Below are positions 1 through 32,000 of a stretch of DNA of 32,000 bases, in pieces. This stretch comes from an uncultured archaeon. Lineage in GTDB: Archaea; Iainarchaeota; Iainarchaeia; Iainarchaeales; Iainarchaeaceae. How positions within the stretch are numbered: position 1 is the stretch's first letter; each line of letters opens with the position of its first letter. The stretch covers positions 2,979 through 34,978 of the forward strand of contig CAZNZM010000006.1 of NCBI GenBank assembly GCA_964577555.1, given 5' to 3'. The notes below the pieces were generated by a model. It made no database searches. It saw nothing but the letters and a program-made list of their open reading frames with translations, and was not told where the DNA came from. The translations under genes were made by a program, and so were the position numbers.

Positions 1-640
1 AATAGTTTTTTTTTAAGTCATTTTTTTTGTTTTTTTTGAGCCATTTTTTTTGACAATTTTTTTTAATTTTTTGTTTTGTTTGTTTTTGCAAGCCAAGTTT
101 TTTTTGTAGTCATTTTTTTTGTAATTAATTTTGTTTTTGTCTTTTGTTTTGGCTGGTTGTTTTTTTTGTTTTTTTTTGAATAGTTTTTTTTTAAGTCATT
201 TTTTTTGTTTTTTTTGAGCCATTTTTTTTGACATTTTTTTTAGATTTTTTTTTGAACTTTTTTTTTAATTTTTTTTGGCGAGCCATTTTTTTTGTCGTTG
301 TTTTTTTTGTGAGCTGTTTTTTTGGCGTATTTTTTTGTTTTTTTAGTTGATTTTTTTTTGGCAAACCACTTTTTTTTGTCATTTTTTTTGTTGGTTGTTT
401 TTTTTGTGTTTGTTTTGCGAGCCATTTTTTTTTAGATTTTTTTTGAACTTTTTTTAATTTTTTTTGCGAGCCATTTTTTTTAGACAATTTTTGTTTTTTT
501 TGTTTGGGTTTTGTTTTTTTTGTTAGCCGGTTTTTTTGTATTTTTTTTGTTTTTTTGCGACGATTTTTTTTGTCATTATTTTTTTGTTTTTTTTTTGATT
601 GGAATTTGTTTTTTTCTGCTTCGCGTTTTTTGAGCCAATA
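1..640 (+). repeat. T-tract array locus A, truncated by the window start. T runs of mostly 7-9 nt are separated by short words (AATAG, AAGTCA, GAGCCA, GCGAGCCA, AGACAA).
   Basis: Read directly. 1-55 is identical to 179-233. 240-293 is nearly identical to 433-481, differing only in T-run lengths and one G. 412-532 matches 22689-22793, and 466-532 matches 6785-6842. Confidence 0.9.
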
Positions 641-643
641 AAC

Positions 644-655
644 TTTATATATAAA
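644..655 (+). promoter_or_regulatory. TATA-box-like element (TTTATATATAAA) for the pilin-like operon
   Basis: An A/T-alternating box centred about 30 bp upstream of the ATG at 680. This spacing is typical of archaeal leaderless or short-leader promoters. It directly abuts the end of T-array A. Confidence 0.5.
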
Positions 656-679
656 TACTTCTTTTTCCATTTTAAAGTC

Positions 680-1240
680 ATGAAAAGTCAAAGTGGGCAG
701 GAATCCGCGGTTTTCGAGTTGTTGATAGCCATAATTGTAATGGGGTTTGTAATACTTATTGGCACAAATGCTCTTGAGACTCTTCAACAAAAAACTTGTG
801 AAGGTACTCTGAGCCAAAACCTTGAAGACATAAGAAGTGCAATAGAAACAGTTGTGAAAACCAAGGGCAAAGCCCAAGTAAGGTATGAACTTCCAAGTTG
901 TTTTAATCAACAAGAAAGTTCTTTGAGGATAATTGAAAGGCAAAGCGCAACTTTTTGCAGTGCTATTTGCGAAGGCACTATGAAAGAATGCACTGTATTG
1001 CAATTTACTTCGCCAGGATACAGCGAATCAAAATGTCTTCATATATCTTCTGCAACAAACTTTCCTGATGGCGAGCCTTGTAATAAGGACTTGCTTCAAG
1101 GAGGAAATTATAAAATTGTGAATTGGCGTTCCAAAGAAGGCATACTCCCTGGAAATTATATTCTTATGAGAGAATCATCTATTTTCCTTAAAAGCCCGGT
1201 TATTTGTGTTTATCAACGCGACTACGGGACGGTGAACTAA
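680..1240 (+). CDS. Type IV pilin-like protein with a class III (prepilin) signal peptide
   Basis: Internal ATG of ORF 599..1240. The N-terminus MKSQSGQESAVFELLIAIIVMGFVILIG has a short polar leader, a G-Q, and then a roughly 20-aa hydrophobic helix carrying an early Glu. The mature part is Cys-containing and secreted-like. The upstream part of the ORF lies inside the T-array. Confidence 0.7.
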   Translation: MKSQSGQESAVFELLIAIIVMGFVILIGTNALETLQQKTCEGTLSQNLEDIRSAIETVVKTKGKAQVRYELPSCFNQQESSLRIIERQSATFCSAICEGTMKECTVLQFTSPGYSESKCLHISSATNFPDGEPCNKDLLQGGNYKIVNWRSKEGILPGNYILMRESSIFLKSPVICVYQRDYGTVN

Positions 1241-1905
1241 TGCTTGGTTTCATTCTCAGCAAACTTAATTTGTTGATTTTGGTTACTTCAATATTTGCCA
1301 TAGTTTCATTTTTTGCATTAGGCCTTGGCGATATTACAAAAGTCAAGGAAGCAGGAGAACTTGCCACGAAATCTGTCGAAAAAGCCGCATCCATTGCAAA
1401 CAGCCCGGCTTCATGCGAAAGTTCTTATTTTCCTTTTCCTAGACAACTTAGGACTGCTGGAAGCAACTTCTATTATGTAGTAAAAATATCTAAGGGCGAA
1501 ATACAACGTGAAGGGAATAAAATTAATATTCTAATATTTGCAGTTTATCCGCGCGAAGAGGTCAAGAAAAAGTTTTTGTCATCATCTTATGTTCCAAAAG
1601 CAATTGCTGCTGACAGTTTCAGAACTAATTCAGATATATTTCTTTATGGGCTTGATTATCGCGGTTCTGGTTATATCGGGAATATAAGTGATGGTGTTTT
1701 ATCACCTCCTAACGAAATTTATATTGACCCACAAGCAGAGAACCCTATGAATGCACTGGTTTTGGTTAAAGAAGTTCAAGACGGCAAGAAAAAGTTTCAT
1801 GTTATTGGCTGTGAAGGAACAAGTTGTAACGCATACAAAACCCAAATAGGCAGTTTGGTTCATCCTGGAACTTCATTAAATCCTGAAGGTGGTTTTTTAT
1901 GCTGA
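1240..1905 (+). CDS. Pilus-associated or minor-pilin-like protein with an N-terminal hydrophobic helix
   Basis: The ATG at 1240 overlaps the upstream TAA (TAATG). The N-terminus is MLGFILSKLNLLILVTSIFAIVSFFALGLG. It is operonic with the pilin-like genes. I recognise no domain. Confidence 0.6.
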   Translation: MLGFILSKLNLLILVTSIFAIVSFFALGLGDITKVKEAGELATKSVEKAASIANSPASCESSYFPFPRQLRTAGSNFYYVVKISKGEIQREGNKINILIFAVYPREEVKKKFLSSSYVPKAIAADSFRTNSDIFLYGLDYRGSGYIGNISDGVLSPPNEIYIDPQAENPMNALVLVKEVQDGKKKFHVIGCEGTSCNAYKTQIGSLVHPGTSLNPEGGFLC

Positions 1906-2405
1906 ACAAAGGATTCATAGGCCCGGTTGGCGACGACATGCCTTCTCTTACGCCGTTGATTTTTGGCTTGCTCATGTTTTTTGGAGCCTTTACAACAGCT
2001 TTTACTTCGTTCAACCAAAGAAACTCGGATTTTTCTTCAGACATAGAAGTTCTGAAAATATCGAAACAATTGGAGTCAAATGGATATATTTACAGTTATG
2101 AAAACTTTCAGGATTTATGCAATCAAATAAATTCAACTAATATAAAATTCATGGCCGCCATAACTTCAGAAGCATTTGAAAGATCGAACAAAAGTACTAT
2201 TTTTGAAATAGTTTTTTATGGTACACCCAACAAATTCTATTGTACAAATTTTGAATCAGCAACACCAAATCCTGAACAATTCAAAGACATAATTGATATT
2301 CCAAATCTTTCTCAAAAAAAAGTGGTTTCAAGAGTAATTCCAATTGTTGTAGAGGATAACAAAATAGCTAAACCAATGCATTTGATGGTGATAGCGTGGA
2401 AATAA
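1899..2405 (+). CDS. Small membrane-anchored or secreted protein of the pilin-like operon
   Basis: The start overlaps the upstream stop (ATGCTGA). The N-terminus MLNKGFIGPVGDDMPSLTPLIFGLLMFFGAFTTAF has a K-G followed by a hydrophobic segment. This is a less canonical class III signal. Confidence 0.55.
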   Translation: MLNKGFIGPVGDDMPSLTPLIFGLLMFFGAFTTAFTSFNQRNSDFSSDIEVLKISKQLESNGYIYSYENFQDLCNQINSTNIKFMAAITSEAFERSNKSTIFEIVFYGTPNKFYCTNFESATPNPEQFKDIIDIPNLSQKKVVSRVIPIVVEDNKIAKPMHLMVIAWK

Positions 2406-3220
2406 AAAAAACAAACCAAAAAGGCCAAGCAGCGGTAACAGACGCTCTTTACTTTTTGATGATTGTTACTTTCCTTTCAATTTTTCTTTTCGGCTTCGGC
2501 AACACTTATGGAAATTCTGTAAGGTCTGGAATATCTGATGAAGCTGACACTTCGTTTGTAACCAATGCACTAAAATCCATACTTTATAGTTCCACTCCTA
2601 GAGATACAAAACAATCAATATCAGATCCAAACGTTGAAATAGATTCGTTGCTTGCATTAATAAAAGAGGATTATGCGGATGATGAAACCATAGGCTCGGA
2701 AGAGCGCGAAGTTTTCGCAAAAACAATTTCTTCAATAATGTCTCCAGTTCAAGATACAAAGGATTACATATTGACACTTTCAATACCTCCAGAATCGGGC
2801 AGAAGTTCAAAATACATATTCGTTTTCATTCATACTACAAATTTTTTGCGTGAAAGAGCATTTGACAAATATGGAAAGCTTCTTCCAAAAAGTTTTGCAT
2901 ACTATAAGCCGGATGAAGCCAAACCACACATTGATTATTTTTGCGGCTTGAATAATTCTGACTTTGCCCAAATCCATAATAACATAAAAAAATTGGTTGC
3001 TAATGTTGGACCTACTTCTCAAGCATCAGCATCAATAAAAATGATAAAACACGCTACTTTTTTGGAAAAATACAACGCCCAAATAGACCTTATAGTGTGG
3101 GATGCAACATGGCTTGGAAAAACAGACGACGTGGCTGACGGAATTTTATACGATTCTGACCCAAAATCACCTTATGCTGATTGGGGTTGTTTAGAAGCAG
3201 GGACGACAAAACTTCCATGA
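2396..3220 (+). CDS. Type IV pilin-like protein with a class III signal peptide (KGQAA motif)
   Basis: A GTG start overlaps the upstream gene by 10 nt. The N-terminus is MEIKKTNQKGQAAVTDALYFLMIVTFLSIFLFGFG, with a basic leader, KG/Q, then a hydrophobic helix. Confidence 0.7.
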   Translation: MEIKKTNQKGQAAVTDALYFLMIVTFLSIFLFGFGNTYGNSVRSGISDEADTSFVTNALKSILYSSTPRDTKQSISDPNVEIDSLLALIKEDYADDETIGSEEREVFAKTISSIMSPVQDTKDYILTLSIPPESGRSSKYIFVFIHTTNFLRERAFDKYGKLLPKSFAYYKPDEAKPHIDYFCGLNNSDFAQIHNNIKKLVANVGPTSQASASIKMIKHATFLEKYNAQIDLIVWDATWLGKTDDVADGILYDSDPKSPYADWGCLEAGTTKLP

Positions 3221-3240
3221 TGTTAAACCATTGATTTTGA

Positions 3241-3625
3241 AACAGTATTTTTTTTATAAGCTGTTTTTTGCGGCATTTTTTTAGACATTTTTTTTGTTTG
3301 TCTTTAGTTTTGTTTGGCTTTTTTGTTTTTTTGTTTGTTTTTTTTGAATTATTTTTTTGCTTGGTATTTTTTTGTTTGAAACTTTGTTTTTTTTGTGAGC
3401 CGTTTTTTTTATTATTGTTTTTTTTGTGAGTTGATTTTTTTTATTTTTTTAATTTAACTTGTTTTTTTTGAGCAGTTTTTTTTAGTTTTGTTTTTTTGTT
3501 TTTATTTGTTTTTTTTGGCAAATCTGTTTTTTTTGCCACCTATTTTTTTTAATTGAAATTTGTTTTTTTTTGCGAAAAAATTTTTCGAATTGTGATTTTT
3601 GTTTATTTTGCAGTTTTTTTGTTTT
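3241..3625 (+). repeat. T-tract array locus B, between convergent genes
   Basis: T7-T9 runs are separated by GCGGCA, AGACA, GTGAGCCG, GTGAGTTGA, GAGCAG, GGCAAATCTG and GCCACCTA. Same orientation as locus A. Confidence 0.85.
3573..3587. terminator. Near-palindrome CGAAAAAATTTTTCG, a candidate bidirectional oligo-T terminator
   Basis: It gives T5 on the + strand and T6 on the - strand. It is the first run of at least 5 T that a transcript of the minus-strand gene ending at 3626 would meet. Archaeal RNA polymerase terminates at oligo-dT. Confidence 0.4.
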
Positions 3626-4366
3626 TTACCTGTTTTTCCTTTTTCTGAATTCTGCTCCGCATTTCGGGCAAGTGTATTTCAAAGATTCCGCTTGGACTTC
3701 AACAGATTTTGCGCAATGGTCGCAGAAAGCTTCCCCGCATTTAGGACAATAAATGAGTTCTTCTGACTTGTTTCCACATCTCGGGCAAACATTGAGGCCT
3801 GTTTCTATTTCCTTGTCAACCATGTCAAATTCATCTTCTGACAAATTGTCTTCAAGCGATGAAAGTTCGTCTATCTCTGCCAGTTTTTGTAAATTTTCAT
3901 TGTCCGTATCAATATGTTCTATTTCTTGTGATTGTTCAACTTCTAAATCATCTTCAAAATTATCTTCATTTTGAATGTTTTCAATTTTTTCTTCGTCTTC
4001 AGTTTGTTCCAAAACTTTTTCTTTTTGTTTTTCTTGCCAATCCTTTTCATCTTTCTTTTTTTTTCTTTCTTCCTTTCTTTTTTCAAGCAAATTTTCTTTG
4101 GCTTCCGGCTTTTCAAACCCGCCTAAGTCTATATCATCTTCAAACTCGTTTTTTTCTTCTTTGTCGTTTTCGAATTCCTTTTTCAACAATTCATATACAT
4201 TTTCAGCCATTTTGTTTATCTCATCTTTATTTGGATATCTGTTGTTTTGTTTTACGAATTCGTCAACTTTGTTTATTGCTATTTGTGTGCTTCGTTCTTT
4301 AATTTCAGTTTCGCTTGGTTTTTTTCTATAGAATCTTTGCAGTCTTCTAGGTATATCTTCCGTCAT
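3626..4366 (-). CDS. Acidic/charged protein with a C-terminal double zinc ribbon
   Basis: The C-terminus is CPRCG..CPKCG..CDHC..CPKCG (8 Cys in CxxC pairs). The central region is E/D/K-rich. The start forms an ATGA overlap with the stop of the upstream gene 4363..6084. Confidence 0.75.
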   Translation of the reverse strand: MTEDIPRRLQRFYRKKPSETEIKERSTQIAINKVDEFVKQNNRYPNKDEINKMAENVYELLKKEFENDKEEKNEFEDDIDLGGFEKPEAKENLLEKRKEERKKKKDEKDWQEKQKEKVLEQTEDEEKIENIQNEDNFEDDLEVEQSQEIEHIDTDNENLQKLAEIDELSSLEDNLSEDEFDMVDKEIETGLNVCPRCGNKSEELIYCPKCGEAFCDHCAKSVEVQAESLKYTCPKCGAEFRKRKNR

Positions 4367-6084
4367 TTTGAAGTCACGCTCTCCTGAAGTATTTTTTTCA
4401 ATAGCATTGCGGATTTTGGCATTACTTTATAAGCTTCAATATTTTGCTTTTTCTGTTTTAGCTCTTTTGTTCCAAGTTTTTCCCTGAGGCTTTCAATGAT
4501 AAATCTTTTTGAATCGTTTATTTCTTCTTCTATTTTATCTTTTGTTTTGATTTGTTTTGATTCTTCAGCCTTCTTTTTTTCAATTTCTATCATTATTTTG
4601 TCAATTTGTTTAGTGTCTTTTTTCATGATTTCTGATGTTTCTATTTGTTTTCCAAGAGATTTCAACTGGTTTTCCTTCTCCTGAACTTGCTTTGTTTCTT
4701 CAACTTTTGAAGTATTTTGAATAATTTTCTTGAGTTCCATTATTTTTCCCAATTTTTGCGGCTCTATTTCAATTTTGTCAATTCTGGTATTTTCTTTTTT
4801 TTGTTCTAATTTTGTTGTCTTTTTAACAGGTTGCTCTGTTTTACTGGCTTCGATTTTTAAGTTTTTGGCTGGCTCTTCGCTTTTTGTTGTTTTTGTTACT
4901 TCTTTGATTATGTTTTTTTCTGAATCTGGTTTTTCAGTGTTTTTTGCGGGTTCTTGTATTTTTGTTTTATCAATTGTTTCTTGTTGTATTGGTTTTTTTG
5001 AAATCATTTCGAAAAATTCTTTTAGAATTCCTTTGTTAGGCTTTTTTTCTTCTTTTGGTTTTGCAATTTCAGCTAATTTTTCGGTTTCTTTTTTTTGTTC
5101 TTGAATGTTTTGTGTTTTGGCAGTGGTTTGTAAAATAGCTTCTTTTGTTTCTTCAAGTTTTTTTGAAAACAAATTGGTTTCTTTGGTTGCTTCTTTAACT
5201 TTTATTATGTTTAATTCCTTTTCTTTTTTTGTTTCTGGTTTCAAGATTTTTGGTTGATTAAGTTCAATTTTTTCGTTTTGTTTTGTTGCATTTTGGCTCG
5301 GTGTTTTTTGTGTTGTTTGTTTAATTTCGTTTTTTGTTTTTTCTTGGGTTTTTGTTGGTTGTATTTTAGGTTCTTCTTTTGGAGATTGTTTTTCTGTTGT
5401 TATTAATATTTGTTCTTGCTGATTTTTAGGTTTTTTTTCAATTTCTAGTATTGGTTTTTCCATGTTTTTTTGTGGTTTGTTTATTATTGGTTTTGTATTT
5501 TCTTTGATTTTTTTCTTGAGGCTTTCTGTAAGTTCTTCAGGCATTTCCGGTTTCGTTTCTGCAAGTGTTTCAAATGTTTCAACTTCTATTTGGTTTTCGG
5601 TTTGGTTTGACAGTTGCGCTGGGTTTACTGGTGTTTTTATGCCTTCAATCAATATGTCTTTTATGTAATCTTCTTCAGGTATTTTTTCCATTGCTTTTTT
5701 GACAATAAGGTTTGCGACTAATGCTCTTTTTGGCACTGAAACTATTACCTTGTTTTTTCCGAAGTATTTTCTTTTGATGGAAAAAATTATAGTGCCAGTG
5801 GCAATAGTGCATATTGGCGCTATAAAAAGCATTTCCATGAAAGTTATGTTGTTTGGAAAAGTCAGTGTTACTGCTGTTGCTACGGCTATGGTGGAAATTG
5901 TGAATCCTGCTCCGCTTATTATTCCCCACCCTGTTTTAGTTTCTGTTTCCAATTTGCGTATTTTTGGCCAGCCGGAGCGCAAAAAAAGGTAGCCGACGCT
6001 TTGTCCTCCGATAAGGACATATGCTGCTAAACAAGTTTCAATAGCAGTTGTAACAGGTATTGGTATCATGCCTGCACTAAACAT
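4363..6084 (-). CDS. Membrane protein with about 4 N-terminal TM helices and a roughly 440-aa K/E/T/Q-rich low-complexity tail
   Basis: 573-aa ORF. The hydrophobic N-terminal ~110 aa are followed by a long charged region of lysine, glutamate, threonine and glutamine. It is translationally coupled to the zinc-ribbon gene. Confidence 0.7.
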   Translation of the reverse strand: MFSAGMIPIPVTTAIETCLAAYVLIGGQSVGYLFLRSGWPKIRKLETETKTGWGIISGAGFTISTIAVATAVTLTFPNNITFMEMLFIAPICTIATGTIIFSIKRKYFGKNKVIVSVPKRALVANLIVKKAMEKIPEEDYIKDILIEGIKTPVNPAQLSNQTENQIEVETFETLAETKPEMPEELTESLKKKIKENTKPIINKPQKNMEKPILEIEKKPKNQQEQILITTEKQSPKEEPKIQPTKTQEKTKNEIKQTTQKTPSQNATKQNEKIELNQPKILKPETKKEKELNIIKVKEATKETNLFSKKLEETKEAILQTTAKTQNIQEQKKETEKLAEIAKPKEEKKPNKGILKEFFEMISKKPIQQETIDKTKIQEPAKNTEKPDSEKNIIKEVTKTTKSEEPAKNLKIEASKTEQPVKKTTKLEQKKENTRIDKIEIEPQKLGKIMELKKIIQNTSKVEETKQVQEKENQLKSLGKQIETSEIMKKDTKQIDKIMIEIEKKKAEESKQIKTKDKIEEEINDSKRFIIESLREKLGTKELKQKKQNIEAYKVMPKSAMLLKKILQESVTSK

Positions 6085-6113
6085 ATTTAAAGAACTTAAT
6101 AAATTATTGTCTT

Positions 6114-6653
6114 ATGCCTGTTTCAGTGTTTGAAGTAATATTTGGTTCTATTGTGTCCTTGCTAAAGGGAAGTTTTTTTGTTGCAATTCCTCTTTTTTTC
6201 TTGATTTTGCTTGGTTCGATCATAAGAAAAAAAATTGAGAAAGAACTCAAATGGAATTGGATTTTTAGCGCTTTTTTTACCACTTATTTTATATGTTCAA
6301 TAGGACTTATTTTTGTTTATTTTGTCCCGGTTATAGAATCGCTTCGCGAACAATCGCTTGGCGAAATACCTTCTACTGTTGCCATTTCCTTTGGCACGAT
6401 TGTTTTGGCATTTCTTTATAATGCGTTCAAAGTGTTTTTTTCAGCACTTGTTCTTTCTTTGCTTTTAATGCCGTTGGAACTTGTTGGTCTTTACATGCAT
6501 TCTTTCTTTTTGCAAAAAATGAAAAAAGCTCCGAGAATTTTAGTGTTGGCTCTTACTGTTTATGCAATTTCTATTTTTTCCTCTTTTGTAATTCTTTTTA
6601 TAATCCCTGAATCAGTAGTCGGTTTTATTTACTTGCTTTTTTTCGGTTTTTAG
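6114..6653 (+). CDS. Small polytopic membrane protein (about 5 TM), function unknown
   Basis: 179-aa ORF of hydrophobic segments separated by short basic loops. It is divergent from 4363..6084 across only 29 bp. No peptidase A24 (prepilin peptidase) Asp motifs are seen. Confidence 0.65.
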   Translation: MPVSVFEVIFGSIVSLLKGSFFVAIPLFFLILLGSIIRKKIEKELKWNWIFSAFFTTYFICSIGLIFVYFVPVIESLREQSLGEIPSTVAISFGTIVLAFLYNAFKVFFSALVLSLLLMPLELVGLYMHSFFLQKMKKAPRILVLALTVYAISIFSSFVILFIIPESVVGFIYLLFFGF

Positions 6654-6654
6654 A

Positions 6655-6985
6655 ATTTATTTTTTGCGTTGCTTTTTTTTTAGTTTAAAATAAATACAAA
6701 TTATTTTTTTGTCTTTGGCTTACTTTTTTTTGCGAAAGATTTTTTTTGTTGCTTCTTTTTTTTAGTCGGATTTTGTTTTTTTTGGTGAGCCATTTTTTTA
6801 GACAATTTTTGTTTTTTTTTGTTTGAAGTTTTGTTTTTTTTTCATTTTTTTGTGAGCAGTTTTTTGATGTTTTTTTGTCAGATTTTTTCTTTTTTTTGTT
6901 TTTTTGATTCAGAATTAACTATTTTTTGCGATACGATTATTTTTTTTGTATTTTTTGTCAAAAACTTTTTTGTTGTTTTTTGGTC
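6655..6985 (+). repeat. T-tract array locus C, between two + strand genes
   Basis: It contains the core copy GGTGAGCCA-T7-AGACAA-T5-G-T9-GTTTGAAGTTTTG-T9 at 6785-6842, matching 466-532. Same orientation as the other loci. Confidence 0.85.
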
Positions 6986-7107
6986 AATGCAAGAAATGCC
7001 AATAAATTTCCATGCAAACAAATAAATAGCCTGTAAACCAACTATTATTTGTTAAATAATTTTGATTAATTAATGGATTAATTAAATGTTTTTTTTGTCG
7101 TGGTTGC

Positions 7108-10100
7108 ATGAATAGAAAAACTGCATTTTCAATTTTATTCGTTTATTTATTTGTTTTTCCATTAATTGGAGAGCCGGTAATTGCAAATTCTTATAATATG
7201 CCTGGAAAGAATGGCTTTGTTGCACAATTTGCTGAGCCTTCAGAAGTCCCTATTGGCCCTGCTTGTTTTTCAAAGGTTCTTTCACCGCAAGAAGCCCAAA
7301 ATGTTATTGATTTGTTGAAATCAGGTTATACTGGAAAGGAAATCAAAGGCAATACTCTTCCAGATGATGACAGGAAGTCTCTTGATAAAGACAAAATTGT
7401 CGTGCAGGATCCTAATAATGAAGAAAAAGCTGTCAAGGTAAGCGTTCCAAATAAAAAATTCAAGCCGGAAGAAGCCTCGCCTTTTTTGAATAATATTCTA
7501 AAAGGCCCTTTCGCGTTAGGTGTTGTTCTTGAAGATTCTTTGAGAGCAGGAGTGTGCAAAGACCCAGATTTGCCTGCTTGTTCTTTAACCAATAAAAATC
7601 TGAAATACAGGAATTCTGGATCAGGAATTATTGCCGATTTAAAACCCATGAAAGAAGCAATAGGCGAAATATATTCAAAATGGTTCAGCGGCGAAAAAGA
7701 CATAAACGGATTAACCAAAGTTGAAAACGAAGCAATTAGGGAAGCCATGAGGGAAGCCACTGATGAAACCCAAGTAAAAAGCGCGAAAAGGCTTGAAACA
7801 ATATTAATACCAAATTCAATACTTTCCGATTGGTTTGAAGCCAAAATGCAAAAAAATTGCATGAATGATGCTTGTGTTATAAGCACTTATTCATTGTTTG
7901 ACAAATATTTCAATTCATGGATGTCAAGCGAAATGGTAGTATCTACTTTTGGGCCTTCTTTGCTATACCAAACAAGGAAACTTTTTAATTGGACAGGAGC
8001 AAGAGGCTACTTTTCAGGAGTAAGGGAAAAATATCAAGAACTACTTGACCAAATAAGAGTGAAACTTATTCAACCAGAACAGCATCTTTATAAGTCACTT
8101 GTAAAAAAAATAAATACAAAACTTGACAAGTATCCAGGTTGGAGAGACTGGTGGTTAAAAACTATTGGCGGTAATCCTGATGGTACTGGGTATTATATTT
8201 TCAAAACTGAAGCATTTCAACATTGGTGGGGGGAAGTATCAAAATCAGGAGGTTTTTTGTCTCACATTAAGACTTTGGAGCAAAAAGCCGAATTTGTAAG
8301 AATGCTCAAAGACATGCGTGCATTAATGAGGGCTGGTTTGGCTGATGTTAAAGCCGCCAGACAAGAATATGCTAAAGCATATGATGCTGCAAGAAAATCA
8401 GGAATCGAGTATCCATTGCAAGATCCTTTTGTAAGAGAGAAATATTTGAATTATGGGCGTAAGATGATAACTTATATGAATGATTATTATGATGAAGGTT
8501 TGGGTGCTGATTATATAGAATGGATTGCAAGGTATAATTACGTTGCTTTATTTGATAAAGGAGTAAGATTTTATGCTCCTGACGGAAGCAGTGAAATAAT
8601 TGATTTGTTCAGAGACCACAGAAACTTAAGACAAATATTGTTGAAACTAAGAAATGATGGTACTTTCAAAGATTTTGAAAAGTATATTGATAAATATTCA
8701 AGTATTTTTGAAACAAGAGGCGATAACCTTGTGCTTTATACTTTTGACCCTAATCAAATCTCCAGTTCTCAAGGTTTGTCTTGGAGCAATATAAAAGCCG
8801 CGGCTCCTTCAGGGACAAGAAAAAGGGTTTTTATACGTGATGATACTGGAAGGGCTATCCCATATAATTCATCTTCTGCAACTTTCATACAAAACAGGCT
8901 TTCAACCAACGCTCAAGTTCTTGAAGGCAATTGGAAAGAGTATGGTGAATTAAGTCCAATTGACATGATTTCAAGGATTGACAACGCGAGAACAGGCACA
9001 AATGCAAATCTTGCATTTGGAGTTTATAACATAGAACAAATGCTCACCTCATTGAAATCCAGAAATTGGGTTTCAAGAAGATATTGGAATGCATTGGATA
9101 AATTGTTTGCCCAGGAAGAAGAGCTTGTAAGAAGCTATTTTACTTTTAAGGGAGGAGCAAGGCTCACGGCATTGCCATTTGCTTATTGGTGGGCAAAAAA
9201 AGGTTTTGGCGAAGAAGGATTAAGCATGTATATGCTGCCTGATACTTGGCACGATTTGAAGTTTTCAATTGGAGAACATCCAATTTATCACTACGCATAT
9301 ATAGACTTTTTTGCAAACGAAGGTTCTGACCAAGGAGACTTGTTTATTCAGGTTTTGAACAAGCTACCTTGGAAACTTGTGCTTGATGAATTATCAGAAA
9401 AATACAATCCTATAAAAAACCTTTATGATGCTTTGACAAAAAACGAGCTTAGAAGCGAAACCGAAAATTTGGCGTTTTATCTGACAGGCGACGATGAATG
9501 CGTTGATTGTACAATGGTTGTGAAAAGCCAAAACATGAATGATTTTAGGCCATTCTTTTTTGCAGGCAACAGAAAAATAGATTCTTACATAATTGAAGAC
9601 ACTGTTACTGAAAAAGCAAGGAACAAAGGGCAAACATTAATAGCTTTTGCAAGCCACACCAATCTTATAGGAAAAAGCGGCGGCAAAGAAGGCGAACCCA
9701 TAGACCTGGTCAAAACCATTGAAGGAAAAACAAAAGAAAAAACCTGCAAAGAAGCTGTTGAAAACCTTGAATTTGCTGGAGTGAAGTTTGGCAGAATATA
9801 CAATGCAATAACCCCTGATTTCAAAAATAAAAGTTCAGGAATAGGATTTATGTTGGGAGGCTTGGAAAGCATAACTTATGGCGCATTTTTTTGGGCAGGA
9901 ATTTTCAGCACTATTGCAATACAAGTTGCCGTGGCACCACAATTAAGCGGTTGTGTAGATGCTGAACAGGGTTATTACGCGCATTACTTTGCTCCTGTTA
10001 AAGAAACCAAAAACAAACAATCCAATTCGGTTGAAAAGTCAACTGAAAAAGTTTCAAAATTAGTAAAAGACTTCAAAGAAAAATTTGTAGACAGTTTCAA

Positions 10101-11631
10101 GAGCGATTCTTCAAACCCTGTTACAGAAGTCGCAGAAAACCTTGGAAATGAACTTGACAATTTAGTAGGCAATGCAAAGGACAATGATTTAGTTCAAGCA
10201 AACCTGAAATTGCAGGGTATGAGTTCAGGTCAATTATTTTCTAGGGAACTTTTTTATGTTTGGTGTGGCGAAGGATGTGAAATAGGAGCCGCAACTTATA
10301 AACAACAAGGCTCTGAAAAAGTTGCAGGAGTTAATGGAAGCGAAGTAGGAATAGACTTTGCAAAAGGCGAAATAAATGAAAACGGAAATAAACCCATAGT
10401 TTCAAGCCCTGACAATGTAAGACTAATCAATACCAACCTCAACATACCTGCAATTGAAATACCTTACACAGTAACTGAGGCTTGCCTCAAAAATACAAAC
10501 AACATAGTTTTTGAAATTAGTGCACAAGGCAATGTAAAGGTGCTTGACAAGGAATTATTGGATTGCCTGCAAAAAGGAGTGCTTGATCAAACAGGATTAA
10601 ATTTTACTTCAGACATTCTTAATGATGTTTTCGGCAACCTTGATGTGATTGTTACTGACACTTATCCAAACATCAAACCTTTTGACGATAGAATAATAGC
10701 AGAAGGAGTGCCAAGAAAAGTTGTTGAAGGAAAAAACACAAAAATTACGATATCTGCTAATAAAGATGTTAATCTGAATACTATTTCTGGAAGCCCCATT
10801 TTTGTAGGAAAACTCCAAAGTTTGCATTTTGCCAACGGTTCAATTGTTGTAAAACCCAATGGATGTTTCCTTACATGGTTAAAGCACCATGAAAATGCAA
10901 TACTTAACAAGGATGATGTTACAGGGCTTTCCACAAAACTTAAAAGGGAAATGAACGAAGAAACAGGCTGTGAAGATCCAGTAATAGATTTCAAAGTTCT
11001 TGCAGACCCAAATTCAGATTTAAAAATTGCAAAAGTTGACAGCTTTAATAAAGCCTTGGAAAAAGTCGGACCTTTCACTGTTTTTGAAACGCCAACAAAG
11101 AGATACATTATTTCCGCAGAAAAAGGACCTGATGGAAAATGCAGAGATCATTTGCGCGTTATAGATAAAGAAACAGGAAAAGTAACAGATTATGTAGGCG
11201 AAATAGCACAAACACCAAACGGGCTCACCATAAAAACCGATGACGGCCAAACCCACACAATAGAATTCGGAGAAAAAGACGGAGCCCCGACAATTTCGTT
11301 TGATAAAGGAAAACCAGAAAATCTTATTTCCGCACAAGGAAAAAACGGCTCTTTCTATTACGACCCAGAAAAAGGATTATGGTTCGCCGAAAACGCCCAA
11401 TTATTGCCTTTGATTGAAGCATTCCGCGAAGGAATAGCAGCCAAAGTAGCGCCAAACGGCGAAGTCACGGCTACTGCACAAGGCAACGTGCTAAACGTTG
11501 ATTTAGGCAAAAAAGACCAACAACTTTTGGATTTGCCATCGCTTCCAGAAGCAAAATACTTGATACTAATAATATTCTTGGCTCTAATCGCAACATTTTA
11601 TGTTTCTTCCACAAAAAACAAAAAACCCTGA
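7108..11631 (+). CDS. Giant orphan secreted / surface-anchored protein (1507 aa)
   Basis: Uninterrupted 4.5-kb ORF. The N-terminal signal-like segment is MNRKTAFSILFVYLFVFPLIGEPVIANS. The C-terminus is LPSLPEAKYLILIIFLALIATFYVSSTKNKKP (TM helix plus basic tail). I recognise no domain or internal repeat. Confidence 0.85.
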   Translation: MNRKTAFSILFVYLFVFPLIGEPVIANSYNMPGKNGFVAQFAEPSEVPIGPACFSKVLSPQEAQNVIDLLKSGYTGKEIKGNTLPDDDRKSLDKDKIVVQDPNNEEKAVKVSVPNKKFKPEEASPFLNNILKGPFALGVVLEDSLRAGVCKDPDLPACSLTNKNLKYRNSGSGIIADLKPMKEAIGEIYSKWFSGEKDINGLTKVENEAIREAMREATDETQVKSAKRLETILIPNSILSDWFEAKMQKNCMNDACVISTYSLFDKYFNSWMSSEMVVSTFGPSLLYQTRKLFNWTGARGYFSGVREKYQELLDQIRVKLIQPEQHLYKSLVKKINTKLDKYPGWRDWWLKTIGGNPDGTGYYIFKTEAFQHWWGEVSKSGGFLSHIKTLEQKAEFVRMLKDMRALMRAGLADVKAARQEYAKAYDAARKSGIEYPLQDPFVREKYLNYGRKMITYMNDYYDEGLGADYIEWIARYNYVALFDKGVRFYAPDGSSEIIDLFRDHRNLRQILLKLRNDGTFKDFEKYIDKYSSIFETRGDNLVLYTFDPNQISSSQGLSWSNIKAAAPSGTRKRVFIRDDTGRAIPYNSSSATFIQNRLSTNAQVLEGNWKEYGELSPIDMISRIDNARTGTNANLAFGVYNIEQMLTSLKSRNWVSRRYWNALDKLFAQEEELVRSYFTFKGGARLTALPFAYWWAKKGFGEEGLSMYMLPDTWHDLKFSIGEHPIYHYAYIDFFANEGSDQGDLFIQVLNKLPWKLVLDELSEKYNPIKNLYDALTKNELRSETENLAFYLTGDDECVDCTMVVKSQNMNDFRPFFFAGNRKIDSYIIEDTVTEKARNKGQTLIAFASHTNLIGKSGGKEGEPIDLVKTIEGKTKEKTCKEAVENLEFAGVKFGRIYNAITPDFKNKSSGIGFMLGGLESITYGAFFWAGIFSTIAIQVAVAPQLSGCVDAEQGYYAHYFAPVKETKNKQSNSVEKSTEKVSKLVKDFKEKFVDSFKSDSSNPVTEVAENLGNELDNLVGNAKDNDLVQANLKLQGMSSGQLFSRELFYVWCGEGCEIGAATYKQQGSEKVAGVNGSEVGIDFAKGEINENGNKPIVSSPDNVRLINTNLNIPAIEIPYTVTEACLKNTNNIVFEISAQGNVKVLDKELLDCLQKGVLDQTGLNFTSDILNDVFGNLDVIVTDTYPNIKPFDDRIIAEGVPRKVVEGKNTKITISANKDVNLNTISGSPIFVGKLQSLHFANGSIVVKPNGCFLTWLKHHENAILNKDDVTGLSTKLKREMNEETGCEDPVIDFKVLADPNSDLKIAKVDSFNKALEKVGPFTVFETPTKRYIISAEKGPDGKCRDHLRVIDKETGKVTDYVGEIAQTPNGLTIKTDDGQTHTIEFGEKDGAPTISFDKGKPENLISAQGKNGSFYYDPEKGLWFAENAQLLPLIEAFREGIAAKVAPNGEVTATAQGNVLNVDLGKKDQQLLDLPSLPEAKYLILIIFLALIATFYVSSTKNKKP

Positions 11632-11765
11632 ATAAATTAAAAAACAAACTATTGTTATAAGACTTTAATTAAAAAAATTTACCTTAATTGCCTAAAAGTT
11701 ACTTCCAGAAAGCTTTAGAGTTGTTAATAATTGTTTATTAAAAAGTATTTCATTAATAATTAATT

Positions 11766-12470
11766 ATGCATTCTGGAGGTCATGGAAAAAAGCTTCCAAC
11801 TAGTGCTCCCAAAATTTTTTTCGAAGAAATTGGCCACGAGGTTGGGCATTTTGTTAAGGGTAGTTTGAATCTGTTTGGAAAATTATTTAATCCATTTGGG
11901 GTAGTTGTTTCAACTTTAAATGCAATAAAGGCAGCGAGATGCAACCAAGAAATAAACAACTATTTTGAAAGAATTGAAAGAAAAAGTGGATCTAGCATAT
12001 CAGTTAAAAAAGCTACAGGAATATTTTCTCACCCTCAATTTAAGGAAATGCTTACCCCATCAACTAATACCCATTTAGAGATTGAAAGATCTCATCAATA
12101 CTTGTTAATATTGCAAAGTATAATAGAAAAAAAACCGCAATTTGCACAAAAAATTGAAGAAATTATTCCAAAACAACAAAGAGAAGCAGTATTAGGGTTT
12201 TATACCGATAGAAGAAATTTAATGGATAAAAAGAGAGAACTTGATAATTTTGAATATCAGCTTTGGCAAAAAACAAGAGCTCATAAAGAAATTAGCCATG
12301 AAGAAGAACACCATTTTTCAAGACTTGTTACAGAATTTTATGAACTTCAAAAAAAATTTCTTAGCCATTTTTCTTACCCGCAAGATTCTTTAATTGTTTC
12401 AGGCTTTGGTGCATTGCAAACAAGAAAAAATCAGCTTGATAAAATAATCCAAGAAAGTTCAAAGCACTAA
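11766..12470 (+). CDS. Hypothetical soluble, helical, His-rich protein
   Basis: 234-aa ORF with ordinary coding composition, no signal peptide, and no motif I recognise. Confidence 0.55.
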   Translation: MHSGGHGKKLPTSAPKIFFEEIGHEVGHFVKGSLNLFGKLFNPFGVVVSTLNAIKAARCNQEINNYFERIERKSGSSISVKKATGIFSHPQFKEMLTPSTNTHLEIERSHQYLLILQSIIEKKPQFAQKIEEIIPKQQREAVLGFYTDRRNLMDKKRELDNFEYQLWQKTRAHKEISHEEEHHFSRLVTEFYELQKKFLSHFSYPQDSLIVSGFGALQTRKNQLDKIIQESSKH

Positions 12471-12606
12471 CACTTAGAATTTTTTTGTGTTGAATAATTA
12501 TTTTAAGAATAAAATTTTGTATTTTGTAAAAAGAATTTCTAAAATAGTTTTTTTGTTTGTTTATTATTTTGTTAAAAAATTTGATTAATCAGCCAATTGC
12601 CAATAA

Positions 12607-13488
12607 TTATATTGGGCCTAATTCTTCCACATCTTCTATGCAACTTTGCGCTTCTTTTCCAGCTTTGTAGCACAATTGTTTGTTTCCAGTGTTGTAGGCT
12701 ATCCATGCTATACAATTGTCTCTTGTTTCAACCAGATTTTCACAAATTTCAGGATTATTTGTTGTCAACGCGATTTCGAAAAAACAATTTTCTTTTATTT
12801 GTGGAATTCTTACTTTATTACACAATGAAGGTGAATTTGTGTCGGTTGCAACAGAATAATAACAATAATTGTCTAAGGTCATTATATTTTGGCACAATTC
12901 AGAATTATTGTCAAATATTGCTTGTACACAAAGCCTTCTGTCATCGCCTTCAGCACAATTATTGGGGTTTTTCGTTTTATATGCTTCATAACATTGCCTT
13001 ACTTCATAATCCCCCCAACTGCAAAGACTTGCATCGCCGCTATTTATTGCTACATCAATATAGCATTGTGAAACTCCAAATTTTACGTTTTCACAATACG
13101 ATTTTTCCCCTGTTAATTGGGCTATACGCATAAAACAATCACTTCTGTCAGTAATGTCATTTATACTGGAACACCCGGCAGGGTCTCCACTTATTGCAGC
13201 ATATGTCAAATAACAATTGTCCCTTGTTTCAATTGACTTTGCAAGGCAATCCGAGAGTTTTATGGGAATAAAATAATTGAAGTCTTTTGGTTTTTCGTTT
13301 CTGATTTGGGCTAAAGGCGCTTCATCCATTAAATATTCTTCCAAAGGATATTCGTCCCCGTTAACTTTTACGGTTTTTTCATAAGAAGGAATAGGATTTA
13401 CTTTTGGCTGGTTTATAAAAAAAATTATTCCCAAAACCAAAACAAGAATTATTGGCACCGCCAGGAAAATCATCAATTGTTTATTCAT
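12607..13488 (-). CDS. Secreted or membrane-anchored Cys-rich repeat protein
   Basis: N-terminal anchor MNKQLMIFLAVPIILVLVLGIIFF, followed by about 8 tandem units of roughly 24 aa, each with two Cys (e.g. DNCYLTYAAISGDPAGC, SDCFMRIAQLTGEKSYC, ENCFFEIALTTNNPEIC, DNCIAWIAYNTGNKQLC). Confidence 0.8.
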   Translation of the reverse strand: MNKQLMIFLAVPIILVLVLGIIFFINQPKVNPIPSYEKTVKVNGDEYPLEEYLMDEAPLAQIRNEKPKDFNYFIPIKLSDCLAKSIETRDNCYLTYAAISGDPAGCSSINDITDRSDCFMRIAQLTGEKSYCENVKFGVSQCYIDVAINSGDASLCSWGDYEVRQCYEAYKTKNPNNCAEGDDRRLCVQAIFDNNSELCQNIMTLDNYCYYSVATDTNSPSLCNKVRIPQIKENCFFEIALTTNNPEICENLVETRDNCIAWIAYNTGNKQLCYKAGKEAQSCIEDVEELGPI

Positions 13489-13710
13489 GCTATAAAATTG
13501 GATTTTTCGTTTAATAAACTTATTTATTTCAATAAAAATTTCTGTCTAATTTATTATGACTCTTTCTTTTAGAATTGGATTTTAAATCATGTTTGATTGA
13601 CTGATTTGTCAAATAACAGCTCCAAAATTGTTTTTTTTCAGTTGCAAATAAAATAATCTTTTTTAATGTCCTGTTTTTTTTTGCTTTGAATGAAACGCAA
13701 AATATGATTT

Positions 13711-14454
13711 TTATGTTATAACCGGCGCTTTGTTTTCAAACTTTTCAGCGTTGTCCTTTGTTTGCTGCAATCTTTGTAATTGCTCTAAAAACTGCTTCTC
13801 AACTTCGCGCGCTTCATCAATCAAAGGTTGCACATCCAATTCCAAACCAAGTATTTCATTAAGCTTTTTCAAAACTTCCGCCGCAGCCTTGTAATCCGCA
13901 GAAAGATTTACATTTGCAAGTATTGAAATTGCTTTTATGTTATATTTTCTCAATTCAAGCAGTATAAGTGCGGTTATTCCTGTTGTTACACCTTCGCTTA
14001 TTTCATTTAACCCATATTTTTTAAGCAGTGGTTTTGAAAGTTCGTTTGCTGCAATTCCATATATGATATGGCTTTTCGGAGTGTCGCCATGGGCGTTGAC
14101 CCCTGACAAAGAAATAAGTTCCACTATTCCTTTTTCTTTTATCCAATCAGCTGTTTTTTTTGCCATTACATAAGTGCCTTCTTTTGGCAACACTTGCTCA
14201 GAAATCAATACTGCTATTTTCTTTTTTTTATCCGCATAAATTCTGGCTGGTCTTACAGGCATGCTGTCCTGTACCCTTATAATAGGAGAAAATAAATTTG
14301 AATCAATATATCCAACTTCCTCAAATTTTTTCTTTTCCACGAGGTACTTTGCGGCGATAGTTCCAACTAAACCCATTCCTGGAAAACCTTCAATCAAAAC
14401 ATAATCTTTAAAATTATTCTTTTTGTACTCTACAAAGTTTGCTTCAATCTTCAT
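13711..14454 (-). CDS. PAC2-family proteasome assembly chaperone-like protein
   Basis: The N-terminal motif YVLIEGFPGMGLVGTIAAKYLVE and the overall ~245-aa layout are typical of archaeal PAC2/COG1938 proteins. Confidence 0.7.
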   Translation of the reverse strand: MKIEANFVEYKKNNFKDYVLIEGFPGMGLVGTIAAKYLVEKKKFEEVGYIDSNLFSPIIRVQDSMPVRPARIYADKKKKIAVLISEQVLPKEGTYVMAKKTADWIKEKGIVELISLSGVNAHGDTPKSHIIYGIAANELSKPLLKKYGLNEISEGVTTGITALILLELRKYNIKAISILANVNLSADYKAAAEVLKKLNEILGLELDVQPLIDEAREVEKQFLEQLQRLQQTKDNAEKFENKAPVIT

Positions 14455-14582
14455 AAAAAATCTTTTTTACATTTAGGTGGTTAAAACTTATATACTTTTC
14501 CACGATGTTTTTGCTTTTGCCGAAATTTTTTTTGAGCGAAAATAATTTATATTTGTTAAACCCATTATTCAGTCCGATAAAT

Positions 14583-15242
14583 ATGGTTGATATAACTACG
14601 GCATTACAACAAACAGTATTAGATCCAATAGTCCAGTCTGTGAATTCGTTTATTTTGGCGATTCCCAGTCTGCTTGCGGCCATACTCATAATTATTTTAG
14701 GGTATTTGGTCGGAAAAATAATCGGCAAATTTGTTCAACAAGTTCTTGAAACAGCCAAGTTGGACGAGATGGTTGAAAAATTTTCAAAATCCCATCCTCT
14801 TGGCAAAGTAACCATTGCAGAACTTTGCGGCAAATTGGTTATGTGGTACATAGTCATAGCTTTTGTCGCAAATGCAGCTGAGGTAGTTCAGCTTGGTGTT
14901 ATTGCAAGGCTTCTTTTGGAGTTCTCTTTATGGGCTCCGCATCTCATAGCTGCAATAATAATAATGGCAATAGGTTTGTTCGTTTCAGAACTTGCAAAAA
15001 AAGAAGTGAGTTCTTTCAAAGCTGAAAGCTCTAAACTCCTTGGCTTAGGAGCAAAATATTTTGTAATAATTTATTTTGCTGTTTTAGCTCTTGGAGAATT
15101 GGGGCTTAATGTGACTTTTGCCCAAAACACAATTCTTGTTGTTATTGCAGGCGTAATGCTTACGTTTGCAATCGGGTTTGGCTTGGCTTTGAAAGATCAC
15201 GCTGAAGAAATATTTGCCGAAATAAAAAAAGCAATGAAATGA
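14583..15242 (+). CDS. Membrane protein with conserved TM-helix repeats (MscS-N-terminal-like)
   Basis: Internal ATG of ORF 14505..15242. The sequence MVDITTALQQTVLDPIVQSVNSFILAIPSLLAAILIIILGYLVGKIIGKFV resembles the 'conserved TM helix' repeat family, and the pattern occurs again later in the protein. Confidence 0.6.
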   Translation: MVDITTALQQTVLDPIVQSVNSFILAIPSLLAAILIIILGYLVGKIIGKFVQQVLETAKLDEMVEKFSKSHPLGKVTIAELCGKLVMWYIVIAFVANAAEVVQLGVIARLLLEFSLWAPHLIAAIIIMAIGLFVSELAKKEVSSFKAESSKLLGLGAKYFVIIYFAVLALGELGLNVTFAQNTILVVIAGVMLTFAIGFGLALKDHAEEIFAEIKKAMK

Positions 15243-15267
15243 AAACCTTTAACATGGTTTTAATTTT

Positions 15268-15283
15268 AAGGGGGGCACCCCTT
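15268..15283 (+). terminator. GC-rich hairpin AAGGGG-GGCA-CCCCTT followed by T tracts
   Basis: Perfect 6-bp stem with a 4-nt loop, 26 nt after the stop at 15242. ACTTTTTCTTTTTTTTT follows immediately. It is the only G/C-rich island in this spacer. Confidence 0.5.
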
Positions 15284-15403
15284 ACTTTTTCTTTTTTTTT
15301 GTCTTTTGCTCTTTTTTTATTTCTTTTGTTCCATATAGCTTTTTTTTGAGCCAATTTTTTTTTAATAGTTTTTTAATTTGAATTAAATTTGTTTTTTGAT
15401 TTT
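15284..15403 (+). repeat. T-tract array locus D (short), between convergent genes
   Basis: It contains GC-T8-GAGCCAA-T9-AATAG-T6, reusing the GAGCCA and AATAG words of locus A in the same orientation. Confidence 0.75.
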
Positions 15404-16228
15404 TTAGAACCCTTTTATAAAAAAATAAACAATAAAACCTGCTATTAAAAGAATAATCGCATATAAAAATGATTTTTTTGGCCTGCTCTCCTGAAAGCCT
15501 AAAAAAATTGAAGATATAATGGCAAACTCCGCTATGTAAATAATGCTTCCAATTTCTGCAGCATTCAGAAGTTCTTTTCTTGTAACTTCGTTTGCTCCTA
15601 TTCCCAATTCATTTATTCCTGAAAAATCCATTTTGAAAACCATGCTTGTAACCATTGCAAACACAAACGGAACTATTATGCATGATGCTATTATTGTGTA
15701 TTTTTGTAGCGACATTGCAGCCATTCTTTCCCTTGTTATTGAATTTGTTTCAATGAAATCCTCGGCTGTTTCCCTGAATGCTTTGCTCATATCCGCGCCA
15801 GATTTTATTGAATTTATTATCATTCCAATAGACCTTGAAAGCCCTTTTGAAGAATTTCTTTCAGAAATTTTTTCTAGTGCTTCTTCAGGCGGCATTCCTA
15901 ATTCAATTCTGTTTTTCGCCAGATTGAATTCTTTTTTTAATGGGCCATTAGAGTTGTTTGATATAAAATCAACTAGTTTGTCTATTCTTGCATTGTCAGG
16001 AATTGAAGATGCAAGAAGCAACATGTCTGGAATTTCATCTTCTATTTGTCTTTGTCTTTCTTCCTCAGCCAATTGAAACTTCAGATGCTTTAATGCCAAT
16101 GGAATAAATAATGCAATTATTGAAAGCATGATTATTTTTTCGCTTTTAAATATTTCAATCCCGATAATTAAGAATGCTATTGAAAATAAAACACCAGAAA
16201 TAATTTCGTCCTTGCTTGTTTTGAACAT
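15404..16228 (-). CDS. Type II/IV secretion system F-domain platform protein (TadC/FlaJ-like half)
   Basis: 274 aa. N-terminal TM helices precede a cytoplasmic helical domain (IPDMLLLASSIPDNARIDKL...GMPPEEALEKISERNSS...IKSGADMSKAFRETAEDF), followed by C-terminal TM helices. This is a single T2SSF-type domain. Confidence 0.75.
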   Translation of the reverse strand: MFKTSKDEIISGVLFSIAFLIIGIEIFKSEKIIMLSIIALFIPLALKHLKFQLAEEERQRQIEDEIPDMLLLASSIPDNARIDKLVDFISNNSNGPLKKEFNLAKNRIELGMPPEEALEKISERNSSKGLSRSIGMIINSIKSGADMSKAFRETAEDFIETNSITRERMAAMSLQKYTIIASCIIVPFVFAMVTSMVFKMDFSGINELGIGANEVTRKELLNAAEIGSIIYIAEFAIISSIFLGFQESRPKKSFLYAIILLIAGFIVYFFIKGF

Positions 16229-16229
16229 T

Positions 16230-16961
16230 TCAATTTCCTCCTAAAGGAGCAATCGATTTTATGTAAAGCAATATTGCGCAGTCAATACAAGGAAATATGA
16301 TGCTTGTCAAAGCCAAAATCATTTTTCCATTTATTGAAAAATCAATGAATGAACTTCCCACTATTATGAATGAAATTGAAAGCGCAGGAACCACTGCCGA
16401 AATTACTATAAATAATAGTGAAAGTGCGGACATTTTTCCAGTGTATTCTTTTATTTCCGCTTTTTTTCTACTTAACAATTCCATTGCAAGTTTTTTTATG
16501 CCGGAACCTTGTTTTTTTCCTCCGTGTTCATAAATTGAAATTACTTGTGCAAAAGCCCTTTTCACAATTTTTGAATTTGATTTTGCGGCAAATTTGGCTA
16601 GCATTTCTTTAAGCGGTTCACCGGACGCTTTTGCGGATGAAATGCAATTTCCAAGCAGTATTGAAAATTTTCCGTATTTTGATTCGGCAAGCCTTTCCAA
16701 AGCTCTGTCCGGCGGAATGCCTATGTTAAGTTCAAGGCTAAGTTGCATAAGTGCAAAAGGAAGTTGTGCTTCAATTTCTGCTGCATCACGCCTTAATTTT
16801 CTTTCAGTTTCTGTAAAAAAGTAAAAGAATGTTGTTGTCATGCAAATTATTCCTATAATTATTGATGTGTAAATATCGTCAAAGAATAATTCGGACGCCA
16901 AAAACCCAATTATAAAAGCCAGAATTGATTTTTTGAAAGAGCTTTCGATTTTCAAATTCAT
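16230..16961 (-). CDS. Type II/IV secretion system F-domain platform protein (TadB/FlaJ-like half)
   Basis: 243 aa with the same architecture (LPFALMQLSLELNIGIPPDRALERLAE...SAKASGEPLKEMLAKFA...). Its stop abuts the start of the downstream gene at 16228. Confidence 0.75.
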   Translation of the reverse strand: MNLKIESSFKKSILAFIIGFLASELFFDDIYTSIIIGIICMTTTFFYFFTETERKLRRDAAEIEAQLPFALMQLSLELNIGIPPDRALERLAESKYGKFSILLGNCISSAKASGEPLKEMLAKFAAKSNSKIVKRAFAQVISIYEHGGKKQGSGIKKLAMELLSRKKAEIKEYTGKMSALSLLFIVISAVVPALSISFIIVGSSFIDFSINGKMILALTSIIFPCIDCAILLYIKSIAPLGGN

Positions 16962-16967
16962 TTTTTT

Positions 16968-18422
16968 TCAACCTTCATTGTATTGTTGTATTGAATTGAA
17001 GTATTCTTCCCCAGTTTTTCCTCGTAATGTTTCCAAGAATTTGCTTCTTTTTTCAATCTCATTTATTATTTCTTTTTTCGGCATGTTGAAAGAATTTGAT
17101 ATTTTTTCAATCGTTTTTTGTCCAATTGATTTGATTTTGAAAGATTTTTTTTTGAAGTCATAAGAAAAAATTTTTTTTATACAGATTCCATTTTTTGTCA
17201 TTAAAGGCTCCGCTATTTCAATTAGTTTTCTTTGTTCGTAATGTCTTCCTTCTTGGTTAACCGTCCATCTTTTTTGTGTCAACACCAAATCCAATGCTGC
17301 TACATCCATTGGCATTGCCCCTAATTTGATTAACCTTGTTATCGCTTCATTTGCTGATTGTGCATGGAATGTTGAATAAGTTCCTTTTCCTTGCCCGGCA
17401 AGCAAGGAATCTATATAAGCCAGTGTTTCTTTTTTGTCCCTTATTTCCCCTACAATAACCCTGTCTGGTCGCATCCTTAAAGTGTTTGTCACTAGCTCAG
17501 CCATGCCTATTTCTATTCCTTCAGCGGTGTTCATTCTAATACAATGCTGGTGCATGATTGATATTTCCGGTGTTTCTTCAACTATTACAATTCTTTCGTT
17601 TTCCGGAATGAAATTCATTATACTGTTTAACAAAGTTGTTTTTCCAGAACCTGTATTGCCGCACACCATTATTGAGCAATCTGATTGTATTGCAAGCCAA
17701 AGGAAAGCCATTTGTTCAGAGGAAGCGGAGCCAAGCCTTATGATTTCTGTAGGAGTTGGCACGTTTGCCCTGAATTTTCTTATCGTAACAGATGGTCCGG
17801 AATTAGTTATTGGGTTCATGCATGCATTGAGTCTTGAACCGTCTGGAAGGCTGGCATTGATTTTGGGTTTCATAAGAGTCACCCGCCTGCCAAGGCTTGA
17901 ACCAAGCGCATTAACTATGTTTTTGACTTCTTCTTCGCTTGAAAAGTAAATATTGGATTCAAGCCATCCGAAATTCGAGTCAAAGACATAAATTGGTTTG
18001 GCTCTGCCAAGCCCTATGACTGCTATTTCTTCCAGCAACGGATCGCAAAGAAAAACACCAAGTATTCCATGAGAAGAAACCATTTCCGAAAGGCATCTTT
18101 TTAAGTAAATTTTTTGGTTGTCTTCAAGGTCCAGCCATTTTGATTTGCAATATTGTATAAAAAATTCGCTTGCGCCTTTTTCTGCAACAATTTTTCCCGA
18201 ATCCCTGAATACTTGCAATGCCGATTTCAGAAGCCTTGCTTCGTCCAAGCTTAGACAAGGAATTGATTTTTGAATGTAAATAGTTTTTCCGTTTCTAAGC
18301 CTTGTTATGTCCCTTTCTTCAGAAGACGAAACCACTATTTCTATTTCTTCTTCCGCAGGACTGAAGACCCGCCAACCAAGTATTTTCTCTATTTCTGCTG
18401 ATTCAAAATCCGACAAACCCAT
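16968..18422 (-). CDS. Type II/IV secretion ATPase (FlaI/PilB/VirB11 family)
   Basis: Walker A GNTGSGKTT, an acidic box VIVEETPE, and a Walker-B region RMRPDRVIVGEIRD. 484 aa, lying 6 bp upstream of the platform genes. Confidence 0.9.
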   Translation of the reverse strand: MGLSDFESAEIEKILGWRVFSPAEEEIEIVVSSSEERDITRLRNGKTIYIQKSIPCLSLDEARLLKSALQVFRDSGKIVAEKGASEFFIQYCKSKWLDLEDNQKIYLKRCLSEMVSSHGILGVFLCDPLLEEIAVIGLGRAKPIYVFDSNFGWLESNIYFSSEEEVKNIVNALGSSLGRRVTLMKPKINASLPDGSRLNACMNPITNSGPSVTIRKFRANVPTPTEIIRLGSASSEQMAFLWLAIQSDCSIMVCGNTGSGKTTLLNSIMNFIPENERIVIVEETPEISIMHQHCIRMNTAEGIEIGMAELVTNTLRMRPDRVIVGEIRDKKETLAYIDSLLAGQGKGTYSTFHAQSANEAITRLIKLGAMPMDVAALDLVLTQKRWTVNQEGRHYEQRKLIEIAEPLMTKNGICIKKIFSYDFKKKSFKIKSIGQKTIEKISNSFNMPKKEIINEIEKRSKFLETLRGKTGEEYFNSIQQYNEG

Positions 18423-18470
18423 ACTATTACGTCAATCAACGAAATATTTTTATTTGGTTTGTGCTTTTAG

Positions 18471-18836
18471 TCACCATTTCAATTTATCCCCTATTTTTAT
18501 TTTGTTCCCCAATTTTTTTGGCAATTCAATAAAATATTTGGCTGGTTTTTTTGGAGTATAATTTAAAGTCCATGGTTTTAATGTTGCTTTGTCCACCACT
18601 TTTTTGTTTTCGTCAAGAAAGATAATGTCTATTGGAAAGAAAACAAACAACATATGAACGCTTGCCCTAATCCTTGTTTTGTAGCCAAGTGTAAAAATAA
18701 GTGCATAATCAAAATTTTTTTCACTCTCCAACATTAATCCTTTAAATTTTTCAAAAAAAGTTTTTGCAAACTTGGTCTTTTTGCAAATAATTTTTCCATT
18801 TGCGCCTGAAAATTTTAGAGACATTTCAGCCCTCAA
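18471..18836 (-). CDS. DUF192-like small protein
   Basis: 121 aa. The FKGLM...HMLFVFFPIDIIFLDENKKVV...AKYFIELP pattern resembles the DUF192/COG1430 family. Confidence 0.6.
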   Translation of the reverse strand: MRAEMSLKFSGANGKIICKKTKFAKTFFEKFKGLMLESEKNFDYALIFTLGYKTRIRASVHMLFVFFPIDIIFLDENKKVVDKATLKPWTLNYTPKKPAKYFIELPKKLGNKIKIGDKLKW

Positions 18837-18839
18837 AAA

Positions 18840-19067
18840 TCAGTTTTTCTTTTCTTTACGCTCCCTTATAATCTCAATTTTAGGAATTTTTATTTCTTCA
18901 AGCAAGTCTGAAGGCCTTATTGCACCACTATTTTGTTCTCTCTCTATCTCTTTTCTTATCCCATCTATTTCTTGCATTTTAACCTGCATTTCCTCAAGTA
19001 TTTTTTCCATTGCTTTTCTCCTTTCTTGAAGCTCTAAAGTATTTCCTTTACCCATATACCTTAACAA
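18840..19067 (-). CDS. Small charged coiled-coil protein; the start could alternatively be at 19055
   Basis: 75-aa ORF rich in E/K/R heptad-like sequence, 3 bp upstream of the DUF192 gene. No motif recognised. Confidence 0.45.
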   Translation of the reverse strand: MLRYMGKGNTLELQERRKAMEKILEEMQVKMQEIDGIRKEIEREQNSGAIRPSDLLEEIKIPKIEIIRERKEKKN

Positions 19068-19110
19068 AATGCGTTGCTGAATAAATAACTTTTGGATTGG
19101 CCACTATAAC

Positions 19111-19308
19111 AATTTTTTTTGCAATTTGTTTCTGTCAAATGATTTTTTTGCCATGAAGAGCCAAAAGTGTTTTTTTGCTGGTTGTTTTTTTGTTCTGCAA
19201 GCCGTATTTTTTTTAGCAATTTTATTTTTTTAAGTTTTGATTTTTTTTGTTTTGTCTTGGCTTTTTTGAGTCTTTTTTTGTTGGTTTTTTTTCACGTTTT
19301 TTTTATAG
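19111..19308 (+). repeat. T-tract array locus E, in a divergent region upstream of the tRNA
   Basis: T7-T8 runs are separated by GCAA, GCCATGAAGAGCCAAAAGTG, GCAAGCCGTA and AGCAA. GCAAGCCGTA-T8-AGCAA-T4-A-T7 is a degenerate copy of the GAGCCA-T8-AGACAA core. Confidence 0.75.
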
Positions 19309-19423
19309 TTTCTCGTTCCAAACTAAAAGATAACATTATAAAATTTGTTTTATGCTTAGGATCTTTGGTAATCCTGCAAATTAGCTAGGTTGCAGGGTTG
19401 GATTTATTGCAAATTAAAGTTAT

Positions 19424-19551
19424 AGCCCCGTCGTCTAGCGGCTAAAGAAATTCAGTTTAGTAAATTTTTTAACAATTTGAAAAATTGATTTCTGTCGAAA
19501 GGATGCGAGCCTCTGGAGCTCGAAACCCCGGTTCGAATCCGGGCGGGGCTA
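19424..19551 (+). tRNA. tRNA-Gln: tRNA-Gln (anticodon CTG) with a roughly 55-nt intron at a non-canonical position in the D-loop / D-stem junction
   Basis: Acceptor AGCCCCG (19424-19430) pairs with CGGGGCT (19544-19550), with discriminator A. T-arm is CCCGG-TTCGAAT-CCGGG. Anticodon arm is CGAGC-CTCTGGA-GCTCG (19506-19522). D-stem is GTCT (19433-36) with GGAT (19501-04). About 55 extra nt lie between AGCGGCTAA and GGAT. A T9 tract follows. Confidence 0.85.
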
Positions 19552-19601
19552 TTTTTTTTTGAAATCTCTCTATAGAAAATTTAATTAATACATGCATTGT
19601 A

Positions 19602-19883
19602 ATGAATATCATGAAGTTCAAGTATTGTCCACAATGCGGTTCAATGGATATAAAAGTAAATGCGTTGAAACAAGAGACTTGTGAAAGGTGCAGGTATTCA
19701 GGCTCAATGAATGAAGGCGCAATGGATGAAATAAACAGATTTCAAAAATCCCTTAAATCTGGCGCAAGAGGAAATTTGAATAAAAACGAATTTTTGTCGC
19801 AAAAAATAGATTCAGCTTCTCAACTTAAAGAAAAAATGAAATCACTCAAAGGCAGAACAACTGACGATTTTGAAATAATTTGA
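19602..19883 (+). CDS. Small zinc-ribbon protein
   Basis: 93 aa with N-terminal CPQCG...CERC (a four-Cys ribbon) and a charged C-terminal tail. A/T-rich TATA-like sequence lies upstream. Confidence 0.6.
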   Translation: MNIMKFKYCPQCGSMDIKVNALKQETCERCRYSGSMNEGAMDEINRFQKSLKSGARGNLNKNEFLSQKIDSASQLKEKMKSLKGRTTDDFEII

Positions 19884-19893
19884 AGGTGAAAAG

Positions 19894-20253
19894 TTGGGCA
19901 TGGTAATAAGGAATGAAATTTTTCCACTACGAGCAAAATTGGGCAACAAGACTCAGTTGGAACTTTCTGTTGAGATAGAGAACGAAGATGACAAATCAAA
20001 AAAAATAAGCCTTGAAATAGAATTGCCCAAAGAAGCAACTTTTAATCCATTATGGACTAACACCATTTACAAGAAAAAATTTGATAATTTTAAGCCTTTT
20101 GAAAAATTTAAAGTCAAAATTCCGATTTACCTTTCAAGAATGGCTGAAGCAGGAAATTACAAAGGAAACATAATTGTTTGCGAGCATTTTAACGAATTCG
20201 GAGTTGTTGAAAGGGTGTTTAAGAAGGAAATCCTTTTCAGAATTGTCAATTAA
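19894..20253 (+). CDS. Hypothetical protein (119 aa)
   Basis: The ORF starts 10 nt after the previous stop and has ordinary coding composition. No motif recognised. Confidence 0.5.
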   Translation: MGMVIRNEIFPLRAKLGNKTQLELSVEIENEDDKSKKISLEIELPKEATFNPLWTNTIYKKKFDNFKPFEKFKVKIPIYLSRMAEAGNYKGNIIVCEHFNEFGVVERVFKKEILFRIVN

Positions 20254-20289
20254 ATTCCCAAAGTTTTTTGAACTTACTTAATTTTTTAA

Positions 20290-21372
20290 TTATTTAAAAT
20301 CCAAAATGCTTTTTTGTTTTTCTGGCGCTGATAACCCAGATATTCCGATTCCAAATCTTCTTGCAACAAAACCTGGTTTTTCCGAAAAAAATTCTTCTAT
20401 CAAATTTTTGGAAACTTTGATTATATCTTCGCTTTTTTGTGATGCTTTTTCAATTGTTTTACTTCTTGTGAAAGATTCCAGTTTGTTTGAAATAATGGTA
20501 ATTGAAATTGTTTTGAAAGTTTTTCTCAATTCAATGCATTTTTTTTCAAGTTCAAAAGAAATTGTTGGCAAATATTCAAAAATTTTTTGAGGGTTTGAAG
20601 TATTTTCTTTTAGTGTAATAATTCTTGAATATTGTTGTTGTTCCTTTTCCTCTACAATGCTGTCATCAATCCCATTGGCTTTTTCATGCAACATTTTTCC
20701 TTTTTTTTCCCCAAAAAGTTCTACAAGTTTTGGCAATTGAGTTTTTGCTAATTGAGTAATTGTTTTTATTCCTTGCTTTTCAAGTTCTTCAACTGTTTTT
20801 GGCCCCACTCCTTGCAAATCTGAAATGCTTTTGGTTCTTAAAAATTCTTGTACATAGCTTGGAATAATAACCGTGAGACCATTAGGTTTTTTTGTTTCTG
20901 AAGCCATTTTTGCTATCAATTTGTTAGGACCTATTCCAATAGAACAAGTTAATAATTCTTTTTCAAAAACCTCTTTTTTTATTTCCTTGGCAAGTTTTTC
21001 CGCATCAACAAAACTTCCTTTAACAGACTCTGAAATATCCAAATATGCTTCATCAATGCTTGTTTGTTCAAATTTTTCACCTTTTTGTCTTATTATGTCC
21101 ATTACTCTGTCTGAAACTTGTTCATAGTATTGCCTGTCTGCTTTGAGCAAAACCAATTCTTTTGATTTTTGTTTTGCAATGGATATTGGCATACCAGCCT
21201 TTATACCCAAAGCCCTTGCCATGTAATTTGAAGTTGCTATTGCACCTGAAAATTCGCTTCTTCCAGAAAACATGCAAACCGCAATCGGCTTGTTTTTAAG
21301 CTCCGGCGACCTTATTTCTTCAGCTTGCGCATAAAAATAGTCCAAGTCAATATGCATTATAACTCGTTGCAT
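20290..21372 (-). CDS. dinB: Y-family DNA polymerase IV (Dpo4/DinB)
   Basis: N-terminus MQRVIMHIDLDYFYAQAEEIRSPELKNKPIAVC plus SIDEAYLDIS and the HhH-like region LQGVGPKTVEEL. Start set at the internal ATG 21372, because the ORF-track start at 21450 would overlap the upstream gene by 43 nt. Confidence 0.9.
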   Translation of the reverse strand: MQRVIMHIDLDYFYAQAEEIRSPELKNKPIAVCMFSGRSEFSGAIATSNYMARALGIKAGMPISIAKQKSKELVLLKADRQYYEQVSDRVMDIIRQKGEKFEQTSIDEAYLDISESVKGSFVDAEKLAKEIKKEVFEKELLTCSIGIGPNKLIAKMASETKKPNGLTVIIPSYVQEFLRTKSISDLQGVGPKTVEELEKQGIKTITQLAKTQLPKLVELFGEKKGKMLHEKANGIDDSIVEEKEQQQYSRIITLKENTSNPQKIFEYLPTISFELEKKCIELRKTFKTISITIISNKLESFTRSKTIEKASQKSEDIIKVSKNLIEEFFSEKPGFVARRFGIGISGLSAPEKQKSILDFK

Positions 21373-21407
21373 GAAATAGTGTTGCTTTAATAGTTTTTTA
21401 AATGCAA

Positions 21408-22562
21408 TCAAGTGAGAATGAATTTTATGGCTTCTGGAAATAGACGCCAAAGTGAAGGAGTTGCCATTGCTTTTTCTAAAAACTTTGAAGGTTTGTCCAT
21501 GTCGCCATAATTTGAGAGAAATTCCCCAACATTAGCCTTATTCATTCTTCTTATTAGTTCGTCTATTTGATTTTCGTTTTTATTGTTTATGAATTGCCTT
21601 ATTTTCCAATGCAATATAAGTTCATGGTTTATTTCTGAAAGATATTTTTCATAATTTTCCAAAGGTTCTTTGTCTTTGAAAAATTTGTGAACTGCGTCGC
21701 CCGCTATGTTGCCTGCAAGCATTCCTATTATTATTCCCCCGCCAGTTGTCGCTTTTGTTTGAAACGCGGCATCCCCAACAAGCAAAATATTGTCTTTCAC
21801 TATTTTTTTTAGAGGTTCTCCGCATGGAATCAGTTTGCTACACATATCACAAAATTCGCCTGAAATGTTTTTGTCTTTTGTAAAAATATCAAAGTCACGC
21901 CTTATGTTTCCAGAAGTGCTTGCAAGCCCTACACGTGCCTTTTCCTCGTTTTCCGGAACAACCCACGCAAAATAATTTTTTGCATAATCCCCAAAAAAAA
22001 CTTGCACATAATTCTTGTCAAAATTGCCTTTTGCCACAACTTGATAGGCATGGACATAATTTTTTATGTCAGTGTTTATTCCGATTATTTTTCTTGTTTT
22101 GGAATTCACTCCATCTGCACCTACCAAAACCTTGGTTTTAAGAAGCTCTCCCCTGCCTTTGTGTTCAACAAAAACCGTTTCATTTCTAATGTCTATCAAT
22201 TTGGTTTCAGTCTTTATTTTCACACCTGATGCAATTGCTCTTGACGCCAAAGCCCTGTCAAATTCACCTCTATTTATTACATAAGCTACTGTTTCGCTTT
22301 TCTTCACTTCAAGCATTTCCTGTCCAGGAGAAAAAATTCTGGCTCCTCGGATTTTATTCACTAAAGTGTCTTCGACTTCTTTTCTTATTCCAAGTTCACT
22401 AACCCCTGAAGCGCTTATCAATCCAGTACAAGCTACAGGTTCGCCTATTTTTGGATGCTCTTCTATTACTATTGTTTGCCATCCTCTTTCTTGTATCCTT
22501 TTTGCAGCCGCAAGCCCTGCAGGTCCAGCTCCTGCAACACAAACCATTGTTTGTTCAGCCAT
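21408..22562 (-). CDS. Geranylgeranyl reductase-family FAD-dependent oxidoreductase (archaeal lipid saturation)
   Basis: Dinucleotide-binding N-terminus VCVAGAGPAGLAAAKRIQERGWQTIVIEEHPKIGEPVACTGLIS, later LLVGDAAFQTKATTGGGI, and a length of about 384 aa. Confidence 0.8.
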   Translation of the reverse strand: MAEQTMVCVAGAGPAGLAAAKRIQERGWQTIVIEEHPKIGEPVACTGLISASGVSELGIRKEVEDTLVNKIRGARIFSPGQEMLEVKKSETVAYVINRGEFDRALASRAIASGVKIKTETKLIDIRNETVFVEHKGRGELLKTKVLVGADGVNSKTRKIIGINTDIKNYVHAYQVVAKGNFDKNYVQVFFGDYAKNYFAWVVPENEEKARVGLASTSGNIRRDFDIFTKDKNISGEFCDMCSKLIPCGEPLKKIVKDNILLVGDAAFQTKATTGGGIIIGMLAGNIAGDAVHKFFKDKEPLENYEKYLSEINHELILHWKIRQFINNKNENQIDELIRRMNKANVGEFLSNYGDMDKPSKFLEKAMATPSLWRLFPEAIKFILT

Positions 22563-22639
22563 TATTTATTCAAACTGATAAAACTATAAAAATTCAACTA
22601 TTCCCAGGATTTAAAAATAAATTTGTTGAAAAACAACGA

Positions 22640-22880
22640 AATAGTTTTTTTTTGAATTATTTTTTTATTTTGTTTTTTTGTTTTTTTTGTTTTGCAAGCC
22701 ATTTTTTTTAGTTTTTTTTTGAATTGTTTTTTTTGTGAGCGTTTTTTTTAGACAATTTTTGTTTTGTTTTATTTTTGGAGTTTTGTTTTTTTGTGAGCCG
22801 TTTTTTTGCCATTTTTTTGTGAACTTGTTTTTTTGTTAACGATTTTTTTGCTTTTAGGGAATATTTTATTTTTTTTATGA
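22640..22880 (+). repeat. T-tract array locus F, between two minus-strand genes
   Basis: 22689-22793 aligns word for word with 412-532 (GTTTTGC[A/G]AGCCA-T8-AG-T9-GAA..-T8-G[T/C]GAGC.-T8-AGACAA-T5-G...TTTTG-T7/8). It begins with AATAG-T9-GAATTA, as do loci A and B. Confidence 0.9.
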
Positions 22881-22884
22881 CATT

Positions 22885-24450
22885 TTAATTTTTCTTGTTT
22901 TCTTTATAGCTTTTTTTGGATATGTTGTTTTTTTCTTGCTTATTATTTAAAGCCGATGTTTTATTTTCTTTTATTTCCGTTTTTTTTCTAAAATCCATTT
23001 TTTTGCCTAAAATTAACGCCCACGCTGTTAAGCATGCAACCAGCACTATTATAAATAACAAAATTTCGTTTGCATAATTTTTTTTCTCTTCATCAATTGA
23101 AACATGAACCGAATAGTTTTCAGGTTTTGTCTCAACTTCTTGGTTTTTAGTTTCCGTGCTTTCATTAAGTTTCATAACAATTGAATGCTCGTTTGAGTTT
23201 CCAGCCATGTCTGTCGCAATTGCCTTTACTTCAATCAAACCATTTTTTGGCTCAGCCGAAAAATCAAGAGAATAAAAGATGTTTTGGCCGTTTTCTTCAG
23301 ACTCCACAAATTCCATGTTTCCTTTTGAAACGCCGTTTGCAAAAAGTTCAATTTTGTTTAATCCCAATCCAGCATCATAAGCATTTGCAACAACTTTTAT
23401 TTTTGCCGATTTTTCTCCGCTTTCTTTAATTGTTCCAAAAATTTTTATGTCCGGTTTTGCTGTATCAAATTCAAAATCCTTTTCGTAAGTACACTCGGTT
23501 CCATCAGGTTTTTTTACAAATAACACTAAGGTTCCTGTTCCATAAGAATTGATTGGAATATTATATTCTGCTTCCGTTTCTTTATTAAAAAACTTGTTTT
23601 CAAAAATTTTTTCAAGCTCTTTTTTTTGCATTGAAATGAAAAGCGTTGAATTTTCCACTGGAACGTCTGAAACAATTTTAAATTTCAAGGTGCCTGTATA
23701 TGTTGTTTGAGGTGTTGAGAATTCGATTTTTTCAACACAATTTTTTTTATCGTTCAAGAATTTTTTTATCGGGCTTATTACTCCATAGTTTCCTGCGTTG
23801 TCTATTGCTTGTATTCGGTAATAATAAGCTATTCCTTGCGTAAGTTTGTCAGTGTCAATGTAATTTGTTTCTTTTACTCCGAAAATTTTTTTTACTCCAA
23901 TATCAGTTGGACCGAACTCTTTTTTGTTTATGTATTGCTTGACACTCCTGTAAATATTGTATTCTTTTATCCCTGAAACGTCCTCCGGAGGCTTCCACAA
24001 TATAAGCACGCCTTCGTTGTTTTTTGAAAATGTTATATCTTGGACTTGTTCAGGCCCAGTCCTGTCAATCATTAATTTGTATGTTGAAGTCCCAAAACAA
24101 TTCTTTGTTTCGTTGCAAGCTTCCAAAATAAAATAATTTTCTCCCTCTGGCAAATTTTCAATTAAAACCGAATTAGTTTTTATGTTTGTCCACTTGTCTT
24201 CACCAGGTTTTTCAGATTTTGATATTTGATAACGGTAATATGTGGCTTCGGTTACCTTGTCCCAATTGAATTTTCCAGCAGTATTTCTGGTCCAAGCGTC
24301 TTGAGGGTTGGTATCTGAATAAATTTTTATTACAACATTTTCTGCTGTTGCAAAGACAAAAAAAGATTGAAAAATAATAAAACAAAAAAAAGCAATCACT
24401 AATTCTTTCCATTTTCTTGCAAGCATATTACCCAATTTGAAAAGGCACAA
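22885..24450 (-). CDS. Surface protein with FN3-like and Ig-like domains, an N-terminal signal/anchor, a C-terminal TM helix and a Lys-rich tail
   Basis: FN3-like segments (WKPPEDVSGIKEYNIYRS...GIAYYYRIQAIDNAGNYG) and an Ig-like segment (KIKVVANAYDAGLGLNKIELFANG...VKAIATDMAGNSNE). C-terminus is ILLFIIVLVACLTAWALILGKK plus a K/N-rich tail. The start may be the second Met (24426). Confidence 0.8.
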   Translation of the reverse strand: MCLFKLGNMLARKWKELVIAFFCFIIFQSFFVFATAENVVIKIYSDTNPQDAWTRNTAGKFNWDKVTEATYYRYQISKSEKPGEDKWTNIKTNSVLIENLPEGENYFILEACNETKNCFGTSTYKLMIDRTGPEQVQDITFSKNNEGVLILWKPPEDVSGIKEYNIYRSVKQYINKKEFGPTDIGVKKIFGVKETNYIDTDKLTQGIAYYYRIQAIDNAGNYGVISPIKKFLNDKKNCVEKIEFSTPQTTYTGTLKFKIVSDVPVENSTLFISMQKKELEKIFENKFFNKETEAEYNIPINSYGTGTLVLFVKKPDGTECTYEKDFEFDTAKPDIKIFGTIKESGEKSAKIKVVANAYDAGLGLNKIELFANGVSKGNMEFVESEENGQNIFYSLDFSAEPKNGLIEVKAIATDMAGNSNEHSIVMKLNESTETKNQEVETKPENYSVHVSIDEEKKNYANEILLFIIVLVACLTAWALILGKKMDFRKKTEIKENKTSALNNKQEKNNISKKSYKENKKN

Positions 24451-24522
24451 AACCCTTTTAAATGAATAATCTGAAAAAAAATCGTTTCAATAGTGGAATC
24501 CTGGATTTTCAATTTAAAAATT

Positions 24523-25245
24523 TTAATTCCTTTTTACAAGATACTTTTTTAACCCATTTTCTGCTTTTTCAAGCCTTTCGAAAGTATCTGTTGTAAACCA
24601 ATAACCTTTATGCATATACGCTGCAAGTTTCCTTTCCATTGCCAAGGAAGGGAAAGCATTTTTTTCAATCAAACTAAAGCCTTTAGGAATATAATTCAAA
24701 ACCTCTTTTTCAAGCAAATATGCCCCGGCATTCACCCAATTGCTAGGCGCGTTTTCTTTTAACGGTTTTTCAACAAATTCTGCTATTTTTTTTCCTTCAA
24801 GTTTTACCACTCCATAACTTGAAACGTCTTCGACTTGTACCAAGGCTATCGTGGCTTTTGCCTTCTCTTCAAAATGAGTTTTGTGCATTTCAATGAAGTC
24901 AAAATTTGCAATATTGTCCCCATTAATCATTATGAATCTGTCATCCAAAATTTTTTCCGCGCTTTTCAAGGCTCCACCGGTTCCAAGCGGTTCATTCTCC
25001 ACCGAATAAATTATTTTGACATTGAATTGTTCGCCGTTGCCGAAATAATCCTCTATTTTTCCATGCAAATAACCCGTAGCCAAAATAATTTCTTTCACTC
25101 CGTTATTTGCAAGCAATTCAATATTGTATTCCAATATTGGCTTCCCACAAACATTGACAAGAGGTTTTGGCAAATTGTTTGTCAAAGGCTTTAACCTTTC
25201 CCCGCGCCCCCCAGCCAAAACAAAAGCCTGCATTATTTTTTTCAT
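24523..25245 (-). CDS. Sugar-1-phosphate nucleotidylyltransferase (NTP_transferase family)
   Basis: N-terminus AFVLAGGRGERLKPLTNNLPKPLVNVCGKPILEYNIELL plus EPLGTGGAL and INGDNI motifs. Confidence 0.85.
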   Translation of the reverse strand: MKKIMQAFVLAGGRGERLKPLTNNLPKPLVNVCGKPILEYNIELLANNGVKEIILATGYLHGKIEDYFGNGEQFNVKIIYSVENEPLGTGGALKSAEKILDDRFIMINGDNIANFDFIEMHKTHFEEKAKATIALVQVEDVSSYGVVKLEGKKIAEFVEKPLKENAPSNWVNAGAYLLEKEVLNYIPKGFSLIEKNAFPSLAMERKLAAYMHKGYWFTTDTFERLEKAENGLKKYLVKRN

Positions 25246-25487
25246 ATAAATCTGCTAACAAGATTTATTTTTTTTTCAAATACGACAAAATATAAAAAAT
25301 ATAAAACTCTTTCAATACTACTGCTCAAACAAAAAATAATTTTTCCACGCATTTATTTATTGCTTCTACTTTACTTAATAAAAACTTATTGAAAAACCAT
25401 TTCCCATCACACCAATCCATTTATATAAACCAACTAAACTCATTATTTAATTGAAAGCATTTTTTTTCTATTTCAAAGGTCTTTCAA

Positions 25488-26771
25488 ATGAAAATTTCTA
25501 TTATAGGCACCGGTTATGTGGGGCTTGTTGCAGGAGCCTGTTTTGCCGATTTAGGCAACAAAGTTATTTGCGTTGACATAGACTATGAAAAAATCAAATC
25601 ACTGCAAAACGGCATTATGCCTATTTTTGAACCAGGCCTTGAAGAAATGGTTAAAAGAAACGTTTCTGAAAACAGGCTTTCGTTTACAACCAACCTTTCA
25701 GAAGCAGTTAAACAATCTGAAATAGTATTTATTGCAGTAGGCACGCCTGAAAAAGGAGACGGCAGCGTTGACATGCAATATGTTATCAAAGCCGCTGAGG
25801 AAATCGGAAAGGCGGCCAATGGTCCTTTAATTGTTGTTGATAAAAGTACAGTACCTGTTGGCACTTCAACCCAAGTAGAACAAATAATAAGTAAAAACAC
25901 AAAGCACAAAGTTTCAGTTGTCTCTAACCCGGAATTTTTAAGAGAAGGCTCCGCTATAAATGATTTTTTCAAGCCAGACAGAATAATAATAGGTTCAAAA
26001 GATGAAAAAGCCGCAAAAACAATTTCAGAACTCTACAAGCCATTGGACACTGAAATGCTCATTACAACCCCAGAAAGCGCCGAATTAATAAAATACGCTT
26101 CAAATTCATTTCTTGCTACAAAAATTTCTTTCATAAACGAAATTGCAGCTATTTGCGAAATAGTAGGGGCTGATGTAACAGAAGTAGCAAAAGGAATGGG
26201 GCTTGACAAAAGAATAGGAAAACATTTCCTCAACGCAGGCGCAGGTTATGGCGGATCGTGTTTTCCAAAAGATGTAAGCGCACTTAAAAAAACCGCGGAA
26301 AAACTCGGTTACAACTTCAAAATACTTGAAGCAGTAGAAACGGTAAATGAAAATCAAAAAAAATTGCCTGTAAAAAAACTGAAAAAAGAAATACCTGATT
26401 TGAAAGGCAAAAAAATAACGATTTTTGGGTTGGCATTCAAGCCAAACACCGATGATATGCGAGAAGCAAGCTCCATAGTAATAATAAAAGATTTGCTTGC
26501 GGAAAAAGCAGAAGTCGTTGCAGTTGACCCTATAGCCGAAAAAAACGCCAAAAAAATTTTTCAAAACATAACTTTCTCCAAAGACCCTTATACAGCTGCA
26601 GAAAACTCCCATGCAATTATTCTTATAACAGAATGGCGCGAATTTCTCGAATTAGATTACAAAAAAATAAGCCAAAAAATGAAATCCAAAATAATAATTG
26701 ACGCCAGAAATGCACTTGACAAAGAAAAACTAAAATCTTTGGGATTCAAATATATTGGCGTAGGAAGATAA
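25488..26771 (+). CDS. ugd: UDP-glucose 6-dehydrogenase
   Basis: N-terminal Rossmann MKISIIGTGYVGLVAGACFADLGNKVICVDID, NPEFLREGSAI, the catalytic-Cys motif GYGGSCFPKDV, and GLAFKPNTDDMRE. Confidence 0.92.
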   Translation: MKISIIGTGYVGLVAGACFADLGNKVICVDIDYEKIKSLQNGIMPIFEPGLEEMVKRNVSENRLSFTTNLSEAVKQSEIVFIAVGTPEKGDGSVDMQYVIKAAEEIGKAANGPLIVVDKSTVPVGTSTQVEQIISKNTKHKVSVVSNPEFLREGSAINDFFKPDRIIIGSKDEKAAKTISELYKPLDTEMLITTPESAELIKYASNSFLATKISFINEIAAICEIVGADVTEVAKGMGLDKRIGKHFLNAGAGYGGSCFPKDVSALKKTAEKLGYNFKILEAVETVNENQKKLPVKKLKKEIPDLKGKKITIFGLAFKPNTDDMREASSIVIIKDLLAEKAEVVAVDPIAEKNAKKIFQNITFSKDPYTAAENSHAIILITEWREFLELDYKKISQKMKSKIIIDARNALDKEKLKSLGFKYIGVGR

Positions 26772-26772
26772 A

Positions 26773-27516
26773 ATGAAAGCGATTATACTTGCCGCAGGAT
26801 ATGCTACAAGGCTTTGGCCCCTCACAAAAAACACGCCAAAACCATTGCTTGACATAAAAGGCAAGCCTATAATAGAATACATAATAAATCACATTCTTGA
26901 AATTCCGGAAATAAATGAAATAATTGTAGTAACAAACGAAAAATTTTCCCTTACATTTGAACAGTGGGCCGATGGCTTCAAATGTAAAATACCAATAACC
27001 ATAATCAACGACATGACTACTTCAAATGACGACCGCTTAGGCGCTGTAGGAGACATGCACTACGCCATCAAAGAAAAAAAAATTGACGAAGAAATACTTG
27101 TCATAGCAGGAGACAATCTTTTTGAATACAAACTCTCAGGCTTTTACAATTATTACAAAAAAATAAAATTTTCCGCAGTGGCTTGCAGAGACATGGGTTC
27201 AAAAGAAGAAGTAGCCGGAAAATTTGGAATAGTTGAAATAGACCAAAAAGGCAAAATAACAAATTTTGAAGAAAAACCACAAAACCCAAAAACGACACTG
27301 GCTTCAACAGCATGCTACATTTTCACCAAAGAAGACGTAAAAGAGATACAATCGTTCATTGAAGCCGGAAACCCGCCAGACAATTCAGGGGACTTCATAA
27401 AATGGCTGTCGCGCCACAAACCAGTATACGCTTGGATATTCAAAGAAAAATGGTATGACATAGGAACATTCGAAAGCCTTGGAAAGGCAAGAATTGAGTT
27501 TTTGCAAAACAGATAG
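26773..27516 (+). CDS. Sugar-1-phosphate nucleotidylyltransferase (second NTP_transferase paralogue)
   Basis: N-terminus MKAIILAAGYATRLWPLTKNTPKPLLDIKGKPIIEYI. It starts 2 nt after the ugd stop. Confidence 0.85.
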   Translation: MKAIILAAGYATRLWPLTKNTPKPLLDIKGKPIIEYIINHILEIPEINEIIVVTNEKFSLTFEQWADGFKCKIPITIINDMTTSNDDRLGAVGDMHYAIKEKKIDEEILVIAGDNLFEYKLSGFYNYYKKIKFSAVACRDMGSKEEVAGKFGIVEIDQKGKITNFEEKPQNPKTTLASTACYIFTKEDVKEIQSFIEAGNPPDNSGDFIKWLSRHKPVYAWIFKEKWYDIGTFESLGKARIEFLQNR

Positions 27517-27528
27517 AGAGTTGGTGGC

Positions 27529-28227
27529 TTGAAAAGCATCTCGATAATTATTCCAGCATACAACGAAGAAAAGAGGATAAGTTCCACATTGAATAGTTAT
27601 CTGGAATTTTTGTCGCCAAAAAAAATCAAATATGAAATAATTGTTGTAGCAAACAATTGCTCTGACAAAACAGTTGAAATTGCTAAAAAATTTCAAAAGA
27701 AAAACAAAAACGTGAAAGTAATGGATTTGCCATATTATACTGGCAAAGGTGGCGCGGTTATTGAAGGCTTTAAAAAAGCCAAAAACGAAATAATATGCTT
27801 TGCCGATGCCGACAATTCGACAAAACCAAGCCAAATATTAATGCTTGCAACAATGATTGGAAAATATGACGCGGTCATAGGTTCAAGAGCCATGCCGGAC
27901 TCAAAAATAATTAATCCACAACCAATGTTCAGGGTTTTTCTTGGCAAATGCTTCAGCATACTTACTAACACTTTGTTTGGTTTTGGCATAATAGACACGC
28001 AATGCGGAGCAAAAGCATTTTCAAAAAAAGCAGTTAATCTCATATTGCAACACAAAATTTCAAAAGGCTTTGAGTTTGACGTTCAAATTCTTTGGATTAT
28101 GAAAAAAGCAGGTCTTCAAATGATTGAAAAAGGAATCGAATGGGAAAATAATCCAGATTCCAAAGTGGGATTTTTAGACCCATTAAAGATGTTTTTCAGC
28201 ATTATAAAACTCAGATTAGGCTTGTGA
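27529..28227 (+). CDS. Family 2 glycosyltransferase (dolichyl-phosphate sugar synthase-like)
   Basis: ISIIIPAYNEEKRI, FADADNS (DxD), and GSRA...QCGAKAF. The apparent start is TTG at 27529. Confidence 0.8.
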   Translation: MKSISIIIPAYNEEKRISSTLNSYLEFLSPKKIKYEIIVVANNCSDKTVEIAKKFQKKNKNVKVMDLPYYTGKGGAVIEGFKKAKNEIICFADADNSTKPSQILMLATMIGKYDAVIGSRAMPDSKIINPQPMFRVFLGKCFSILTNTLFGFGIIDTQCGAKAFSKKAVNLILQHKISKGFEFDVQILWIMKKAGLQMIEKGIEWENNPDSKVGFLDPLKMFFSIIKLRLGL

Positions 28228-28263
28228 TTCCAATTAAAAATTCTATTTTTCCTTATTGATTAA

Positions 28264-28920
28264 ATGCAAAAAAAACAAGTTGATATAGATTACTCGTATT
28301 TTGACGCAGATTTTCATGACGACATGCTTAAATCAAAAAACCCTGTCAGAAAATGGTTTCACACCAATAAAAACAAAATTCTTTCAGAAACCGTAATGAA
28401 ATATTACAAAAACGGAGATAAAATAGTTGATTTGGGTTGTGGCACAGTAAATTGGAATTTGCATAAACTCCCTGTTTATGGTGTTGACTTGAATTTGAAA
28501 ATGCTTCAAAAAGCAAAAAAAGCAGGAAAGCTTTATGCATATTCTTGTTCTCCTGTGGAAAAGACAATTTTTGACGACAATTCAGTAAATATTGTTGTTA
28601 TTTCTGAAGTGCTTGAACACTTGGAAAATTATCGAGAAGCCATAAAAGAAATAAAAAGGATACTTGTAAAAGGCGGTGTTTGCATTTCAACCGTGCCTTA
28701 CGACACTTTTTTTAGCATGTGGAAACCGCTATTTGCATTACAATGCTTTGTCCATGGAACCATGCTTGGCAACGAATATTTCAAAAACGAAGCAGGGCAT
28801 ATAAACCATTTTTCACCCAAATCAATAGCTAACGTTTTTCAATCCGAAGGTTTTGAAATAATTTCGCAATTTGACATGTCAAGATTCACAATTTTCACTG
28901 TTGCGAGGAAGATAACTTGA
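28264..28920 (+). CDS. Class I SAM-dependent methyltransferase
   Basis: Motif I IVDLGCGTVNW, with later VVISEVLEHL and LVKGGVCISTVP. Confidence 0.8.
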   Translation: MQKKQVDIDYSYFDADFHDDMLKSKNPVRKWFHTNKNKILSETVMKYYKNGDKIVDLGCGTVNWNLHKLPVYGVDLNLKMLQKAKKAGKLYAYSCSPVEKTIFDDNSVNIVVISEVLEHLENYREAIKEIKRILVKGGVCISTVPYDTFFSMWKPLFALQCFVHGTMLGNEYFKNEAGHINHFSPKSIANVFQSEGFEIISQFDMSRFTIFTVARKIT

Positions 28921-30521
28921 ACAACTTTATAGAAAAACTATTTTTTGGCTTCATTATATGGTGTTCTCTTATAATTTGCATAAGTCTTTTTATTGGTCAA
29001 TTCTCTTTAATGCCAATCATAGTAATCCCGATTTCTGGAATTATTTCTTATTTTTTACTAAAAAAATTCCCAATACACGTAAAATTCTCCTTTCTTGCTC
29101 TGTTTTTTTCTTTCATAATGTTTTTACTAGTAGCCTATCCATTAATTTTTATTCATCCTTATTTTCCAGCAAGTTCTGATGTACTTCACGTAACAAACAC
29201 CAGAATATTAAACGACAAAATTCCATTTACATACGCACCATATTCAGACATAAGATTCACATACCAAATAGGCTTTGCACTTTTATCAAATGCATTCGCC
29301 GAAGTGCTTGGCTTTATTCCAGATTATTTGATAATATGGTTTTTAGGAGTCTTGTTTTCTGCTTCAATAATATTATTGGTTTATGTTTATGTAAAAGAAA
29401 TCAGCAACAACGAACAAGTGGCTTTGCTTTCAGTTGTGCTTGTCTTTGGCTCTAAATTCGTTTTTCAGAATTTTTATTACGGGGTTTTTCCATTTGTAAC
29501 GAGTTTTGCCATGATGTTTGCAACACTGCTTTTTTTCGAGAAAAAAAATCCTTTAACTTTTCTTTTTTTTCCAACAACCTTGATTTTGCACCCTTTTACC
29601 GGAACAATATTAACATTTTTTTTAGTTCTAAAATTTTTCTTTTTTCCAGACAGAAAATTCAGTTTTTTTGCATTATTATCCGGCTTGGTAGCTTTTCCAG
29701 CATTTTTAAGAACTTATGCTGTTGTTTTTTCAAATGCACCAAGTCAATTGTTGCATTTCAACATTAACGAATCTATGAGAGTTGTTTCCACCTTGCCATT
29801 TTGGTTAGGCCCAATCCCTCTTTTGTTCTTTATTTTATCAGCAATATTTGCAATTAAAAAAAATTGGAAAAACCTGCTATTTGTTTATTCGATTATGCTT
29901 TTTATTGGCTTTATTTTATTTTCAGGATTAAGTTTGCAACACAATGACAAATTTTTTATACTTTTCAGCATATTTGCAGTGCTTTACTCCGGCTTTTTCT
30001 TTTCAACTTCCGAGTGGAACAATTTTTACAACTCCAGCCTTAAAAAAATTCCTTTTTTGGCAATTATTTTTTTGATTTTTGCAATTTCTCTCGCAACGTT
30101 TTTTCTTTCTGGAGATTTGGCTAATGCAAGGTCTGGTTCAAAAGCCACTATATCAGAATTCCAGTTTGCCAAAAAGTTTTACGAATTTGACCCACAACTT
30201 TCAACCGCTGTCATAGTCTCCAAAGGCGCAGGATGGATTGCCGCTATTTCAAATAAAATACCTTATGACGCCCGTTCAAATCATTTTATACCAGATTCAG
30301 AAATACAAGTAGCTCAAAATGATGCTTGGAACGAAGTAATAAAAAGAAATTCAATACAGAAAAAAATACAAGAAGGTTGCATAAAATGCATTGCAGAAAC
30401 AAACGCAAAATATCTTGTTGTCAATCGCTCCCAATACGATTTAGCTTTGCCTTACAAACCGATTTTTGAATACAACGAATTTTCGGTTTTTTTAATTTCT
30501 GATTTAACAAGCCAAACGTGA
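28917..30521 (+). CDS. Large polytopic membrane protein, possibly a GT-C-type glycosyltransferase or glycan polymerase
   Basis: 534 aa with about 11-13 hydrophobic segments followed by a ~140-aa soluble C-terminal domain. It is embedded in the glycosylation cluster. No WWDxG (AglB) motif is seen. The apparent TTG start overlaps the upstream TGA, and the true start is uncertain. Confidence 0.6.
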   Translation: MNNFIEKLFFGFIIWCSLIICISLFIGQFSLMPIIVIPISGIISYFLLKKFPIHVKFSFLALFFSFIMFLLVAYPLIFIHPYFPASSDVLHVTNTRILNDKIPFTYAPYSDIRFTYQIGFALLSNAFAEVLGFIPDYLIIWFLGVLFSASIILLVYVYVKEISNNEQVALLSVVLVFGSKFVFQNFYYGVFPFVTSFAMMFATLLFFEKKNPLTFLFFPTTLILHPFTGTILTFFLVLKFFFFPDRKFSFFALLSGLVAFPAFLRTYAVVFSNAPSQLLHFNINESMRVVSTLPFWLGPIPLLFFILSAIFAIKKNWKNLLFVYSIMLFIGFILFSGLSLQHNDKFFILFSIFAVLYSGFFFSTSEWNNFYNSSLKKIPFLAIIFLIFAISLATFFLSGDLANARSGSKATISEFQFAKKFYEFDPQLSTAVIVSKGAGWIAAISNKIPYDARSNHFIPDSEIQVAQNDAWNEVIKRNSIQKKIQEGCIKCIAETNAKYLVVNRSQYDLALPYKPIFEYNEFSVFLISDLTSQT

Positions 30522-30688
30522 ATCAAGCATATGCCAAAAATTCAATTCAAATAATTGGTGGTTGACAATATAATATAAACATTCAAAAAAATTTTGCAAA
30601 TGCTCTTTTTGATAACCAAACCAAAACAATGTTTTTTTGTTTGCCTTTTATGGTAATATTTTTATTATGATAAAATGGTGTTATTAAC

Positions 30689-31630
30689 ATGAAATTGGTA
30701 GTAACAATACCAGCGTATAATGAAGAAAAGACAATTGCCGCAGTAATAAGCGAAATACCAAAAAAAATCAAAGGGATTGATTCAGTAGACATAATAGTAG
30801 TTGATGATGGCTCTGAAGACAATACCAGTGCTGTTGCAATAAAGGCTGGTGCAAAAGTAATAAGGAATGCGCACAACTGTGGTCTTGCATATACTTTTTC
30901 AAAAGGATTAAGATATGCGCTTGAATTGGGAGCCGACATAATAGTCAATACTGATGCTGATATGCAATATAATCAAAAACAAATTCCTTGTTTGGTACAA
31001 CCAATACTTGACGGAAAAGCCGACATAGTTTTGGGTTCAAGGTTCAAAGGCACAATAGAGTACATGCCGATTCAAAAATATTTGGGCAATAAAATAGTTT
31101 CAAAATTAATGAGTTTTTTGACAGGAGAAAATATAACCGATTCACAAACAGGGTTCAGGGCTTTTTCAAAAGAAGCCGCACTCAGAATAAATGTCTTTTC
31201 AAACTTTACTTACACCCAGGAAACAATACTTGAAGCCGTAGAAAAAAAATTGGCTATTGTGGAAGTCCCGGTTGATTTTAGAAAAAGAAACGGCAAATCA
31301 AGGCTTATATCAAACATATTCGACTATGCGTATCGTGCAGGCTCAACAATATTAACAACTTATTTGAATTATAAACCATTGAAAATATTCTTTTTTATAG
31401 GCGGATTCCTTATTTTTATAGGCTTGATTTTCGGAACAAGAATTTTAGTTCATTTCATTTCAACAGGTATGGTGGCTCCATACGTGCCAAGCGCAATTTT
31501 ATCGGCTCTCTTCCTAATAATAGGATTCCAAATAATGATAATAGGCATGATTGCCGAACTGATTAAAAGAAACAGGTTGGTCCAAGAAGAATTGCTCTAT
31601 GAACAAAGAAAAGAAAGACTTGACAAATAA
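30689..31630 (+). CDS. Family 2 glycosyltransferase with C-terminal TM helices (dolichol-phosphate mannosyl/glucosyl-transferase-like)
   Basis: VVTIPAYNEEKTI, VVDDGSEDNT, NTDADMQY, GSRF...TDSQTGFRAF, and two C-terminal TM helices. Confidence 0.85.
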   Translation: MKLVVTIPAYNEEKTIAAVISEIPKKIKGIDSVDIIVVDDGSEDNTSAVAIKAGAKVIRNAHNCGLAYTFSKGLRYALELGADIIVNTDADMQYNQKQIPCLVQPILDGKADIVLGSRFKGTIEYMPIQKYLGNKIVSKLMSFLTGENITDSQTGFRAFSKEAALRINVFSNFTYTQETILEAVEKKLAIVEVPVDFRKRNGKSRLISNIFDYAYRAGSTILTTYLNYKPLKIFFFIGGFLIFIGLIFGTRILVHFISTGMVAPYVPSAILSALFLIIGFQIMIIGMIAELIKRNRLVQEELLYEQRKERLDK

Positions 31631-31639
31631 GTGTGCACC

Positions 31640-32000
31640 ATGAAAATACAAAATTGGCTTTTAATTATTTTAAGCATTGCCTTGCTTTTAATAATATTTT
31701 CAAATATCAACATCAAAAAAGTTTTTGCTGTTATTTCAAACATAGATTACAATTTGTATTTTTTGTATTTAGCAATTCTTTGTCTAATGATAATGGTAAA
31801 AGCCTTTAAATGGAAACTAATTTTGAATTCAATGGGCGCTGATATAAAGCTATTAGATTCATTCAGGGCAATTCTTGCAGGACTTTTTTTCAGCAACGTC
31901 ACGCCAGGCAAAATAGGCGATTTTTTCAGGGCAATGTATGTTAATGAAGGCAAGACAAATTCTCTAGGTTTGGCTTCGGTTTTTTTGGACAGGCTTTTTG
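31640..32000 (+). CDS. Flippase-like / lysylphosphatidylglycerol-synthase-TM-family membrane protein; 5' partial that runs off the window
   Basis: My own translation from the ATG at 31640 is MKIQNWLLIILSIALLLIIFSNINIKKVFAVISNIDYNLYFLYLAILCLMIMVKAFKWKLILNSMGADIKLLDSFRAILAGLFFSNVTPGKIGDFFRAMYV... The frame is open to the window end. It is absent from the ORF track because no stop falls in the window. Confidence 0.7.
   Translation, partial: MKIQNWLLIILSIALLLIIFSNINIKKVFAVISNIDYNLYFLYLAILCLMIMVKAFKWKLILNSMGADIKLLDSFRAILAGLFFSNVTPGKIGDFFRAMYVNEGKTNSLGLASVFLDRLF

Follow-up and report, generated by a model that had tools for sequence, protein, structure and literature searches.

Co-oriented arrays of T-tracts fill long intergenic spacers in an AT-rich DPANN archaeon

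Introduction

What are the T-filled spacers that separate the genes of this archaeal contig, and what gives them a common direction? The window analysed here is a stretch of 32,000 nucleotides from an uncultured archaeon (contig CAZNZM010000006.1, assembly GCA_964577555.1). The original prediction, made from the letters alone, described six spacers built of T runs, all T-rich on the + strand and lying in different gene contexts, and knew of no described element with such an architecture. The six spacers are as it described them, real, related and strand-invariant, their gene contexts are correct, and we likewise found no element of this architecture in the literature searched. To that prediction we add a hierarchy of tandem repeats, the restriction of the arrays to one lineage, their growth in place from T-tract seeds and a strand skew at neutral sites.

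Results

Six T-run-filled spacers lie in the window, and the contig has a seventh 14 kb further downstream; we refer to them as arrays A to G. The + strand of the six window arrays contains 60–67% T, 12–16% A, 8–16% G and 5–9% C. Runs of seven to nine T (T7–9) number 118 across the seven arrays, compared with 28.0 ± 4.6 expected from 1000 composition-preserving shuffles (maximum 41), while only two runs of T≥10 were observed where the shuffles gave 10.3. Run lengths are bimodal with a mode of eight (39 T7, 60 T8, 19 T9, and 2 T10). The full window contains 175 T runs of at least seven, versus 44 such A runs. The T8 tracts recur about every 15 bp with irregular spacing, and the T runs within arrays show no 10–11 bp phasing.

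Short words separate the runs. They reach about 20 nt, beyond the 1–10 nt first proposed, and begin with G 104 times, with A forty times, and with C ten times. A shared vocabulary had been predicted to exceed a shuffled-composition control, and it does: fifty-two 5-mers occur in at least three arrays (29.6 ± 4.7 in shuffles; fifty-two was reached in 0/1000). GAGCC and AGCCA are each present in six of the seven arrays, and GAGCCAT7 with at most one mismatch has ten matches, 10/10 on the + strand, against 0.85 expected. Arrays D and E are weaker members of the family. The distance from array to array is irregular (3 to 14 kb), and arrays occupy about 8% of the initial 23 kb. The arrays do not look like a structured RNA gene, a CRISPR, or a MITE: they have no Rfam match, folding z-scores of -1.54 and -1.57, almost no inverted repeats, and irregular spacing. 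Gene callers put spurious lysine-rich ORFs on these sequences.

Array A (1..640, + strand) has at least forty-two T runs of six or more and is truncated by the window start. It ends 4 nt upstream of a TATA-like box, tttatatataaata (644..657, +), of a pilin operon with an ATG at 680, whose first product has a class III signal-peptide-like N-terminus. Array B (3241..3625, +; twenty-two T runs) lies between this operon (+) and a convergent Zn-ribbon gene (-). The only minus-strand T run inside it belongs to the palindrome CGAAAAAATTTTTCG (3573..3587), a candidate terminator for the minus gene at 3626-4366. Array C (6655..6985, +; twenty-one T runs) sits between tandem + genes, upstream of the promoter for a gene encoding a 1507-aa protein. 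At the head of array D (15284..15403, +; six T runs), directly after the stop codon of an MscS-like gene, is the hairpin TAAGGGG-gcac-CCCCTTA (15267..15284, +), which is conserved in a sister species. Array E (19111..19308, +; eleven T runs) separates the divergent promoters of a 71-aa minus gene and a tRNA, and array F (22640..22880, +; fourteen T runs) separates tandem minus genes for an fn3 protein and a geranylgeranyl reductase. Array G (L001 16215-16590, window-equivalent about 36.9-37.3 kb, +) is co-oriented with the others and again lies between divergent promoters. Stop codons of + genes directly precede arrays B, C, and D, and core promoters adjoin the ends of A, C, E, F, and G. The neighbouring genes include those for pilin, adhesin-like, and fn3 proteins. 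The arrays had been proposed to bracket surface-gene modules; they do fill the long spacers, but seven are too few to establish an association.

Tandem Repeats Finder (TRF) identified nested tandem units of 12-16, 31-58, and 95-178 bp in the arrays, at 65-90% matches. A higher-order repeat with a period of 178 and 2.6 copies covers 1-481 of array A; array B has periods of 31 and 47, and array F of 58 and 100. The arrays thus contain head-to-tail repeats of a unit of about 10 to over 100 bp, as minisatellites do. Arrays A, C, and F also share an exact 23-mer, where none is expected by chance, together with a core that aligns over about 70 nt, always in direct orientation. The copy in array A (456..525, +) reads GAGCCA-T8-AGACAATTTTTG-T8-GTTTGGGTTTTG-T8, that in array C (6774..6846, +) is nearly identical to it over about 60 nt, and the third is in array F (22724..22796, +). 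Because of this exact 23-mer and aligned core, we conclude that blocks have been exchanged between array loci.

The array sequence of the window is 100% identical in JGI 3300037501, 3300043177, and 3300043267 and in Logan SRR12686701. Different assemblers produced these four independent assemblies, three from JGI samples and the fourth from a Logan run, and every T-run length in the assembly consensus is the same in all four. Assemblies break within array A: position 131 of the window is where JGI contigs begin, and a Logan contig begins at 561. That short-read contigs often end within arrays is what one would see if the arrays were homopolymer assembly or sequencing artefacts, a concern already raised with the original prediction. 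Base-for-base identity across four assemblies from different assemblers makes such an artefact scarcely conceivable, and the sister species, from other samples, has related but different arrays at the same sites.

That sister species, at about 87% nucleotide identity to the window, has arrays of the same orientation and vocabulary whose sizes differ 2- to 6-fold at sites D, E, and F. Site D is 120 bp with six T runs here and 270-300 bp with seventeen runs there; site E is 200 bp here versus a 55-bp seed (two T7 and two T5); and site F is 240 bp here versus about 40 bp with only T4-5 runs. Strains of the sister species (99.4-99.6% identical) differ by four T-run length changes and no substitutions in the proximal 110 bp of array D. 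In the same strains the distal half of array D is unalignable, and the 5.9 kb flank has twenty-two substitutions. Array length therefore varies between strains of the sister species, another minisatellite trait, and the window's own population shows no T-run variation across the four assemblies. Arrays are missing from syntenic relatives of 44-53% GC; among the genomes compared, they occur in a single AT-rich DPANN (Diapherotrites/Iainarchaeia-like) lineage. The order of genes is the same in all recovered contigs, and no assembly shows deletion or duplication of gene cassettes between arrays. We have high confidence in this structural and evolutionary description.

The T-rich strand is the + strand in 7/7 arrays over about 37 kb, through convergent, tandem, and divergent contexts (p about 0.016 under random orientation), and the minus strand of the arrays has almost no T runs. 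This is a one-strand bias whatever the gene orientation, of the kind seen in KOPS/AIMS. The region around the arrays is asymmetric as well. Fourfold sites, read on the coding strand, have a GC skew of -0.22 where the gene lies on + and of +0.22 where it lies on - (Mann-Whitney p = 0.0004); the skew keeps the same direction out to 48 kb and is absent in array-free relatives. Spacers outside the arrays have more T than A on the + strand in ten of fourteen cases. One of those originally listed as lacking arrays, 13489-13710, indeed has none, but it does carry one T8 and one T9 on the + strand. In-gene A or T runs of at least five favour T on the + strand (Fisher p = 2.5e-4, K/E-rich genes excluded), a bias perhaps partly confounded by Phe-rich membrane protein content. 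Since array polarity accompanies the region-wide skew, the T-rich spacers, and the in-gene homopolymer bias, we infer that the cause of array direction lies outside transcription, probably in replication. The replication link draws on about 48 kb of a single contig and is open to considerable doubt. Signals of fork direction conflict: the arrays are G+T-rich on the + strand (with G>C) like a classical leading strand, whereas the neutral background of fourfold sites has C>G on the same strand.

Discussion

A plain terminator role had been judged insufficient for all the arrays, and we agree, because the only gene that F follows is a minus gene, and divergent promoters flank E and G. A + gene to terminate is found upstream of three of the seven arrays (B, C, and D) and not of E, F, or G; A is cut by the window start. 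The proposal of terminators or insulators for rightward transcription is still the best functional reading, with a direct fit to B, C, and D but not to every context. The U-tracts of archaeal terminators measure 4-7 nt; termination is more effective and aCPSF1 binds more strongly when there are more of them, and efficient aCPSF1 binding takes a minimum of two U4-tracts (PMC8716108). Each of the 118 T7-9 runs supplies the at least four to five T on the non-template strand that a U-tract requires.

Taken as a whole, we lean towards amplified one-way terminator arrays whose polarity is set by replication, although we place this just short of an even call. The basic module, a T7-9 run followed by a short G- or A-initial word, has the same form in sequence as an archaeal U-tract terminator. 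It has been amplified in place, through slippage and tandem duplication of 12-180 bp blocks, with arrays growing from small T-tract seeds and patches being copied between them; by this amplification and copying, arrays have come to fill the long intergenic spacers of the lineage. Each array would act as a one-way barrier to RNA polymerase, in which a rightward polymerase would meet 6 to >40 consecutive U-tract stops and a leftward one essentially none, so that promoters and antisense targets would be insulated from rightward read-through. Neighbouring genes would not be decisive for polarity; it would come from a strand-asymmetric process spanning at least 48 kb, with replication direction as the likeliest candidate. 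Either only T-tract seeds on one strand may expand, or only rightward (e.g. head-on) transcription may need strong blocking. The one-way terminator function itself, judged from sequence, is a credible but tentative part of the proposal. Its furthest extension would be a genome-wide system of replichore-polarised one-way transcription barriers, stopping only one direction relative to the fork and flipping polarity at the origin and terminus, with head-on read-through and divergent antisense transcription as example targets. This extension seems distinctly unlikely; if true, archaea would have a means of handling transcription-replication conflict that has not been described before.

The arrays could also be functionless minisatellites, neutral or selfish, grown from oligo-T seeds through slippage and unequal exchange in an AT-rich, maybe repair-poor genome; the polarity would then be a mutational by-product of strand-asymmetric replication errors. 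We know of no need in termination for more than a few U-tracts, and the 6 to 40 or more runs per array look excessive, which favours neutral or selfish expansion. So do the quick and erratic changes of array size between species and strains, a tandem hierarchy typical of minisatellites, array-free relatives that keep synteny without any sign of needing arrays, and a neutral-site skew that is also specific to this lineage. Yet there is evidence that the array sequence is constrained: run length is kept at 7-9 despite frequent slippage, words begin with G, and the arrays have G>C against a C>G background on the same strand. Compactness is the rule among DPANN genomes, and arrays occupying such a share of the first 23 kb sit poorly with functionless expansion. 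On balance we regard expansion without function as possible but rather unlikely, including as the source of the polarity.

Three further readings give the T-tracts another role. Poly(dA:dT) is established to disfavour nucleosomes in eukaryotes, and the same is reported for archaeal histones; arrays that resist histone wrapping could serve as chromatin or nucleoid boundaries, freeing promoters and gene ends and stopping hypernucleosome spread. Rigid T8 tracts at roughly 15-bp intervals, A:T runs of the required length (at least seven), and the core promoters adjoining five of the arrays agree with this. The absence of 10-11 bp phasing does not, and histone exclusion is strand-independent and therefore leaves strict co-orientation and G-first words unexplained, making boundary elements improbable. 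If the arrays were themselves replication elements, either preferred primase start zones or polar fork-pausing sites on one template strand per replichore, it would instead be natural for them to keep strictly to one strand over at least 37 kb, regardless of how genes are oriented, and for neutral-site skew to accompany them on that strand. Archaeo-eukaryotic primases do start well on oligo-dT templates. However, the classical sign of GC skew puts the T runs on the leading-strand template, the wrong strand for priming, and the arrays are irregularly spaced; we find this reading quite improbable. Least probable of the three, with very little in its favour overall, is that the arrays are contingency loci, where T-run slippage switches promoters or direct-repeat recombination deletes or duplicates surface-gene cassettes. 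Both variants were among the original suggestions. The directly oriented blocks of about 60 nt that A, C, and F share almost unchanged, quick turnover, run lengths that differ between near-identical strains of the sister species, and the pilin, adhesin-like, and fn3 neighbours are in keeping with them. Recombination of cassettes is nevertheless at odds with the constant gene order and the lack of any cassette deletion or duplication. Phase variation is not supported within the window's population: run lengths are identical in the consensus of its four assemblies, and the tracts are upstream of the TATA box and outside the TATA-to-start spacer.

Gene-strand bias is weak in archaea, and their transcription-replication conflict has been little studied. 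If the arrays act as one-way terminators and their direction follows replication and not genes, this would be an archaeon that arranges transcription stops by chromosome polarity, and the arrays would offer a sequence-level handle on that conflict. Even if neutral, they are proof that large and rapidly evolving minisatellites have a place in a streamlined DPANN genome. They can also mark strains, since 99.5%-identical ones are told apart by run lengths and block content, and they are a practical hazard, as they break short-read assemblies and attract spurious lysine-rich ORF calls.

The arrays are like archaeal U-tract terminators, including the multi-U-tract, aCPSF1/FttA-assisted ones of Methanococcus maripaludis, in having at least four to five T on the non-template strand. 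They are also multi-tract, as are the M. maripaludis terminators in which clustered tracts raise efficacy and aCPSF1 binding (PMC8716108), and both hosts are AT-rich. Known U-tract terminators, however, have one to a few tracts in about 30 nt and follow gene orientation, whereas the arrays have 6 to >40 over 120 to >640 bp, ignore gene orientation (E, F, and G having no + gene upstream), and use longer (7-9), tightly sized runs. With minisatellites (VNTRs) the arrays share nested head-to-tail repeats, fast copy-number change, and patchy homogenisation between loci. Unlike minisatellites, they follow a grammar of T run plus variable word instead of a fixed unit, keep one strand polarity at all loci, and occur in a very small archaeal genome, at a density of about 8% of a 23-kb region. 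Bacterial KOPS/AIMS and Chi are also strand-biased whatever the gene orientation and go with compositional skew, and in the arrays the bias is complete over tens of kb. Those elements are single 8-mers scattered in genes and recognised by FtsK or RecBCD, while the arrays are long and intergenic; their class is defined by a flip at the origin or terminus, and in this genome the arrays were read over about 48 kb of one contig. Eukaryotic poly(dA:dT) tracts (yeast, Plasmodium, and Dictyostelium) similarly place dense A:T tracts in promoter-adjoining intergenic DNA, but in both orientations and with broad lengths, whereas the arrays are capped at 9-10 and have fixed polarity and recurring words. 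The arrays are thus best read as amplified archaeal U-tract terminator modules in minisatellite form, kin to both oligo-T terminators and minisatellites.

Structure and authenticity of the arrays

The six spacers singled out in the original prediction (arrays A to F, at 1-640, 3241-3625, 6655-6985, 15284-15403, 19111-19308, and 22640-22880) have the build claimed for them: T runs split by short words, with 60-67 per cent T on the + strand. They exceed chance. T-run lengths across the arrays form a bimodal distribution that peaks sharply at eight (39 T7, 60 T8, 19 T9, and 2 T10). The arrays hold 118 runs of T7-9; 1000 shuffles that kept base composition averaged 28.0 ± 4.6, with a maximum of 41. 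Runs of ten or more are depleted (2 versus 10.3 in shuffles). Words begin with G 104 times, with A 40 times, and with C 10 times. The claim of a shared vocabulary survived a shuffled-composition control, with fifty-two 5-mers common to at least three arrays (shuffled: 29.6 ± 4.7; 0/1000 shuffles reached 52). GAGCCAT7 with at most one mismatch occurs ten times against an expected 0.85, and all ten copies are on the + strand. Arrays A, C, and F share the 23-mer TTTTTTTAGACAATTTTTGTTTT without a mismatch, inside an alignable core of ~70 nt; the expected number was zero.

The arrays contain hierarchical tandem repeats on three scales: 12-16 bp, 31-58 bp, and, at the top, large units. The large unit of array A (1-481) has a period of 178 and 2.6 copies with 78 per cent matches; further periods are 95 and 105 in array A and 58 and 100 in array F. 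Run-to-run spacing has its median and mode at 15 bp and lacks a 10-11 bp component, which makes curvature from helically phased A-tracts unlikely, and we rejected it on this ground. Hairpin-type terminators and MITE ends were rejected because inverted repeats are nearly absent from the arrays. Structured RNA was also rejected: there was no Rfam match, and folding z-scores against shuffles were -1.54 and -1.57, one per strand.

The window matches JGI contig Ga0394875_0000575 (66.5 kb) with an offset of 130 bases. Across four assemblies (JGI samples 3300037501, 3300043177, and 3300043267, and the Logan assembly of SRR12686701), identity to the window is 100 per cent over every array covered, T-run lengths included. 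This agreement excludes an assembly artefact. Short-read contigs tend to end within arrays A, B, C, F, and G, and two JGI contigs covering the upstream end start at window position 131, inside array A. Such ends point to repeats that confuse the assembler, not to invented sequence.

On their A-rich strand, the arrays attract lysine-rich ORF predictions from gene callers. Those made by JGI on contig L215 lie, in window coordinates, at 191-670, ~3441-3539, and ~6878-7021 (all on the - strand), and the call across array A is 159 aa long. These calls are almost certainly spurious. They lie antisense to the pilin promoter or gene, and codon periodicity is absent. A 270-aa minus-strand ORF across array A was likewise rejected as coding: it is antisense to the pilin gene that it crosses, the spacing of the runs has no 3-nt periodicity, and long ORFs are missing in the other arrays.

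Repeat finders also report 3626-6084 (-) as weak array matches. This region holds a gene for a Zn-ribbon protein and an adjacent gene for a 573-aa protein that had been labelled K/E-rich. The + strand is strongly T-rich here over 2.5 kb, with AT skew down to -0.62, and this is coding composition, not an array.

Polarity and strand composition

A seventh array, array G, lies between divergent genes ~14 kb past array F, at 16215-16590 of L001, a contig that continues the same locus beyond the window (window-equivalent ~36.9-37.3 kb). It is T-rich on the + strand with the same word set, so the predicted strand invariance now covers 7/7 arrays. From array G up to window-equivalent 48 kb, a stretch of tightly packed glycosylation operons, no more arrays were found.

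Gene context varies: arrays B and D are convergent, C is between tandem + genes, E and G are divergent, and F is between tandem - genes. A terminator role fits B, C, and D, each beginning immediately past the stop codon of a + gene, but not E, G, or F, the last because only a minus gene precedes it; the original argument that termination alone is insufficient holds. Minus genes elsewhere have ordinary own-strand T5-8 tracts (12575-12580, 24474-24481, and a palindrome at 3573-3587), which indicates normal terminators in both orientations and makes the arrays something extra. T runs of the minus strand are almost absent within arrays. As sequence, the arrays are one-way: they would present many U-tracts to a rightward RNA polymerase and none to a leftward one. 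A G+C-rich hairpin, TAAGGGG-gcac-CCCCTTA (15267-15284), immediately follows the stop codon of an MscS-like gene and heads array D. It is followed by T5 and T9, is kept in the sister species (L218), and looks like a bacterial terminator.

The whole region is asymmetric between strands. Fourfold-degenerate sites have a coding-strand GC skew of -0.22 in + genes versus +0.22 in - genes (Mann-Whitney p = 0.0004), so the + strand has C>G irrespective of gene orientation. This direction is unchanged out to 48 kb (window 1-32000 plus L001 and L217, both from the same locus). The skew appears specific to the array-bearing lineage, since it is absent from the syntenic regions of three array-less relatives (L212-L214). 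Those relatives do show weak T>A on the equivalent strand, as in the window. T exceeds A on the + strand in 10/14 non-array spacers, and T is also favoured there in intragenic A/T runs of at least five; the coding-strand A-run fraction is 0.59 in + genes versus 0.80 in - genes (Fisher p = 2.5e-4 with K/E-rich genes excluded; Mann-Whitney p = 0.012). Part of this intragenic bias may come from Phe-rich membrane proteins.

Arrays have G>C on the + strand, opposite to the neutral background, and background mutation pressure thus does not account for words that begin with G; these are maintained by copying or by selection. On +, the arrays are rich in G and T, as a classical leading strand is, whereas neutral sites there have C>G.

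Host, relatives, and strains

The window is archaeal, with G+C of ~33 per cent. It encodes type IV pilin-like proteins with class III signal peptides, a pilus ATPase with two T2SSF-type membrane subunits, a PAC2 proteasome chaperone, a geranylgeranyl reductase, a DinB-type polymerase, and sugar-nucleotide genes. Source records label the ATPase homologues Diapherotrites, Iainarchaeum, or Micrarchaeota, which makes the host a DPANN archaeon.

An intron-bearing tRNA, most likely tRNA-Gln(CUG), lies at 19425-19548 (+); its D-arm region contains an insert of ~45-50 nt. Neither default-mode ARAGORN nor Rfam at its gathering threshold detected this tRNA. In E-value mode, Rfam model positions 10-63 match 19494-19543, and ARAGORN calls Gln(ctg) once the insert is removed by hand. 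A split tRNA of similar kind occurs in a distant relative with 49 per cent GC (L226, ~4495-4640, -). In distant relatives, an insertion hotspot separates the DinB polymerase gene from the pilus-motor operon (L212 2730-5081; L213 3458-8589; L226 2633-4273). Its cargo includes a HinfI-type restriction-modification pair, PIN/RHH and HicB toxin-antitoxin pairs, and a LAGLIDADG gene; only two small ORFs and the tRNA occupy this position in the window.

Relatives with conserved gene order (ATPase 51-56 per cent identical; 37-53 per cent G+C) have zero arrays. L226 does have four copies of a CTTTTTCTTTTGGYACAGC-like motif beside its tRNA (~4385-4490) and a fifth (~120-150) just upstream of the geranylgeranyl reductase start. 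The motif may be a GC-richer counterpart, on the opposite strand, of the module of T run plus G word.

A sister species (~87 per cent nucleotide identity, 36 per cent G+C), recovered from five other samples, carries similar arrays in the same orientation as the window, with very different sizes at equivalent sites. Site E is a 55-bp seed there (two T7 and two T5) and ~200 bp in the window; site F has T4-5 runs in ~40 bp versus ~240 bp; and site D has 17 runs in 270-300 bp versus 120 bp. Between two sister-species strains (99.4-99.6 per cent identical), array D differs over its proximal 110 bp by four changes of T-run length and by no substitution; its distal half is not alignable. The 5.9 kb flank has 22 substitutions and 2 indels. 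Together, the species and strain differences indicate that arrays expand and contract where they stand, starting from small T-tract seeds. Slippage is frequent, turnover proceeds by blocks, and patches are swapped between loci. Run length nevertheless holds at 7-9.

Searches in other genomes

Searching GTDB species genomes for T7-GAGCCA-T7, a weak test, gave 86 matches, all single chance matches, and no arrays; two in Woesearchaeota were rejected as coding KKWLKK. The metagenome scan (AGCCA-T7-N-T7-N-T7) is also weak, as its gaps admit long poly-T and the source contig itself is not among the matches listed; those matches were eukaryote-like low-complexity contigs. One look-alike, L191, was rejected as coding sequence of a K-rich protein. 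Viral-contig scans gave chance matches only. A protein search with the K-rich ORF of array A, aimed at finding other arrays through their spurious ORFs, had zero matches. No second lineage with arrays was found, with both large scans being weak tests of taxonomic range. The metagenome scan also brought up a short array of A7 runs with words of 4-11 nt, at 152-275 of L166 (BNJS01001290.1, a 2.08-Mb contig, 23 per cent GC); it comes from an unrelated contig of another organism, and the resemblance seems superficial. Nothing comparable emerged from literature searches on archaeal or DPANN arrays of oligo-T or poly-T.

Discussion

We are confident in the structural and evolutionary description of the arrays. 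For their function, a purine 3' of the T run reportedly strengthens eukaryotic Pol III terminators, which would fit the G- and A-first words. Archaeal terminators are U-tracts, and in M. maripaludis both termination efficacy and aCPSF1 binding increase with the number of U4-tracts (PMC8716108). From these two precedents, the module may be read as a terminator unit amplified into minisatellites. Each array would then act in one direction only, blocking rightward transcription and insulating against it, a function we propose tentatively from sequence. Polarity would be set by a strand-asymmetric process, most plausibly replication direction: either expansion is limited to seeds with their T-rich strand on one side of the fork, or selection blocks transcription in only one direction relative to the fork. 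This link to replication is possible but doubtful. A wider reading, in which the arrays form one-way transcription barriers set across the whole genome with a polarity that follows replication, is improbable.

The strongest rival, purely neutral or selfish expansion, is rather unlikely. It would explain why there are more tracts than needed, why sizes change erratically, and why relatives do without arrays, but not why run length is capped or why the G-first composition runs against the background skew. Chromatin exclusion is possible, though it leaves the polarity unexplained, and replication priming or fork pausing is speculative. Phase variation and cassette recombination, both offered in the original prediction, find no support in the assemblies.

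Among known systems, the arrays would work like stacked archaeal U-tract terminators. Archaeal terminators, however, follow the orientation of their gene, and the arrays depart from this at three sites or more. They evolve in the manner of minisatellites. Their strand bias is similar to that of replichore-polarised motifs such as KOPS, for which the defining trait is a flip at the origin. In the literature searches we found no published description of such arrays, which share traits with both U-tract terminators and minisatellites.

Follow-up and report, generated by a model that had tools for sequence, protein, structure and literature searches.

What kind of sequence is the short repeat that recurs, among runs of T, at separate intergenic sites of one archaeal contig? 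Within the 32,000 nucleotides that we analyzed (the window), a core string of T-runs and short words had been singled out as either a discrete, propagated element or a module recognized by protein or RNA. The core is a genuine, recently propagated repeat that forms one stretch of a lineage-specific oligo-T satellite.

Oligo-T arrays in a low-GC Iainarchaeota genome

The host is a low-GC Iainarchaeota (DPANN) archaeon. Archaeal genes in the window include those for GGR (geranylgeranyl reductase), PAC2, a Y-family polymerase, and pilin-like and fn3 surface proteins, and an archaeal type IV pilus ATPase and platform proteins are also encoded; database homologues carry the label Diapherotrites. 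The only GTDB representative found, by a protein-guided genome scan, was a Candidatus Iainarchaeum MAG with 70% GGR identity that lacks an array there. Our window has its match in JGI contig Ga0394875_0000575 (66 kb), and the JGI and Logan assemblies of four samples are 100% identical to it, arrays included. The organism is present in JGI samples 3300037501, 3300043177 and 3300043267 and in run SRR12686701. All short-read assemblies of the host and of its sister species end or split inside the T-tract arrays (1-640; 22683-22710; L028:10257-10553), with array A lying at the contig end in four assemblies and the overlap of Logan contigs L002 and L004 consisting of 28 bp inside array F; the array lengths reported here are therefore lower bounds. 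Arrays of this kind fragment MAGs and break short-read assemblies and, since they differ between sister species, they matter for MAG quality and annotation.

Seven arrays, each a succession of T7-9 runs and words of 1-21 nt, lie within 42 kb, six of them in the window and one (G) on the same contig about 5 kb past the window's right end (Table 1). All are confined to intergenic DNA. Array A, which precedes the promoter of an operon for pilin-like proteins (ATG at 680), carries an internal 178-bp duplication (1-87 versus 179-265, 90% identical), and array D contains GAGCCAA-T9-AATAG. Tandem Repeats Finder (TRF) periods of 178, 105, 100 and 58 bp were found in the arrays, which with their tandem units, higher-order periodicity and change of size between species have the features of minisatellites.

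Table 1. Arrays, core copies and homologous segments (window coordinates unless a contig is named)
Feature	Position	Strand	Description
Array A	1..640	+	>40 T6-10 runs, words 1-21 nt
Array B	3225..3635	+	between convergent genes
Array C	6650..6995	+	between two + strand genes
Array D	15270..15400	+	7 runs, after + strand MscS-like gene
Array E	19095..19315	+	between - strand gene start and tRNA-Gln
Array F	22636..22885	+	between two - strand genes (GGR start, fn3 end)
Array G	L003:16210-16600	same polarity	20 T-runs; upstream of glycosyltransferase operon
Core copy in A	458..521	+	nhmmer E=1.3e-9
Core copy in C	6777..6841	+	nhmmer E=3.1e-11
Core copy in F	22724..22792	+	nhmmer E=1.8e-11
A segment homologous to F	409..570 vs 22686-22849 (~160 bp)	+	score 83.6, z 6.6, 0/300 shuffles
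A segment homologous to G	281..422 vs L003:16312-16456	+	z 5.0, 0/200 shuffles

T-run length within the arrays had its mode at T8 (60 runs, alongside 17 of T6, 39 of T7, 19 of T9 and 2 of T10); elsewhere, T-runs and A-runs become geometrically rarer with length. Tracts mostly stand about 12-18 bp apart; their spacing was irregular overall (8-47 bp), with a mode of 15-16 bp and Fourier peaks at 12-18 bp. Phased A-tract curved DNA was rejected as an identity for the arrays on account of this spacing mode and the lack of 10-11 bp phasing. A CRISPR array was also rejected, as nothing but T7-9 is constant and the words measure 1-21 nt, versus the near-identical repeats of 24-48 nt, alternating with unique spacers of similar length, that a CRISPR array requires; neither the scan of 20 window ORFs nor, for the rest of the 42 kb, the precomputed Pfam annotations showed cas genes.

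On the plus strand the arrays are 63% T, 15% G, 15% A and 7% C, and most inter-tract words begin with G. AGCC occurs 20 times in the arrays against 1.4 expected and GCCA 21 times against 1.4 (z about 16). AGCC is present in every array and, with 20 occurrences as opposed to 7 of its complement, is strand-specific. Enrichment of the word (G)AGCC(A) is 14-fold and extends to arrays that cannot be aligned with the core. The same holds for the array of the sister species, in which AGCC was found 6 times against 0.6 expected (p<0.0005). Enrichment of one word in arrays that cannot be aligned, and in a second species, could reflect a recognized motif rather than mere common descent.

The arrays also share a polarity: 7 of 7 in the 42 kb are T-rich on one strand regardless of the orientation of neighboring genes, for which the probability by chance is about 1 in 64 (two-sided). 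No A-rich, mirror-image array was found in the 42 kb, and the sister-species array is T-rich on the same strand too. Across the whole window, with the coding-strand effect cancelled, codon position 3 showed a skew of T over A on the plus strand (+0.085, bootstrap CI 0.02-0.15) and an excess of C over G (-0.09), the latter opposite to the G>C of the arrays. This weak strand asymmetry may reflect replication direction, and the simplest hypothesis for the polarity of the arrays would tie it to replication direction as well.

Several other features of the window deserve mention. Conventional-looking terminators are embedded in the edges of two arrays, one at 3571-3586 in B, a bidirectional palindrome (GCGAAAAAATTTTTCG) between convergent genes, and one at 15270-15300 in D, a hairpin (GGGGGGCACCCC) followed by T5 and T9. 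The tRNA-Gln(CUG) at 19424-19550 (plus strand) has a ~57-nt non-canonical intron in its D-loop, with exon 1 ending in AGCGGCTAA and exon 2 starting with GGATGCGAGCC; this intron-split gene was missed by both ARAGORN and the Rfam gathering search. The sister species (L028) shares the intron; an orthologue that lacks it lies at L005:7410-7480. Six proteins without Pfam matches are encoded at 680-3220 (plus), 7108-11631 (plus) and 4363-6084 (minus), comprising four consecutive small proteins with pilin-like N termini, one protein of 1507 aa, and one of 573 aa that is K/E-rich and of low complexity, for which only one homologue (71% identity) was found among 5.8 billion sequences. This Pfam-less stretch is a fast-evolving, surface-related region.

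The core repeat, its extent and its turnover among relatives

The positions and strings originally given for the core were exact at all four sites. In array A the string beginning at 466 reads GCGAGCCA-T8-AGACAA-T5-G-T8-GTTTGGGTTTTG-T8, matching strings begin with GTGAGCCA at 6785 in C and with GTGAGCG at 22735 in F, and a weaker string, GCAAGCCGTA, begins at 19197 in E. The 18-mer TTTTTTAGACAATTTTTG occurs three times exactly (476, 6794 and 22744) against 0.01 expected, and AGACAA-T5-G is invariant across the copies in A, C and F.

Since dinucleotide shuffles were judged too lenient at this composition, we scored composition-weighted local alignments against a null in which the order of words and the order of T-runs were permuted within each array. 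All three pairs of core-bearing arrays exceeded the 300 skeleton-preserving shuffles (A-C, z 4.4; A-F, z 6.6; C-F, z 4.9; 0 of 300 as good in each case), so that the similarity of the copies in A, C and F is beyond chance. The degenerate copy proposed for E (19185-19223) did not survive the same comparison, with A-E reaching z 1.1 (41 of 300 shuffles as good) and nhmmer an E-value of 0.74, and the E-F alignment was not significant either (z 1.8, 10 of 300). Arrays B and D gave no significant alignment to other arrays in this word/T-run-order test. A profile HMM of the three cores, run with nhmmer, found full-length matches at A, C and F only, together with partial matches to its left half (GAGCCA-T8-GACA) at 37-61, 215-237, 271-291, 413-436 and 3270-3292.

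The leftward extension of the similarity between A and F was borne out, and the homology continues rightwards as well (Table 1). Array G, in addition to its match to A, is homologous to F at 22681-22736 (z 4.4) and to C at 6686-6721 (z 3.8). The six homologies (A-F, A-C, C-F, G-A, G-F and G-C) are collinear, on the same strand and significant, while the homologous segments measure 65, about 145 and about 160 bp and differ in their end points. Copies differ from one another in T-run length, by substitution of words, and by gain or loss of whole [word+T-run] units. The segments of A matched by G and by F together define an ordered block of at least 290 bp in one orientation. Judged from these alignments, the 60-bp core is the overlap of three partial copies of this longer block.

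These findings divide the original prediction. The copies cannot be called a discrete element, as they are unequal, overlapping pieces without common ends, terminal inverted repeats or a recognizable target-site duplication, but propagation is upheld, the core-bearing arrays being absent or much smaller at the sister-species sites and a further partial copy (G) lying outside the window. Alignments better than shuffled sequence had been anticipated along with copies elsewhere in the genome or its relatives; the alignments did beat the shuffles, while scans of more distant relatives and of public collections of viral and metagenome sequence revealed no copies. As for a protein- or RNA-recognized module, no RNA structure and no Rfam match was found, whereas the 14-fold over-representation of (G)AGCC(A), its strand specificity and its presence in every array lend the idea some weight.

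Comparison with relatives indicated that the arrays are labile. The sister species (L028 and L029) has 95% amino acid identity in GGR and 83-88% (~87%) nucleotide identity in the flanks of the arrays. At the site of array F, L028 and L029 have a 110-bp spacer and no array, and F is also absent from more distant relatives. The site of E holds a ~70-bp mini-array of four runs in the sister species, and that of D an orthologous array that has 17 runs, is at least 290 bp long and keeps the same polarity. Although the words of this sister array (GTGAGCC, CCAAGCCA, GTCAA and GGCTTGGC) are of the same kinds as those of the window, it does not align with array D (z 0.0). In a further relative (L037, 81-86% nucleotide identity), array B is absent and a single T8 run stands at its site. 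At the empty orthologous sites of B and F, short T-runs, one to three in number, stand on the same strand (one to four if the E site is included). Taken together, the gain, loss and resizing of arrays and the short T-runs at the relatives' sites indicate that the arrays are young and grew from pre-existing clusters of T-runs, and that they turn over faster than the sequence flanking them.

In more distant relatives (66-85% GGR identity, 31-52% GC), no large array of 6 or more T-runs was found in the contigs examined (L005, L030, L031 and L038-L041), some of which hold mini-arrays of only 4-6 runs; none exceeded 6 runs even at a 4-run threshold. One of these mini-arrays has recognizable words (T7-AAGTCACG-T6-G-T5-GTTTGGCTTCC), and those of a relative with 71% GGR identity have a vocabulary similar to that of the window arrays. 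The intergenic mini-arrays of 4-6 runs at L038:252-330 (reverse complement) and L005:7586-7681 likewise have similar words (AAGTCA, GTTTGGCTT and GCCGG), from which we infer that the grammar is older than the large expansions.

Searches further afield returned little. An exact scan of metagenome contigs with the invariant 23-mer gave 3 matches, none of them in a T-array, and a scan of viral contigs with TTTTGYRAGCCATTTTTTT gave 19 matches, none in an array; these matches are chance or terminator-like. Scanning viral contigs for T7G-word-T7G-word-T7G yielded simple T-tract minisatellites, with no heterogeneous words and no multi-locus arrays. A search of the literature on T-tract arrays or homopolymer repeats in DPANN or Iainarchaeota found nothing relevant.

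Origin and possible roles of the arrays

The best explanation, which we hold with about even confidence, is that multi-U-tract terminators have grown into a lineage-specific, fast-evolving oligo-T satellite in which the core is the overlap of block copies. Termination by archaeal RNA polymerase with aCPSF1 takes place where two or more tracts of at least 4 U lie within about 18-36 nt, aCPSF1 binds RNAs in which 18 nt or more include two U-tracts or more, and in Methanococcus the efficacy of termination rises with the number of U4-tracts (PMC8716108). The arrays have this arrangement (two or more tracts of at least 4 T in 18-36 nt), their T7-9 tracts being 8-20 bp apart. With respect to placement at 3' ends, B, C and D start directly after plus-strand genes, while E, F and G adjoin minus-strand promoters. 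As DNA, the arrays would block plus-strand transcription, with B, C and D stopping read-through from plus-strand genes and E, F and G stopping divergent or antisense plus-strand transcripts that arise from minus-strand promoters.

According to this explanation, the arrays would have begun as ordinary archaeal multi-U-tract terminators or insulators and grown by slippage, unequal alignment, template switching or ectopic conversion, with T8 tracts serving as microhomology. Whole [word+T8] units would thereby be added, deleted and copied between arrays with strand polarity kept. In favor of such expansion, the indels between copies are changes in T-run length or whole-unit gains and losses. Several points count against the explanation, however: thirty T8 tracts would far exceed what termination needs, a terminator role gives no reason for the missing A-rich (on the plus strand) arrays beside minus-strand genes, neutral slippage is not expected to hold run length so tightly at 8, the strand-specific enrichment of GAGCC/GCCA could point to a recognized motif, and the codon-position-3 skews are weak and, for C over G, opposite to the arrays. 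If the explanation is true, U-tract terminators ran away into a dispersed, concertedly evolving satellite that, in a DPANN genome of the usually compact kind, fills about 6% of 42 kb.

An unlikely but credible alternative is that the core, or GAGCCA-T8-(A)GACA(A), is a cis site recognized by a protein and that the arrays are platforms of many such sites maintained by selection. The binder might be aCPSF1/FttA, if the RNA is the target, or else a factor of chromatin, replication or transcription. Consistent with recognition, the enrichment of AGCC and GCCA is strand-specific and extends to every array, including those that do not align and that of the sister species; AGACAA-T5-G did not vary among the three core copies, the narrow distribution around T8 suggests constraint, and a similar vocabulary recurs in the mini-arrays of the relative with 71% GGR identity. 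However, descent of all units from one founder unit also accounts for the enrichment, word order differs between species to the point that the orthologous D arrays cannot be aligned (z 0.0), whole arrays are dispensable in a sister species, and the tracts are irregularly spaced (8-47 bp).

That dispensability, together with the rapid turnover between species and the frequency of T-tract minisatellites in AT-rich viral genomes, would also fit a neutral origin without function, in which AT-biased mutation and slippage at homopolymers produced the arrays in a reduced genome poor in repair and the core is simply the most recent duplication. We consider such an origin rather improbable given the sharp peak of run length at T8, the single polarity of all 7 arrays (about 1 in 64, two-sided), the heterogeneous but non-random words, and the 100% identity of the arrays across four samples, which argues that they are not hypervariable within the population.

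Single-strand polarity, fixed T8 length and enriched GAGCCA in combination lie beyond known terminator or repeat biology and are not explained by it. With a confidence that is low, we also consider an undescribed class of DPANN element, namely T8 platforms signed with GAGCCA whose orientation is set by, or acts on, the replication fork and which have a dedicated, T-tract-guided means of spread. Such arrays might serve in priming or mark fork polarity, or they might be barriers that work in one direction and so order transcription relative to replication, and they would move between intergenic sites by T-tract-guided copying rather than by passive slippage. If this were true, GAGCCA would be the signature word of the platforms. 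In a closed genome, a switch of array polarity at the origin or terminus would reveal from sequence, as is rarely possible for an uncultured archaeon, the direction of replication.

A further alternative is a non-autonomous mobile element, MITE-like or derived from IS200/IS605, that inserts strand-specifically at T-runs, although we regard this as distinctly improbable. Single-stranded DNA transposons, as known from IS608, insert in an orientation that follows replication direction, and all copies here have a single orientation. Homologous segments stand at loci 6-22 kb apart, and B and F show the presence/absence differences between close relatives that characterize insertion polymorphism. 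Nevertheless, the copies are of unequal length without shared ends, and no terminal inverted repeats or subterminal hairpins were found, with B, C and F and their flanks giving only low-complexity A/T pairings and both strands folding no better than shuffles. Comparison of F with L028/L029 and of B with L037 revealed no target-site duplication, at junctions that are blurred by merging T-runs. No transposase was present among the 20 window ORFs scanned or, as judged from precomputed Pfam annotations, among the other genes of the 42 kb, and the empty sites already carry short T-run proto-arrays, consistent with growth in situ.

A gene product, whether a structured or U/A-rich non-coding RNA or a Lys-rich protein of the minus strand, is effectively refuted and very improbable. 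Although gene callers predict a 159-aa Lys-rich ORF in A and a 65-aa ORF in G, ORF lengths match the word-shuffled expectation (p 0.085 for A, about 0.5 for the others), copies differ by indels of 1, 2 and 7 nt that are not multiples of three, and the 159-aa ORF had no homologues in a protein database search in which composition-bias scoring probably masks matches to other arrays. The Rfam gathering search gave 0 matches in the window, folding z-scores ranged from -0.9 to +1.8 on both strands, and T8 tracts would terminate plus-strand transcription. Spurious lysine-rich proteins from these arrays have been deposited in databases (window 191-670, minus strand, 159 aa; L003:16167-16364, minus strand, 65 aa). 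Lastly, an assembly or sequencing artefact of low-complexity DNA, to which the breaking of contigs inside arrays might point, is exceedingly improbable, as different assemblers and different samples yielded identical array sequence, the words are specific, ordered and non-random, and a second species, assembled from a different metagenome, has a related array at an orthologous site.

Comparison with known systems

The arrays resemble several known classes of sequence in part. Like Chi and KOPS/AIMS, they keep a uniform orientation over tens of kilobases independently of gene direction, but those are single short motifs that run through genes and are read by RecBCD and FtsK, whereas the arrays are long and intergenic and their link to replication is hypothetical. 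With poly(dA:dT) tracts that exclude histones or nucleosomes, and with phased A-tracts, they share dense A8:T8 in promoter-proximal intergenic DNA; the arrays lack 10-11 bp phasing, however, and exclusion or bending would need no single polarity. MITEs and REP/BIME sequences are likewise dispersed, intergenic, orientation-biased and variable in presence, yet the arrays have no inverted repeats, hairpins, fixed ends or target-site duplications and no cognate transposase in view.

The likeness to minisatellites is closer, as the arrays share with them head-to-tail units, higher-order periods, changes in copy number and assembly breaks, and the minisatellites in AT-rich contigs of giant viruses and phages are similarly built of T7-8 plus a short word. 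In contrast with these viral minisatellites, in which near-identical units occupy one locus, the arrays combine a constant T-tract with heterogeneous words and are dispersed over at least 7 loci with collinear blocks and one polarity. Archaeal U-tract terminators resemble the arrays in having sense-strand tracts of at least 4 T, two or more of them within about 18-36 nt, with no hairpin needed; more tracts give stronger termination (PMC8716108), arrays B, C and D likewise follow plus-strand genes, and the 1-4 tracts at the orthologous sites of relatives, which would be the seeds of the arrays, look like ordinary terminators. Whereas such terminators have 1-4 tracts, the arrays range from 7 tracts in 130 bp to over 40 in over 640 bp, with tract length fixed near 8. 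Arrays E, F and G differ further from terminators in not lying downstream of a same-strand gene, and all of the arrays differ in occupying one genomic strand only and in having blocks copied between loci.

Follow-up and report, generated by a model that had tools for sequence, protein, structure and literature searches.

Results

The giant gene and its relatives

The window (the whole stretch of 32,000 nucleotides that was analysed) carries at 7108..11631, on the forward strand, the gene of a conserved surface protein of 1507 amino acids, denoted here as P0001. The open reading frame is real, starts with ATG, and exceeds all others in the window, of which the second longest has 573 amino acids; its composition is ordinary, and it contains no tandem repeat, in agreement with the initial annotation. 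That annotation had recognised no domain in the product, and our searches against Pfam, NCBIfam, and PDB sequences were likewise empty.

The N-terminus consists of MNRK, TAFSILFVYLFVFPLIG, and EPVIA|NS. Residues 1–27 (7108..7188, forward strand; MNRK, a hydrophobic core, and VIA|N) form a Sec/SPase-I-like signal peptide, as seen from the sequence, from the hydropathy profile (peak at residues 5–25), and from AxA-type sites at the matching place in the homologues; the signal-like peptide noticed earlier is hence borne out, and it is predicted to be cleaved. The protein has 16 Cys residues, among them four close pairs, 150/158, 251/256, 798/801, and 1053/1057, that correspond to the scattered pairs of the initial annotation; nine Cys residues are invariant in the alignment with 35 relatives.

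P0001 had been described as an orphan, which is wrong. Full-length relatives, with 28–90% identity, are present in 148 of the 151 genomes of Candidatus Diapherotrites (the phylum name is that used in the sources) and in all 55 high-quality genomes of the phylum, mostly at one locus per genome; the collection clustered at 90% contains 89 relatives. The last ~500 residues, together with the C-terminal tail, also occur in Candidatus Micrarchaeota, where the relatives are 1200–1660 amino acids long (residues 1007–1507 against the Micrarchaeota family: hhalign probability 100%, E 2e-46), while the N-terminal part does not align to these proteins. Among the proteins that are conserved across the whole phylum but lack a domain, a structural relative, and an annotation, P0001 and its relatives are the largest.

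Predicted structure

The N-terminal head (residues ~60–908; 7285..9831, forward strand; AlphaFold model mee484048a32a, pLDDT 78.9) is modelled as an alpha/beta region, a long helical bundle (263–475), and a second alpha/beta region, and matches no fold in PDB or BFVD. The C-terminal module (residues ~1007–1460; 10126..11487, forward strand; model m9050a10a9cdc, pLDDT 82.8, core >90) is predicted to consist of a helical hairpin followed by an all-beta region; its comparison with PDB folds gives no match (TM-score 0.11 or less). The segment-wise modelling with Foldseek comparison that the initial annotation had proposed yields confident models, although neither half of the protein has a Foldseek match.

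Between these parts, residues 909–946 (9832..9945, forward strand) are modelled as a single 38-residue helix, hydrophobic, rich in Gly and Phe, and followed by the invariant C949-x-D951 and G955-Y956. It contains the third hydrophobic stretch of P0001 (residues 924–944, Kyte–Doolittle 1.7), absent from the initial annotation, and its residues G913, E920, Y924, G931, and Q939 are retained in at least 90% of relatives. The hydropathy, the conserved residues, and the prediction of one long helix beside long helical bundles would suit a membrane-active machine, in which this helix inserts into the cell's own membrane, making the protein polytopic, or into that of a partner, and mediates contact, fusion, or pore formation. 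We consider this very improbable: PDB and BFVD give no match to a fusion or pore-forming fold, viral or cellular; conserved Cys residues flank the helix on both sides, which argues that the segments on either side of it are outside the cell; the helix may just be packed inside the protein; and it lies outside the region alignable with Micrarchaeota.

Gene neighbourhood

Directly upstream of the giant gene, on the same strand, lies the gene of a conserved polytopic membrane protein of 179 amino acids (6114..6653), a possible partner of P0001; it has the same position in three distant loci (L025, L027, and L028), and is upstream in every locus examined. Its product has no match in Pfam, and the alignment (A5) shows an invariant E122 and no invariant Cys or His. 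A four-gene pilin-like operon (599..3220, forward strand), also with no match in Pfam, is colinear with the same three loci at 23–49% identity. Type IV pilus-type assembly genes, identified with Pfam as two T2SSF and one T2SSE ATPase (15404..18422, reverse strand), belong to the same colinear block in all three loci. The order of the block, about 16 genes in total, is the pilin-like operon, a zinc-ribbon protein, membrane proteins, the giant, PAC2, two T2SSF, and T2SSE; a further T2SSE/T2SSF pair is found upstream.

The block persists while the identity of the giant falls from 45% to 29%, and the giant diverges about as fast as the pilin-like and T2SSF genes. Both facts would fit a role of P0001 in the flanking type IV pilus-like systems, e.g., as an envelope-spanning base, an adhesin, or a filament anchor, which concerns its function rather than the mode of anchoring. 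Such a role seems unlikely, as the block also includes the unrelated housekeeping genes PAC2, HisRS, and MscS, the signal peptide of the giant is of class I and not of the class III typical for pilins, and the assembly genes are on the strand opposite to the giant.

The C-terminal tail

A variable linker of Gly and polar residues (~1461–1475; 11488..11532, forward strand; pLDDT <50, variable alignment columns) precedes the signature motif L-P-S-L-P-E (residues 1476–1481; 11533..11550, forward strand), recognised by its conservation in the relatives; this is followed by a membrane helix (about residues 1483–1502; Kyte–Doolittle 2.16; residues 1483–1504 in the AlphaFold model) and a basic tail (KNKKP), together at 11551..11628 on the forward strand. 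The protein ends with LDLPSLPEAKYLILIIFLALIATFYVSSTKNKKP, which confirms the initial reading of LPSLPEA, a hydrophobic helix of ~20 amino acids, and SSTKNKKP. The layout LPSLPE, YLILIIFLALIATFYV, and KNKK is the same in all 35 aligned relatives, basic clusters being present in each. P1477 and P1480 are invariant, S1478 and E1481 are retained in at least 90% of relatives, and no short element is more conserved than [LIV]P-S-x-P-E with the helix and the basic cluster, right beside the variable linker. Many relatives have PExP before the helix (LPENP, LPEEP, LPEQP); other variants are IPLTPE in one family (f5) and LPLFPQEP and LPWWPENP in class-level relatives. In Micrarchaeota, where the alignment covers just the last ~500 residues, the motif is LPSWPE or LPSFPE. 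It is eroded in three lineages, f22, f26, and f29 (IPLFEG, LPSLGE, or none), that keep archaeosortase genes.

The initial annotation had compared this arrangement with the sorting signals of sortases, archaeosortases, and exosortases. The comparison with sortases, in its Gram-positive LPXTG form, is not supported: LPSLPE is not LPXTG, and the genome contains no match to PF04203. That with archaeosortases is supported by the conservation described above, and the layout is exactly that of archaeosortase substrates. None of the curated CTERM models (PGF-, PEF-, PEP-, VPXXXP-, Loki-CTERM, and others) reaches its cut-off on the tail, the best being Loki-CTERM with 14–16 bits against 19.9. The tail is found on no other protein of the same genome or of 54 relatives, i.e., in one copy per genome, and is the sole strongly conserved tripartite C-terminus found across 54 of 55 genomes. 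A different tail of the PE type, PEI[ND]PLL followed by a helix and basic residues, recurs on other proteins, which may be the real clients of the archaeosortases.

The uniqueness of the tail, the lack of a curated model, the erosion of the motif in lineages that still have archaeosortases, and the other tail as a candidate client signal all favour a plain type-I membrane anchor. The helix would then stay in the membrane, LPSLPE would act next to the membrane as a conserved hinge or contact site, e.g., for the 179-residue protein, whose gene is so constantly found just upstream, and the archaeosortases would serve other proteins. Against it, the motif is kept in both phyla, despite a variable linker and an N-terminal part of 1000 residues that cannot even be aligned, and the layout is that of archaeosortase substrates. 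Taking this together with the gene linkage described below, we regard the plain anchor as rather unlikely, somewhat less so than the pilus role.

Archaeosortase genes

The initial annotation had associated a plain anchor with two findings, a motif confined to this protein and a genome devoid of sortase-like enzymes. The first holds; the second does not, as the search for an archaeosortase that it had recommended reveals two genes of the TIGR04178 family (C1:48929-49192 and C5:62263-62511; 46 and 36 bits, cut-off 23 bits). The Cys, Asn..Arg, and His residues are invariant across eight archaeosortase-family frames of the phylum; the superfamily is exosortase/archaeosortase (PF09721, TIGR04178). 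Both enzymes fail the cut-offs of all named subfamilies (ArtA–F, pace-, and heimdall-), the best being ArtD with 33 and 23 bits against 125, and are unclassified. The archaeosortase family was detected in every genome checked, also in those that the single-sequence search had missed, and in all five Micrarchaeota genomes carrying the giant. As the giant is almost universal, and so are the enzymes, their co-occurrence cannot discriminate between the readings, and no joint losses are visible. The P0001 tail, as the only strongly conserved tripartite C-terminus, provides the simplest candidate for a client as universal as the enzyme.

Paralog A is located immediately downstream of CDP-archaeol synthase in this genome and in four others (G001, G002, G013, and G015). 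Paralog B and the giant gene are 2–21 kb apart in 21 of the 24 high-quality genomes that have both on one contig, with paralog B upstream of the giant and divergent to it in 18 of these 21; in the genome studied here the linkage holds by synteny, with the end of contig C5 joining the start of C6. The retention of paralog B nearby speaks against the plain anchor, although it may simply reflect the large conserved block with its housekeeping genes (HisRS, PAC2). Known single-client sortase systems are usually adjacent to their client; here neither archaeosortase gene adjoins the giant gene, which agrees with the plain anchor. No phosphatidylserine decarboxylase (PssD) gene was found in the genome, which is 95.5% complete, hence this organism may lack the ethanolamine lipid that is the acceptor in the Haloferax model.

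Comparison with S-layer proteins

S-layer proteins are taken here to be secreted, of 40–200 kDa, acidic to neutral, membrane-anchored, and conserved in their lineage. P0001 has these properties (1507 amino acids; 197 Asp and Glu vs. 186 Lys and Arg; a signal peptide; a C-terminal anchor; presence in 148 of 151 genomes), and it may, albeit doubtfully, be the main envelope or S-layer-type protein. Several observations count against this role: the number of N-X-S/T sequons is below expectation (7 observed, 11.1 expected), an anchored protein of the CARDB type is likewise conserved (51 of 55 genomes), and P0001 is as tightly conserved as machinery genes. Pfam and NCBIfam reveal no known S-layer domain in P0001, and PF07752 is absent from the genome. 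SLP_Mh of Candidatus Micrarchaeum harzensis has about 101 kDa, S-layer domains, many predicted glycosylation sites, and a predicted hydrophobic element that is N-terminal (bioRxiv 10.1101/2021.04.28.441871). It is a large, abundant surface protein of the sister DPANN phylum and, like P0001, is conserved within its own phylum, but P0001 lacks an S-layer domain and has fewer sequons than expected. Judged by size and by the absence of S-layer domains, the Micrarchaeota relatives of the giant appear to be distinct from SLP_Mh. We know of no cultured representative.

Discussion

The initial description of P0001, a DPANN surface protein that is secreted and anchored by its C-terminus, is supported. 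As to the mode of anchoring, we give about an even chance to the reading of P0001 as a core cell-surface protein of Diapherotrites that is cleaved by an archaeosortase and anchored to a lipid. Sec would export the protein, probably with removal of the signal peptide, and almost the whole 1450-residue body would be outside the cell, comprising a membrane-proximal beta-rich module of ~500 residues common to Micrarchaeota and a distal, phylum-specific head of ~900 residues. The element [LIV]P-S-x-P-E, about 20 hydrophobic residues, and the basic cluster would constitute a new sorting signal for archaeosortases. Either paralog A or paralog B, both unclassified, would cut the protein at or near the motif and then move it onto a lipid of the archaeal membrane, in the way of ArtA and the PGF-CTERM proteins of Haloferax.

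A close parallel is ArtA/PGF-CTERM of Haloferax volcanii, whose main client is the S-layer glycoprotein. ArtA substrates have a motif, a hydrophobic domain, and positive residues, and the lipid precursor that the ArtA model invokes is the product of CDP-archaeol synthase (PMC7157517). The putative system described here shares with it a large Sec-exported surface protein as client, which carries at its extreme C-terminus a short motif, a hydrophobic helix, and basic residues in a cluster; archaeosortase-family enzymes with conserved Cys and Arg; and a genetic tie to archaeal phospholipid synthesis, represented here by CDP-archaeol synthase directly upstream of paralog A. The differences are the motif ([LIV]PSxPE, not PGF, with no match to the PGF-CTERM model), the short enzymes (about 160–200 amino acids) below every named subfamily cut-off, one candidate client per genome as opposed to several, and the lack of a detected PssD.

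Bacterial exosortase/PEP-CTERM systems share the Pro-Glu motif directly before the helix and the enzyme superfamily (PF09721, TIGR04178), but differ from the present archaeal lineage, which shows no match to the PEP-CTERM model and has a single candidate client; PEP-CTERM proteins usually form large sets in a genome. Loki-CTERM, pacearchaeosortase, and heimdallarchaeosortase (NF033507, NF033505, NF045528) are similar in being lineage-restricted archaeosortase variants, each with its own tail. The similarity is sub-threshold, 14–16 bits for Loki-CTERM, 27 for heimosortase, and 19 for paceosortase against cut-offs of 19.9, 130, and 80 bits, respectively, and the motif differs.

A broader reading, which we consider quite improbable, if less so than the membrane-active machine as such, is that Diapherotrites and part of Micrarchaeota have an undescribed envelope system, made of a PSxPE-CTERM surface protein with its conserved membrane-proximal module of ~500 residues, a new class of short archaeosortases, and a lineage-specific, membrane-acting head. 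One archaeosortase in such a system is in an operon with CDP-archaeol synthase, and the 38-residue helix of the head would act on the membrane of a partner cell. If true, these small-genome archaea would use the giant as their principal device for contact or fusion, and not as a passive coat.

To our knowledge, nothing experimental has been reported on the cell envelope of Diapherotrites, and our literature search on it found nothing specific; we are likewise aware of little on how proteins are fixed to the DPANN surface. With confident AlphaFold models that have no match in PDB, the family is also attractive for structure determination. The tail and the two unclassified archaeosortases provide a concrete, testable hypothesis of anchoring, and the finding, in an independent lineage, of CDP-archaeol synthase and an archaeosortase in one conserved operon supports the view that archaeosortases attach proteins to lipids. 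If true, the proposed anchoring would show archaeosortase biology to reach further than haloarchaea and methanogens.

The giant gene and its protein

The gene of the 1507-residue surface protein (P0001, hereafter the giant) opens with ATG and occupies 7108..11631 (+). As the initial annotation had stated, no other ORF in the window is as long, the runner-up in ORF calling being of 573 aa; the further claims of an ordinary amino-acid composition and a non-repetitive CDS agree with composition analysis and with Tandem Repeats Finder, which reports no repeat inside the CDS. The N-terminus (MNRK, a hydrophobic core, and VIA↓N) indeed resembles a Sec/SPase-I signal peptide, and AxA-type sites stand at the matching place in aligned relatives, e.g., ...AFA↓, ...AYA↓, and ...ANA↓. 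The scattered Cys pairs are likewise real: the protein contains 16 Cys residues, with close pairs at 150/158, 251/256, 798/801, and 1053/1057, and nine of them are invariant in the alignment of 35 relatives. Hydropathy analysis adds a third hydrophobic segment at residues 924–944, overlooked in the initial annotation.

T-tract arrays with units of ~21–36 nt are found at 6740–6899, in the 454-nt gap that separates the giant gene from the preceding gene, encoding a 179-aa protein. Just 3' of the giant gene, a 234-aa ORF (11766-12470 (+)) has no Pfam match and no counterpart in three distant syntenic loci carrying the giant (L025, L027, L028); it is either confined to this lineage or no true gene.

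Distribution of the family

The giant had been described as an orphan; however, the 90%-clustered protein collection contains 89 relatives with 28–90% identity, nearly all of 1450–1650 aa, named, if at all, only "hypothetical protein" and assigned to Candidatus Diapherotrites or "archaeon". Whole-genome search yields matches in 148 of 151 sampled genomes of the phylum, including all high-quality ones (55/55); where a genome gives several rows, these are fragments of a single open frame. The three genomes lacking a match have a completeness of just 79–83%. At the same time, a library of 1.84 billion representatives contains no more than 158 matching proteins (E <= 0.001). Hence, the family is lineage-restricted, yet universal inside that lineage.

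The most distant matches range from 1200 to 1660 aa, and the two of them with an organism name, P0186 and P0197, come from Candidatus Micrarchaeota. A genome scan with the alignment of distant members identifies 12 loci in Micrarchaeota, Norongarragalinales included. Profile–profile comparison of the Diapherotrites and Micrarchaeota groups gives a probability of 100% (E 2e-46), and the match is limited to residues 1007–1507; hence, the proteins of the two phyla have a membrane-proximal module and the C-terminal tail in common, and differ in their distal heads.

Domains and fold

In line with the initial annotation, which recognized no domain, the giant has no match in Pfam, NCBIfam, or the PDB sequences, and no Pfam domain is recognized in six distant members of the family. 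The sole PDB match of the 35-sequence profile, PDCD10 (E 0.004, over a helical stretch), was taken as noise.

AlphaFold models made from 80-sequence alignments are fairly confident, with pLDDT of 78.9 for residues 1–1010 and of 82.8 for residues 960–1507, exceeding 90 in the core of the latter. They place a disordered stretch (residues ~28–56) after the signal peptide (1–27), followed by an alpha/beta region (60–262), a long helical bundle (263–475), a second alpha/beta region (485–900), and a single 38-residue hydrophobic helix (909–946); that the giant is a membrane-active protein is highly improbable. The remainder comprises a helical hairpin (979–1026), an all-beta region (1050–1459), a disordered Gly-rich linker (~1463–1479), and the membrane helix (1483–1504). 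Foldseek comparison of both models with PDB, and of the N-terminal one with BFVD, gives nothing meaningful (TM-score <=0.11, probability <=0.38). A beta-propeller resemblance, seen in weak Foldseek rows, was rejected at rmsd >17 A.

The C-terminal tail

The tail reads LDLPSLPEA-KYLILIIFLALIATFYV-SSTKNKKP, exactly as initially reported, and its motif is conserved: Pro1477 and Pro1480 are invariant in the alignment, Ser1478 and Glu1481 are present in at least 90% of the sequences, while the linker directly N-terminal of the motif is variable. The motif takes the form NIPL[TSA]PE in family f5; LPLFPQEP and LPWWPENP in class-level relatives; and LPSWPE, LPSFPE, and LPAWPE in Micrarchaeota. It is eroded in families f22 (IPLFEG, IPLTG) and f26 (LPSLGE, LPLLEP), and is gone in one genome of f29. 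The layout is that of ArtA substrates, in which a motif likewise precedes a hydrophobic domain and positive residues (PMC7157517). Curated CTERM models do not match the giant at cut-off, Loki-CTERM scoring 14–16 bits vs. 19.9.

Other proteins with the same tail, a search for which was suggested in the initial annotation, did not turn up: among all ORFs encoded in the own genome, a tail HMM matches P0001 only (E 2.6e-11; second-best, 0.15). Similarly, the giant's C-terminus is the sole strong match to the tail profile in 54 of 55 high-quality genomes from the order, weaker matches spanning the helix only; the tail is thus exclusive to this family.

A second tripartite tail, [AV]PEI[ND]PLL with a helix and basic residues, ends two other proteins of the own genome, one of 1450 aa with a weak PKD-like match (C7:48513-52865 (-)) and one of 195 aa (C8:43135-43722 (-)), and one protein of a genome from another family (G028, locus L029). 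The back-translated pattern PEI[ND]PLL has five matches in the 55 genomes, three of them C-terminal, too sporadic for a phylum-wide signal. This tail is a candidate for a separate archaeosortase signal, and could be the one truly carried by the clients of one paralog.

Archaeosortase genes

The initial annotation had likened the layout of the giant's tail to that of sorting signals. No classical sortase was found in the own genome. Two members of the exosortase/archaeosortase family are encoded there: paralog A (C1:48929-49192 (+); PF09721, 41 bits; TIGR04178, 46 bits) and paralog B (C5:62251-62856 (-); TIGR04178, 36 bits). Neither is assigned to a named archaeosortase subfamily at any cut-off. 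Cys, Asn..Arg, and His are invariant across eight archaeosortase ORFs of six genomes. Of 151 genomes, 135 give a match to paralog A in single-sequence search, and the family model recovers archaeosortase genes in all five checked genomes that were negative by that search; paralog B is present in 54 of 55 high-quality genomes. All five Micrarchaeota genomes carrying the giant have two archaeosortase genes. As both the giant and the archaeosortases are near-universal, their co-occurrence cannot discriminate between readings of the tail.

Two context findings are new. Paralog A is directly preceded by the gene of CDP-archaeol synthase (CarS; PF01864, E 1.5e-45), the two forming overlapping same-strand ORFs outside the window (C1:48132-49233; locus L001, 860-1962) with SecD convergent to the pair; the same pair, on the same strand with gaps of 3–90 bp, is seen in four relatives' genomes (G001, G002, G013, G015). 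The lipid which ArtA is proposed to attach has CDP-archaeol as its precursor (PMC7157517). Paralog B, in turn, belongs to the giant's neighborhood: the two share a contig in 24 high-quality genomes, are 2–21 kb apart in 21 of these, and in 18 of the 21 paralog B lies upstream of the giant at 11–20 kb, in divergent orientation; it is distant only in G005, G013, and G037.

In the own genome, paralog B and the giant are on contigs C5 and C6, respectively, the window corresponding to C6:2979-34978. The end of C5 (~64.8–69.9 kb) carries T2SSE, a 785-aa T2SSF-like gene, and a 148-aa gene, and continues into the start of C6, the junction resting on synteny with L025 and L028. Contigs C5 and C6 are thus predicted neighbors, and hence the surface-gene block would be ~10 kb longer than seen in the window; paralog B would be divergent and at least 17.3 kb upstream of the giant, the usual arrangement.

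The sorting reading survives the refuting test set in the initial annotation, since archaeosortases are present, and gains support from the motif conserved in two phyla, the operon with CDP-archaeol synthase, and the linkage to paralog B, although the latter may be plain synteny, as the neighborhood includes the housekeeping genes HisRS, PAC2, and MscS. It is weakened by the single client per genome and by archaeosortase genes not directly adjoining the giant gene. Further caveats are that the [AV]PEI[ND]PLL tail could be what one paralog acts on, that the Micrarchaeota archaeosortase genes are off the giant's contig, and that PssD (PF02666) was not found in the own genome, which is 95.5% complete and has one CDP-alcohol phosphatidyltransferase (C3:61530-61787). 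The tail may be regarded as a putative archaeosortase-type sorting signal.

Gene neighborhood

A block of ~16 genes around the giant remains colinear from 45% down to 29% giant identity. Its order is: a four-gene pilin-like operon, a zinc-ribbon protein, a K/E-rich membrane protein, the 179-aa membrane protein, the giant, PAC2 (missing in one of three loci), two T2SSF genes, and T2SSE; a second T2SSE/T2SSF pair is located further upstream. The giant and its pilin-like and T2SSF neighbors diverge at approximately equal rates; a pilus-associated role is considered unlikely.

In all loci examined, the giant gene is immediately preceded, on its own strand, by the gene of the 179-aa polytopic membrane protein (6114-6653 (+)). 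This protein shows 25–29% identity across loci and an invariant Glu in the P-L-E context, has no family match, and is a possible partner of the giant. It was rejected as a hidden dedicated sortase, having neither an invariant Cys or His nor a family match.

A 293-aa secreted or anchored protein built of two-cysteine repeats (12607-13488 (-)) has no Pfam match and occupies the same place in an AR10-like locus (31% identity). At ~13 kb downstream of the giant, a sugar-nucleotide/glycosyltransferase cluster (24523-31630) comprises two nucleotidyl transferases, a UDP-glucose/GDP-mannose dehydrogenase, two GT2 glycosyltransferases, and a methyltransferase.

Role of the giant

An S-layer role has its appeal, the giant being large, secreted, anchored, universal in its lineage, and a parallel to the Haloferax S-layer glycoprotein and ArtA. 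This role seems rather doubtful, though somewhat less so than the pilus-associated one: the giant has no S-layer domain; its sequons are fewer than expected (7 vs. 11); the sequence shows tight conservation, many Gly, Cys, and aromatic residues being invariant; and the order has another conserved anchored protein, of CARDB type, in 51 of 55 genomes. This protein, of 409 aa in the own genome (C11:17713-18939 (-)), carries a signal peptide as well as a C-terminal helix with a basic tail, and offers an alternative candidate for the envelope or S-layer.

The giant's tail is best filed with the archaeosortase/C-terminal-signal kind, on a protein family whose models match no PDB fold. Given the four points opposing the S-layer role, we commit only to its being a core envelope protein.
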